The position numbers were made by a program, and so were the translations under genes. A DNA stretch of 64,000 nucleotides. Origin: Adineta vaga. Its lineage: Eukaryota; Animalia; Rotifera. Where the stretch lies: assembly GCA_021613535.1 (NCBI GenBank), contig CP075493.1, positions 15,996,001-16,060,000 on the forward strand, in the 5' to 3' direction. Position 1 is the first letter of the stretch. Every line of letters starts with the position of its first letter. Under the pieces are notes generated by a model. It was not told where the DNA came from. It did no database searches and saw only the letters and a list, made by a program, of their open reading frames with translations. Positions 1-64,000 of this stretch are shown here, in pieces.

Positions 1-742
1 AGATGGCGCATCTTTATTAACAGTAACATTACCAAGTCCCTTTCCATAAAAGACCTACTTCGCAATTCAATCAGAATCATCTTATTAGAAATATTATTTA
101 CTTAATCACTATCAAAATTTTTTCTCTCCTGTATTTTTAAATACTAATTAAGTTTTTTCAACAATATCAATGGTAATCTCATAGCAAATAAAGATTTTTT
201 TTATGATAGATATCATAAAGCAATCAACATTAATCGTTTTTTTTTGTGCATTAAGATTATTTACGTAAAGAATATAGTCTGGATTATAGAAGCACGTTCA
301 GTACTTAGTTTAAGAAAAACTTATCAAAATGATTGAATTATACTATTATCACTTGATGATATTTCAGATATCGATGGATATTGAAATAATTCCAAAGAAA
401 ATAATGATGTTGTTGTTCAAGAAATTTACGAACGTTTACAATCACCAATTCAAACATCATATTCACGAAAAATAGAAAAGTCATTTGAAATAATGATAAG
501 AACATAGAATTTTTATAAAATCCTCGAAGGTATGACATTAATATACCTATTATTGGATGCATTTCAACATTTACAGCAAATCAGAAGAGTAGGTGACTGA
601 CCAATATGCGATCTAACTTTTCCTCGTATTCATTTTTTCAAATATTGTATAAGAGATAATTATCTTCGGAAAGAATGCTATTTTGGTATTCAATCGAGTA
701 GTTTTGTTAAGATTTCGAAGACAAGTTGGATGTTTGAATAAA

Positions 743-801
743 CATCTTGAGGGTGTGGGTGTGTGAGTATATTACCTTATCCTAGATACCCACACCCACC
801 C
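743..801. repeat. Telomere-like inverted linker (two-armed)
   Basis: CATCTTGAGGGTGTGGGTGTGTG, ~22 nt spacer, then ACCCACACCCACCC. Confidence 0.9.
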
Positions 802-1301
802 AAATTTTAGATTTTAATGTATATTGGAAAAGAAAAAGAAATCTTTGTTTAATTGTTGTTGAATAAGATTCAACATTAACAAAACTTTGATGGTAAAGTA
901 TGAGTATAAATAAAAGCATGGTTATATAAGCTTTTAATTGAATGTAAAATCGGTTATTTTGTATTGATATTTATTTTTTTATTTGTCCTTAAGACAAAAA
1001 AAGATGAATCTTTTGTTTTATAATATAGATGTATTGCATATACACTTGCTTCTATATCCTTATGATAAATTTGATATTTCTTATGACAATATTGTGATTT
1101 TATCGTTCGAAATTTATATTGTTTGTTTTCTGTTCCAGGTGAATGAAAGAACATGGATTAATATAATCTAGGTTTTTTTCTCTTATGTATAAACATATAT
1201 ATATATATATCGTCGATTTTTTAACCGCAGTATTATTCATTCCCAATCCTACACGAAGATAAAATCGTCAAAATAAAATATATTTCAAATCTATTACTAC
1301 A

Positions 1302-1460
1302 ATGAGTAATATTCATAAATACGAAGAACTTCAAGTTGATGGTCTTAGAGCAGCTAGAAGACTTGGACTAGGAGGTGCACGACAACCTCAAAGATTGGGA
1401 TATGCTGCTCCGTTAGGATACGGAGGAAATACAGGACTTGGACGGGTAATGGACTTCTAA
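1302..1460 (+). CDS. Small Gly-rich ORF, possibly part of a Gly/Tyr-rich protein gene
   Basis: Hand translation MSNIHKYEELQVDGLRAARRLGLGGARQPQRLGYAAPLGYGGNTGLGRVMDF*; further Gly-rich coding-like sequence follows to ~1575. Confidence 0.3.
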   Translation: MSNIHKYEELQVDGLRAARRLGLGGARQPQRLGYAAPLGYGGNTGLGRVMDF

Positions 1461-1949
1461 GAGTTATTATGGTTCCGTTGTCACCACAATTTCTTATGGA
1501 TTATCAACAATTTTTTAATATTGGTTCTGGATTATTTGGATATGGATGTGGAGGACCAGGATTTGGTCGATTCTAAAAAGCAAAATAGTTTTACAAATCA
1601 AAAGAATAAGTCATTATTTTCTTTTAAAGTGAACAAAAATATTTCTTTACACAAAATGTGTATAATTTTATTAATCTAATTAATGATAATAAACTTATAT
1701 TCATATTATCACATAGACATGTACGTAAAAGAAATAGTTAGAATATAATTTTCATCATTCTAATAGTCATTTTCAATTTTTATGAATTATACAAAGGATG
1801 AATGCATCGATATGTTTTTTAAAAGCTGAAGCAATGAACAAGAAAAACTTTTTATTATTATTTTGTTAAACAGAATATTATTCGATGAATGGCGTTTTTA
1901 TCAACAGACCAAAAAAAGTCTCATCGTCGACGATTGAAATGAAATATTT

Positions 1950-4626
1950 TCAAAAGTAAGATGAAAACTTATCTTGTTGTTCGCCATCAATAGAAACATG
2001 ATGACGTATGAAAGTTTGAAGAATTTCATTATTTTCTTGAAGTCTTTGTTTCAAAATGTTCAATTCTCTTTCGAGATGAATAACTTTCGATGAAATATCT
2101 TCTTCAATAGTTTTTTCATCTTTGTTAAAAACAAGACGAAATAGCCATTGTGTTGGACGAAGAGATTTTCGTAAGAAAAATTTTAATAATGGTATAAACC
2201 AAAGTTTTGAGAAGAGAAAACTCATCGCAATTAAATCAATACAAAGGCCAATAAAAAGAAATGTATGAAAAATAATTTCCGAACGACGTGCAATTGGTTC
2301 TTGTTTATTTTTTATAAAAAAATCCGTTTCTTTAATTGTAATTAATAAATTTGTGACATGATTTGAAATTAGAATTTGTATCTGATGTTTTCTCTAATGG
2401 AATTGAACGATTAATTAATATTTGATGAAAATCATATTTATATTTTGAATACCAAAGTCCACTAATGATAGTTTCATCATTTTTTGTAAATCCTTCAGTA
2501 ATATTAATAATTCTTGTTAAATCTAAATTAATCAACGCATTTTGTGATAAACGATGATCGGAATTATTCAATCGTTTAGAAAAATTGAATTCTCGTGCAA
2601 AATTTGATTGAAATTCTAATTGTTTTGCTGTTAAACCTAAACGAATAGCTTCAATAAGATGATTTCCAAAGAATATTATTCTTAAAGTCATTTGTTGTAC
2701 TGGTAAACTTGATTTTATATGAAGATTCCTTCCATTTTGATAACATGTATATGGAAGAATCATTTTCTTTTCAAAATATTCAAAATATATTTGATGACAA
2801 TGAAAATCTGTTTGAAGAACATCAAGTTGAAAAATAAATATTTGTGAATTTAATAAATGAAAGATTGGTTGATATTCTTCAGATAAAATTGCAACATATT
2901 GTAAACTTGTTTCAAATTTTAAATTTCGAAGATCTTTTAATTGACATTCATTTATTTTGAATTGTAAATTTTCTTTTTCAATTGGATATTGTTTAGAAAA
3001 ATAATCACTAAATCGTGATGCAAATATAATAATAATTATAATTGAAATAGAAATCAGACCACCAAACCAAAGTTGACCTTCTCCGATTAAATCGAATGAA
3101 CGACAAATATCATGAAGTTTTTTTTGTTTTGATTGAAATCGTTTGATCATTTTCAATAGATACATCAATATAGAACATATGAGTATAAGAACAAATGAAA
3201 TTAAAATAAGAAAAAATGGAGAATGAAATCCACAATTTGTTTGAAAGATATAATAAAGAATTAAATCATCAAAAATATCGATTTCAGGTGATTGAGGATA
3301 CTTTGAATTTTGTTCAATATCTTCAAATTGATCAAAAAGTATTGGAAATTCACTTGGACAAAATTCTTTCTCGGTACATTGGGAACAAGTTTGATTTGTA
3401 GTAATTTCACAAGATTTACATAACCAAAATCCTGTTTCATTTTTATATGTTCCACGAGGACATTGTGCACCATTAGAAATCAATGAAAATATTAATCCGG
3501 GTGTGTCCGATAATTCACTATTTCTAGGAAATAAATTTGAAACTGAATAATAACCTACTCGTGAAGAAGTTAACATAAAAATACAATTATATTTCATTAA
3601 TATATATAACGTGTCATTGTTAAGAGAAACTTGTAAACTTCTTATTAATTCTGGTTCAGGTGAAAATTTTTGAATATCATTTGGAAATATATATATTGGT
3701 TTTAGAGAATCATCAAATTTTGTATTGATTTTCATGTCATATACAGAGAAAATCTTGTCGGAATACAAAAAAGAAAGAAATTTTTTACCGTGATTATACC
3801 ATCGAATTTCGTCAGAATCTGGAAAACGTTTTTGATCAATAAGATTAAATTTATTTGATTGATTCACAGTAAAAAGATAAGTCATAGCTCGTCTACTAAG
3901 TGTTAATATAATTCGTGTATTTGTTTGATTATCATTAAAAATATCCATCATCAAATTTTGACCAGCTTTGAAACCATCTTGTGGATCTTCTGTCCGTTGA
4001 TCCGTTATTGCAAAACTATGATTAATATTTAAAACAATTAAATAAAGAATACCAACACTACGAAATGTTCTATTACAACCGAGTAGAAATATATGTTGAT
4101 TATGATCAACTTTTAAAATCGTAGGAACAAATTGTGAAGACCAATTAAATAGTTTATAGGAATAACTTGTTAAATGAATTAAATCAAAAACTAAAATAGA
4201 CTCATCTGTACAACTATATGCAAATTCACCATTAGGATTAACATCTAATACATGTGAAGTTGGTTCATAGAATGTTGTATTAGAAAAGAAAACTGTATCT
4301 TGTTTTGATTGAGTATTATTACAATTAACAGTGACTTTTGTCATAAAATACATTGAATTCGATGAATTCATTCCTTGTACAACAAAATACAATTGAGAAT
4401 TTGTTTGTTCTTTTCCTAATGCAACTGAACGATGGTTTAAATTAGATAATTCTAATTGAATTTTTTGTGTTCTTTCAGATATGAATGATAAACATTGATA
4501 ATAAATCATATTGCTATCAGAAATAAACACTAATAGATGATCATTAACTGCTATATAATGACGATCAGAATCAATCACAGGAATTATTTCAAAGAAAAGT
4601 AATGATATTAAAAAAAATAAACGCAT
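1950..4626 (-). CDS. Multi-pass membrane protein with signal peptide and Cys-rich segment; apparent frameshift near 2340-2390
   Basis: 764 aa ORF (signal peptide, CPRGTYKNETGFWLCKSC, TM helices). Hydrophobic and coiled-coil C-terminus (EPIARRSEIIFHTFLFIGLCIDLIAMSFLFSKLW) continues in another frame to 1950. Confidence 0.6.
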
Positions 4627-5265
4627 TTTTTTTTCCCAAATACTTCTTGTTATTCTTTATTACATTCTCTTTATATTTGAATACTTTATGATAAAATATC
4701 ATAAGATCACGTCTATTATCAATATTAATCAAAACATTCGTTAGGTTTTTGTTGTTTTATTTGAAAAAAAAAAGATTGTTGTCATAGTCTAATATAAAAT
4801 TGACAAAAAATATTTTCTTTTGGAATATGGTAAATATCAAAATGTTAATAGTTTTTCTCATTGGATAATCTTTTTTTCTAAAGTCAGATATTCAATTTCG
4901 TTTGAACTATAAAAATAACGATGTACGTAAAAGACCAAACATTCGATATTTTCTGTTGTATGAAAGTTGATACTGCATACTCAATTTTAAGCAAGTACTC
5001 AAATATCAGATATTTACTTTAGTATAATAATAACAACTAAGGCTCGTCAGGCCGATTCACTCTACTCTCGACTGTGGAGGACGGGTATTTTTAGCTTGTG
5101 TCAATACCGAGACGAATTGATCTAGAAACCTAATATACAAGAAAATGACTCTCATGTGATTGTTTAAATATGTCATAACCTTTGAAAAGAAAAAAATTAA
5201 GTTTCTTCTCCTGAAATCAAATTCACCCCACACGCCGCTTTATAGCCCATCCACGATTTCACCCA

Positions 5266-5290
5266 ACACCCACACCCACACCCTCAAGAT
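5266..5290. repeat. Telomere-like linker, C-rich half-site
   Basis: ACACCCACACCCACACCCTCAAGAT. Confidence 0.85.
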
Positions 5291-5486
5291 AGCAATGCCA
5301 GATTCATAAAACCTTCGTATGGATCATCCGATCCATCCATTCCTGGCCAATCACGACGCCAGATCAAAGTTCCATCCGGACGTGTATAGCGTGCTACAAA
5401 TTCAAATGCAGCCTTATTTAGCTGATCGAATAATAAGCGTTCCATTAATGCCCATTGTGGAGGAATCATATGATTTTTTAATGAAA
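5291..5486 (-). pseudogene. 196-bp fragment of a bacterial-type hypothetical protein gene, capped by linkers at both ends
   Basis: Open frame PPQWALMERLLFDQLNKAAFEFVARYTRPDGTLIWRRDWPGMDGSDDPYEGFMNLALL; the ORF start and stop both lie within linker sequence. Confidence 0.6.
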
Positions 5487-5555
5487 TTGAGGGTGTGGGT
5501 TTCATTGTAAATAACTATACTATCCTCGCACCCACACCACCCACACCCTCAAGAT
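5487..5555. repeat. Telomere-like inverted linker (two-armed)
   Basis: TTGAGGGTGTGGGT, 28 nt spacer, then CACCCACACCACCCACACCCTCAAGAT. Confidence 0.9.
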
Positions 5556-6269
5556 TTTATAAAGCTGAAGAAATGTCGTGGCCCGATCAATTTAAATTAA
5601 AATTTTTATCAATATATCGTTGTTTATACAGTGAATATTTATATCTTCTTTATTGATTATCATATTTAGAAATATTTCAAGTACAATATATCGATATTGA
5701 TAATAAATCTATGTATTCGTCTTCATTTAATTCATAACTAACACATCTAAGCATCACATGTTGTTCTCTATCGACAGAACATCTTAGATCATTAATTTTA
5801 AAAACATCAAAACTTTATGAACTTAACTTGATTTATTCTGCTGATATTTTGAAATCCATAATTGATATTTATCAATGGGAAAATTTTATTCGAATTGAAT
5901 TAAGCTTTCTTAAGAAATTTCAATTCTACATTCCCTGTAAATTCTCCGAGAATGATACCATTCATCTAGATACAATAATAGCACCATTTCAAGATCCATT
6001 TTGGTTCAATAAAAAAACGTTGGTTTACTATTTGTGATCAAAAAATCGATACAAATAAATTAAATACCATATCATTTTTTACAATACCAACTATTAAATC
6101 TCTTTATGAATCGATGTTTGGATGTCAAGACGTAAAATGTGGAATTTCATTGAAAGATAATACTTATTATATAAATGATCTGCGAAGAGACAATATTACT
6201 TGTAACACTGTACATGATGTAAGTATATTACATCTTTCTCCTATACATATAATGATATTTGGCTGAGAT

Positions 6270-6705
6270 ATAGACACTCACCGAACTAGATCTTACAGGA
6301 AAAAGCTTGCAAGTTTCACATATGCAACTTCTCGCTCCGATATTACAAAATAATCAAGTACTTCACAGTTGATCTGCTTTATATACCACATCTAAAATAT
6401 TTTTTTTCTCAAAAAATAGACGATCATCGAGCTGAATTTATATGCTAATGAAATTAAAGCATTTGATACACACTATCTTGTTGAAGCATTAGTAAATAAT
6501 ACGGTAAATGTCATTCATTCACGATATTTAAAATATCTGCTACTTCTAATATCAATAGACACTAATTACATTAAAACTATGTTCCAATAACATTCAAGAT
6601 AAAGGCACCAAACATATAGCTCATCTTTTGGAAACTAACAAAGTCTTTTCATGTTTTTCATATTTTACTTTATCTTTTATTGTGTTTAAAGACACTCACA
6701 ATCTT
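6270..6705 (+). pseudogene. Ribonuclease-inhibitor-type LRR exons (84-nt, 28-aa units), degraded
   Basis: AG|TIIELNLYANEIKAFDTHYLVEALVNNT|GT and AG|TLITLKLCSNNIQDKGTKHIAHLLETNK|GT, separated by short introns. Confidence 0.6.
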
Positions 6706-7807
6706 TAGATGGTTTTTGAAAATTGACCCGAAGGAGTCTTTACATAGGGTTTCTTATCAAATTAATTATGTTGGGAAGTAACACTACGTTGTTACATCTC
6801 TCTCATTTTGTATGTAAAAAAGATCATTAACAGAAGTCAAGGGAAATCTTATATTAGCATATTTGTAAAGCTTTCCAAAGTATGTATATCTTTGTTTATT
6901 GATACAAATAATAAGAAAATAACTAAAAGTTCAAAACATATGTGATAACAAACAAAGAAGAATATGGTAAATGCAAACTTTTTTATTTTTTTATTCAGGA
7001 TCATCTGTTGTACTCAAGTCATATGGAAATACCGAATTATACAATTCATCTATTATCTAAAATGAAAAGTATAATAAAAATCATCATCTCCATATGATTC
7101 TTGCATAAGTACAGAATTTCGTTCTATCCTATACGTTGTTTCTTTACATCCTTTCTCAAAATTTTGCATCAAGTAATGACATCCACTACTTAAGATCAAT
7201 ATTTTTATTTTTAAATTTAAAATATGTTTTAATATATATTCGACGTGTTCAAAATGAATATTATCTGATATACTTAAACCGAATTTTTTGCATTTAGACA
7301 TCAATATGGTATCTCACTCATAATTATCTTCAGCCCAATCAAATACAATGTGACGTCGTATCTTGTAATGCAGGAAATAATTTAATCAAATAATCAATGG
7401 ATAAATATTTGATATTGTTCGATTTAATTGTTTGTTTTAATAAATAAATCGAAAGTTGAGTATTTAAACTATCATCATCATTTTTCTATAATGAAACAAT
7501 CGAATAAAGGACAAAAATGTTGATTAAATACCGAACGAATTATAATTTATTTTTCTTCGATATATTTATTCAAATGAAATTTACTTCCACACATAATTTT
7601 TAATGGTCTTAAATATTTATGAATGGTAAAATATTGTTCATAAACTAATCCTGTTTACTTTTTCTTTCTAAATTAAAATGTAAGTGTGTTATTGATCAAT
7701 AATTGTATCAATACGTTTATTTAAACCATGAACTGAATACCACAACGCATTTATATCGAAATAATCAAATATTTCTCGCCATAATCCTACTATGATGTTT
7801 GTTTGGA

Positions 7808-7930
7808 CATCTTGAGGGTGTGGTTTGTACCTACTAGATTGATAGTGATTTGTAATTGAACAAAAATTCAGTTGTCATTTTAATAAGAAGTTAAATTTTC
7901 TTTAAAAACACCGTCTCTGAGGGTGTTAAG
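7808..7930 (+). repeat. Two G-rich linker half-sites (7808-7823 and 7918-7930)
   Basis: CATCTTGAGGGTGTGG and TGAGGGTGTTAAG. Confidence 0.7.
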
Positions 7931-8149
7931 TCAGTTGGCTTTTTTATTTACACTGTGAGAAGAAAGCAAACAAATGTTTACATTGGTTACCTCTGCTGTT
8001 AAGGGGCATCTAAAATCAGCAACAGAAAAGAAAAGAAAAAATATCTTTAGAAAGAAAACAGAGACCTATAAAATGAGCAAGTTTTTATCATTTCATTACT
8101 CAAAACTTTTCTAAGTATATATGAATAATTTATAATATCTACAAAATCA

Positions 8150-9738
8150 ATGGCAAGCATAACAAAAATAACTCCAGATGTAGAGAGAGTTCCAAAAGAG
8201 CAGCTTGAATATCGACGTCTGAATATTCAACGAATGCAAAATGTTGTTCTCATTTGGTTAGATAGCAGTATTGATATGGCCGATGAAGATTATCAGAACA
8301 CCATTATTCATTTTAATAATCCTGTTAATACATATACAAGTGTTGATCAATGCATTGAATTTATCAGAACTATTGAAGATCAAAAAGTATGCATTCTTAT
8401 TTCGGGATATCTCGGTCAACAGGTTATACCCAACATCCACAATATGTCTCAAATGCACTCCATTTTTATCTTATGTGGCAACAAAAAACGACATGAACAA
8501 TGGGCTAAAGAATGGCCTAAAATCAAAGGGGTTTTCACAGAAATCGAACCTATCTGTGACGCTCTTAAACAAGCTGTTCATCAGTGTGAACAAAATGCCA
8601 TATCCATTAGTTTCGTAGCAAGTACTCAAAAGTTGGATCAATTAGATCCTTCTTTCATGTACACACAAATACTGAAAGAAATTTTATTGACAATTAAATT
8701 CGATGTTACGCATATTCAAGAATATATGGACTACTGTCGCGAAGTTTTTGTGGATAATCCAGAAGAATTGAACAATGTCAAAGAAATGGAACGAAAATAT
8801 CACCAGAAAACACCTATATGGTGGTATAGTTTGGAAAGTTTCTTATATCCCATGTTGAATCGCGGAATTCGATTGATGGATGGTGATATTATGACAAGAA
8901 TGGGCTTCTTCATTAATGATCTACATCGACAAATCGAACAACTGCATAACGAACAATCGATTAGTAAGATATTCACAGTTTATCGTGCACAGGGCTTATC
9001 CAAGGTGGACTTTGAGCAACTGAAACAAACCATGGGTGGTTTGATGTCATTTAACAGCTTCTTATCCACCAGCAAGAAACGGGAGATTTCACTTGGTTTT
9101 GCAAAGAGAAGCGCCAGCAATCCTGATCTAGTGGGTATTCTCTTTGTAATGACAATTGATCCAAAACAATCAACAACAGCATTTGCTTCAATTCATGACA
9201 TCAGTGCCATCGAAGGTGAAGATTGGGTTTAGTGCTAGGAGACATGGGTCAAAATGACAAGGCTGGGGAGATTTATGGAATGCTACTTGATCAAGAGACG
9301 AAGGAGAGTAGCAAGGCACCAGTTTATCATCAACTTGGTTCGATCAAATACAATCGTGGAGAATATGAAGAGGCAATTAGATACTATGAAAAATCACTTG
9401 CTATTAAGGAAAAAACTTTTTCTCCTAAAGAACCTGAATTGGCTAAATGTTACAACAACATCGGCATTGTGTATTTTGACATGGGTGACTACCCGAAAGC
9501 ACTTTCATATTATGAAAAAGATCTTGAAATCAGCAAACAATTACTTCCTCCAAATCATCCTGATTTGGCTATGTCTTACAACAACATCGGGTTGGTGTAT
9601 GAAAACATGAAACACCATTCAAAAAGTTGTTCATTTTTTGAACATGCTGTACAAATTGCACAACAATCATTGCCTTCAAATCATCATCATCGGCAAATAT
9701 ATACAACAAATTTCGAACGTGTGGAAAAGAAATTATAA
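8150..9738 (+). pseudogene. ADP-ribosyltransferase (R-S-E type) plus TPR protein, with internal deletion and frameshift at ~9221
   Basis: VYRAQG and FLSTS motifs; TPRs (YNNIG) in a second frame; paralog of 13366-15294 but lacks ~58 aa after EGED. Confidence 0.8.
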
Positions 9739-9894
9739 TTTGTATTTTTTTCTCAATAATAAAGAAACTTCGCTATTTATAGTCCAACATGAAAGAGATC
9801 GATATCTATTTATCTTTTCCGTAGTCTACATTCTTTTTCATGACTTAGAAAAAATAGTAGTATTTTTCTTTTCTAATCTAATGACTCACTTAGA

Positions 9895-9948
9895 CTTGAG
9901 GGTGTGGATTAAGACTGTAGGCTAAAGTATACCCACACCCACACCCTC
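9895..9948. repeat. Telomere-like inverted linker (two-armed)
   Basis: CTTGAGGGTGTGG, 23 nt spacer, then ACCCACACCCACACCCTC. Confidence 0.9.
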
Positions 9949-10858
9949 GTTTGGTTTGTTAATCGAGATTGAACAGTGTATAATGCAACGTACTCATAAA
10001 CATTAATAATCTATTTATATTATACGAAAAAAACAAAAAGTTAATAAAGTATAACTGTAAGCAAGAAGTAACAAGCAACGTTTGTTATTTGTTCTCTCTC
10101 TATATATATATATATTACTGTAATATCACGTGGAAAAAAAATGTATATCACGATTAGAATCAATATAAATGTTTTTTAGGCATCACTTTCTATGTAGAGC
10201 ATTCATTATTAAATATAGGGTACAGAATTCAATAAATTTCTTTTTATCCTAGTGACAATATAAATTACAAAGCTATTCTAGAAATTTGAATGTTTTTTTA
10301 ATTAAATTGTATGATTTCATTAGAAAGACTATTCTAATAGTTTTTTTTTGTATGCAAAAATACAGTAAATGATTACAAAAATAGAATTTATTGTTGTATC
10401 TTTCTCGTGACATTGATAAGCATAATGTATTGGTAAATCGAAGATAAATTGAGTGATAGGCATACATAAACATTGAAATAAAAAAGGGTTTTTTTCTAAG
10501 CATACAAGCAGCTAACTAGAAAGAAAGGTAAAACCCAATCATCGATATGTCTCTTTCTCTCATTCAATGGGACAAGCCGTTTTTTGTATGAAAAAAGAGT
10601 AGAAGAAAAAAATGTATGATACCTGTGCATGACTATGAATTTTTTCTCTCATAAACATATTACTGATGTGTTTGTATAAGCCATATCTGCGTACAAAATC
10701 AAATATATCCTTGTGTATAGAGAGAGATAAATATTCTCTCTTGGTTATTACGTTAGATTTTTTATCTCTCTCGCCACCATTGAGTATATAACAGTGTGAA
10801 TATCAACATAAAATTACAAATATCTATCGATATTTCTCTTCAAATTAGCAATTACAAA

Positions 10859-11197
10859 ATGAACAATAACAAGGTACTATATTTTGCTCTTGTCTTAACA
10901 TTATTGGTAACATGGTGCAGTGCACGAGCAACAATGGAAGATTTAGAAGATGCTGATCATAGCAACGAACTCCGAGGCATTGCTCAGGAATTGTTCAAAC
11001 GATTGTTTACCAAACGTTGTACGAATCATGGTGCTCGTTGTTCAGAAAGCCATAAGTGTTGTGGCACTACTAATGCTAATGGTGTATGTAGTTGTTCTCC
11101 TGGTTCTAAGAATTGTGTTTGCAGTTATGGTGGTGAATATGCTACGGATTCTGGCGGTACTGTTTCACAACGTAAAAGATATGAATGGAAATATTAA
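10859..11197 (+). CDS. Secreted cystine-knot (ICK) toxin-like peptide precursor
   Basis: Signal peptide, acidic propeptide, KR cleavage site, then C-x6-C-x5-CC-x8-CxC-x6-CxC, and a second dibasic site RKR. Confidence 0.75.
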   Translation: MNNNKVLYFALVLTLLVTWCSARATMEDLEDADHSNELRGIAQELFKRLFTKRCTNHGARCSESHKCCGTTNANGVCSCSPGSKNCVCSYGGEYATDSGGTVSQRKRYEWKY

Positions 11198-11567
11198 GTC
11201 AGATATACTCTATCAATATACTGATCTAATAACAACTCATTGAAACACGCTGAAAATCAAGCTTTCATACAAATATTAATCGGAATTAGCGAACATTATT
11301 CCTTAGTTAGTTGTCTCGTCTCTTTTTTATTGTTTTCTAATCTTTTTTCATAATTTTCATGTCTAATAAAATACGCATTTCAAAAGAAACTATATCTGCT
11401 CAGAAAGTTATCAATGACAAAAATAATATTTGTTCTAGTTTTGTTATCTTTTCAACCATTTTTTGTATAACACAATACTTCTCTTTAAAACAAACAAGAG
11501 AGAAAAATATAATTACAATTAGAACAAAAGATTTTTCTTTTTCTCAATCTTCATTTACCGTTTTAAG

Positions 11568-11625
11568 CTTGAAGGGTGTGGGTGTGGGTGTTAGATGAAG
11601 GTAAGAATAGGTGTCTCTTCTCAAG
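11568..11625. repeat. Telomere-like linker (G arm intact, C arm degenerate)
   Basis: CTTGAAGGGTGTGGGTGTGGGTGT ... CTCTTCTCAAG. Confidence 0.75.
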
Positions 11626-12104
11626 CCATATTTACATCCTTATATTTCACTCTAATCGACCCAATAATTTTCCATTTCGAGGTAATACAAAATCATTATT
11701 ACAATGTCGCTTGTGTGATAACCATTCATTTGCGTTAATGATCGGTTATTTTCTGTTACATATTTAGATCATCTATAATGAATATTAATTATCTGTAGCT
11801 GATTCATACTATATAATTTTATCTTCTTCTTGTATCGAGTTAATATTGAAAATATGTTTCATTAATTTCTCTCATTTAACAATATAAAGAATATTTCAAA
11901 AGTTTATGTAAATAAATTCGAAAATGTACTTTGATTAATTGATAAAATATATATTCGACATTTGAATAGTGAATTATTTAGTATAATATCTGTTTGAGGA
12001 TATCTCACAAGAATAAATAAATGAGAAAAAAACAAATAGAAATAATTTTATGAAATTCTTATCAAAAACATTTTATCAATTGACGTTTAAAATTATATTT
12101 TCTT

Positions 12105-12766
12105 TTAGAAAGAATATTTAATCAAAATGCACAAACTGTTGCTGAAGGAAATGGAAAAGGTGATAAATTAAATCAATTCAATGAACCTCGTGGAATCTTT
12201 GTAGATGAACAGAAAAATATTTATATTGCTGATTAGAGAAATAAACGAGTTGTTCGATGGTTCAATGAAAATCGACAAGAAATTCTTATTGAAGATATTT
12301 TTTTGTGAAAGTTTATCAATGGATAAATTTGAATTTCTTTATGTTTTGGATTCTGAGAAGAATAAAGTGAGAAAATGGAATATTAGTTGCTGGGAGAAAT
12401 GAAGAAAGAAATGGACTCAATCAGTTGCATAGTCCAAATTTTATTTTTGTTGATAATGAACAATCGGTTTATGTGTCTGACAATGGAAATAATCTCAATC
12501 GGTTATTTTTCCCTTCAGCTTTGTATGTTAATCAATGCGAAGAAATCTATGTTACGGAACGTATGAATGGTCAAATAACGCGATGGATTGAAGGTGAGGA
12601 AAAAGTTGAAATTGTTGTTGGTGGAAATGGTTCAGGTTGTGAAGGAAATCAGTTGAATTGTCCGTTTGATTTAACATTTGATTTGGAAGGAAATCTTTAT
12701 GTTTCTTATTTGTTAAATAATCGAATTCAGAAGTTTGAAATACAAGAAAAACAACATTTTCAATGA
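12105..12766 (+). pseudogene. NHL-repeat protein, frameshifted
   Basis: GNGKGDKLNQFNEPRGIFVD and GGNGSGCEGNQLNCPFDLTFDLEGNLYVS motifs spread over several frames. Confidence 0.75.
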
Positions 12767-13009
12767 TAATAAACAGTTTAATTGTTTGAAATAAACGAAA
12801 TAAACTTGAATTATTTTTTTGTTGTAAAAACTTCTTGTGAAATTTTGATCAAGAAATAAATACATCATAGGATCAAGGACTGGCAACTCTTCCAGATTTT
12901 TATGTTTTTTATTAAATTACATTTGATGTATTTTAATTCTAGCTGAATTACAAATTCAACTGAACTTTTTATTATTTATTGTACAGGAATTTCTGAACGT
13001 TTTTTTGAC

Positions 13010-13025
13010 GAGGGTGAGGGTGTGT
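13010..13025 (+). repeat. Telomere-like linker, G-rich half-site
   Basis: GAGGGTGAGGGTGTGT. Confidence 0.6.
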
Positions 13026-13365
13026 AGCTGCTGCCATGGACATCTCTGATGAAAACGTTGAAAGAATAAAATCGAAAAACAAGTCAATATTCTCAAATGT
13101 GATTTTTCGTTTAACTTAATAAACGTTTCATCACACAGTCATTCCTGACAATGTGGTCTAGAGAGGACACGAAAGCTTGAATTTATATTTTTATTTTCTG
13201 TTAGAAATATGATTTTCACAGCAGTTATCTCTCTTTTCTCTCATTTACTTTTCTTCTGTGTATTTATTATTCAAATTAAAGACAATCAGTTTCTGATAAA
13301 TAAAGAGGGTGAGCGTAAGTATGTCGATTTACTTTTACTCTCATCAATCATAGCGTCGAAGTCAG

Positions 13366-15294
13366 TTATAATTTCTTTTTTACAATTTCAATACTCTTTC
13401 GAACACTTTCAAGATCAGGATGATTAGGAGGTAGTGCACGTTTTCGAATATCTAGAGCACGTTCGAAAAATGAAAGCGCTTTTGAATAATCATTTGTTTG
13501 TCTATAAGCCCAACCGATGTTGCTGTAAGAAGTAGCTAAACTGGGATGACCTGGTGGAAGAACTTTTTCTTTGATTTCCAATGCTTTTTCATAATAGGAA
13601 AGTGCTTTCGAATAGTCACCCAAATCATCATATACACCTCCGATATTGTTGTACGAAGTAGCCAACTGAGGATCATTTGTAGAAAGAGTTTTTTGACGAA
13701 TTTCCAATGCTTTTTCATAAGATGACAATGCTTTGGAATTCTCACCCATCTTCCAATATATTGCAGCAATGTTGTTGCAAGATGTAGCCACATCAGAGTG
13801 TGTGGGTGGCAAAATCTTCTGAAGGATTTCGTATGATTTTTCATAAAATGCAAGTGCTTCCGCATTTGCTTCTTGATTATCTTTTACTAATCCTAGCATA
13901 TGATAAATATTTGCTTTATCATGCTCATTTGTTGTTTGACCAAGCATGATTTCAAATATTTGTTGTGCCTTGTTAAATTGTCCAATTTTAATCAATAAAT
14001 TGCCTAATCGGTACCATCCTGTAAGATGAGGAAATATCTCTTGTCGTATACGTTCAGTTAAACTACGAAGTTGCGGATCGTTATCATTGGTTAGAGTTAA
14101 ATTCACTTGCCAAAGGCGATTATTCCCATCCATTTGTTCGATTTGTTCGATGCGAAAGACCGAGTGCATAGAGAAGAGAATTTCTTCTTCTCCTTCAAAA
14201 CAACTGACGTTGCGCACATTAGCGAATGGTGTTGAAGGAATAGAGGAATCGATGTTCATGACGAATAATATACCCATCATATCGGATGTTTCCATAGTTT
14301 GACGAGCAAAGCTAAGAGATACTTGACGATTAGTACTCGTGGATAAGAAATTATTAAATGATAGTAGACCACCTTTTGTTTCCATCATTTGGTCAAAGTC
14401 CTTTTGAGACAAACCTTGACCACGATATACGGAGAATGAGGCGTTGCGATCATGCCCGGCGAACTGTGTTGAATGAAGTTCGGTTAGGTGCTGATGTAAG
14501 TCGTGAATAAAAAAGCCCATGGTCACGATGAGTTCCACGTCCATCGTACGTAAACATCGATTAAGCGTGCTGTACAGAAATGACTGATAAGTGTACCACC
14601 AGACAGGTGTGTGTAGACGATATTCACGCTCAATTTTGTCGACATTTTTTAATTCGATATTATTACCAACCAATTGCTCACGAAAGTATTGAATAAAATC
14701 ATTAATATGTACTTGTTCAAAGTCGATGGTTAAAAGTATTTCCTTCAGTATCTGAGTATACATGAAAGATTGATCTAATTGATCAAGATTATTATTTTTT
14801 ATTCCACCACTAAATGGTACGAAGCTCATTGAAATGTTGTTTTGATCACAATCTTGGACGGTCTTTTTCAGTGCTTTACAGATAGATTCTATCTCTGTGA
14901 AGACACCCTTTACTTTAGGCCATTCTTGAGTCCATTGTTCATTTCGTTTCTGTTTTCCACAAAAAATGAAAATAGTACTTATCTGTGGTTTGTCGTGCAC
15001 AATGGGTACTGTTGTTTGTCCATATGCATCTGAAAAGATGATAAATGCTTTTTCTTCTTGTATGCCATCAATGAAGTTAACACAGTCATCGACATCTGTG
15101 AATGTATAGATGGTATTTACAATTCCACGTAGTTGTGAAATGGTGTTTTGACAGTCCCTGTTGTCTGCACTGATATTGGCATCGAGCCAAAGCAGTAAAA
15201 AATTTTGAATCCGATGTGCACGAGATGGCCTTCGAAATCTTACGTTCGTACATTGTGGAGTCGCAGCCGTTGTTTGATATTTTTTCTCGGTCAT
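13366..15294 (-). CDS. NAD:arginine ADP-ribosyltransferase-like domain plus C-terminal TPR repeats
   Basis: Intact ORF with VYRGQG, FLSTS and EEE (R-S-E) motifs and several kinesin-light-chain-like TPRs; ATG at 15294 chosen as start. Confidence 0.85.
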   Translation of the reverse strand: MTEKKYQTTAATPQCTNVRFRRPSRAHRIQNFLLLWLDANISADNRDCQNTISQLRGIVNTIYTFTDVDDCVNFIDGIQEEKAFIIFSDAYGQTTVPIVHDKPQISTIFIFCGKQKRNEQWTQEWPKVKGVFTEIESICKALKKTVQDCDQNNISMSFVPFSGGIKNNNLDQLDQSFMYTQILKEILLTIDFEQVHINDFIQYFREQLVGNNIELKNVDKIEREYRLHTPVWWYTYQSFLYSTLNRCLRTMDVELIVTMGFFIHDLHQHLTELHSTQFAGHDRNASFSVYRGQGLSQKDFDQMMETKGGLLSFNNFLSTSTNRQVSLSFARQTMETSDMMGILFVMNIDSSIPSTPFANVRNVSCFEGEEEILFSMHSVFRIEQIEQMDGNNRLWQVNLTLTNDNDPQLRSLTERIRQEIFPHLTGWYRLGNLLIKIGQFNKAQQIFEIMLGQTTNEHDKANIYHMLGLVKDNQEANAEALAFYEKSYEILQKILPPTHSDVATSCNNIAAIYWKMGENSKALSSYEKALEIRQKTLSTNDPQLATSYNNIGGVYDDLGDYSKALSYYEKALEIKEKVLPPGHPSLATSYSNIGWAYRQTNDYSKALSFFERALDIRKRALPPNHPDLESVRKSIEIVKKKL

Positions 15295-15557
15295 GTAGAG
15301 TGTGAACGAACGAACAAAATACTTCACTTTATATAATATCTGATTTTTTTCTTTCTATCTAACTTCTTCCATTGTCAGAATTGTCACAAGACAAACGGGA
15401 GATGAATAACAGAAAACTCACGTGGTAACGAATGAAAGAACGCAAAAAATATGTCCTTAAGTTCCGTTTGTTGTCAATGACAGTGGAGAAAAAAATCCTT
15501 ACACTCCCTTTTGATCAGATGTTCGGAGATGCAACTATATCCTAGTTGGAGAGAACT

Positions 15558-15763
15558 TCGGATACTTTAATGGTAGAACAGCCGACCGGTTATCGGAAGA
15601 TGTAGGTTCGAGTCCTGCTCTGATTTAATGATCTTTCTTTACAAGTTTTTCGTACTTTTTTAGACATTTCCATGTGGTTGCATTTTATTGAAATTTATTT
15701 ATATTTCCGTGGATAGAAGATGTGATTACTTAAGTTTTTTAACTCTTTAAATAAATTATCTAA
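15558..15763 (+). mobile_element. tRNA-headed SINE-like repeat, copy 1
   Basis: Box A-like TAATGGTAGAA, box B GGTTCGAGTCC; ~180 bp closely matches 40083-40265; ends directly in a (CACACC)n half-site. Confidence 0.65.
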
Positions 15764-15789
15764 ACACACCTACACCCACACCCTCACCC
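15764..15789. repeat. Telomere-like linker, C-rich half-site
   Basis: ACACACCTACACCCACACCCTCACCC. Confidence 0.85.
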
Positions 15790-16736
15790 GCATTTCTCGG
15801 TAGATATGTTCTTTCAAAATCACTTATTACATCTTGTTGTGAAATATTTTCATTTGAATATTGCTGACGGCAATAAGTAATTAAATCATTTATAGATGTT
15901 TGATTACAAATAGATAGATCAAATAAACTTTCAATTAGTAAATAATACCAAGTAAATGATGTAGTTTTACTTTGATTTGTTGATTCTTCTATTGGTAAAG
16001 GATCAAGAATACTTACAGATGTTAAATCTTTTGTACATACTTCGATATCTTCGATAATTAAACGAAATAATTCAGTTGTATTATTTAAAATTTGAAGATT
16101 AAATTTCTTTGAAATTGTAATTACTTGATCATTCGTTGTGTTTTGTTCATTTGTTAAAACATATAAATATAATTTGTAAAAAATCATCTAAGAATGGTAG
16201 AATATCATATGCCAATTCATAATCAATGATTAAAAATATATTTGATGTTTTTAATTCACTGATAAAATCAATAAGAGCATCATTTGAATAATATATTATA
16301 ATATTTCTACCATGTAATGATTCATTTTGCTTTGTATTATCATTGGTTAACCAAATAATACAAACATAATTATCGATTGGTTCAATAAATTCAGATTTTG
16401 TTGTATTTAAACATTCCCGTAGAAGATTATTACTAAAAGGATTTTCATCAGTTAAAAATGATCTATCTAATAATAGAAATGATCGTTGATAATCTTCTTC
16501 AAGTTTTTCTTCCGTTTTATTCATTTATAAGTAATACCTATGTGATAATATATACGTGAATATATTCACATGTTTGCCAAGTGCTCGTTTTGGAAGAAGA
16601 GAATGAATAAGCAGTGAACCGTAGAAAATTATTTTGATTTTGATGATTGCTTGCAAAAAATGACTCATCATATTTAGTCATATATTTTAGTTTTCGTTTT
16701 GATGAGAATATAGTTGAATTTTTGCTCATCGCCTTT
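15790..16736 (-). pseudogene. 5' part of an ART-family-like gene; frameshifted, transposon-interrupted, truncated at a linker
   Basis: IIWL and LITYCRQQY..ISDFERTYLPRNA resemble the N-terminal region of the ART-TPR paralogs; the frame runs straight into the linker (GEGVGV). Confidence 0.55.
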
Positions 16737-18724
16737 CCCATGTGAAATTTTTTTGGTTATAAACGCGTTTGAAAACGCATCCGAAACGCGTCTTATAAAC
16801 GCATCTGGACGCATCCTACATGAAACATCTGATGCGTCTAGATGCGTTTCGAGGATGCGTTCAGATGCGTTTCACAGATGCGTTTAGACGCGCTTGAAAA
16901 CAAAACGCGTTCAAACGCATCCGAATAATCGGTGAAACACCTGACGCGTCAGACGCGTTTCGAAAAAATTGCAAAAAAAAAGATTTTTTTGTACTCTTAG
17001 ATTTGAACTATGTTACCATCAGAACCTCATGATGGTCATCTCTATCCTAGTGGCATAGTACAGAATATATTTTATGACTTACATAATTAATTTTGATTTG
17101 TGCGATGAACGAGACTAGAACATATGAACATGTGAATAGAAAACAAGTGACTTACGATTGAGCCATATATGCTCGATGAACTATCATTTATATATAGATA
17201 TCATTTTAAAATTCAATTCTACTTAAATAATAAATGTCTTTATAGCAAAGAATTATATTTTCGATTAGATTACATATTTTCTGATATTCATAATTAATTA
17301 ATATTCAGTTCAATAACAGAAACCATCTTTTATCAAAACTCGTATATATTTTCATATTTAGTTTACTTTGATCTATATTGGAAAATAAAATAAGCTAATT
17401 GAAGTATAAAATAGAATTATTTAAGAAAAATATGAATCTTATTCGAATTTTAATAATACAAAAAAACATAAAAATTCGAGAATTAGTTTTTTGAACTATC
17501 ATGAAAAAAAGTTACTTCGACGAAGAAACAAATTTATCTTTCTATTTTTTATATTTAATTCAAATGTAAACAAAAATCTTATAGTTTTAACAATATTTCG
17601 TAAAAAGATCCATTAAAATATGAAATACAAATTAAATTCAATAAAATAAATAATTACAATTGAATAATTATTATCTAATATTTTCTTTTCTACAAGATCA
17701 AAAACGAAATATATTTATTTATATATAATAAGAATAGTAAACTCTTTATTCTCTAAATATTAAATGAAAAACAAAAAAAAAATGAGAATTATGTGAATAT
17801 TATTTATAAATACATCTTCTATTTTCTTGAGTTCTATTATTTTGTTTTGATAAACTTCTTTACACATTTGGTTGGTTTTCTTTCCAATCAATAATGTTAA
17901 AGGATTATTTATATTTAAATTTTGTTTATGAAAATTATTCCTTTTACCTCTATTCTATATCTGCAATTCATGTTTTTGATTAAATACTTCTTTTCCCATT
18001 TGCGTAATTTAAACTGAAATCTTCGACTAAAAAAAAGAATTTCAATGGAAACAGAACTAAAATAGTCTATATGATAAAGATATTAACTTCTGTTCTAAGA
18101 TGACACAATTATATAGAAATATTTCATGACTCGTATCTAATCAACAACAACTCTTAAATTTATTGAATCAAACACAAAAAAATATTTTCTAAAACCATAG
18201 TTTTATCTTTATATCAAAAAGCTGTTTCGAGACCTTTTTATCGAAATCCATTCGCATCTGGAACGCGTCTGAACGCGTTTATCATCCAGGTTATCTCTAA
18301 AACGCATTCGAATATCAACATTAGTGAAACGCGTTCCTATTTCCAACGCGCTTAATCGCGTTTCTTAGATCAAACGCGTTAGAACGCACGTATCAGACGC
18401 GTCTAAACGCTTTCTAAGTTCAGACGCATCGGGACGCATGTTTCAGACGCGTCTAAACGCTTTCTCAGTCCAAACGCAGTAGGACGCGTGCTTCAAACGC
18501 GTGCAAACGCTCTCGTCTCAGGAAATGGGCAAAAACGCGATATAGAAACGAAACGCGTTTATGTTTTAAGTGCGTCTGGACGCGTTTCTTACTAGGAACG
18601 CGTTCGAACGCGCCCATAGGATGCGTTTAAACGCGGTACAAGTATCATTTGAAACATTAAACGCGTTCAAACGCAGACTAAACGCGTTTAAACGCGTTTT
18701 TTCTGCGTTTCAGTGTTACATGGG
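16737..18724. mobile_element. Non-autonomous TIR DNA transposon (CMC/EnSpm-like) with subterminal ACGCGT arrays
   Basis: Ends CCCATGT...ACATGGG; TT on both flanks; dense AAACGCGTTT/ACGCATC repeats at 16760-16960 and 18250-18710; removing it restores the frame NNVFLKAMSK. Confidence 0.75.
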
Positions 18725-19539
18725 TTAGAAAAACATTATTGTTATTCGATGAAATTATCTTTCGTTGGCTTTTTGGTACATTAGACTGTATTTATTACCA
18801 GATTGGATTGAAAAAATGTTGACTAATTTTTAAAAATCCGTCGCGAAATATTGTAGCAAAGAGTGTATACATATGGAATATTAGTTGAATGCGCTATACG
18901 AAAAATGTTATATCATATGACTAATATAGTGGAGATAATGACGAAATCTGCTATTGGATCTTTCAAAAAGATTATTTGTTACATCTAACCGGCTTATTTG
19001 CTTAAAATTTGTTATTTATTTCCTGGTAAGTGTGAATTAACTTTTTCCCAGTAATAAAAATAGCAAGAAAGGAATGATATTTCTTCGACAGTTTTCTGCT
19101 TGATTTTTACAATCATAACAGAAGTATTTACGATTTTTTTTCTTAACAAACAGAAAAGAAGGAAGAAAAGTTCATTCTCTGTATGTTTGTTATTAACAAA
19201 TCCGTTTCTATAGTGCTCTTTATGTTGCTTTTTCGAATGATTAAACGTAATACATTGAAGAAAAACGCAGTGCCGCTTTAAAAATAGAAGAATATCCCTT
19301 TGGCTCTACTTTGCTCAAAAATAGAAATATCAAAACATGACGTGGCAGGTGGTGCCATCGGTTTGATATTTTCGTCATTGGACATTTTTTACTTCCGATT
19401 AGATTAGAATTAGCTTATGTGAGTCAAATATATTTTTTATGGAATAATATCAGTGCATAATATTAACTATGGGATCAACACATAGCAAACAGACATAATT
19501 GTTCAAAGAAAAGATTCTCCAAATGATGAACAAATCAAT

Positions 19540-19670
19540 ACCAGAATGGTTCAAAATATTTTACTCATTTGATTAGATGACACAATTGATGAAACAAATA
19601 TAGATTGTCAAAATGCTGTCACTCATCTACGACGGGCGATCAAGATCATTAATATTTTCACTAATAGTGA
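19540..19670 (+). pseudogene. N-terminal fragment of a third ART-TPR-family gene
   Basis: RMVQNILLI*LDDTIDETNIDCQNAVTHLRRAIKIINIFTNSD matches the paralog N-termini; contains an in-frame stop. Confidence 0.65.
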
Positions 19671-19747
19671 TAATTAGGGGTGAGTCACTTAACTTAATTC
19701 GACTTAATTAAGTGATTAAATTAAGTCAAATGACCCACCCCTAATTA
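19671..19747. mobile_element. 77-bp palindromic MITE-like element
   Basis: TAATTAGGGGTGAGTCACTTAACTTAATT ... AATTAAGTCAAATGACCCACCCCTAATTA. Confidence 0.65.
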
Positions 19748-20102
19748 CTATCATCTTGGTAAAATGGAAAATATTTGGAATGGTCAAGTAACAAAACATA
19801 TGGTCGACCCAAGGCAGCTATTGAAAAATATCTCGCACGAATGGAATACTATGAGGAAAAGACTAGAGATGCAAGTGATGATTTCGAATATGCTAAACAT
19901 TCAAGACCATGAAATAATGAAATAGAAAATTTGTAAATTGTTTAACTAGAAAATAGTATTTGCTTATTCCAATCAGCAACGAAAGTCCTTCCAAGAGTTC
20001 ACCAAGTTCGATTTGATTTTCCTGAAATCGTGATCGAAGTGAATTGATTTGTTGTTGAAGAAATGCACCTTTTTTGCTCATCTTTTTGTTTTCATCCATG
20101 AC

Positions 20103-20165
20103 CATCTTGAGGGTGGGTGTGAGTAGATATCTAAGCAAAACACCCAAACCCATACCCCTCAGGAT
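20103..20165. repeat. Telomere-like inverted linker (two-armed, partly diverged)
   Basis: CATCTTGAGGGTGGGTGTGAGT, spacer, then ACACCCAAACCCATACCCCTCAGGAT. Confidence 0.85.
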
Positions 20166-20209
20166 TTTGCGAGAAATAATTTTATACTATTTGCTCAGGA
20201 GCATGTACA

Positions 20210-20282
20210 AGCAGTGTGGCGCAGTTGGTAGCGCGTTGGTCTCATAATCCGAAGGTCACTAGATCGAAACTACTCTCTGCTA
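20210..20282 (+). tRNA. Initiator tRNA-Met(CAT)-like gene, possibly degenerate
   Basis: AGCAGTGTGGCGCAG...CTCATAA...GATCGAAAC...CTCTGCTA; A1:T72 pair and ATCG T-loop typical of eukaryotic tRNA-iMet; single mismatches in three stems. Confidence 0.75.
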
Positions 20283-20852
20283 TATTTCATTTTTGCAATT
20301 TTCTCCCTGAATTAATTTTCACAGGCGACGTAAAAAAGCACCCAATTTATGCAGATTGAAAGCACTGGTTTTTTTTTTTTTATCATCTACTGCCAAAAAA
20401 TACAAACAGTTATTTTATTTAAAATATAGAAACTGACTGTGGTCATGTGTATTTCTTAATGCCACTGTGATCCTACTGAAAACGTTTTCAACAAATATAT
20501 AACAATTATAGTGCACTAGTGAAAAAGAGAAGGTGATTAAACTAGGTAAGAACGGATCATTGTATCTATAACATTATATTGCCATTCTATTACGTATGAA
20601 GTTTCTTTTGGCAAAGAAGGAGAACAAAAAACTTCTTTGATTTTATTTATTAAGAATATTAATCATAGATGAAGAGAAGATTAGATATTGACCACGACAT
20701 GTTTCAAATAGCATCAAAAAATATATCGGTTAGAATAAAAATTAATAAAGAACGCCTCTAATTTCGTTATCTAAAAGCAGAAGGTGTAGAAAAATCGTGG
20801 AAATAATTAGTGAATATGTCCATATGTTCGTTCATAGATTGAAAAATGTATT

Positions 20853-22550
20853 CTATCGCGGTACACATTGTTTTCTTGTAACAGTAGTTCCGTTGGTACT
20901 GCTAACTGTTACCTGACCACATTGACATTTGCAACAGTCTGTATCTCTTCTACATTGTTCCTGTGCTGGGCATCCTTTCGCACATATCGGTTGTATATAA
21001 GGATTCAAACATGAGCCATAATCTTGGTTGTTATGTCGAAAACACTGGCATTCGATGTCAGGGACACAACAGTCGGCATCTTCTGTACATTGTTTAGCTG
21101 AACAGCAACTGGATGAAGCATATGGTGTCGTCGTCGTTGTTGATGGTGATAAAGTCGAGGTAGTGATTGATGTTGTATTTGGCTGATCAATGCATACTTG
21201 TGTAGATGGATCACGAATACAGTGAACGAGGTAATCACCGACACATCGTTGAATAAAAGAATCATAACATACACCATTACATAATTGCATTTGATTTTCT
21301 TGATAATTATAATAATATCCATTGGTCACATTACAAGCTGTCACATTATTAACACATACTTCTGTGTATCGAAGACATCGTTGATTGCACGATCGATATG
21401 GATGCTGACAAAGTGTATTATTGAAACATCCTTGTGACGTGGGATTGTAGCATTGATAAGTTGGTGGATTATATGCATATCCATAGTTACTCTCGTATTT
21501 AACAACACACAACTGTTCACTAAGACGACATACTGTTCCATTAAAACATTGTTGCGACGTTGAGTTGTAACATGAACCAGAACAGTTATTAATACATCGG
21601 ATAGTACCATTTAAACATCGTTGAGTAAAAGAATCGTAGCACACACCATTACATAATTGCATTTGATTTTCTTGATAATTATAATAATATCCATTTGTCA
21701 CATTACAAGCTGTCACATTATTAACACATACTTCTGTGTATCGAAGACATCGTTGATTGCACGATCGATATGGATGCTGGCAAAGTGTATTATTGAAACA
21801 TCCTTGTGACGTGGGATTGTAGCATTGATAAGTTGGTGGATTATATGCATATCCATAGTTACTCTCGTATTTAACAACGCACAATTGTTCACTAAGACTA
21901 CATACTGTTCCATTAAAACATTGTTGCGACGTTGAGTTGTAACATGAACCAGAACAGTTATTAATACATCGGATAGTACCATTTAAACATCGTTGAGTAA
22001 AAGAATCGTAGCACACACCATTACATAATTGCATTTGATTTTCTTGATAATTATAATAATATCCATTTGTCACATTACAAGCTGTCACATTATTAACACA
22101 CACTTCTGTGTATCGAAGACATCGTTGATTGCACGATCGATATGGATGCTGACAAAGTGTATTATTGAAACATCCTTGTGACGTGGGATTGTAGCATTGA
22201 TAAAGTGGTGGATTATATACAGATCCAAAGCTACTCTCGTATTTAATAACACACAACTGTTCACTAAGACTACATACTGTTCCATTAAAACATTTCTGTG
22301 TACTTGGATTGTAACATTGACTTCCACAAACACTAATACATTGAATAACTGTGCCGAGGGCAGTGCACGATTGTGTAGTTGGATCATAACAAATACTTCC
22401 ACCACACAATAACTGTGAACTGGAACATGATACTGATGGCAGTTTAGTTGTTTCACTTTGAACATTTGATACAGCAAGAATAACAATGAGCATGCACACA
22501 CCCATACCTTCCTTCACACCACTTGATGCAAACATTGGATTGGAATTCAA
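20853..22550 (-). CDS. Secreted Cys-rich repeat protein (three ~124-aa repeats, S/T linker, Cys-rich C-terminal module)
   Basis: 565 aa ORF; signal-like hydrophobic segment; CGxxCYNPxxQxC units (galaxin/CBM52-like); true start is probably a downstream ATG. Confidence 0.8.
   Translation of the reverse strand: MNSNPMFASSGVKEGMGVCMLIVILAVSNVQSETTKLPSVSCSSSQLLCGGSICYDPTTQSCTALGTVIQCISVCGSQCYNPSTQKCFNGTVCSLSEQLCVIKYESSFGSVYNPPLYQCYNPTSQGCFNNTLCQHPYRSCNQRCLRYTEVCVNNVTACNVTNGYYYNYQENQMQLCNGVCYDSFTQRCLNGTIRCINNCSGSCYNSTSQQCFNGTVCSLSEQLCVVKYESNYGYAYNPPTYQCYNPTSQGCFNNTLCQHPYRSCNQRCLRYTEVCVNNVTACNVTNGYYYNYQENQMQLCNGVCYDSFTQRCLNGTIRCINNCSGSCYNSTSQQCFNGTVCRLSEQLCVVKYESNYGYAYNPPTYQCYNPTSQGCFNNTLCQHPYRSCNQRCLRYTEVCVNNVTACNVTNGYYYNYQENQMQLCNGVCYDSFIQRCVGDYLVHCIRDPSTQVCIDQPNTTSITTSTLSPSTTTTTPYASSSCCSAKQCTEDADCCVPDIECQCFRHNNQDYGSCLNPYIQPICAKGCPAQEQCRRDTDCCKCQCGQVTVSSTNGTTVTRKQCVPR
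21243..22310. repeat. Intragenic tandem repeat, 372-bp period, ~3 copies
   Basis: Near-identical blocks offset by 372 bp (shadow ORF boundaries at 21341, 21713, 22085). Confidence 0.9.
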
Positions 22551-23121
22551 ACTAAATACGTAGCACTAGCTATTTCAGCAGTTGGTGTTCTTAATCTAAA
22601 AATTGCAGTGGTAGCATAATCAGAGAAAGAAAGGTGTCTTCTAGTGGCCTATGAGAGTCGGGATGCAATCGTGACTAGCATTCACCAGTAACCATTTCAA
22701 CAGTTATCGGTATGGACCTAGAGTAGGTGTAGGATTGAAGTTGCTATTCGCGGAAATTTTTCATTTGAACGGCAGATTATGCACCTCTGCCGATTTGACT
22801 ATTCCTTGATCAAAATTTTGACGTTAGACTTTCTGGATTTGTGATAGTCAGTTGCACAGCAATACGAGTGTTAGTGATAGTCATCACCGTTGCTTCTCTA
22901 CTATGAGGGATTATACGATAGAGACAAGCTTTGTCTGTATGTGACTCTCAGTAACATATGAAAATGTCCCCTGTTGAGATATTGAAATTACAAGGGAGAA
23001 CGAGAGGAATACGAAATAACACGATCAGAACAGTACTCTTCCTGACTTTTACTTACTTGGTTTTTTATTTGATGTGTAGTGTCGAAATAGCAAATCACGT
23101 CAAGTCTTATATACAGCAAAC

Positions 23122-23753
23122 AAATCGTTCTTTACTTCCTTTTATCTTAAATAAGTATAGGCCATAAAGCACTTATCGAGTATGAAATAGTTATTCAGAA
23201 CTTTCCTAGGTAAACATCTGACTTTCTATGAATACACAATTGCTAATATGCAATTATTAACACAAGAGGAGACTTGAGATTCTTTACAGTTTATGAAATG
23301 AATAAAAGACCTTCTCGAACATTAGATCACAACATGATGCTAGAAACATTTTCGTCGTTTACTTTATATTTGTTTTGTATGCATGAGAGCATCATCTTGA
23401 AGAAAAGTGGTTGTACTCGAATCTTTTATGTCTACCCCAGTAATTACTTTTTGTAAACTTGTGACATCCCTCGTTGATTGTGACACTTTCATGCAAACAA
23501 AGCAAATATAAAGTAAACGACGAAAATGTTTCTAGCATCATGTTGTGATCTAATGTTCGAGAAGGTCTTTTATTCATTTCATAAACTGTAAAGAATCTCA
23601 AATCTCCTCTTGTGTTAATAATTGCATATTAGCAATTGTGTATTCATAGAAAGTCAGATGTTTACCTAGGAAAGTTCTGAATAACTATTTCATACTCGAT
23701 AAGTGCTTTATGGCCTATACTTATTTAAGATAAAGGGAAGTGAAGAACGATTT
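23122..23753. repeat. Long inverted repeat: ~265-bp arms, ~100-bp loop
   Basis: 23122-23386 is the near-perfect reverse complement of 23489-23753; mirror ORFs MRFFTVYEMNK on both strands. Confidence 0.9.
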
Positions 23754-24267
23754 TCTTCAGAGTTAGAATCCACAGAACCGGTTAGATCAAGCCGAGCTAG
23801 CTGGTACACCGAAAAGAATCATTTATTTAAATATATTCGATTAGAAATAGCGAAATAATTACTAAAAAGTACACATAAAAAGAAAAAGAAATTCATTGAC
23901 ATCAAGGATGATAGTACTTGCTTGTCGAATACATTCGACATTCGAAGGCATATTAGAATCTTTTATACTACATTGTATATGGAACTGGTCTATTTGTAAT
24001 CGATCACTCAATCGAATGGTAGCATGTTGAGTAACTGAGTTAGCATAATATGGGCCGAACTGAACACATCGAGCGCATATCTGATGATCACTAGTATAGA
24101 ACATTAATTAACACTGGCCACATTTGTTCACATCTACCGACGAATCGCATTGTAATAGTAGAGTCGTCGGTCGAATATCGAGAAAAACTTATGTCATGAA
24201 TGACGCAAGGATTTTCAAATCTTGAAGCGACAATTAGCTGATCTACGTGCGAGTACAATTCGTAAGT

Positions 24268-24343
24268 TTGAGGGTGTGAGTGGGTGTAGGTGGTTTGGAC
24301 AGAACACTAGCTAATTATCTAAACGCACACCCGCATCTACACC
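24268..24343. repeat. Telomere-like inverted linker (two-armed, diverged C arm)
   Basis: TTGAGGGTGTGAGTGGGTGTAGGTGG, spacer, then ACGCACACCCGCATCTACACC. Confidence 0.8.
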
Positions 24344-24767
24344 GACGCGGTCATAATTTAGAAGTTGAAGAAGCAGATTAATACTCGAATCGAATCAACG
24401 ATTTCTATACTACTCTATCTCGTTGGGATCTAAAGAGCTTTAACATCTAAATATTTTCCCTCGTAAACCGTCTCCCAAATCATGGTTTTTGCTGATCTTG
24501 TCAACTGGTTTTATAGCATTCTTTTTTGTAAATTTAATTAAATGAAGAATTTCTTTCAATGTTTATTATATTTGAATAAATAAATAGAGAAAAGATTATA
24601 AAGGAAAAAAGAAAAATGCGATAAGAACTAAAAACTAACTAAATTCGGAAAAAGGAAATATTCTGCTAAGTCGATTGTGTTAAGTGCATCCTGCAAAGAC
24701 AAAAATCAAGAAGTTACATTATAACAGTGGCAGAAATATAGCATACCTGTTGCTACCATATCAAGTA

Positions 24768-25048
24768 TTACACTACACACGCACCAACAGCATGAAAAGG
24801 AAGTTTAGGAGTATCACCATTACAACAACACTTGCAACAATTGAGACAAGCAGTGTTACCCATGCAGCGTTCAGTACAAGTAAAATAAAATTTAGTATTC
24901 GACTGACGATCATAAACACAAGTGTTGGTATTCGGGAGTTTACTGCCGGCGAAAAGAGAACAAGCAGTCGTATTACCAGCATCATAAACGGCATGAGCAC
25001 AAGCAAACATAGTACTACCAATATAGCCCCCAACAGCGTTGTAAGGAT
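24768..25048 (-). pseudogene. 3' part of a small Cys-rich protein gene, 5'-truncated at a linker
   Basis: YNAVGGYIGSTMFACAHAVY...CTERCMGNTACLNCCKCCC...*; the ORF N-terminus is linker-derived (EGVGV..TPTP). Confidence 0.55.
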
Positions 25049-25105
25049 AGGGTGTGGGTGTGATTACTATGTCTATCTTAACACCGACACCCACACCCTC
25101 AAGAT
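25049..25105. repeat. Telomere-like inverted linker (two-armed)
   Basis: AGGGTGTGGGTGTG, 18 nt spacer, then ACACCGACACCCACACCCTCAAGAT. Confidence 0.9.
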
Positions 25106-25655
25106 AGTACAAAATATGTTGTTATAGATAATGACGCGAAAATGTGAAGTACATTTCGTGGAGATTCTATCCGTACTGGATGTTCCGATCAGTTTTTGAA
25201 TCGTCAATTAAAACATGTTTTCGAACTGAAACAATTTCTTGTATCTAAAACATGATTGAAAAGTTAATTATGATATCGTTCAACGTTGATTTGGTGCAAT
25301 GAAAACTATATTGTCTCATCTGTACGATGTTAACATAAACGACAAAGTTTATCAAAAAAGTTATAATCGTACAATGACGAAATGCATTAACGGCACTGTA
25401 GTGTCGTCTATTCTGATCAATAGTAAATTAATATATGATTTCAAAAGACATATCCACCTGTAAATGTCTTTAGTTTGTTAATATTTAAGAATTTCTTAGA
25501 TAAGTGAAATGAAATGAAAATAAATAATAATTATTTGAATTTTTATGTACTTTCTTCTTATAGATTCATTTATTTCCAAAAATCATTTCATCCACACTTC
25601 ATCTGCATCATAAATATGAGAGAAGAAAGATTCATTTCACCAAGCATTTTTCCAA

Positions 25656-27226
25656 TCATTGTGATGTTACTTGTATTTTATAAGGAAATTTGATGCCATT
25701 ATTTCCAAGATCAATAAATGGCATACTGGATGGAGTTGCAGTAACAACTAAATAAACAGCTTTCTCATCTCCCTGCAAGTTCATAGTATTAGTACCTGGA
25801 AATAATAGAGGAAACAAATAAATTACAGTTATTAATGAGAAAAGAGTAAGGAGAATTCAGTAGGATTGTAATTACATACGACAAAATAGTAAGAAAATTT
25901 CGTAACAAAGAAGAAGCAAAATATCTCCTTTTAATTTAACCAATTAAACTTCGAATCACTAGACTAATTTGATTAAGATGAGTCGTTTCTTTATTGATTA
26001 TCTTAATTATGATGAAATTTGTTAAGCTTACCGCTGTTCCACATGGAAGAATATCGAGATGTTCGATCTGCTGTTGCGGTAACAATACTAACTCTCCAAT
26101 CAGCACCTGTTGCCGTACTCGTTCCTTGGAAGTTAACGGTAATGGAAGACTTATTCGGAAATGCACCCAAACGAATAACATTGTGACCTGCTTGTTGTGG
26201 AGCTTTATCATCAGGAACAACCATCCATCCGTCACTTTCATTTGTTAATGTCGTGTAAGTCTTTTGCGAATGTCCTGGTACTTTTATAAAATTATCGAAA
26301 GATTTTAAGAAAAGCTTTTTTGCCTTAAAGTCCATCGTTACCAATCTTCTAGTCACTCGACCAAGTATTTCTTTGATAGAAATACCAGTTATATTGCCAA
26401 TTTTGTCAAAAAATATTGGATCCCATTGTCGGTCAGTGAATATCTTTAACAATGTCTGGTGACTAAGTCCTTCGAGGTTTTCTGGATTTTCGCTTATGTA
26501 AAGGAAAATTGGCCATATATCGTACCAATTCTTACCACTTGGAAAATGTGATTCCCGACTTAGTAGATAGGCTGGAAAAAAGTCAGACTGAGGAGCATAG
26601 ACTGTTCCACCAAAACTATTGTATTCACTACCTAAGTATTCATTTCGCAAGTAATTTGCCATTGATTCACCCCAATTATAAGGATAAGCTCCAAGATTAT
26701 GACGAAACACTACATGTCCAAGTTCATGAGGAGGTACCCAGCTTGGTGGATCTACACGCATAGCACCTGACATCATTACCTGATAAGCAAACCCATCACC
26801 GTCTCCTCCAACATAGGCCCAACTGTCATAAATCTTTTCAAGTCCAGTAAGTGCAATGTAAAGATTCGATTTATAGAGACCAGTTATAGACGGATTTCCA
26901 GCATATCCAATATCTCCAAGACCTATTACGTCAATATAAAATGAACGAATGCTTTCAAGATTTTTTAAATTGCCTTCAACCAACGCCGAATTCACAGCTC
27001 CACTTGTATCATTATTACCCCAAATAATTTGAAAATGTTCAGATGTTGCACGATTTACTGAAGGATCATCCAAAGCATAAAGTGCATCTCTCGCTTTATA
27101 GGTCTCTTCTTTTTGTAAATTTTCACCTTTTGATGTTTTAACACGTGAAAATAAAGAAGTTGCTGACACCCAACTTGTTATATTCAATAATAGCACAATC
27201 AATAAATAAATTTTCAATATTCTCAT
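25656..27226 (-). CDS. Secreted HExxH metallopeptidase-like protein (DUF6055-like, bacterial type); 2 exons: 27226-26032 and 25795-25656
   Basis: Signal peptide, SEHFQIIWG, PPHELGH; a GT-AG intron at 26031-25796 gives an in-frame C-terminus GTNTMNLQGDEKAVYLVVTATP...FPYKIQVTSQ* (444 aa). Confidence 0.75.
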
Positions 27227-28329
27227 CGATATCAATTTGTCCTAAAACGATTTTGTTGGAAAATAAGAATTTCTCCAATAGTTAAAGATGAGATATATTT
27301 TCTATCTTTTCTAACGTACTTAATGAATTTAATAGCAAAAATTATTCTTTATTCTCTTATTCTTTGTATGTGAATGAAGAGAAATGATCAGAATTTCTAA
27401 GTTTAGAATTGTTAAGTTGTGTTGGCATATAATTACTTTCTCTTCGTTCATTTTCGAGTTTAAAAAATATTCAAAATACTGCGCGATCTTTTCTAGTCTT
27501 TTTATTTCATCCTGCTTACTTACAATTTTCAATAAAATCTTCATTTATGAATTCGATTAATTAAAGAAAACTTGTAATTATACTTACATGTTCATATTTA
27601 CTGATATAAAACTATTCTACTCAAATGATGTCTTAGTCGCATAACTTGCAATGCGAAAATGTTAATTTTTCTTTTTTTTCATGACAATAAAATATTTCTG
27701 CGTTGACTTTCTAGATTTTACTCTCATCCTTTGTTTTCTTTTTCTTTCTTAGTCATATGAGGAGAAATATAATATATTTTCATACTATTGAAATTAAAAA
27801 TACACATCACGTAATTCTAAGTGCATTCAATATTTAAATAAAAACTATTTTGCAGTGATGTGATCCTTATAATGTACTTTTAAGTGGATTCGATGTGGTG
27901 CTAAAAATATGACAACCCTTTTTAAATTTAAATTTATTTTCTCTTTTTCTTCTTCTTCTTCTTCTTCTTCTTTCTTATTGCTCACTAAATAGAACATTTT
28001 TTCTTCTGATGAGTGTATCAATATCAATACTTTCACAAAGAGTTTTTCTACAATAACTAAGAATTGAAATCATAGTTCTCTCAAATAAAAAAAGAATGTC
28101 TTATGTATAAATACCCAATAACAGAAAAATTTCAAGGTTTATTGATTTAACGTTTTATTTCAGAATATAATGTCTGAGATAAAATACAGATGGTGAATAG
28201 AAATATATTTTATTATGATGTTCTTACAAATCTAAGTACATTTTATATCAACATTCATTTTTTTGGTGCCTAAACCAACTGTTTAAGATTCCCTTCGCCC
28301 ATTTTATATCAACATTCTATTTATTCCAA

Positions 28330-28700
28330 AGATAAATATTCAACATGTAGATGATGCCGCCTCCGAAATTTCTCAGCTGCAATTTATTTTGCAGATTTGA
28401 ATTTTTTTCTGTTTAAAAAAGAATTTCAAAAATCTATCCTTTCTTTTCAGAATCTATTTTACACATAAAAAGTTTAAAAAACTTGCAGTAATAGTTAGAA
28501 GTTTTTCAGAGATTTTTTTAAAGTATTTTTCTATGGAAAATAGATTCTGAAAAGGAAAAGAGAGATTTTTGAGAAAAGTGTTCTATTAAATTGAAGATTT
28601 GGATATGCTCTTTTAAACGCAAACAGAAATTACGTCTGCAAAATGAGCAGTAGTTGAGAAATTTGGGATGTGACATCATTTACGTGTTCAATCTGTATCT
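28330..28700. mobile_element. Degenerate foldback/MITE-like inverted repeat
   Basis: AACATGTAGATGATG..AAATTTCTCAGCT..TTTTGCAGA is mirrored by TCTGCAAAA..AGTTGAGAAATTT..CATCATTTACGTGTT. Confidence 0.6.
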
Positions 28701-30005
28701 CTAAAAATCTTTGAGCAATCGAGCTAAAAATGTTACCACGACATATCTACTATAACCTCCAACATATCATCCAAATTTCATTAAATTTACTTGCTTCTAG
28801 TTAGAATTTTGTTTGAGGTGGAGAGGGGGTGGAACTTAACGTACTGTACTGGAAGAAAATATAAAACTGTTGAAAATAAAAAGTGTACATTTCTATTGGC
28901 AGATCTATTAGTTCAAGTCTAATTAGCGACGCTCTATGAAGAGACAAAATAGTAAAGCGTACCTTTTTATCGATGCTTGACCACTGATGATGTTTTCTTG
29001 GAGAAGAATGGCGATATGTATGAGAATATATACCGGGAGACAGATGTACTTTTTCTGCGCAAAAATGTCCATCTGTCATTTTTCTCACGTCTCTATTTAT
29101 TACTTTGATTTTTTCTTCTTTTCTTTACGTCCATATTATTGAGTTAGGCCAGCAATGTACTCAGATTTAGCGCCCAAGACAAAGCTTCGAGAAACAAATC
29201 CAGCTGCAAAAAGTTCCGACTCCTCATACGAATATAAATATTTTCTATCAATTAATAATACAGGGATGCCGCTATATCCTCCACCCCACCTAAAATAAAT
29301 TGCATGTTACAATGAGTGTACTTATCGATATTGATTCAAATAAGTATTGCCTTTTGTTCATGTAATTATATTCACAGGTACGCGTACCTTAAAACTTGAT
29401 GCCAACGTTGTCACCAGTTTCTTTTTCCATCTACATGAGAAACTTTTTACTATACCACAATGTTTTGTTTGGACAATTGAAATTATTCAAGATTACTTCT
29501 TCTTTCGTCTCATCTTCTCCATTTATTTTCCAATTTCTAAATGATTCAAATGTTTTCCCCAAAAACATTTTCCTAGAATCATTTTTTTTTTTATGGTTAT
29601 TTAGTATGTCTTTCACTTTTCTGAGCTTTTCATCTTCCACAAGGAAAACGAAGTTCTATTAGATCATCTCCGATGACACAAAGCCTTTTTTGGAAACACA
29701 TTTTCTTAGATGTCAGAGTAAGTTTTGACGTTTTTAAACAGTATTCGATTCATATATGAGTTACATGCATTCTTTAAAATGAATTATTTCTTGGAATAGA
29801 GAGATTGCCTTTACAAATATACCAATTAGTGGCTTTTATTCCGCTAATGACTTACTTCCTCATGATCCTTCAGGTTCCAAAAAACTTTGTAGAGTCCGGA
29901 GAATCAGGCCCCGCTTTCCCCCTCATCCACACCCACCCTCATCACCCCCAAAAAGAATACACCATGAGCCGCTATAGACAAAATTCTAACCAAATAAAAA
30001 GGACT

Positions 30006-30052
30006 AGGGTGTGGGTCTCTTGTATTTATACTCACTGCACACCCTCAAGATG
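30006..30052. repeat. Telomere-like inverted linker (two-armed); a further C-rich half-site lies at 29927-29941
   Basis: AGGGTGTGGGT, 20 nt spacer, then GCACACCCTCAAGATG. Confidence 0.9.
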
Positions 30053-30912
30053 CTACCTGTTAGTCAGTCACTAAGAAATGGGCAAACATTTTGTACGAAG
30101 AGTTTCTTAACATAGATTATCCATGTAATGAGAAACGCTGGCGGATTTAGGAAAGTGGTTATCACCCTCTCTTTCTCTTCAAAGAAAATTTTTTGATTTT
30201 TTCAAGCAAAACCAAACGAAAAATGGGTTTTCACCAACTCGGATAAGACTGAAAAGGCAATTTTTATCTAAAATTGCTCATCCCTCTTCCAAAATCCTCG
30301 ATCCAACATTGTTGAGAATATTACAAAATCTAGAGAATGTACCTTGTTTGACGCATACTCAATTTTTATGACATTTAAGAGAAAATTGTTAAGAAAGCAA
30401 ATCAATTAATTAGTTTTAAGATTTTCAAACTTTCTTTTGTCAACCTTTGTTTTTACCATTTGAAAATAAAACTCAATTTCTTTTCCGAGATTATGCGAAA
30501 AGATGAACCAGTTGATGATATTTGAAGAAATTATTTATTAATTTGATGTTTTTTTTTTTAAAGAAATATGATATCATCATAATTCTTAAATCAATAATAA
30601 CAATCGATGAATAAAATGTAAGCAACAAGACACATGAGAATACAAATAACAAAGTTTTTCTTCATTCATTCAAAAATGTAATAAAATATGAAGTACATCG
30701 AATACAAAAGCACAACAAATTTTAAGCGATATAAAAATAGATTTTATAAAATAATTAGAATGCAGAAAATAAGATATGTCTATAAAGATATTAGAAATAC
30801 ATTTTTAATCTATATAAGAACGCAAGAGAAAAATATATTGTTATATTTAATCTGTGTTGCTGCATGACACGTGCGTTTTGATTATATTTTATGCAAAAGC
30901 GAAAGGAATAAC

Positions 30913-30975
30913 CATCTTGAGGATGTGCGTGTAGATGCGCTTACAAGAGCTATACTCTTAACCCACACCCTCAAG
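30913..30975. repeat. Telomere-like inverted linker (two-armed)
   Basis: CATCTTGAGGATGTGCGTGT, spacer ending CTATACTCTTA, then ACCCACACCCTCAAG. Confidence 0.9.
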
Positions 30976-31236
30976 TAAACAATCATTTATTTACAATATC
31001 AACAATGTAGTGTGTGTATTTCATGACGTTACATATGTCCTTGACTAAAACGTCATTATTACTCATCAGTTATGATATAAAAAAACAAAACATTTACACA
31101 TTGTTTTTTTTTTCGTATTTATCCATCGTACTGATTGATACGATATACAATATAGCTGACTATAGTGTTAATTAGTGCACTGTTAACTAAACTATTCAGT
31201 TCGTTATTGACGAGTCAACACAATAATTAAGAAAAC

Positions 31237-32019
31237 ATGGTTCAAGAAGATCGTGATCTTGTTTATACATATAATACACAAAATCAACGAAATACATTAG
31301 ATGTTTATTATCCTAATCAAAATTTCCAAAGTGATGTTTTAGTTTTTATCTATGGTGGTGCTTGGGAAAGTGGAAGTAAAGGTACTTATAAATATCTTGG
31401 ACGAAATTTTGCTCGAAAAGGTGTAGTTACAGTAATTCCTGATTATAATTTATCGCCAAATTCAATTTTCAGTATGGTTGAAGAATGTACTGCTGCTATC
31501 ATGTGGGTCTATCAAAATATAGCAGCTTATGGTGGAAATCCTAATCGAATCTTTGTAATGGGTCATTCAGCAGGTGGTCATATGATTGCATTGCTCAATT
31601 CTGATCCACGATATTTTCGTCCATATGGTATAAGAAATCCAATTTATGGACTTATTTTACTTGATGCATTTGGTCTTGATATGTATGAATATTTAACTAT
31701 GCCATCATCGAGAAATGATAGATATTATAATACATTTATACAAGTATTTTCTTCTGATTCACGAAATTGGAAACGAGCATCACCAATGCGTTATTCGAGA
31801 AATATAAGAAATCCTCAATTGATTTTAATTGGTGAACGAACTTATCCAACAATTCAAACGCAAAATCGACGTTTATATGGAAAATTAATGAGTTCTCAAC
31901 AAGTACCTATCGAATTCCATGAAATCCCACGAAGAAGTCATACACAAATGGTTTCCTATATGTATTTTAGTCGAAATCAACAATATGATATAATTTTAAA
32001 TTTTATGAATAGATATTAA
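31237..32019 (+). CDS. Alpha/beta hydrolase (esterase/arylformamidase-like), bacterial type
   Basis: LDVYYP, VFIYGGAW oxyanion motif, GHSAG nucleophile elbow, C-terminal His; intronless ORF. Confidence 0.85.
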   Translation: MVQEDRDLVYTYNTQNQRNTLDVYYPNQNFQSDVLVFIYGGAWESGSKGTYKYLGRNFARKGVVTVIPDYNLSPNSIFSMVEECTAAIMWVYQNIAAYGGNPNRIFVMGHSAGGHMIALLNSDPRYFRPYGIRNPIYGLILLDAFGLDMYEYLTMPSSRNDRYYNTFIQVFSSDSRNWKRASPMRYSRNIRNPQLILIGERTYPTIQTQNRRLYGKLMSSQQVPIEFHEIPRRSHTQMVSYMYFSRNQQYDIILNFMNRY

Positions 32020-33995
32020 AATCTTGAGTGGTTCTCTTTGATTTAGGTATAGCAAAGTTTTCCCATACTAACTTCGTCATATGTTCAGTTCAGTATTTTC
32101 ATTTCACAATATTCTTTTATTAAAAGATATTAAAACAAAACCATGAATTAGTTACTCAAGGCATGAAACATAGATAAATCGTTTTCATTAATTTCTATTA
32201 ATATTTTAATTGCATTGTCATCAGCATGTGGTGCTTTCATTTCTACAATGAGATCTGAACTTCCATCTTTATTTGGAAGTTGTTGTTCTTTTAGTTTTTG
32301 CTGATAATAAACTTAGTGTATAACATGAGTTAAACGACCAACAAATGCTACTTCAGCTGTAGCAAGTCTATCTACTGCTTCTTGATAACCATAATTAGAA
32401 CAACCATCGTATTGTTTCAAATACAAGCATATTTCGTTCTTTTTAATGATCACATGGTGAATCCATACGGTATAACGATTTATTTGTAAACAAAGGCAAT
32501 AATTGTCCTTGATATGTATAATAAGGAATATAGTCGCTATTGGATTATTTGTAAAAATGTTGTATTATTCAGTATAAAGAGACACATTATTCGATTGAAT
32601 TTCCTTGGAAAAAGACTTTTCTACGAAGCCAAGGTTATCAGTCGCGAATAACAACATTGAGTAAGATCAACATTGACATACTATTGAAAAAAAGAATAAT
32701 GCAAGGTAATTTGATAATTGAATAGATATGATGAATATAATTTGTTTATTTAGAATAACAACAGTAGAACGGATAAGTTATGGATTAGGTTTAAAGATAC
32801 GAAATTTAACGCAAAATGAACAAGAAACTAAAAAAATGTATAGGTTTGGAACAGAATGGACGATCGATTTCGAATACTTTACAAATTGATGTAAAAGGTG
32901 GTTCAATTTTATTTCTCTTATTCAAATAGCTTCGTATTTTTATTTTCATAGTTCCAATAACTTTTCTTAGTGAATCAAAAGATTATCCAATTCAAGTTAT
33001 TCTTGCATGTATGTTTGTTTGTATCATCAAACTTAAGTTTTTTATGTTGAAAAAACATTTTTAGAACCGATTTCATCAAAAGTATAAGTTTTCATGTGAT
33101 TAATATTGTAGTTCTACTTCAATTATCATCGATTTCTTCAACAGAAATTAGTACTGATGACAAATTTTCAGCACAACATGTGACGTTTTCTTGTCGTGTT
33201 CAACGTGGTTCATCAACTATTGCTCAACTTCTTGTTAAATGTAATGCCTTTCATCATGTTCTTCTTTTGCTATTTTATTCTTTCATTATTATTGAAGATC
33301 AACCAAAATTTCAAAATCCAAAACTTTCTCATATATTCAGTGCATCAAATCATCCAGGTAACGAACTTTTCTTTCATTGTTTTAATAAAGAGAATTTATT
33401 GATTTTGGAGGTGTTGATGTAGTTGTAGGTGTATCCACGTTATCAAGCACATTCATAGCTTCTTGACGATCTGAAAATCGCTTTTTCGAAAATATTATAA
33501 ATTCAAAGGCCAAAACCATCGAGATATTTTGACATTTCAATCCGTCGAAAAAAACTTCAACATTCAAATAAATCTCATTAAAATCCATTTTATCATAAAC
33601 GGATCAATAGCTCGGATGCAAATAAATAAAACATCTTCACATTTATGCATACTAAAATAAAATGTGTCGTAGAGAAAAGTCTATTATGGATTTTGAATCG
33701 TAGGGTATTCTGGATTAAAATGTGAAACACGATGTATCCGCTGTTGTCTTCATGAATCTTTTGGTTTTTTTTTCAATATTTTATTGTTATTCAAATTAGT
33801 AGTGAAACAAGAACATAAAAAGCTTTTAGTTATTTTGTTTTCATTGATGTATATTTTTATAACTACTAAGTGAAAGTGATGATAGAATGTATGACGCACG
33901 TGCAAAACCACATGTGGATATATATTCTTGTAAGTCTCCGATTGAGATGAGCATGCGATCGCTCGTAATTAGTGTTTAATTCGATTCATGATACA

Positions 33996-34868
33996 TTAAA
34001 ATTTGGAGATTCTAATAATGAATTGTTTCAGGATTGTACGTACTGGCTGATTAGTAAATATTAACAATAATACATCACAAAGCAGAGTTAATGGTGGTAA
34101 GATCAGGAAACACTGGTTTAAAATGGTCGGAACAGAAGCACTTTCGTTGAATAATTGTATAATAAGAGAAGGACTCCATCCCACTATAAACGCGATAAAA
34201 GTACCGATCGTTAGTTTGACTAAGAACACATCACGTTTATCTGATACTTGACCACCCGTGCCTGTAGCATGTACTCGACGTGTGGAATTACGTACAAATA
34301 TAAGAGTGCGAGCATTGTATATGGTAACGATAATGATCGGCAAGAATAGAATAGTGATCAGAGTATAATACGGTAAAATAGTTGCTTCTGCTGAAGTAAA
34401 ACATAAAAACCCATCTACAAATAAGTATGGAAGAGCAACAAGACAAGCAACAACCCATCCCATAATGATACAACACCAAAGACATAGATTTGAACGAAAA
34501 ATAAGTTTATGTGCATAAACAATCGCCAGGAATCTACTAATAGCCAATACACTATGTGCATACATCAATTGACATGCCGCCATACCAATCAAAAAAGTTT
34601 GAATGCGACAAGAGAAGTCATTGAATGTATTCAATAGTTGTCGAACATTCATCATTAACATCATAACACTGAACCATGCACTCGTGAGACAAACATTGAG
34701 TGTGAACCAATTTAATTTGTTGTTACGAAGTTTTGGCTGAATTAGTATGAGAACTGTGTAAACAATAGCAAGAATAACTACGAGCGAATATAGTGATATC
34801 TCAGCGATAGAAGAAAAAGAAGATCCATTGATATTGGAAGTAGACGCATCGTCAGAGTTATTCATCAT
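33996..34868 (-). CDS. Orphan rhodopsin-like 7TM GPCR
   Basis: Seven hydrophobic segments, SRFLAIVY (DRY-like), GWSP in TM6, N-glycosylation sites at the N-terminus. Confidence 0.8.
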   Translation of the reverse strand: MMNNSDDASTSNINGSSFSSIAEISLYSLVVILAIVYTVLILIQPKLRNNKLNWFTLNVCLTSAWFSVMMLMMNVRQLLNTFNDFSCRIQTFLIGMAACQLMYAHSVLAISRFLAIVYAHKLIFRSNLCLWCCIIMGWVVACLVALPYLFVDGFLCFTSAEATILPYYTLITILFLPIIIVTIYNARTLIFVRNSTRRVHATGTGGQVSDKRDVFLVKLTIGTFIAFIVGWSPSLIIQLFNESASVPTILNQCFLILPPLTLLCDVLLLIFTNQPVRTILKQFIIRISKF

Positions 34869-35687
34869 TAGTATTACCAAGAAATGAAAGATTGACTAGC
34901 GGCAAACAACATGTTGTAATGATGAATCATTTGCTTGTTGAACTATATAATTTGAATGAATATCTAAAATTAGTTTTCCGTTATTTATTAGAAGAGATAA
35001 TGGAATATCAATATCAAAACAGATTTCTCAGTAACTAAGACAACATTAAAATAACTTTGTGATGACTATAAAATAGAATTAAAAAGAGCTATGAGGAATA
35101 TTAATGATGAGAGCTTCATGCTAGAATAACTCGCTTTGTACATGATATAAAATGTCGTATTTTACATCGTTTCATAGAAAAAAGAATATTTTTTTCTACT
35201 CTCATACTCTCTTTCCTTTATTGTAGTATAATGGAACAAAAAATAATAATGAGAGCTCTAAACTTTGATTCAATGGATGTATTCACTTCAATTTTTTTCA
35301 TAGAAAAATGAATTTCTAAATATGAAAAAATGCAAGATAGTATAGAATAAAAATTACACTATGCTACTATTATGCGATGATTTAAAACAATGTGCGCGAC
35401 CGAATTGTTTACAGTAACATCTTCTAATACAAAAGAAACCATCATAAAGGAGAAAATTACATAAATAAAAAAAAAACAAATTTGTAAATATTAAATCTTA
35501 ATACACAATCAAATCACAATTATATATATTCTGATTGACAAAAACATAAACTATCTGATAATTATGAACGTTAAAATATATCTTCATCATAATCATCCGC
35601 TTGCATTTCTCAATTGTCTCCACGTCATCATATTCTTTTTTTCGTTTGTCAGTTTCATTCTGATGATCTTTTCTGACTTGACACGCT

Positions 35688-35742
35688 ATCTTGAGGATGT
35701 GGGTGCGGTGAATGAGAATTATGTTCACACCCACACACTCAA
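35688..35742. repeat. Telomere-like inverted linker (two-armed)
   Basis: ATCTTGAGGATGTGGGTGCGGTG, 15 nt spacer, then CACACCCACACACTCAA. Confidence 0.85.
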
Positions 35743-35919
35743 CTTTCAAACAATATTAACTTTACAAACAGTAGTATATTAGTCGATATACGTATTTTAT
35801 TTGAAAATTAATCGATCATCTTTAGTGACATATTTTCAACTATCTTATATAACATCAAAATCGACGGATGTGAACGAGAGTGATTGTACCTTCTTCACCA
35901 TTACCCACACTTTTTTTTA

Positions 35920-38857
35920 TTAAACAGTTGTTTCTATTACAGTTATAGTCGGAATATCCGTTGATAGTTGTTCTGATGGTGGATTGACATAAACAAATCG
36001 TTGAATAATATGTTTTCTTCGTTTTACCATTAGTTTTTCTTGTCGAATTCGTTTTCGTTCTTCAGCGACTGGATCAATTCCAAAGCCATATTTTAATATA
36101 TCCATAATTATAATAAATAGAGCAACAGTTATCATAGCAATAATTGCAATATAAGAGAAAGATTTTGAAATCATTTTAAAAATAATAATGTTTTTTAATG
36201 TTATTTCACAATGACGACCAACATAATAATTATTACCAAGACATTCACATGTATAATTGAGTAATAATGGTCGACAAACACCATTATTCAAGCATGTAAC
36301 ATTTTTAAAATTACAATAATTAATCATTGACTCACAATGGATACCTTGCCAACCATCATTACATGTACAATTAAATGTTTTTGACAATATTTCAAAACAT
36401 TTACCTATGAATTAGATTATCATTTTTTAAAAGAAAAAGAAAGTATATAAGTAGGTACCATGATTTAGACAGGTATGTGATTTACAAAGTTGATGATTAA
36501 ATTCACAATAAGTACCATTGAAACCGGGTGAACAGGAACAATTAAAATCAAGAGTTTCATTGTTTATACTGATACATGTACCATTATTTTGACATGGGTT
36601 AGATACGTTACATATATTATTTGAAATATTACAATTAGAACCAATATAGGCAGTGCTATTACATTGCTTAGGAATAAAAGTTAATATTGATTGTCTAACT
36701 AAAAAGAAAATAAAGATAATAAAAAAAGTTGAAAAAAACACACTAACTTGTAGTTTCTCTTATTGTTGTGGTGAGATATGTTGTCGAATCTATGAAATAC
36801 AAATATTTAATTTCTATGCAACAAATTATAAAGAAATTAATATAGTTACGGAATAGTTCAACTGATGAAGTTGATGCAGATATTGCTTTGGAATCAGACG
36901 TAGATAAAGTGTTTGTCGAACTTTCACCTACAAATAGGAATCAAAATAATAAAATTGATCAAATTGAGGGTGTGGATGTGAAAGAAGAGGTACCTACACC
37001 CACACCCTCAACAATCTCAGAAAAATACCTGTTTCTTCAAAATTATCTTGATGAACTGTTGACAAAATAGTTGTTGGTATAGTATTTTGTGTGATTGATG
37101 TTGTTATTTGATGTGATGACACACTTTCATCTAAAATAAAAGTCAAGTTAACCCGTTGAATATTATCGACATCTATAGGCGGCAGAGAAATTCTTATGAA
37201 AAAAATGAAAAAATATACTTTCTGTGTTATGTTTTTTCCATAAATAATAAATCATTTGGAAGATCTTATAACATTTTAAGAAGTTTTCTGACTCGAAATT
37301 ATTCTACTATAATAGTATTTTTCTGTATCCACTGTATTTTCATTCATATCCGATAAAGATTTATGTCCTAAGCAGTGCTTCTGAATTGCTACTTATTGTT
37401 TCAGAAAGTATGTCAGGTTCATGATATATATATATATATATATATCAACAAAAGATTTATTAGTTTTAAATACCTAGAAATTTATAAAATCTCAGGAAAA
37501 AAGTGTGAGAATTTTTGATAGAAGGAGCTCTAATGCTTATAGAGCTACCCTTTCCTTTATTTCTTCATATCATATATTGTATCGTTCTCACGCAAAACAG
37601 TCACTTATATACCCTTCCGAAAGAGAAAAGGACAAATGATAATAAGGACAGGATACAAAATAAGCACAAAATGCAAAATGAAGACAAATATAAAGATGTG
37701 ACGCTTTTCATTGATTCGTCAGAAAAAGGTTTTTAGTTCGCGAAAAAAAACTTAACAGTTAAGGGGTTAATGAAAATCTATTCTATTATAGAAATACTTA
37801 CTGCAAGTATTTGCAATTAAAGCAAACATTTTAATAGGTTTATCACTTATGTCACTGACAAAAATATTTCCTTCTTTATTGAAAGCAAGAGAATTTGGAT
37901 GAATGAATTGATTAGCTGCTGAACCCTGTGACTGAGAACATCCAAATAAACATTGAAAACCAGTCTGCCCTAATTTAATAATACGATTATTGTCTCGATC
38001 TGCAATGAATAAATTATCATCCATGTCAATAATGACTGCAACTGGACCATTGAGTCCAATATTGTTTGTCACTGTTTTTCCTGTCACAGTTATGCCGTTC
38101 ATTTCTTCGGGTGGAAAACACTGAATTCTGTGATTTCCATAATCTGCTACATATAAAGTGAGATTAGGATGAACATATATTCCAAAAGGACTATTCAATT
38201 TATCTAATGTATTTCCATAGTCGCTATGTTTGCCTGCAACAGTTATCGATTGACTTTCACTATCATTGAGTGATATTTTTTCCACTATATGAAGGTCATG
38301 GACAGAACAGTAAAGCATATTATTTATATCAATAAAAAGGCCATAACATCGTCCACTGACAGTTGCTGCCTTACTACTATTGTATGATTTTAATATCCAC
38401 TTGTCTATTCGCTTATTATTACCATTGTCAATATAAACATCACCATTTATTGTTACGAACAAACTGCTCGGATTATTTCCATCAGGATCAAGCTGTATGA
38501 ATTGCATATCTCCTTGGAACCAAACAAAAAGACGATGTTTGTCAAAATCAGTCACGTAAATAGTATTGTTAATACTAACAAAAATAATATTGCGTGCGTT
38601 CGAAATCAGCGATCGGTTTGCAAAAGTTGTGGCATTCGGATTCCAAGTTGCATTCGGACAAAATTTAGGTCGATTGTAAGAAAGAGCTAAAAAAGAAAAT
38701 AAATATTATTACAAACATTACATTTTGTTTCGATAAAAAAAGTATCTATTGATGTAAATTCTAAAAAACTCTCTTCAAGAATTAATATTTTACCTGATTC
38801 TCCATTAACAAATAATTGAATAATTACTGTTAAAATGATAAAATGAATTAAAAACAT
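35920..38857 (-). CDS. Multi-exon type I membrane protein: signal peptide, NHL repeats, S/T-rich stalk, EGF repeats, TM
   Basis: ATG at 38857 (MFLIHFIILTVIIQ); NHL exon ~38686-37800 read continuously; small S/T exons; EGF exons (CQNNGTC, CLNNGVC); TM SYIAIIAMITVALFIII. Exon boundaries only partly resolved. Confidence 0.75.
36964..37011. repeat. Telomere-like inverted linker inside a predicted intron
   Basis: TTGAGGGTGTGGATGTG, 11 nt spacer, then ACCTACACCCACACCCTCAA. Confidence 0.9.
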
Positions 38858-39805
38858 TTCAAAATATGTTTGTTGAATACTTTCTACAACTTTAATATCG
38901 TAGATATGAAGAAAAAATTTTAATTTTAATTTTTTTTCATATATTTAAGCAACATTGAAAATATTTTCTCGAAGAAATATTCTATTCATCGATAACAATG
39001 GAGAGAAAAAAGGCAGTCTTAAAAGATAAATAAAGTATTAATTACAAGTGTCAATAAGTTTTATTGTATTCTTTTTAATTTGATCATTTTATTTTTTTAA
39101 CAAACCTGACCATTATTATGAATATTGTTAGTTCAAAAGAAGATATAATCATTATCATAATCACGTATTTCTGTATAATTAATATTCTTCATCTGCAAAC
39201 CAAAAAATACTATTTCTTTTTTCAAATCACGTATTTCTTCATATGAACATGAATGAAGATATTTATACTAATCTAAAATCCTCGCTTATTGTTATATCGT
39301 CTGTATACTGTATATTAATAATTTTATTTATTTATCGATGACTAAATCGAATTACGCTTAGTAGTATCGTTAAAAACGAAGTTGAGTAATTTTGTTAAGT
39401 AAGCGTATTGCTGTTGATATTCTGTAACTCTCACACATACATCCACCTAGAAATATCTGAAATTAAATTTTATCCGAATCCATCATAACAATTTCTAAAT
39501 CGTTAAATTTGTTACTTGCATGGCCTCACACATATTCTCATTCACGTCCACACCATCAAGTTCTTCTGCTTGTGTATAAACTGTTAACTTTCGGAAATCA
39601 TTTCCGACATAGATAGCTCTAGGACTCTTTCCTTAAAATTGATTGACATCATGAAGTAGATGCCCGTAATGTTTGTGCATATCTCATGGCCTTCAATGAG
39701 TATCGCTCGGCCGACGCGAACACCTGGTTCATCAGTATTCCTATTAATGGTCCCGTTGGCAGCACATCGAATTTCAGTCCATATTAGTTCAGTTTCATTC
39801 ATCCT

Positions 39806-39861
39806 TCTTGAGGGTAGGTGTGAGTGAGTGAAGACTGAACAATCACCCACACCCACACCCT
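39806..39861. repeat. Telomere-like inverted linker (two-armed)
   Basis: TCTTGAGGGTAGGTGTGAGTGAGTG, 13 nt spacer, then CACCCACACCCACACCCT. Confidence 0.9.
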
Positions 39862-40082
39862 GATGGAGAAAAGGCATAGTCTTCAAATGACAAGGGAACC
39901 ATTAAAGAAAGCGATCCAAACAGCACAACTCATTCGAAAATATTGAAGAGGTACATAAAAAAATGAATACTTCTGCTTTGCACTCCTACAACTAAATCGA
40001 CAATAAAACTAATCGGAAAGATAACTCATTTCAATATAACATCATCATAAGAATCTTCAGTAGAATCAGCACACGTCAACTA

Positions 40083-40265
40083 GACCGGTTATCAGAAGAT
40101 GTAGGTTCTTTGAGTCCTGCTCGTATTTTATGATCTTTCTTTACAAGTTTTTCGTACTTATTCAGACATTTCCATATGGTTGCATTCTATTGAAATTTAT
40201 GTATATTTCCGTGGATAGAAGTTACGATTACTTAAGTTTTTTAACTCTTTAATTAAATTATTTAA
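40083..40265 (+). mobile_element. tRNA-headed SINE-like repeat, copy 2 (5'-truncated)
   Basis: Closely matches 15583-15763; lacks box A; ends at the same position in (CACACC)n. Confidence 0.65.
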
Positions 40266-40291
40266 ACACACCCACACCCACACCCACACCC
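40266..40291. repeat. Telomere-like linker, C-rich half-site
   Basis: ACACACCCACACCCACACCCACACCC. Confidence 0.85.
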
Positions 40292-40973
40292 GTATACGAT
40301 CCATATCCAGTAGTCCGTGAATGAAACACGGAAACTGCACCCTCAACCGCTTTGGATGCGATGACCGGATCCAGGTTTCAGGTACGGGTATCGTAGTGCT
40401 CGGGAACTAGCTCGGAAACGGTCATCGGAATCCCTGCACGGGAATATACGGAAATTTTATCGGTTCCAGTCGTTTCCCGCCGTACCGAATTGATCTGGGA
40501 TGCTATTAAAAATCATCGTGTTTGTCCATCATGGGTTTTCAATGTAAATATTTAAATATTTAGAAGAAAGTATTTTTTATTTTATTTCAGTCGTTAACAT
40601 CATTGAAACCATCAACAAAAGTTCTTCATTTATCAGAATTTGATGAGAAAGAAGTTGTTTTATTATTATCAACACCACCGGTTACTTTTCGTCATTTTTC
40701 ATATATTATAAACCAAATATTGGAATACTTAAAATAAATCCATTTATATATTCAAACTTTTCATTTTATATAAATATTTAAACTATCTATGGTAAAATGA
40801 TTAGCACAAAATAGAAATAAAAATAGCCGAACGCATATAGAACTTCAGAATAATGATGTTACTATGAGTTAATAAACATAGGATCTAATTTTAGATTGCC
40901 GAAATTTTATTCTTAATGTTAAATAAATATTGATGAGAGATAAAAATGAATTGGAAATATAAAGATTGATTGA

Positions 40974-41543
40974 TTATTGATTGATAATCGGTATACAAAT
41001 TTCATTTTTTCTAAAATAAGGAATTGTATATGGAGGATTATAACCAAAATAAAGAACATCCTTTCTATTTGAAGATAATTCAATTCCATCACAATGAGCA
41101 GCTTCTCGAAGTTCTTTTTCTTTTGCTGCAATTTTTTCTGTTGACATTGACATATTGAATGTAATACATGCCATATTACGTGAATTTGATACTTCTACTA
41201 GATGAATATTTCCATCATTTGCTGTTGGAACTTGATCCAATGATTTAAATGTTGATGGTGACATTATAAATGACATTGTCCGTTTGATAACATTGTCATT
41301 TTCAGTTTGTTGTATTATAACAGGAGCTGTCATGGAGATTTTTGTTTGTGTATTGTTATTTCCAGATATAAAATTAAATAATGGAAAAAATCCAGTTGTA
41401 GATTTCGATGTAAAACCTGTATTTGGCGGAAGTTCATACGTATTTTGTGCTAGAAATTGTTTATGATATCGACGAATTTCGTAGGTGTCTTTCTTTGCAA
41501 TAACATCGTATGGAGGAGTTTCAACACTAATACCACCGAACAT
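40974..41543 (-). CDS. SOUL/heme-binding protein
   Basis: ETPPYDV..YEIRRY, F..LFNFISGNN, KISMTAPV, YNPPYT...RKNEI motifs. Confidence 0.9.
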   Translation of the reverse strand: MFGGISVETPPYDVIAKKDTYEIRRYHKQFLAQNTYELPPNTGFTSKSTTGFFPLFNFISGNNNTQTKISMTAPVIIQQTENDNVIKRTMSFIMSPSTFKSLDQVPTANDGNIHLVEVSNSRNMACITFNMSMSTEKIAAKEKELREAAHCDGIELSSNRKDVLYFGYNPPYTIPYFRKNEICIPIINQ

Positions 41544-42090
41544 CGTTTGATTTATGTAAAATTAAATTTTGCGTAAAAAGTTTTTTATGTTGCTGCTTTT
41601 ATAGACATCGCCTAGTTATTATTATATAACTCTATCGATTATATAAGCGTTTATATAATGGTGGTTACATAACTTCATTTTACTCACTAAGGTTAAAATA
41701 CGAACATACTTTTTTCTTTCTGTCGTTGCATAAAAAACGAATGAATCATAGAAATTTCATTACAGAGTCACTGATATAATCAGCACTCTACGATCTTATT
41801 ATAGATGTCACTTCAGAATGTTGCTGAGAAATTTAATATGCATTGTGCCAGTTTATGAGAACATAACAGTTTTACAATAGATCAAAAATATATTAAATCT
41901 TTATTTTGTTCGTTCTTGTTCTTAAAATAAAAGCTCTCTTATTCCAATCATCTCTGCTCAAATACTATAGTTACTCACATTTGAATTATTCGGTTGTCTT
42001 ACAGATAATAAGATAACTCTCAGCTAAAGATATTATTTTTGAGTTTATACCCGTTGTTGAAAAGCAGCGAAATAGCAAAAAATGAATATA

Positions 42091-42148
42091 TCTGAGGGTG
42101 TGAGTGAGCGTGAGTGCGTCTAATGAGCACACACCCACACCCTCAAGA
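42091..42148. repeat. Telomere-like inverted linker (two-armed)
   Basis: TCTGAGGGTGTGAGTGAGCGTGAGTGCGT, 8 nt spacer, then CACACACCCACACCCTCAAGA. Confidence 0.9.
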
Positions 42149-42546
42149 ATAAGCTATCAGATAAAAGAAGTGATATAACCCAAAAACTGCGGAAATTCAA
42201 CAAAATAGTACCCTCAGAGAAGCGCTATTTTCAACTTTTCTCAGGAGGTATAATGAGCCCCATATTTATTTTTCCTACAGGACATAGATTTCATCGTCAA
42301 GATACATCTCTTCTCACTAAATTGCAAGGAGATAAAACATAGACGTGCTAAGTTACCATGGACCACACTGTATGCGACCTTATCCTGTAACCATTAACTC
42401 TACTCTCAAAATGATATAAAATCTTTAGAAATCACAGAAATTCAGTTCAGCTTGGAAAACTGAATAAGAAGAGTTATTTTTTAATGGATTTGTGTTTGCA
42501 TCTAGGGGTTTACGATCGTAAGCAACCTTATCAATCTATAAGATAC

Positions 42547-42729
42547 ATGGATATGTTAAAATACTGTTTTGTTATAGATCCTGTACATAAAGATCGAGAA
42601 CAAATTCGACGAAAGAAACAAGTAAAAAAACGAAAAGCAGTTATTCAACGATTGGTCTATTTCGATACACCACCAGAAGTGCCGTCATTAGGAAAGCAGA
42701 TTTCGACCATCAAAGAATCAGCTGTCTAA
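42547..42729 (+). pseudogene. Orphan cytoplasmic-tail fragment of an NHL/EGF-TM paralog
   Basis: MDMLKYCFVIDPV...IQRLVY matches MDILKYGFGIDPV...IQRFVY of the 35920 gene. Confidence 0.65.
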
Positions 42730-43237
42730 AGAAATACTAATTTAATTAGTGTGTTTTTGTCTTGCTTCTTTACTTCTGCTTTCAATGTGGTTGTGAAAGT
42801 ATTACTTCTGTATGTGAAAATAAACGGTTTTTTTTGAGCGAATATATTTAAGTTCGAATACATATCTATAGAGCGAATGTGTGTGACGTAGGATATCCTA
42901 GAATAAGATTCGTGTTTTTCTACAATGGATTCGACTACAGACCAATTCCAACTCTGATCTCATTGGTCCCAAGTAGATATCGAAGAGCTCTATCGATCCC
43001 ATATATCACTTATTTTCGAGACCTCCGCCCCTACCGCCGAAAAATGCAAAATATTGTTAAAAAAAGGCCGCAAAATTGCTCAAACTTTAGTAATATCCTC
43101 TGGGATTCGCCACTCAATCGATTCCAACACTGTCATCACTGGTTCCAAGTAGAGCTCGATTAGCTCTATTGATTGCACTAAAGATTTTCCTCATTAGATC
43201 CTTCCTTACCCGTTAAAAGCTGAAAATACTACTAGAA

Positions 43238-43286
43238 AGGGTGTGGGTCAGACTATACTCTTAACTCACACCCACACCCTCAGGAT
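43238..43286. repeat. Telomere-like inverted linker (two-armed)
   Basis: AGGGTGTGGGT, spacer CAGACTATACTCTTA, then ACTCACACCCACACCCTCAGGAT. Confidence 0.9.
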
Positions 43287-44322
43287 TCCATTCCCAATGA
43301 TACCAACAATAAGAAGAAAATAACCAGTATAGAGTACTTATTGTTGAACATCGTACAACAATGTCATATTGATAAAATGCGTAAATTAAATAAAAAGAAC
43401 TTTAATATAATCAACAGAAGAAAAGTGCGATCGTGCAGTTTGTAAGCTTATATTATATAGAATCTATATTTGTATTTTATTACTATAAATTAAATATTTT
43501 CTTTTGTAAAATGTATCCACGAACTTCTATTCTTTCATCCAGTTGTAATAAACGACATTGATATTGAGACTTCATCTATTGAATATAATTGAATTTAATG
43601 ATTATCTTTTTAAAATGTTAATACAGGAGAATTTAAAGTTGAAAATATTTCAATATTACTCGATCTCGCTAATACTTGAGTGAAAAAAGAAGATCGAAGG
43701 GATCTAAACGAAGTAAAATGAAGATTTGTGTGTGAGAGTCACATATTTATATATCAACTTCATCGACATTATCAAGATTAGATGCAATGCATTAATTTAT
43801 TATAGTAGCATATGTTACTTGGAAACATACTCAAAGATGAAATGAAATATACGCTGTTTGACAACTTTCCAATACAAAGTAGTAGGCCTGCAAACGTATT
43901 TTATATACATTTAATCATTGATTCAAATTAAGGTGAACTCGTATTAGTTGAAATGAATAGTGGTGTTTCGTCTATAGTTCAACAAATTGGCATACATGAA
44001 AACCAAGCTTTCATTTTAGCATTGCTTCGAAAAATAGAAAGTATAGAGAGTGAGAGAATTTATAATTAAAATAGTGAACACATATAGATATGAATATTTA
44101 TTTTCATAAAGAGAAAATAAGATTAGTGACTCTTGCTTGTTCTTTTCTACCACGCAGATGTTATAATCTATATGATGCTCTATAACGTATTGAATCCGGT
44201 ATGAAGAACAACAACGACATTAGCTTGCGACGTATGCGACGAAATACAACATCATTTAGTTAGTTATTGTTTGCAAATGAAAATCTTGATTTCTGTTCCT
44301 TTATTATTATCATCTTTTTTCT

Positions 44323-45096
44323 TTATTGAGATTTTAAAAAATTTGCAACAACTTCTCCTAATCTTGCATAACCTTTAACATTAGGATGAGCTGCATTTTT
44401 TGGATGAAGATAATCATCAGCATATGGATCAGTTGAAAAAATTTCATGACCAGTAAATGCTGTTTTAATATCAGCAATAAAACCAATTTTAGCATCATCA
44501 GCAGCTTCTTTAATTGTATTTGCAAGATGATCTATTAAACGACGACAATCATTTTCATTGGGAACTTTATTTCCTCTACTAACGAAATCAACATAAGGTA
44601 ATGCATAAATTTTTGTTGTTGATGGAACAGATGATTGAATTAATTTATGTGTTGCTACTAAACGTGCTTTTAAATCAGTTACTTTCTGTGCAACAGCTGT
44701 ATAATTATTATGTAAAATAATTGATAAAAGTGCATCTTCAACACCCATATCATTTCCACCAATTGTAAAGAGAACATGAGTAGCATTTGATAAAACTGAT
44801 TGGGCCGAACTCAGTTGACCTGGTATAGCTGTTGTTCGAACACCATCTCGAGCAAAATTTCTTGCAGACCATCCTAATAGATTAGCAGCAACCATTGTAT
44901 ATGATTTCGAATAACCACCAACAGCACCCGATGCTGTGAAAGAATCGCCAAAGGCAACAATTAATTTGTCATTACCTAAAATATACATAGTTCATAACCA
45001 AAAAAAGGATTGAAGTTTCTTCATAATATATTAACCTTGTTGAAATGAATTAATAATCAAAGTGGAACAGATAACAATGAAGAATGAAGATAACAT
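44323..45096 (-). CDS. Secreted SGNH/GDSL hydrolase; 2 exons: 45096-45036 and 44975-44323
   Basis: Signal exon MLSSFFIVICSTLIINSFQQ, 60-nt GT-AG intron, then GDSF, TIGGND and HPN..GY blocks. Confidence 0.85.
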
Positions 45097-46439
45097 CGTA
45101 AGATATGTGCAAATACGAGCAAGCAAAATAAAAACCGTATTCTTTTTATATACGAATATGATATTCAATTTAGAAGAGTATGAGAAGGAAAAACATCTGT
45201 TTGGTATATCGGTGGAAAAAAATATGTAGGCGAAATCACGTATTCATATGAGAATAAGAAAATGAGGTCGTAATCTTTTAGTTATACGCACACGCACTAT
45301 ATAGGTACAGAACTTATCTGAATTGGAGGCGTGAAAAATCTCGTACTGATTCGATATCAATTTCTCAGAACATTTTCTTTTATATGTAGGTACACAACAC
45401 CTCACACGCTTTTTTTTTATCAAGTTCTTATGAACTTCCAGTGGATACTGTATGTAACGAAAAATGTCGAAGATCTTTTGTGATTGACACTTAATGTTTG
45501 AAAATAATACTTCTGTTCGCCATTCCTGAGAACGGAGCGTAAAAGTGACGCCTCGAAACATTACCAGTTACGTAGGTTATTCAAAAAATAACTGAAAACA
45601 TTGCTTAAATATGGTCAACATTCTAATTGTTACTTGTAGCCCGTTTCATTTTCTTCCTTCCGCTAAATACACCGCGGTGTCGTTAAAAAAACCGCTGATA
45701 TCAGCGGTTTTAATAAAAACAATTTTTCGTGGGAGCAAGATATTGTACCACCATCGCAAATCTTTGTTATTTCAGCACAAAAATTTCGTGATTATCTTCA
45801 TTCAGCAGAGGCTAATAATTTTCCCAATGCAAGCGAAGATGCATTGCTTTCAGGAGAAATGGATAAATTAATTAAATATTTGGCTGATGATATTGCTGTC
45901 CGACGAAATCAATAACACATCATAATTATAAAATGAACTAAATTCTTGAAAGAGGTATAAAAGACAAATAACCTTGACAGATAAAAATGTCTTTTCTGTA
46001 TGCTTTTATGCCTTTATAATAGAAATAAATATTTATTTTCTAATTAATATTGTTGTTCAAAAAGAAAATGATCGAGTAGATATCATATCATTTGACAACA
46101 GGAGAATAATACCTTTGAATTAAAGTATGAATAAGCACAACTATTGTGATAATTTCATAATCACGTATGTGCTTTTTTTCTTGAACGACAGTTATACTAT
46201 TATGTCTTTGATCAGGAGATTTTTGTGATGAGAGTATCAGAAATTGCAAAAAAACGGTGAAAATCCACCGATTAAGAATAGCTCGATTCCATATTTAGAT
46301 AAGTCTATGTAGATTGATAGCAGATATATCCAGTGCATCATTTACTCTTGATAAATTTGATTTATTCATTGGAATGTGTCTTAAATATCTATTTTCTTGG
46401 CTCTACGAGCAGCTGTATAATTATAATCTTTTCCAACTT

Positions 46440-47320
46440 GAAACAGAGATTATAATGATAATGAATTAGAACAAAGTACAACTTGGCTATATGCTTGTCT
46501 TGTAATCGGTAAGTGATATTGAAATTTTTTCTTTTTAATCTTTTCTAAAACTGACGTGAGTTAAGCACTATGAAACACATTGAAAATAAGAATGAGAGTA
46601 GAAATTACATTTGGTTTGCTACGGAGAAAATCATGAAAGTCTTTCTTTGTATATTTCATAAAAATTCTAAATCACTCTTTTGTTTCTATTTATTCTTTAC
46701 TTTCTTTAGTCTCTCTTTATATTATATTTTATATTACCTTATTACAACCACATTCTGAAATAATCAATGTATTCGATATTACGCATGATATCATTGAACA
46801 ATTACGAATGGAACATGCTGAAACTCTTTCATGTCCGTGTAAGATAACGAGCATATCCTATAAAACTTTCATGACCAATACGATCACATTACATCCTGTT
46901 TGTTCGAGTATTTTTGTGACGGATGCATGGGCCGAAGCTTTTTATCTTCAAGATCCAGGTGCGACCTGGACGCAAGATTTCACAAAAGTAGCTTATTCAG
47001 TAGTAAGTAAAAGTTCCATTTTTGCCAAATCACGTATCCTGATTTGATGGAAGGACTTATTCAGAATTTACTTTGATTAATTTTCTTTTCGTTTAGTTCA
47101 AGCTGTTGGCCAATCTATGCACATTGTGCAATAATATAAAAGATCAAAATAAGATTGATTTATACAATCGCGAGCTTCTCACTATCGAACTGCTCTCCAA
47201 AGAGCAACTTGAATCTCAAACAGAGTTCCTTGTTGAAATGTTTAAAAACAGTACCGCTATTCAAATTATCTCGCATATAGCGACTATCTCAGAACTATGA
47301 CCCATGCAAATTCGTTTTGT
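46440..47320 (+). pseudogene. 5' part of a multi-exon membrane-protein gene, truncated at a linker
   Basis: TWLYACLVI|intron...TLSCPCKITSISY...LHPVCSSIFV exons; coding-like sequence stops at 47320. Confidence 0.55.
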
Positions 47321-47370
47321 TGGGTGTGGGTGTAGAAGAAATGCCTCGGCCCACCCACCCACACCCTCAA
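47321..47370. repeat. Telomere-like inverted linker (two-armed)
   Basis: TGGGTGTGGGTGT, 16 nt spacer, then CCCACCCACCCACACCCTCAA. Confidence 0.9.
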
Positions 47371-47982
47371 ATTATTCCGGAATTTTTCATGTCGTAATAT
47401 AAATCATATTTGTACTCCAGCTTCATTTCTTTTACGTTATTTTATTATCTTAGCATAAATTGATCGATATTATGCTAGTGCAACGAATGTACATTTACGA
47501 AAATTTAGTTCTGTTTGTCAAATTAGTCAGTGGATGATTTTCAGTTGTATTAAATTATTTGCACTCTTTTTCATTAACATTCTAATTCGATACAATCTAC
47601 AACAAGCAACAAGCTATACTTATGGTCTGCAAAGAAATTCTCTCGATAATCAAATATTTATAATAACATCAGTTTTTCTGTTTGCTACAATTCCATCTTG
47701 TTTTATGATTCTTTTTCTATGGTTTTCCAACTATTGATAACACAAAAAGAATTAACTCGAATATTATTTTTTCAAGTGACTGTAGATATTTTACTAATTT
47801 TACTAGCAATTGTTGTCTATCTTATATCTAGTATCGTATTTATAGAAAAGAACTTATAATAATAATAATAATAATAATTCATAGAACAGTGACATCTTTA
47901 AATTTGAAAAAACACTTGCTTGTTTCTTTTCTTCCATAGTTCATGTAAATGAAGATGGCAAACTCGATAATATTCATAAAAA

Positions 47983-49830
47983 ATGGAAAATTCTCCTGCC
48001 ACTAATGATCAACAAAAACAAGCTCTAATTGAAACACTTCCAAACGAAGTAATCTACAACATCTTTAACTTTCTAACTACATTGGATGTTGTTCGAGGTT
48101 TTACACAACTTAATCATCGTTTTGATGTATTAGTACGATTTCATGTTAAAGAAATCGATCTAACTGATAGTTGGCAAGGAAACCAACAATATTTGCAACG
48201 CATCTGTGAGACAATTCAAACATTAAAAATCGATCGGTATCATACTTATTTATTGACGTCTTCATGTGATCGAACAAAGCTCACTGCTCGTCAACACAAC
48301 GATAAACACTTATTACAATCTATGATCCAAAAAATCGCAACTACAATACAATGTAGTTCATTTCGTTCAGCTCCAGCAAGTATTTATCGATTTCCTGCAC
48401 TTCAGTCACTTCATCTTATTAATATATCGAACTGGAACAGCATTATATCTGACATGAATCTAACAAATTTGAATCTTTGGTTCGATGATGGTATACATTA
48501 TTTTAATGCTGAAACAAAGATTCCTGCAACAATCATTCGATTCACTGCAAATGCTGTTCTTGATGCTCATTGTTTCCATTTGAATTTAATTTATTTGAAT
48601 GTATATATTTGTTCATTTGTACATCTGATCGAAATAGTTGAACACACACCCAATATTCAGCATTTATCTATCAGTTTCGCTAATCATTTTTCTGATTATG
48701 ATAGTATGGAAAACTATCAATCCAATCATTTTCAGACTATGATCGTTAATTTTTGTTCATTGACTAGTTTAACTCATTTATCTTTTAGTACGAAACAATC
48801 TCATATTATAGAAAGCAATGAATATTTTCCATTTGAACAAATTCAACGTTTCATTGATCAATGTTGTCCAACACAAACAATACTTAAAAAAGTCATTCTA
48901 AAATTTGATTGTGTTAATTTTTCACAAACTATGTGGTCAACAATCGTTCGATATAAAACTATATTTGATCATTTTCATTTCTATGCTTCATTCCGACTGG
49001 AAGATAAATCATGGAAAAATACAATTATTTCTTCTCTTGTCAATCAATTTGATTTTTATATCGAAGATGGTGATCCATTACATGCACAGATTCGTTTTAT
49101 ACATGTTTACTCTTTACCATTTATCTTTAATAAACTTCATGGATTTATTTCTTGTGAAGAACTCAGTACTCGTTCGTCATTTTCATCAGTTCGTCATTTA
49201 TATTTCATACAGACTCGTCTAGCTCGGCACATCTCATTTGCATCATTGGCAAATCGAATGCCTCGTCTAATGTCAATGGATTGTAATCTTTTCTTTGCTC
49301 ATAGTCATAGAATGAACATTCCAGAAGTGCTTGTAAATCGAGATAATTTCATTTATATTCGTATTTTCCGTTACGTATCACATTGTTGGTATCGAGAATG
49401 TGATTGCCATGATTTTCTTCCTCGATTTCTCCCTCTAATGCCACACTTACACGATCTCACGACTTCGGAAGAAAATTTTATCGATGGTCAACATTTATTT
49501 CCAACTATTAAACGACTCGATTTACGACAGTCTCGATTCGAATTATTCGACAATTTAATACGATATATACCACATTTATCAAAGATTTTTCTTGGTGTCC
49601 TACCTTCCAATTCACGAAATTTATCTTATTTTCTCAATTCTCTATTCATTAAAATTTCTTCACTAGAACTTGTTTCTTTTAACAACAATGTCCAATGTAA
49701 TGCTAAAGTACAATCATACAAATCGGCTCAACATGTTTTAGTTCTAACAAAGCGCATGGACAATCGACTTCGTCATTTGAAATTAGATTATAGATGTGGA
49801 ATAGTTGCATTTTATCTGCAAAATATGTAA
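47983..49830 (+). CDS. F-box protein with LRR-like region
   Basis: N-terminal IETLPNEVIYNIFNFL...F..LN.RF F-box motif; 615 aa intronless ORF. Confidence 0.8.
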   Translation: MENSPATNDQQKQALIETLPNEVIYNIFNFLTTLDVVRGFTQLNHRFDVLVRFHVKEIDLTDSWQGNQQYLQRICETIQTLKIDRYHTYLLTSSCDRTKLTARQHNDKHLLQSMIQKIATTIQCSSFRSAPASIYRFPALQSLHLINISNWNSIISDMNLTNLNLWFDDGIHYFNAETKIPATIIRFTANAVLDAHCFHLNLIYLNVYICSFVHLIEIVEHTPNIQHLSISFANHFSDYDSMENYQSNHFQTMIVNFCSLTSLTHLSFSTKQSHIIESNEYFPFEQIQRFIDQCCPTQTILKKVILKFDCVNFSQTMWSTIVRYKTIFDHFHFYASFRLEDKSWKNTIISSLVNQFDFYIEDGDPLHAQIRFIHVYSLPFIFNKLHGFISCEELSTRSSFSSVRHLYFIQTRLARHISFASLANRMPRLMSMDCNLFFAHSHRMNIPEVLVNRDNFIYIRIFRYVSHCWYRECDCHDFLPRFLPLMPHLHDLTTSEENFIDGQHLFPTIKRLDLRQSRFELFDNLIRYIPHLSKIFLGVLPSNSRNLSYFLNSLFIKISSLELVSFNNNVQCNAKVQSYKSAQHVLVLTKRMDNRLRHLKLDYRCGIVAFYLQNM

Positions 49831-49948
49831 ACATAATTATGTTTTTTTGAGAGTGAAGATGTTTTATCCTTTTTTTCGTCAGAACTACATGTTTTTTTTT
49901 TAAATTTTTGTTCAATAGATATATATACAATGTGATGTTACTTTAAAT

Positions 49949-50005
49949 AGGGTGTGGGTGTGTGTACGAGAATGGTATAACACTCACACCCACCCACACC
50001 CTCAA
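49949..50005. repeat. Telomere-like inverted linker (two-armed); a further half-site lies at 50245-50257
   Basis: AGGGTGTGGGTGTGTGT, 14 nt spacer, then ACACTCACACCCACCCACACCCTCAA. Confidence 0.9.
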
Positions 50006-50571
50006 TCTATGATTTTATTGAGTATTTTTTCAATCAAAAGAAACAAAATATGTTCAATTATTAAGAAATTTTATGCTTATTTAGCTATACGTTTTAGAAA
50101 TCGAAAAGAATATTATCCATATACCTATATGTGATGAAACACGGTTGTCTATTGCGTATAATTTGTTTCTTCGAGAAAAACATTTCATTTGTAGATTTTT
50201 ACTTTCTTCTGTATTCGAAGATGAAGATGTAGGTTTTTATGCAAACTCACACCCTCACTTGATATTGTTGTATTTTGTTTATTTCACAATTAGTTGAGAA
50301 TATTCTTAGTTTTATTCCATTGTATAATCTACATATAAAAAAAAACATGTGTTTAGTCAACCAATTGCTTACATATAGCGTAACAAATTGACTTTTGCAT
50401 GAATAATTTTAATGATGCTCTTAACTTGTCAATTTTTGTAACATAATGATTATCTTCTTTTTTTTTACAACGTGAGGATAAAAAGAAAAAGTTTCAGGTG
50501 CAAAAATATTCATCAAGAAATATAGATTGTTTTCTTCTTGTTATAATTGCCATATATAATCGAACATCAAT

Positions 50572-51540
50572 ATGACAATTCCTTCTATTGTTCAATTTTC
50601 GCTTTTTTTAATCTTTGTGATTCCATCGATTTTATGCAGTATTTTCAATCTTTATTATTTTCTTACGCATCGAACCTTTCGTCAAAGTCTTCACAATCAT
50701 GTTATTACATTTATTCATTCGTTTGGTCTTATCTATATGATTACTGATTGTATCTGGCTTATTCATTATTATCGTACTAATTCAGCATTAGTATCAATAC
50801 CTCTATTTTGTCACATATGGGCTTATGTAGATATTGCTGGATTTGTTTCAATAATAACTCTAACAAGTTGGGCATCAATTGAACGGCATATTCTCATTTT
50901 TCATCAAAATTTACTTTCAACACCATTCAAACGTATTCTTTTTCATTATTTGCCATTGATTATCTTCAGTATTTATCCATTCATTTTTTATTTTATTGTC
51001 TTTTTCATTCTATCTTGTGATGTTCCAATGGATTATAATCAACCAAATTGTGCGTTAGGTTATTGTACATCCACATATCCAACATTAGCTGTATGGGATA
51101 GTTGGGCAAATAATATAATACCAATTTTTACAATTGTTATCTTTAGTATCGCTCTAATTGTTCGTGTTTGGTATAGTAAATATCGAATGCGTCAACAATT
51201 TCAATGGAGAAATTATAAAAAACTGGCATTTCAATTATTATCAATCTCTTTTCTTTATTTCTTTTTATGTTGGCCAACAACAATCTTATATACAGCTTAT
51301 ACATTTGGTCTATCGTATGATGTAGGTTTGGATTACTTTTTAAATTCTTTTTATTTCTCTTATTTTATCATATTATTCACTCCTTTCGTATCTATTGCTT
51401 CGTTACCGGAACTACGAACAAAATTTCGAAGAATCATTCGATTTTGTCGCCGAGAAAGACATCGAATTGTTCCTGAAACAGGAGGATTGAATCGTTTGAA
51501 AGATCGACGAACCATCGGAATTATAGGTACTGTTCAATAA
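50572..51540 (+). CDS. Orphan rhodopsin-like 7TM GPCR
   Basis: Seven TMs, WASIERHILIFH (E/DRY-like), CWP in TM6. Confidence 0.85.
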   Translation: MTIPSIVQFSLFLIFVIPSILCSIFNLYYFLTHRTFRQSLHNHVITFIHSFGLIYMITDCIWLIHYYRTNSALVSIPLFCHIWAYVDIAGFVSIITLTSWASIERHILIFHQNLLSTPFKRILFHYLPLIIFSIYPFIFYFIVFFILSCDVPMDYNQPNCALGYCTSTYPTLAVWDSWANNIIPIFTIVIFSIALIVRVWYSKYRMRQQFQWRNYKKLAFQLLSISFLYFFLCWPTTILYTAYTFGLSYDVGLDYFLNSFYFSYFIILFTPFVSIASLPELRTKFRRIIRFCRRERHRIVPETGGLNRLKDRRTIGIIGTVQ

Positions 51541-51717
51541 TTATTCCTTTTTATTTTGACATAATCTCGAGAGAGAAAACTTTTCTTTTCGTAAATAAAT
51601 AAATAAATATCAGTATACGTGTAATTGCATCACACAGTAGTAAGAACAGCAAATAAAAGAAATACTAGGGTATATAAATGCTTCCATCGTCTCGTTTAAC
51701 AGGAATATATACGCACA

Positions 51718-52053
51718 ATGGTGACCTCATTAAGAAAACGAGTTATTTCAAAGCAAACCAAAAGACATGTACCCTATCGGAAACTATTAATTCCAGCTCT
51801 TCAATGGTGGAATCCAGAAAATAAAGCAAGTGAAGCAACAAGTGTAGTACGTGTTATCAATTGGATACAACGATTCGGTAAATGTGGAAATGGACCTTAT
51901 TTAAAGTATGGACAACGATGCATACGAAGAGCTTTACTTTTGAGTGCAAGAGCTGGATTATTGAAACGAAAGAAACAATCGTTTCTTCTAGGAAAAGAAA
52001 CTGTAAAACGATTACAAGAGAAAAAGAAGATATCGAAAACTAATCGGTGTTAA
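51718..52053 (+). CDS. Small basic protein, divergent linker histone H1/H5-like
   Basis: HVPYRKLLIPAL..S...INWI...IRRALL....GLL....QSFLL spacing resembles the H15 globular domain; K/R-rich. Confidence 0.5.
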   Translation: MVTSLRKRVISKQTKRHVPYRKLLIPALQWWNPENKASEATSVVRVINWIQRFGKCGNGPYLKYGQRCIRRALLLSARAGLLKRKKQSFLLGKETVKRLQEKKKISKTNRC

Positions 52054-52306
52054 ATAAATTTCTTTCTGTATTTTTCTTTTTTGTAAATAAATCAAGAAAC
52101 TCAGTAGATGTTTAAAATCGAATCAACATGTGTCTATTTTCATTTTGATGCATATTCATAATAACTATGACAACAGATAATAAGAACTATAGCGGATGAA
52201 AAAAGTCAAATATTGCGAACGTTCACAGATGAACTAGTTTGTAGCAAAATTAATTTGCGTTAGACATCTATACAAATTTGAATGAAAGATAGAAGAAAGT
52301 ATTTTA

Positions 52307-53044
52307 TTACATATAAGCACTAACAAAACCATTTAAAGCAGTTACGGGTGTGTTGGTAGCTTTCAACCAACAGTTGTATCTTTGCCACTGTTCTGTATTA
52401 TTTGGATAACCCCAAGTGAATCCACGACAGTTTCGATTTATTAAACATTGATTACAACATTGTGCATAGGTTTGTTGAGAATAGTTATTCAGGTAGTTAG
52501 AACCACCAAGATTAGCATTGTGTGTAGTGCTCATATTTCCACATTTCCATGGATTTTCTGAAAAATAAGGAGCTTAGATGAAAATCTGTCTTTCGATCTC
52601 CATAACTAAATGACAAAAAAACAATTATCATCTACTAACCAGGCGATGTTGTTGATGTAATTTGATCTAAATTCAAAAAAACAAACAAACAGATTAATTA
52701 GTAAAAATATATTTCTAATCTTTCTTTTTTTCTTTAATATTAAACATACTGTATGTTATTGTTGTTTGTGTTTGATTAATAAATATCAGAGTAGAATTGA
52801 GATTGAATTCAACTAAAACTGAACTTGTATTCAGGTGAAATAATTGGCAAATTTGATTAGTTGAATAATAATTTACTGCCGATATAATTGTAGATGACTT
52901 TATCATTTCACATATGCATTGATTTTCAGATAGATTCCAAAGCCTCGCATCTATATTATAATTTATTTTAGAATATGCGATTTTATTGATCAATAAACAA
53001 TTGTAAAGAGAAAATATGGATAAAATGTATAATATGTGAAACAT
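52307..53044 (-). CDS. Secreted PAN/apple-domain protein (multi-exon)
   Basis: Signal peptide; CCNQCLINRNCRGFTW...CWLK PAN motif in the last exon. Confidence 0.7.
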
Positions 53045-53603
53045 TCTTCACAATTCTCGTCCTTGTTGATTAACTTATTGCAGTTTTTTTTCTCTTTTAA
53101 TCAACTATTTGTTATAGAAGAAATAAACATGGCATTTTATCCCGAAAATTTTCAGCGATGCAAAAACACACTTAGTAATGTATTATATGATGTGTAGAAA
53201 AAGAAAGGAAAATATTTGAGTGAGAGAAAAGAATATTGAATTACTTTCTTCAAACCATTTCTGAAATTGAATATATAATTATCATTTTAAATATTCGCCT
53301 GGCGACAGAAAAGAAGAAATTAGCACTGAGATATGGATTTATTTTTTTTGTTCTTAGTTTATTCTGTTGATCGCAATTTTAACAAAATAAACTCTGAGTG
53401 TTTTTAGAAGACATAAGCATAAAAGGTCATCAATGAGGATATGAATGTCAATATAGATTTAAATATTAGTATTCATAAACCACCCTCAACTTCAAATTAC
53501 AACGAATAGAACTGACAGATCACTACTAAAATGCAAGGGTAATACGTTACAATAGATACAAAATATTAAAAGACAATTGTTAATTTAATCTTGTGCTCAA
53601 GTA

Positions 53604-53652
53604 AGGGTGTGGGTGTTGAAAGAGAAGACCCCCTCACCCACACCCTCAAGAT
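53604..53652. repeat. Telomere-like inverted linker (two-armed); a short half-site lies at 53480-53489
   Basis: AGGGTGTGGGTGT, 18 nt spacer, then CACCCACACCCTCAAGAT. Confidence 0.9.
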
Positions 53653-54647
53653 TAAAATGTATTATTGTCTATTATTCGACCATTATGCATGTTAAAATGC
53701 CGCTTTTCAGGTGAATAATGATAGTATGACCATTAAAATCCCATTTAGTTTTAGAAGCTATCATTTCGAGCATTTTTACGAGAATGAACTCTGAGTTTCA
53801 AAGTTTAAAACTGCTTACAAAAATATTCAGAGATTCCTGAGATCGTGTAGTGTTCATATTTTTACCCGAAGAAGTCTCTCCAGCTGAACTTCATACGAGT
53901 TCTATCAGAAGCCAATTGAGTGGATTTTGGATAGATATACTACATGAAAAGGAAAATTGAGTGTTACAATTTTTTATCAGGTTAATATCTTAAATAGTGC
54001 TCCTGGTGTAATCAGACATATTTTTATAACTTCTAATTCTGTAATATTTGATAAATTTATCGTCTTCTTTAAATACTTTACTTGATCTAGTTTGCATTTC
54101 TACTCATGATGATTATAAGAAAAGAGATTGACTGTTTTGATAAATGCGCTAGCGTAAAACGAATCGTTTTCTTTTTTACATCTTTCACACGAATCTCTAA
54201 CGCTGATCAAGCAGTGGATTCTGCTAGTGCCGATGCTAACTGTCCATTGAGGATTTAAGCAAAGAATTCGAATAAACATGTTACTTGAGCTGATATTATA
54301 TATAGTGCACCATTGGAAGTACCACCACTGAAATATTTTTTAAGTTTCTTTTCTCGAGAATATTACGACACAATTCATAAACGTTGAATTTTTACGTCAA
54401 GAAAGAAAGAAAGAATAAAAAAAGAAAGAGAACTCGCATTATTCCACATAAATGACTTGGCTCGTACCGCTGTAAGTAGTATGACGATGCAAATAAATGA
54501 ACGAAAGATTCTTACAGCACGCAAAGTACATTACTGCTGGACTGCATCATCATTACACAGGCAAAAAAACTAGAGTACCATATTCTCTTATAAATATAGA
54601 AAGTGTTCTAGTAACATTATAAACATTTTTTCAAGAAAGAATAGAAA

Positions 54648-56847
54648 ATGGTTGGAACGTTACACAATACAAATCAAATTACACCTGCTATCATTGATAT
54701 GGATGCAGAAAAAAATCCAACATTCGACAAGGGCATTGATAATTCACATAAAATTGAGATGCCTGAAGGAAGTAGAAGAAAAAGTCGAATGTCTGTTGAT
54801 GGAGCTCGGATCATCGCAGCATTATCACCACGTATCACCGTTACATTTCATAATGTTTCTAAAGTCATCAATGTACCAGCTAAAATGATCGATCCTTCAT
54901 CAAAAGAACGATACATTCAACGTACCCTTCTTGATAAAGTTTCCGGTCAAATTCATCCTGGACAAATAGTTGCACTTATGGGACCATCAGGTATAATTAA
55001 ATCATTTATATATAGATTTTCACATTTATTTTAATAGGCAGTGGTAAAACAACATTACTGAATACATTATCTGGTCGAGCATTAAATGGTGTTACTGGTG
55101 ATATTTGGTTTAACAAACAGCGACATGAGAAAGGCATGAAACGAAAACTGGCTTATGTTCTTCAACAAGATTTATTTTTCGAAAGTCTTACTGTTAAACA
55201 ACAATTAACATATACAGCTCTTCTTCGATTACCAAATCATTTATCAAAAACTGATAAAATTGCTCGAGTTGAACAAATTATTGATCAATTACGTATTCGA
55301 AAATGTGCAAATACTCCAATTATGTTGATATCTGGTGGAGAAAAGAAACGTGTCAATATTGGTACAGAATTATTGAGTAATCCAAGTGTTATTTTTCTTG
55401 ATGGTAAATTATAAATTCTTATTCATATTTTAGAAGATGAATAATTTAATATTAAATTTAGAACCAACATCTGGTTTGGATAGTACATCAGCAGTTGCAT
55501 TAATTGATGTTCTTAGAGAATTATCAAGTCAAGGTAAAACAATAATTACATCCATTCATCAACCATCATCACAAATATTTCAATCATTTGATCAACTCAT
55601 TTTATTAGCTGATGGAAAAACTATTTTTATGGTAATTATATTCTACTAAAAGAAATATTTCTTTTCTTTTCCTTTTTTAGGGTAAACCATCTGATGCTTT
55701 ACCGTATTTCGCTACAATGGGTCATCAATCTCCACCACAATATAATCCAGCTGATTATGTTATGGATCTTGTAAATCAAGATATGAATGTACGAGAAAAT
55801 CTTAAAGAAGCATATCTACGAAATCGAATAACAGCGAAAGAAATAAAATCAATTCATCAATTTAAAGAACAAAATTCACCCGAAGGTAGAAAATATTTAA
55901 CAGCTGAACCATCTGGAAATGAATCAGATCTTACAAATCCAGATAATGTAAATCTGATCTCCGGAAAACATAGTAGCAGATGGCCTATTGGTTTCTTCTC
56001 ACAAATGGTAATTCTTTTTTCACGTAGTTTTCGATTAACTGGAAAAACTCAATTTACTCTTCTTAATTTTGTACAAGCATTATCTTTAGCTGTAATTAGT
56101 GGTCTATGTTGGTTACAAATGGATTTTGTTGAAAGTACAATTCCAGATCGATCATCATTTATATTTTTTATAATGACTTTTTGGCCATTTCAAACATTAA
56201 TGATGGGTATATTATCATTTCCATTTGAACGTGGTGTTATTGAAAAAGAACGAGCAAGTGGATCATATCGTTTATCAGCTTATTTTATTGGAAAATCATT
56301 AGCTGAAGCTCCACTAAAATTAGTTTTACCAACATTATTTCTTATAATTGCTTATTGGATGGCAAGAATTAATAATAATTTTGCTATTTTTCTTGCTATT
56401 GTAGTTTTTCAACTTCTCTCAATTCTTGTAGCTGAATCATTTGGTCTATTTTTGGGAGCAACATTAAGAAATTTACATCATGCTATTACAGCTGCAACCG
56501 TTTTTCTTATTAGTTTAATGTTAATTGGTGGATTTTTTATTCAACATCTACCACATTGGTTAGGTGTATGGGCTAAATGGTTATCATTTTTTAAATATGC
56601 TTATAGTGCATGTCTTAGATTACAATTTATGGGTGGACAAATTTATCGTTGTGTAGATGGATCCTATGTTGATATTTGTCGAAATAATATCAATGGAACA
56701 TTTACAGGCGCTGATGCACTTCGCTTTTTTGATAGTGGTATTGATATTGGTTACAATTTTTTGGTTCTTTTTGCAATGTTTATAGTTTTTCGAATAGGTG
56801 CATATCTTTCATTACGATTTATCAAAAATAACACTGGTAGAACTTAA
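54648..56847 (+). CDS. ABCG (White-family) half transporter; exons 54648-54990, 55038-55403, 55462-55631, 55681-56847
   Basis: Walker A GPSGSGKTT and LDEPTSGLD reconstituted across 47-, 58- and 49-nt introns; ISGGEKKR signature; C-terminal TMD. Confidence 0.92.
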
Positions 56848-57307
56848 TTATCCTTTTTTTTTCTTTCTCACTTAAGCAGGCCTTTCTGCATAGCTAATGT
56901 CCTATTTTGTTTGTATAATCATGAATTACATATATTATTAATAAATTACGTATATCTCTTATATTGTCTAATGCATATTGAGAACTTTCTCATTGAAACA
57001 AATAACCAAAGAAAATAAAAATATCAAACATGTACAGAATGAGCTAAATGTCTCAGTGCTTCAAAGAAAACCTACATTTCTCCCGTATTACAGATCATAA
57101 AGTGCTCAAAGTTGCACATACAGTTTCCCAGAATTCATTTTTATCATAAATACAAGTTCTAGATTTTTACACGTCGTTATTGTTTTTTTTGTTATTTGGA
57201 TAACCTTTCTTATAAATCAGATGTTAAAATTAGAAAAATGTATAAAATCAGAAAGAAAACTGCCGATGTTCAAAAGACTCTTCAGGTGGCTTTATTATAA
57301 CAACATA

Positions 57308-57322
57308 TGAGGGTGTGAGTGT
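57308..57322 (+). repeat. Telomere-like G-rich half-site fused to a mariner fragment
   Basis: TGAGGGTGTGAGTGT followed directly by CAAAGATATTATTCATTGG. Confidence 0.7.
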
Positions 57323-57822
57323 CAAAGATATTATTCATTGGGAAGTTCTTCCTACTGGTTGCACCGCCACTGCTGATCTCTACTGTCAGCAATTGGATCG
57401 AGTTGCAGCAAAACTTCATGGAAAGCAAGAAAGAGTTTATTTTTTGCATGACAACGCCAGACCTCACATTGCAAAGTCGACTCGTGAAAAATTATTGAAG
57501 CTCGGATGGATTACACTTCCGCATCCACCTTACTCTCCTGACTTGCTCCCAACAGATAACCATTTGTTTCGTTCTCTTTCTAGTTATTTGGACGAGAAAA
57601 GATTCGACGACGAGAACGACCTGAAAACGGATCTGTCCAACTTCTTCCACCAAAAATCTCAAGACTTTTACGAAGGCGGAATCCTTTCTCTTCCGTAACG
57701 CTAGCGACAAGTCGTAGATAGTAATGGAGCATACATTCTTGAAAGCTAGTTGTATTTTTTAAGTTAAAAAATAAAAAGAAGTTTTTCGAAAAAAACCGAA
57801 AAAATTTCTTGCCAACCTAATA
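57323..57822 (+). mobile_element. Mariner transposon 3' fragment with right TIR
   Basis: HDNARPH and HPPYSPDL..D motifs; ends TTGCCAACCTAA-TA. Confidence 0.9.
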
Positions 57823-58469
57823 TTAAGATTTTATTATTTTCTCAGGCTGAGGTATTGAAGAAATAAAAATGTTTATAAATATTTTTTGCTTTTTTACATA
57901 TTTAGAAAAATGTAACTTTTCATATTCTCACCAAAAGAAATAGCCTTGAAGAGAGGCTTTAGAAACTTTGCAGTATACAAAAAAAAATTATGTTCTGCTG
58001 TTTCGAACAAAAAAATAATATTCGATTAAGCTTGTTTAGTAATGGAGTTATAGGCATTTCTTATCGACGGGTTACTTATGGTCTACTCTATATTTCTCTT
58101 CTTTTTATCATCACAAACCTTTACATTCAAAATGAATAATCTTAATAATTTTTTGCTCTAATTTCACACCGACTTTTTAATTAAATTTTCATACTATTTA
58201 TAAATTCTTTACACTAACATTTTGCTATAAGGTGATTTAGATTGCAAAAAAAATTAGAAATAATGTAAACCGAAATGACGACATTTTATTAATCGAATAA
58301 ATTTAGTTTTAGGCTTTAATTGCCAAGGATTAAATATCACCTACTTTTATTGAGAAAAAAATTTCTTTAAACAACAAACATTTTTCATTAGAAAAAATGT
58401 AATCTGACTAAAAAGATCGATTCTTACTAAACAGATTTTCCCTTAATTCCTATTAAATTGACATATAGA

Positions 58470-59483
58470 ATGTCATCATTAAGTATTACATTATCATCTA
58501 TTCAAAAACCTATAGTACTGTGTTTAGCTTGTTTCTTTATTTCATTTGGTATAATTGGATGTATTCTTAATATTTTTCTTTTTTCTCGAACACAATTTCG
58601 AACAACATCATGTTGTAAATATTTCTTATTTGCATCTATTGCAATGTTATTTACTCTTTTAATGTATTCAATTCCAGGAATATATTCTTATTTTTATGTC
58701 AATCCAAATACATTTAATGTTGCTTTTTGTAAATGTCGAGCATATGTTATTCATGTCACGTCTGTCATATTCCGTTTTTTATTATGTGCAGCTTCATTTG
58801 ATCGTTTTGCATTATCATCTTCAAGTGTACGTTTAAGAAATTTAGCAAATGTTAAATTCGCATATCCAATCATTGCTTCAATTGCTATTATTATCCCGCT
58901 TATACATATTTATATGTTAGTCTTTTACAATATAAAATCTAATAGTTGTTATAATTCTCTTGATGCCATAGCACTTACTATTCTTAACATTTATTCTTTA
59001 CTAAATATATCTATTCTACCATTGACCATAATGATTATATTTGCTGTATGTATTCGTAAAAATCTAGCGGAAAAACAAAAACGTCGTCAAAATGTTCTTA
59101 ACCAGCCGATAAAAATTGATCAAAACAAGCAAATTCAATTAAAACGTGATCAACAAATATTAAAAATGTTATTTTCTCAAACTATTGTGTTTTTTATTGT
59201 AACATTACCATATACGTTCTATAATATTAATAATATTATTTCTCCTTATATTCCAAATAAAAGTTCCGATCAAATAGCAATAGAAAATTTTGCATCTGCA
59301 ATATCTGCTGTATTTAGTCATGTTTTTCCAGCAATTTCATTTTATATTTATACATTAACATCAAGTCTGTTTAGAAAGGAACTATGTCTCATGTTACGTT
59401 CTCCATTTTCTTGTCATTTTCTAAATCAAAATCGTCGTTTGGAACCAACATCAGCAAATCGAATACATCCGACAAATAATTAA
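58470..59483 (+). CDS. Orphan rhodopsin-like 7TM GPCR
   Basis: GIIGCILN in TM1, FCKCRAY, ASFDRF, TLPY in TM6, FYIYTL..FRKEL. Confidence 0.85.
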   Translation: MSSLSITLSSIQKPIVLCLACFFISFGIIGCILNIFLFSRTQFRTTSCCKYFLFASIAMLFTLLMYSIPGIYSYFYVNPNTFNVAFCKCRAYVIHVTSVIFRFLLCAASFDRFALSSSSVRLRNLANVKFAYPIIASIAIIIPLIHIYMLVFYNIKSNSCYNSLDAIALTILNIYSLLNISILPLTIMIIFAVCIRKNLAEKQKRRQNVLNQPIKIDQNKQIQLKRDQQILKMLFSQTIVFFIVTLPYTFYNINNIISPYIPNKSSDQIAIENFASAISAVFSHVFPAISFYIYTLTSSLFRKELCLMLRSPFSCHFLNQNRRLEPTSANRIHPTNN

Positions 59484-60246
59484 AAATATGAAGAATTAAA
59501 ATATATTTATATTCAATTATATATGTTGTGTAGTTATGTGATTTGCTGTCTCGTAAAATTTATTGCAGTTAAAATATTAAAAAAAAGAACATCTTGTCAG
59601 CTTTAAATTTGTGTTCAACTTCTATCAACAAATATAGTTTAATATCAGTAATATAACTATTATCACTGGAAGCATGGAAGATAACAACTTCATTAGTTTT
59701 ACAATATTAACTCAAATTTTTCATTCTTTTAAGTCAACAGTTCAACAATAAATAAATGAAAGTTCTTGTAATAGAAACAAAAGATAAATTAACAAGTTTA
59801 CAAATAAATACTTAACTGCCAGTTTGATTATTGATCACAGTAACATCCATCTTTCCATCATGACTAAAATCATCAATGGCCAAAAAAAATTATTATTGAA
59901 TTTGATTTCAGTAGTGTCGCGTTAATTTGGTTGCATAACCATTAATTAGACTAACGTCTCGTCTCTCGTCTAATCTTTATAATCATTATGCGAAAGAAAA
60001 TGTCTAAGTCTTGGAACACGATTTTCTCCATACATGTATAACTTGAAACTTGAATTTAACTATTCAAGTATTCATTCCTATACTTGAACAAGCAACGTTC
60101 GCCGCTTCGACTCAATTAACCTCGACTGTGGAAGCCAGAGGTATTTTTCGCATGTGTTGGTGTCGGGAGAACTCATCCAGCAGCTTTATCCAAATAATGA
60201 AGAGTTAACTGACTTACACTCTTTAATTCATAATAACTCTAATAAT

Positions 60247-60765
60247 TATTGGGTTGGTAAGAAATTTTTCGCGTTTTTTCAAAAAAAATTTTTTCATTTT
60301 TTAAATATAAGAATACAATCATCAATCAACAATGTATGCTCCATTATTCTCTATGACCTGTCGCCAACGCTCTGGCAGAGAGAGGATATCCATTTTGAGG
60401 TCGTTCTCGTCTTCGAATTTTTTCTCACGTAAATAATTGGAGAGAGAACGGTACTGGTGGTAGTCCGTAGGAGTCAAGTCAGGAGAATAAGGTGCATGGG
60501 GAACGGTGCTTCATCCAAGCTCCAATAATTTTTGCCGTGTCAACTTTGCTACATGGGGTCTAGCATTATCGTGCAAAAAATAATTCAATCTTCTTTTCCT
60601 TTGAGTTTTTCGGTAACCCAATCCAATTGCTGACAATAAAGATCAGCTGTGATGTTGCAGCCGTTTGGAATCATTTTTCAATGAATAATCTCTTTGATTC
60701 CACACCACACGCTCAGTATCACCTTCTTTAGACGTAGATCAGTCTTGGGCGTTGGTACACCTGCT
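60247..60765 (-). mobile_element. Mariner transposon 3' fragment (degenerate) with TIR, truncated at a linker
   Basis: LSVWCG, HDNARPHVA and HAPYSPDL with internal stops; TIR TA-TTGGGTTGGTAAGAAA at 60247. Confidence 0.85.
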
Positions 60766-60828
60766 TGGGTGTGGGTGTGAGTGATGAAAAAGAACACATC
60801 CACCCACACCCACATCCGCACCCTCGAG
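60766..60828. repeat. Telomere-like inverted linker (two-armed)
   Basis: TGGGTGTGGGTGTGAGTG, 12 nt spacer, then ACATCCACCCACACCCACATCCGCACCCTCGAG. Confidence 0.9.
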
Positions 60829-62097
60829 GACCATATACTCCATTTCCAATTATTCGTCAAAGAAATGAAGAAAGAGCTCTTCAACTATTAAATAACAATA
60901 CAAACTTAAATCTTTCGTCCATTTTTGACCGTCATAAGGTATTAAAATCTAGTCGTGTATAGATACATGCTAAAGAAAATAATATTTTATTTAGCGAAGA
61001 TCAAGATTTCTTAACAACTATGCACGAATGGTTTATTTCGAAAAACAAATTCTTAACCAAATCAACTATTGGTCTTATTCATATATTTAGTATACAATTA
61101 GCTAATCTTGTTATTGATTTACAAATTTCTTCGATAAATCATATCAAAACTTTAAAATCAATGTTTAATATTGTCGAAGCATATAAGTCTGATCATCTTG
61201 ATATACCTCGTATAATAGCGAACATTCGTAAAAGTTATGATTTACAAAATACTGACGAAATTTTGTCATTTTTTTTCTTAATATTATCAACAAGGTATAT
61301 CAGATTCAATTGTCAATGGTTAAGTTTTTGCACATGGAGATATTTGGTCATCGAATATTTTAATTAATGAAAATGATTCGACATTGAGTATTTTGGATTG
61401 GGAGTGGTCAGGTGTTTGATCAACTGCACATGATCTAGGTATATTTCTTTCACATTCTCATGTTCAAATGTTAATCAAGCCTTCAAATGAAAGTTCATGA
61501 TGCTGTATGAATGCATTTACAGGTGCTTAAAAAGAGAATGCTCAACGATATAAAGTTAGTTGGTATGAAAATGAACAAGAAAAATATTTCTTTGCATGGA
61601 CATTAGGTATTCTTCATGCAATTGATATATTATTCTGGGCAACTTTTTTTTAACTTGTTCTTCGAATGAAGAAAAAATATGTTATCATACACGTTGTCTC
61701 GTAACAGAAAATGTCGATCAGGTCCAAACAGAACTACTTATGATGCTATGGTAAATGATCAATTATTTGGTAGACTTTTCCAAGATCATCAATAAATACA
61801 CTATGAACAATAGTTGAAATGAACAAAGGAGGGAAAAGCGGACCCTCATAGATCCTAGGATCCATAAGGAGCCAATTCAGTCGAATTTTTTTAAAACTAA
61901 ATAATTGAATTAACAGCAGAATTATCGACGATAAATACAGCATAAAGAGAATTTGATAAAAATTGAACCAATTCGACCAGATTTAGCTATTTTATCCAAC
62001 AAATTCGAGGGACACAAAAAATCTTGGAGGATCCACTCTTCCCCCTTGCATAAAACTGTGTCTATTGAGATGTCAACCATTCGTGAATGGTGATAGC

Positions 62098-62140
62098 TGA
62101 GGTGAACCTAGTAATGTTAGCTAATCTCACCCACACCCAC
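62098..62140. repeat. Telomere-like linker, degenerate G arm
   Basis: TGAGGTG ... CTCACCCACACCCAC. Confidence 0.6.
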
Positions 62141-62615
62141 TTTCTAAGTAGTCTTATTGGTAAAAGACATCTCGGCCGAAAACCTTATTGCTCAACTGAC
62201 ATTAGCTGATTCAGCTCTGCACAATAGCTTCAGTACCTAAGCACAGAAAAACTGAACTTGTCGACAGCTAGTTATGTTTTGAAAATGCTCGGCACTTTGC
62301 AAAATTAATGAAAGTTATTTAGCCAGAATATAACATGGTATTTTTGTTGAGAATTTCATGGCGCATCTTTTCATATAAACTATTGAGCCTTTTCGTTGAA
62401 TTGAAAATGATCCAGCGACAAAAAACTGAGAGACCAATTTATTCTATCCATTCATTAACATGTGAATGTTAGAAAAAGCATATGATAAGCTCACAAAAAC
62501 AGAGGCATGGATATCAAAAGTACAGCAGAGAAGGCATCGAATAAAATGAATAGACAACACCATGAATTTTTAGCGAAGGAAGGGACAAACAACTAAATTA
62601 ATGTTCGTGTAGAAG

Positions 62616-63398
62616 TTAAGTGTTAGCAACAGGGGGAGTGTTTGCATCATCCAGTGACACCGAAACTTTATTTTGCCGTTTCTTCGCTGCCCACAACTTG
62701 CTAACCATCTTGTATGTCGATTCACGTGCCGATTGTATCTGATTCCAGCAAGTGAAATAGCAGATCAAATAGAAGCCGGGTGTTGATATGATGAAAACGT
62801 CAATAATGTATAGTGGATTCTTCGTTTTCATAGCTATTTTCACAAACCACATTAGAATCAAGCCATAGAATATGCATAGAAGTGGATAAACGACAATCAG
62901 GATCATGTTTATTATAACCTTGACGTCTTGAGCGCAACGGTTGAGAGCAGTGTGGATATGCACCAATAAATAACCGAATACTAACAATAGAATGATGAAA
63001 AGGAATGTACCGATAGCGATGACTATTTGGTCAGTGATTAAGTTGTCTACAACCACCTCAATCTCGTGTCGAAACTTCTCCAGAGCTCCACTGAACGCAG
63101 CAATCGCAGCATTTTTAGCGCGTTCGATGGTGAACTCAGCAGTGCCTGACAATGTTTGATTGATATTCGCGATAACTTCCATTGCATCCTCTTTTATTTT
63201 ATCGGTTGCTTTATTCAGTAGGTCTAGTATATTCTGCATGATGTTGTTAAAAAATCTTTCCGTAGTGCTGCTAGTCGAAATGCTGTTCAAATTATGAAGT
63301 ATTTCGGAGCTAGTCTGTCGAGTTATATTGACGAAGCCGGTGGCAATGTTCGATAGTGCCTGAACGGTATTATTCAGATCCACGATGAGTTTGTCCAT
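62616..63398 (-). CDS. Hypothetical membrane protein (amphipathic helical N-terminus, 3 TMs)
   Basis: 260 aa ATG ORF with three hydrophobic segments; no family recognised. Confidence 0.6.
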   Translation of the reverse strand: MDKLIVDLNNTVQALSNIATGFVNITRQTSSEILHNLNSISTSSTTERFFNNIMQNILDLLNKATDKIKEDAMEVIANINQTLSGTAEFTIERAKNAAIAAFSGALEKFRHEIEVVVDNLITDQIVIAIGTFLFIILLLVFGYLLVHIHTALNRCAQDVKVIINMILIVVYPLLCIFYGLILMWFVKIAMKTKNPLYIIDVFIISTPGFYLICYFTCWNQIQSARESTYKMVSKLWAAKKRQNKVSVSLDDANTPPVANT

Positions 63399-63447
63399 TT
63401 TTTGTTTTTTTTTGTGATTCTAAATGAAGAGACAGGATAATCACACT

Positions 63448-63453
<6 letters not shown>

Positions 63454-63488
<35 letters not shown>
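63454..63488. repeat. (TC)n microsatellite
   Basis: About 17 TC units. Confidence 0.95.
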
Positions 63489-63491
<3 letters not shown>

Positions 63492-64000
63492 CATGACACA
63501 ATTCCAGCTGCTTTCAATAAACTCATTTTCGATAATAACAAGAACTGAAAGGAGCAGCGTAGTAATGAGAAGAAGACAGTTATTGGAACATTGTCAGTAC
63601 ATGATAATTTTTGCGTCGGTACCCTGATCATCCTTGAACAGATGCGCGCGAACGAAGTATTTCTCGTCTTTATATAGTTTCTTAAATTTTCGAGAAAATC
63701 CCAAAACATTGACTTGCTTAACGACATAATGCAATGCTAAAACTATTGGTCCAAACAGATCTTCGCATGTTTTACTGCGTAACAAAGCTGTTAGCGCAAT
63801 TCCTGTGAGCTCAAAATAAGAAACACGATCGAACTAATTGCGCCATGAATAAAAAAAACTTTACAAACGTGCGTGTCACAGTCTGTTATGTCTGGATCGT
63901 GAGGTGCGTTCCGTTTGTAATATGTCGTTGCCAAGGTCTCTGCCAATTCCTAGATTCCTGTGACTTTTATCCATCAGAAGAGAGAGCAGAAGGAAATTTT

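Follow-up and report, generated by a model that had tools for sequence, protein, structure and literature searches.

This subtelomere of Adineta vaga is a patchwork of genes and of gene and transposon fragments, in which a joint of 50–70 bp occurs about every 3 kb. In the window, i.e. the whole 64-kb stretch of DNA analysed here, a scan for telomere-like blocks detected 57 of them, compared with 1–14 in shuffled sequences, and these blocks pair into 17 complete modules, accompanied by about 10 half sites (Table 1). Every module has the same invariable order, a G-rich arm followed by a 10–35-nt spacer and a C-rich arm. In our judgement the chances are about even that these modules are scars of templated cap-and-join at DNA breaks, the units themselves being copies of earlier ones or of an RNA.

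Table 1. Complete units, half sites and associated features in the window
Feature	Position	Strand	Remarks
Complete unit	743..802		Full leader and G-arm, spacer, C-arm without leader
C-arm half site	5262..5291		With leader; bacterial-type gene fragment stops precisely there
Segment, 195 bp	5290..5484	-	First ~64 codons of ~630-aa bacterial-type gene; telomere-polarity arm at both ends
Complete unit	5486..5555		Homology of three paralogs to right-hand gene begins at 5554-5556
G-arm half site	7808..7826		Full leader
Complete unit	9895..9950		Family B-like spacer
G-arm half site or degenerate unit	11568..11594
G-arm half site	13009..13026
tRNA-derived SINE-like repeat	15558..15792	+	(ACACCC)n tail is the apparent half linker at 15764
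Complete unit	20103..20165		Two nearly full leaders
Complete unit	24266..24351		SINE-type 3' end AATTATCTAAAC closes spacer ahead of C tract; within ~145-bp repeat
Complete unit	25047..25107		Family C spacer
C-rich half site	29920..29941
Complete unit	30004..30052		Leader full on right arm, none on left
Complete unit	30913..30976		Family B; homology to C6:1.65 Mb (86-89%) from 30973; left flank unrelated
Complete unit	35688..35744		Arm mutations uncompensated
Complete unit	36963..37013		Family A; between EGF and NHL exons of one teneurin-like gene; paralog continuous
Complete unit	39806..39866		Family A-like spacer
SINE-like repeat copy, 5'-truncated	40083..40294	+	(ACACCC)n tail is the apparent half linker at 40264/40266
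Complete unit	42091..42150
Complete unit	43236..43287		Family B; homology of two paralogs from 43284/43285; left flank unrelated; bridged by independent contig
Complete unit	47319..47372
Complete unit	49947..50007
C-rich half site	50242..50259
Complete unit	53601..53653		Family A-like spacer
G-arm half site	57306..57323		Adjoins mariner transposase fragment cut within ORF
Complete unit	60763..60829		Family A-like; second mariner fragment, inverted, ends at 60767
C-rich half site	62125..62142

Module architecture and distribution

The initial annotation, made from the sequence alone, had described the window as an integron-like array of DNA segments joined by telomere-like linkers with mostly unique spacers. 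The motif, the polarity and the junctions of this description held, whereas the uniqueness of the spacers and the likeness to integrons did not. Its estimate of about 17 complete copies agrees with the 17 G-to-C pairs recovered by the block scan, at 746–802, 5486–5553, 9895–9950, 20106–20157, 24267–24337, 25047–25103, 30004–30049, 30916–30975, 35690–35743, 36963–37012, 39807–39865, 42091–42147, 43236–43284, 47319–47371, 49947–50006, 53601–53650 and 60763–60828; about 10 half sites were found, at 5262, 7811, 11570, 13009, 15764, 29920, 40264, 50242, 57306 and 62125, against about 12 half or degenerate copies claimed, and the sites at 15764 and 40264 are the tails of SINE-like repeats rather than linkers. 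The arm motif TGAGGGTGTGGGTGT has 40 matches in the window at up to two mismatches, where shuffled sequences predict 0.02, which places its frequency far above chance. Each arm consists of a fixed leader, CATCTTGA, often present and variable in its start, which sits ahead of the first hexamer, and of one to three following telomeric hexamers (TGTGGG or TGAGGG), and (CCCACA)n closes every unit on either strand. The G strand runs 5' to 3' outward from each joined segment, which is telomere polarity. TGTGGG is the published telomeric repeat of A. vaga (PMC7943196, PMC8494291), and the start of C4, the sole real telomere reached, contains TGAGGG (CCCTCA) variants, so the telomeric identity initially assigned to the arms is supported.

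Genome-wide, strict patterns for G-to-C pairs returned 78 or 25 sites, with none in the reversed order and none in direct order, in keeping with the initial observation that the G-rich arm always precedes the C-rich one. The strict-pattern sites lie for the most part toward contig ends, as do most of the 152 genome copies of a perfect 20-mer spanning arm and leader; the window itself lies 2.1 Mb from a contig end. Units in the whole genome are on the order of 1,000.

Within the window, the modules are mostly intergenic, with a density near one per gene. Functional cis-elements under selection between genes (terminators, insulators, origins or small-RNA sources) would account for this placement and for the strong hairpin potential of the best copies (z −4 to −10); however, arm mutations occur without compensation (e.g. 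units 30916 and 35690), half and truncated copies are numerous, units lie at broken genes and broken transposons, and the RNA-like contigs examined end short of units, all of which makes such a function very improbable. The comparison with integron attC arrays rests on imperfect palindromes between gene-sized units. In contrast to those arrays, no recombinase domain was found among the window ORFs, the genes occur on both strands rather than as co-oriented promoterless cassettes and contain introns as well as signals of their own, gene and transposon fragments are bounded as well, and the host is a eukaryote; integron-like features are therefore absent and the proposed cassette array is not upheld.

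Adapter-like chimeric joins, arising as an assembly or library artefact, were rejected, with a probability that we regard as practically nil. Only the regular appearance of the modules speaks for them, whereas Logan contigs from three studies span the joints at 39806, 40268, 42093 and 43238, one of these contigs carrying allelic SNPs, so that the junctions of four modules recur in independent assemblies; moreover, module copies carry independent mutations and form diverged families.

Sequence discontinuities at the arms

Real discontinuities lie at five of the arm edges: (i) after about 64 codons, a bacterial-type gene breaks off exactly at an arm edge; (ii) the ORF of mariner transposase is interrupted at two arm edges, at 57312 and 60767; (iii) high-identity paralog homology stops at 30973 and at 43284/5, the opposite flank being unrelated in each case. 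When flank continuity was judged against paralogs in the same genome, 5 of the 6 testable flank pairs were discontinuous and one (unit 36963) was continuous. The closest paralogs of the segments are spread over other chromosome ends, which fits segments joined at capped ends. The initial reading of a mosaic of joined pieces thus stands where arms lie at sequence stops, but its extension to every linker fails, because unit 36963 interrupts an otherwise continuous gene; some mosaic boundaries, such as 33406–33747, are in turn free of any linker. Similarly, the expectation that homology ends exactly at the arms is borne out at the five edges and not at a 92% duplicate of 25164–29256, which stops 57 nt away from an arm. 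By a rough count, homology ends fall at arms in about 5–6 cases in the window searches against 1.5 expected, a modest excess, and no excess appeared in a small locus-against-locus set (2/124).

The native flank and the leader share 2–3 nt at 30973, 43285 and 5289 (three joints only). Inspection of 42 units and of 30 copies of family A, flanks included, revealed no target-site duplication, and arm lengths in the inspected units differ by whole or partial hexamers, both as first described. No reverse transcriptase domain was detected among the window ORFs of at least 150 aa, and no hammerhead motif matched anywhere in the window.

Spacer families and the probable copying of units

The spacers, initially taken as mostly unique and as extra nucleotides, are not random but fall into conserved families: 11 of the 17 spacers in the window can be assigned to one of a small number of families (p ≤ 0.05), noted as A, B and C, within which derived changes are shared. 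The family A core is present in 98 copies genome-wide at up to one mismatch (control, 1), and the same unit of ~64 bp surrounds it in 29 of the 30 copies retrieved. In all 30, the inner junctions from the core to both arms are constant, and the orientation of the core is independent of the chromosome arm. Since the spacers fall into conserved families, whole units are likely to have been templated or copied. This conservation strains a simpler account, in which telomerase alone heals both break ends and end-joining adds random filler, with no dedicated spacer template. Such healing would explain the head-to-head polarity, arms about as long as one pass over the template, the absence of duplications, the 2–3-nt microhomologies and also the leader, as in mouse TERC-ITS loci (PMC2246262); nevertheless, non-random spacers and a 98-copy core with constant junctions to both arms make it a distinctly improbable explanation.

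The outer arm ends behave differently from the inner junctions, each being independently full, partial or absent in the 30 family A copies. About 70% of the outer ends are incomplete or absent, including those of copies whose 17-nt core is perfect, and this truncation therefore appears to date from birth rather than from decay. The number of hexamers is likewise variable among perfect-core copies. On the one hand, the units recall MITEs and foldback elements, being short, ending in palindromic arms of up to 20 bp and existing in many copies whose internal sequence is conserved and divides into subfamilies A, B and C; one copy lies within a continuous gene, and two copies at unrelated loci (L043 and L052) have arm irregularities in common. 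They could thus be tiny DNA transposons with telomere-like terminal inverted repeats, inserted by a transposase, the discontinuities having arisen later by ectopic recombination or deletion between copies. On the other hand, target-site duplications are lacking, the termini are truncated from birth, the hexamer number is not constant, the units lie mostly at discontinuities (the five flank pairs above) and no longer element with such termini occurs in the 274 kb of sequence examined. An ordinary MITE fits poorly, and insertion of a MITE-like element is unlikely overall, although for the conserved whole units with shared arm irregularities a copied mobile element fits as well as templated capping and joining does.

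Proposed joining and relation to known systems

In the templated cap-and-join reading, two DNA ends, produced by a single break or by separate ones, or belonging to a loose fragment, would be capped and then joined. A putative telomerase- or Athena-type reverse transcriptase would prime on a DNA 3' end via 2–3 nt of microhomology, using as putative template a C-rich RNA with the 3' flank ...UCAAGAUG, the copying of which would account for the leader and for the variation in where it starts. Copying would continue across (ACACCC)n into a short body, the future spacer, and the C-rich product, or a template jump, would pair with the G-tail of the second end, which would explain the constant inner junctions as well as the variable hexamers and outer ends. 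The template, probably transcribed from earlier units because spacer families share derived changes, would turn the unit into a 'retro-linker' that perpetuates itself. In the break-prone subtelomere, cycle after cycle of this kind could then assemble genes and fragments of foreign genes and of transposons into the mosaic. The initially proposed order of capping, templated repeats and ligation is retained here in its telomeric arms, polarity and discontinuities, but not in its view of the spacers as extra nucleotides. More tentatively, bdelloids could possess an RNA-templated end-joining in which small palindrome-ended retro-linker RNAs from earlier joints are copied by telomerase or an Athena-type reverse transcriptase onto a DNA end that is broken or foreign; pairing of the C-rich product with the G-tail of another healed end would then splice any two ends.

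Consistent with cap-and-join, the last part of the spacer of unit 24266 is the 3' end of a SINE-like retroelement that bears a tail. At break sites in mammals, telomerase inserts repeats together with template-adjacent nucleotides (PMC2246262), the (ACACCC)n tails of Athena/Terminon RNAs are used on G-overhangs and host genes are captured between units (PMC6431247), and new deletion breakpoints in A. vaga lines carried telomeric repeats and Athena fragments (PMC13564844). Against it, the leader CATCTTGA does not follow the 3' tails of Terminons in this genome, and the one RNA-like run examined showed no RNA that covers a module. A literature search, with key papers outside its reach, found no description of these modules.

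The joints touch on two open questions, how bdelloid chromosomes are rebuilt and how foreign DNA is taken up at chromosome ends. If the cap-and-join reading is true, the genome holds about a thousand scars readable from sequence, whose leader, number of hexamers and spacer carry information on the enzyme and the template involved; the mechanism could then be tested in lines exposed to irradiation or desiccation, and dated by comparing genomes. RNA-templated end-joining, if true, would provide a physical route for foreign or rearranged DNA into bdelloid subtelomeres, with each unit a dated record. Should the rival reading hold, a palindromic mini-element that seeks breaks and is made of telomeric repeats would still be unusual mobile DNA.

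The interstitial telomeric sequences of the TERC-ITS type (Nergadze et al. 2007, PMC2246262) resemble the modules in their short tracts of the species hexamer at break sites and in the absence of target-site duplication; they show break-end microhomology, to which the 2–3 nt shared at three joints here may correspond, both break ends can prime on the RNA in opposite orientation, and RNA-copied nucleotides precede the first repeat, of which the leader of the modules may be the counterpart. The modules differ in having two facing tracts across a conserved spacer, in forming families of about 100 or more copies, and in recurring every ~3 kb across megabases of subtelomere, where they often join unrelated DNA rather than the ends of one break. 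Athena/Terminon elements, endonuclease (EN)-deficient Penelope-like retroelements (PMC6431247, PMC3846280), are also subtelomeric, pair with G-rich ends through an (ACACCC)n 3' tail comparable to the C tracts that end the modules, and leave truncated copies bounded by short telomeric tracts with host genes between units. Unlike these elements, the modules are only 50–70 bp long, without an ORF, a hammerhead motif (carried by genuine Terminon ends elsewhere in the genome) or co-orientation by chromosome arm, their tracts are inverted rather than direct, and they have the leader that Terminon tails lack. In head-to-head telomere fusion relics, such as human 2q13, G-strand and then C-strand repeats likewise meet at the join of two former ends; the modules, by contrast, comprise one to three hexamers with a leader and an apparently templated spacer, and are found at about a thousand sites rather than one.

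Abundance, polarity and structure of the units

The window lies ~2.1 Mb from the right end of contig C1 (18.15 Mb), and the whole assembly (G000; 100.8 Mb, six contigs) was searched for similar structures. The arm motif (up to two mismatches) matched 40 times in the window against 0.02 expected, and a wider block scan recovered 57 telomere-like blocks against 1–14 in shuffled sequences, which is not the chance-level frequency that the initial annotation named as refuting. The blocks resolved into 17 pairs, each with a C-rich arm no more than 60 nt after a G-rich one, and about ten lone arms. The G-rich-first polarity reported for the window also holds genome-wide: the strict pattern (perfect 13-mers on both sides) was found at 25 sites, and both the reversed and the direct order at none. 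A slightly looser pair pattern gave 78 sites, and an arm plus its leader, the fixed sequence preceding the first hexamer, occurred 152 times as a perfect 20-mer. As for the density map proposed in the initial annotation, most sites among the matches listed were near contig ends and few were central; the unit zone on C1 extends back to ~10.9 Mb. Because the 78-site pattern catches only one of the 17 window pairs, the true number of units, by extrapolation, is probably near a thousand.

The consensus arm consists of the leader CATCTTGA and usually one to three GGGTGT hexamers, with TGAGGG almost always as the outermost repeat. TGTGGG is the published telomeric repeat of Adineta vaga (PMC7943196, PMC8494291). 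CCCTCA variants were also present in the one real telomere of the assembly (start of C4, the sole contig end reaching one), the inner junction of which shows only TCA, too little for a leader comparison from a single telomere. The outer ends of the arms are complete, partial or missing, independently on each side; among ~27 distinct copies of spacer family A, full ends made up ~30% on each side, partial ends ~25% and absent ends ~45%, and no copy was full on both sides. Leaderless arms usually begin at AGGG or GGG. The variable arm length and the lack of target-site duplications noted previously were both borne out, the latter at all units inspected with their flanks. A snap-back (self-primed) origin was rejected, since hexamer number is unequal between the two arms and neither flank is an inverted copy of the other. 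The best copies have strong hairpin potential in predicted folding (z of −4 to −10), as a hairpin element kept by selection might; however, arm mutations in older copies (e.g. 30916 and 35690) are uncompensated, so pairing is not being maintained and this explanation fails.

Spacer families

The spacers had been regarded as mostly unique. Instead, unit matches across the genome sort into families, to which 11 of the 17 window spacers could be assigned at p ≤ 0.05. With up to one mismatch allowed, the genome contains 98 copies of the family A core, the 17-nt GAGTGAAGAAGATATAC, versus one of the reversed control, and 29 of the 30 copies retrieved had the same ~64-bp unit around them (exemplar: minus strand of L053:1478–1545, a locus from elsewhere in the genome). 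The junctions between core and arms are constant on both sides, while the hexamer number and outer ends vary, and the pattern is the same in families B (TAAGAGTATAGTCTGA) and C (ACTACATCTATCTAAT). Loci L043 and L052, though unrelated, have copies with an irregular arm in common. Which way the family A core points is independent of the chromosome arm. The constant junctions within families and the shared irregular arm point to copying or templating of whole units, which are therefore not built from random filler; healing by telomerase alone with random nucleotides added fails for the same reason, that spacer families exist. A telomerase RNA candidate was sought among the family A core matches, where every copy carries both arms except for one coding match; locus L049 was rejected for lacking a CCCACA template.

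Sequence joints at the arm edges

Where the native sequence could be inferred, the arm edge is usually a true discontinuity. Segment 5290–5484 (minus strand) codes for the N-terminal ~64 residues of a protein of ~630 aa, whose full-length relatives are bacterial hypothetical proteins of Devosia, Paradevosia and Microbacterium (62–71% identity over the stretch); the bacterial-type reading frame stops exactly at the arm, and the other end of the segment adjoins the next unit. The overlapping public gene model P0001 is a chimera of this 64-codon bacterial-type first exon and an unrelated 764-aa ORF (2332–4626), its first six codons ("MKPTPS") being read from the telomere-like arm. Two mutually inverted mariner transposase fragments respectively start and end within the ORF at a G-arm (57312 and 60767); the GPCR segment that they flank is 91% identical to C3:16.75 Mb. 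Homology of 86–89% to C6:1.65 Mb begins at 30973, three bases into the arm, and the upstream 2 kb of that paralog had no match in the window. Similarly, homology to two paralogs begins at 43284/43285 next to an unrelated left flank, for which a homology search at 43238 found none (score 22 versus 20.7 ± 3.0). At three joints only (5289, 30973 and 43285), 2–3 nt are common to the native flank and the leader. By a rough count from the window homology searches, about 5–6 homology ends coincide with arms against 1.5 expected, a modest excess that was absent in a small locus-against-locus set. Mobile cassettes carrying their own arms were rejected, since the segment paralogs have none at the homologous boundary.

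The expectation that homology ends at the arms thus stands at 5289, 57312, 60767, 30973 and 43284/43285, but not at unit 36963–37012, which a single teneurin-like gene contains between its EGF and NHL exons; in the C6 paralog both parts are present and in order. The alignments of the two flanks of this unit (36784–36950 and 37031–37145) to the paralog L036 share an overlapping ~100 bp, a hint of a diverged target duplication, as if two copies had been broken at different points and then joined. Some mosaic boundaries (33406–33747) have no unit, and the homology of the 92% duplicate of the DUF6055 segment ends 57 nt from an arm. Although arms around a spacer could suggest an ordinary MITE, that reading fails on the lack of target-site duplications, the imprecise termini and flanks that are mostly not collinear.

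The units at 39806, 40268, 42093 and 43238 are bridged by Logan contigs (separate assemblies of public sequencing runs) from three separate studies, which excludes an assembly or library artefact and gives the joints the independent backing called for initially. One of these contigs (2013 study) spans 43238–43285 and differs from the window by SNPs and small indels. All the runs bear one organism label, so they show the joints to be real and do not inform on their age. A further candidate joint, X7 (39482 to 39806), was set aside because it had 28 nt on one side and was within a repeat.

Tail-bearing elements and the origin of the units

Of the half linkers described before, those at 15764 and 40264 belong instead to a tRNA-derived SINE-like repeat, as its (ACACCC)n tails. 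It has ~30 copies genome-wide, all distal, and is likely a non-autonomous passenger of an Athena-type reverse transcriptase. Athena/Terminon RNAs pair with G-overhangs via this type of tail (PMC6431247). The final 12 nt of the spacer of unit 24267 are identical to those preceding the tail of the SINE-like repeat, which links spacers to RNAs of tail-bearing retroelements. A hammerhead and a tail, without the leader, mark genuine Terminon ends in the genome, and Terminon 3′ ends were rejected as the leader source because no TCAAGATG comes after the tails at loci L021 and L022. Rfam families, including hammerheads, gave nothing in the window beyond two tRNA-like matches; a hammerhead-like CTGATGA...GAAA at 13040 was rejected, being on the wrong strand and lacking helix II.

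Templated cap-and-join is the best-supported origin of the units. A microhomology of a few nucleotides would let a DNA 3′ end prime on a C-rich RNA whose 3′ flank is ...UCAAGAUG. From the enzyme onward, we infer that a telomerase- or Athena-type reverse transcriptase could copy the leader, hexamers and a short body, and that the product could be joined to a second end bearing its own G-tract. Such a process would explain the polarity, a leader that starts at variable points, the short arms, inner junctions that stay constant while the outer ones vary, the lack of duplications and the joints between unrelated DNA, and the spacer families would imply that the template itself derives from earlier units. 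Earlier cases of a comparable kind are the TERC-ITS loci of the mouse (PMC2246262) and new deletion breakpoints in A. vaga, at which telomeric and Athena sequences were seen (PMC13564844). The initial proposal of capped ends joined into a mosaic is thereby retained for its polarity and its joints between unrelated DNA, but not for random extra nucleotides, and nothing integron-like was present in the window. Bdelloid subtelomeres are already known for short interstitial telomeric tracts and for gene capture linked to Athena; in the literature searched by motif and topic, no account of inverted units with leaders and spacer families was found, though an earlier one is possible.

Several genes and repeats were recorded alongside the units (table).

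Genes, gene fragments and repeats in the window
Feature	Position (strand)	Remarks
Gene model P0001	2335–5505 (−)	623 aa
Bacterial-type protein fragment	5290–5484 (−)	
ADP-ribosyltransferase/TPR ORF	13366–15327 (−)	Very large TPR family, dozens of paralogs
SINE-like repeat, copy 1	15558–15792	Weak tRNA match (31 bits); (ACACCC)n tail
AT-rich repeat, ~2 kb	16736–18724	At least 6 copies, 90–96% identity, several contigs; no ORF ≥150 aa; probably a young non-autonomous transposon
tRNA gene, anticodon CAT	20210–20282 (+)	Good match (49.6 bits); 45 nt right of unit 20103–20165
Repeat of unit 24267 and next 60 bp	24272–24415	~10 copies, 75–88% identity
60-bp part of the same	24355–24415	>25 copies, ~92%; may be the terminus of an element often adjoining telomeric tracts
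DUF6055 gene segment, 4.1 kb	25164–29256	Inverted 92% copy 260 kb off (C1:15736594–15740692)
~218-bp repeat	37504–37721	>20 copies, ~80% identity; inside the teneurin-like gene
SINE-like repeat, copy 2	40083–40294	5′-truncated
Mariner fragment 1	57312–57830 (+)	
Mariner fragment 2	60240–60767 (−)
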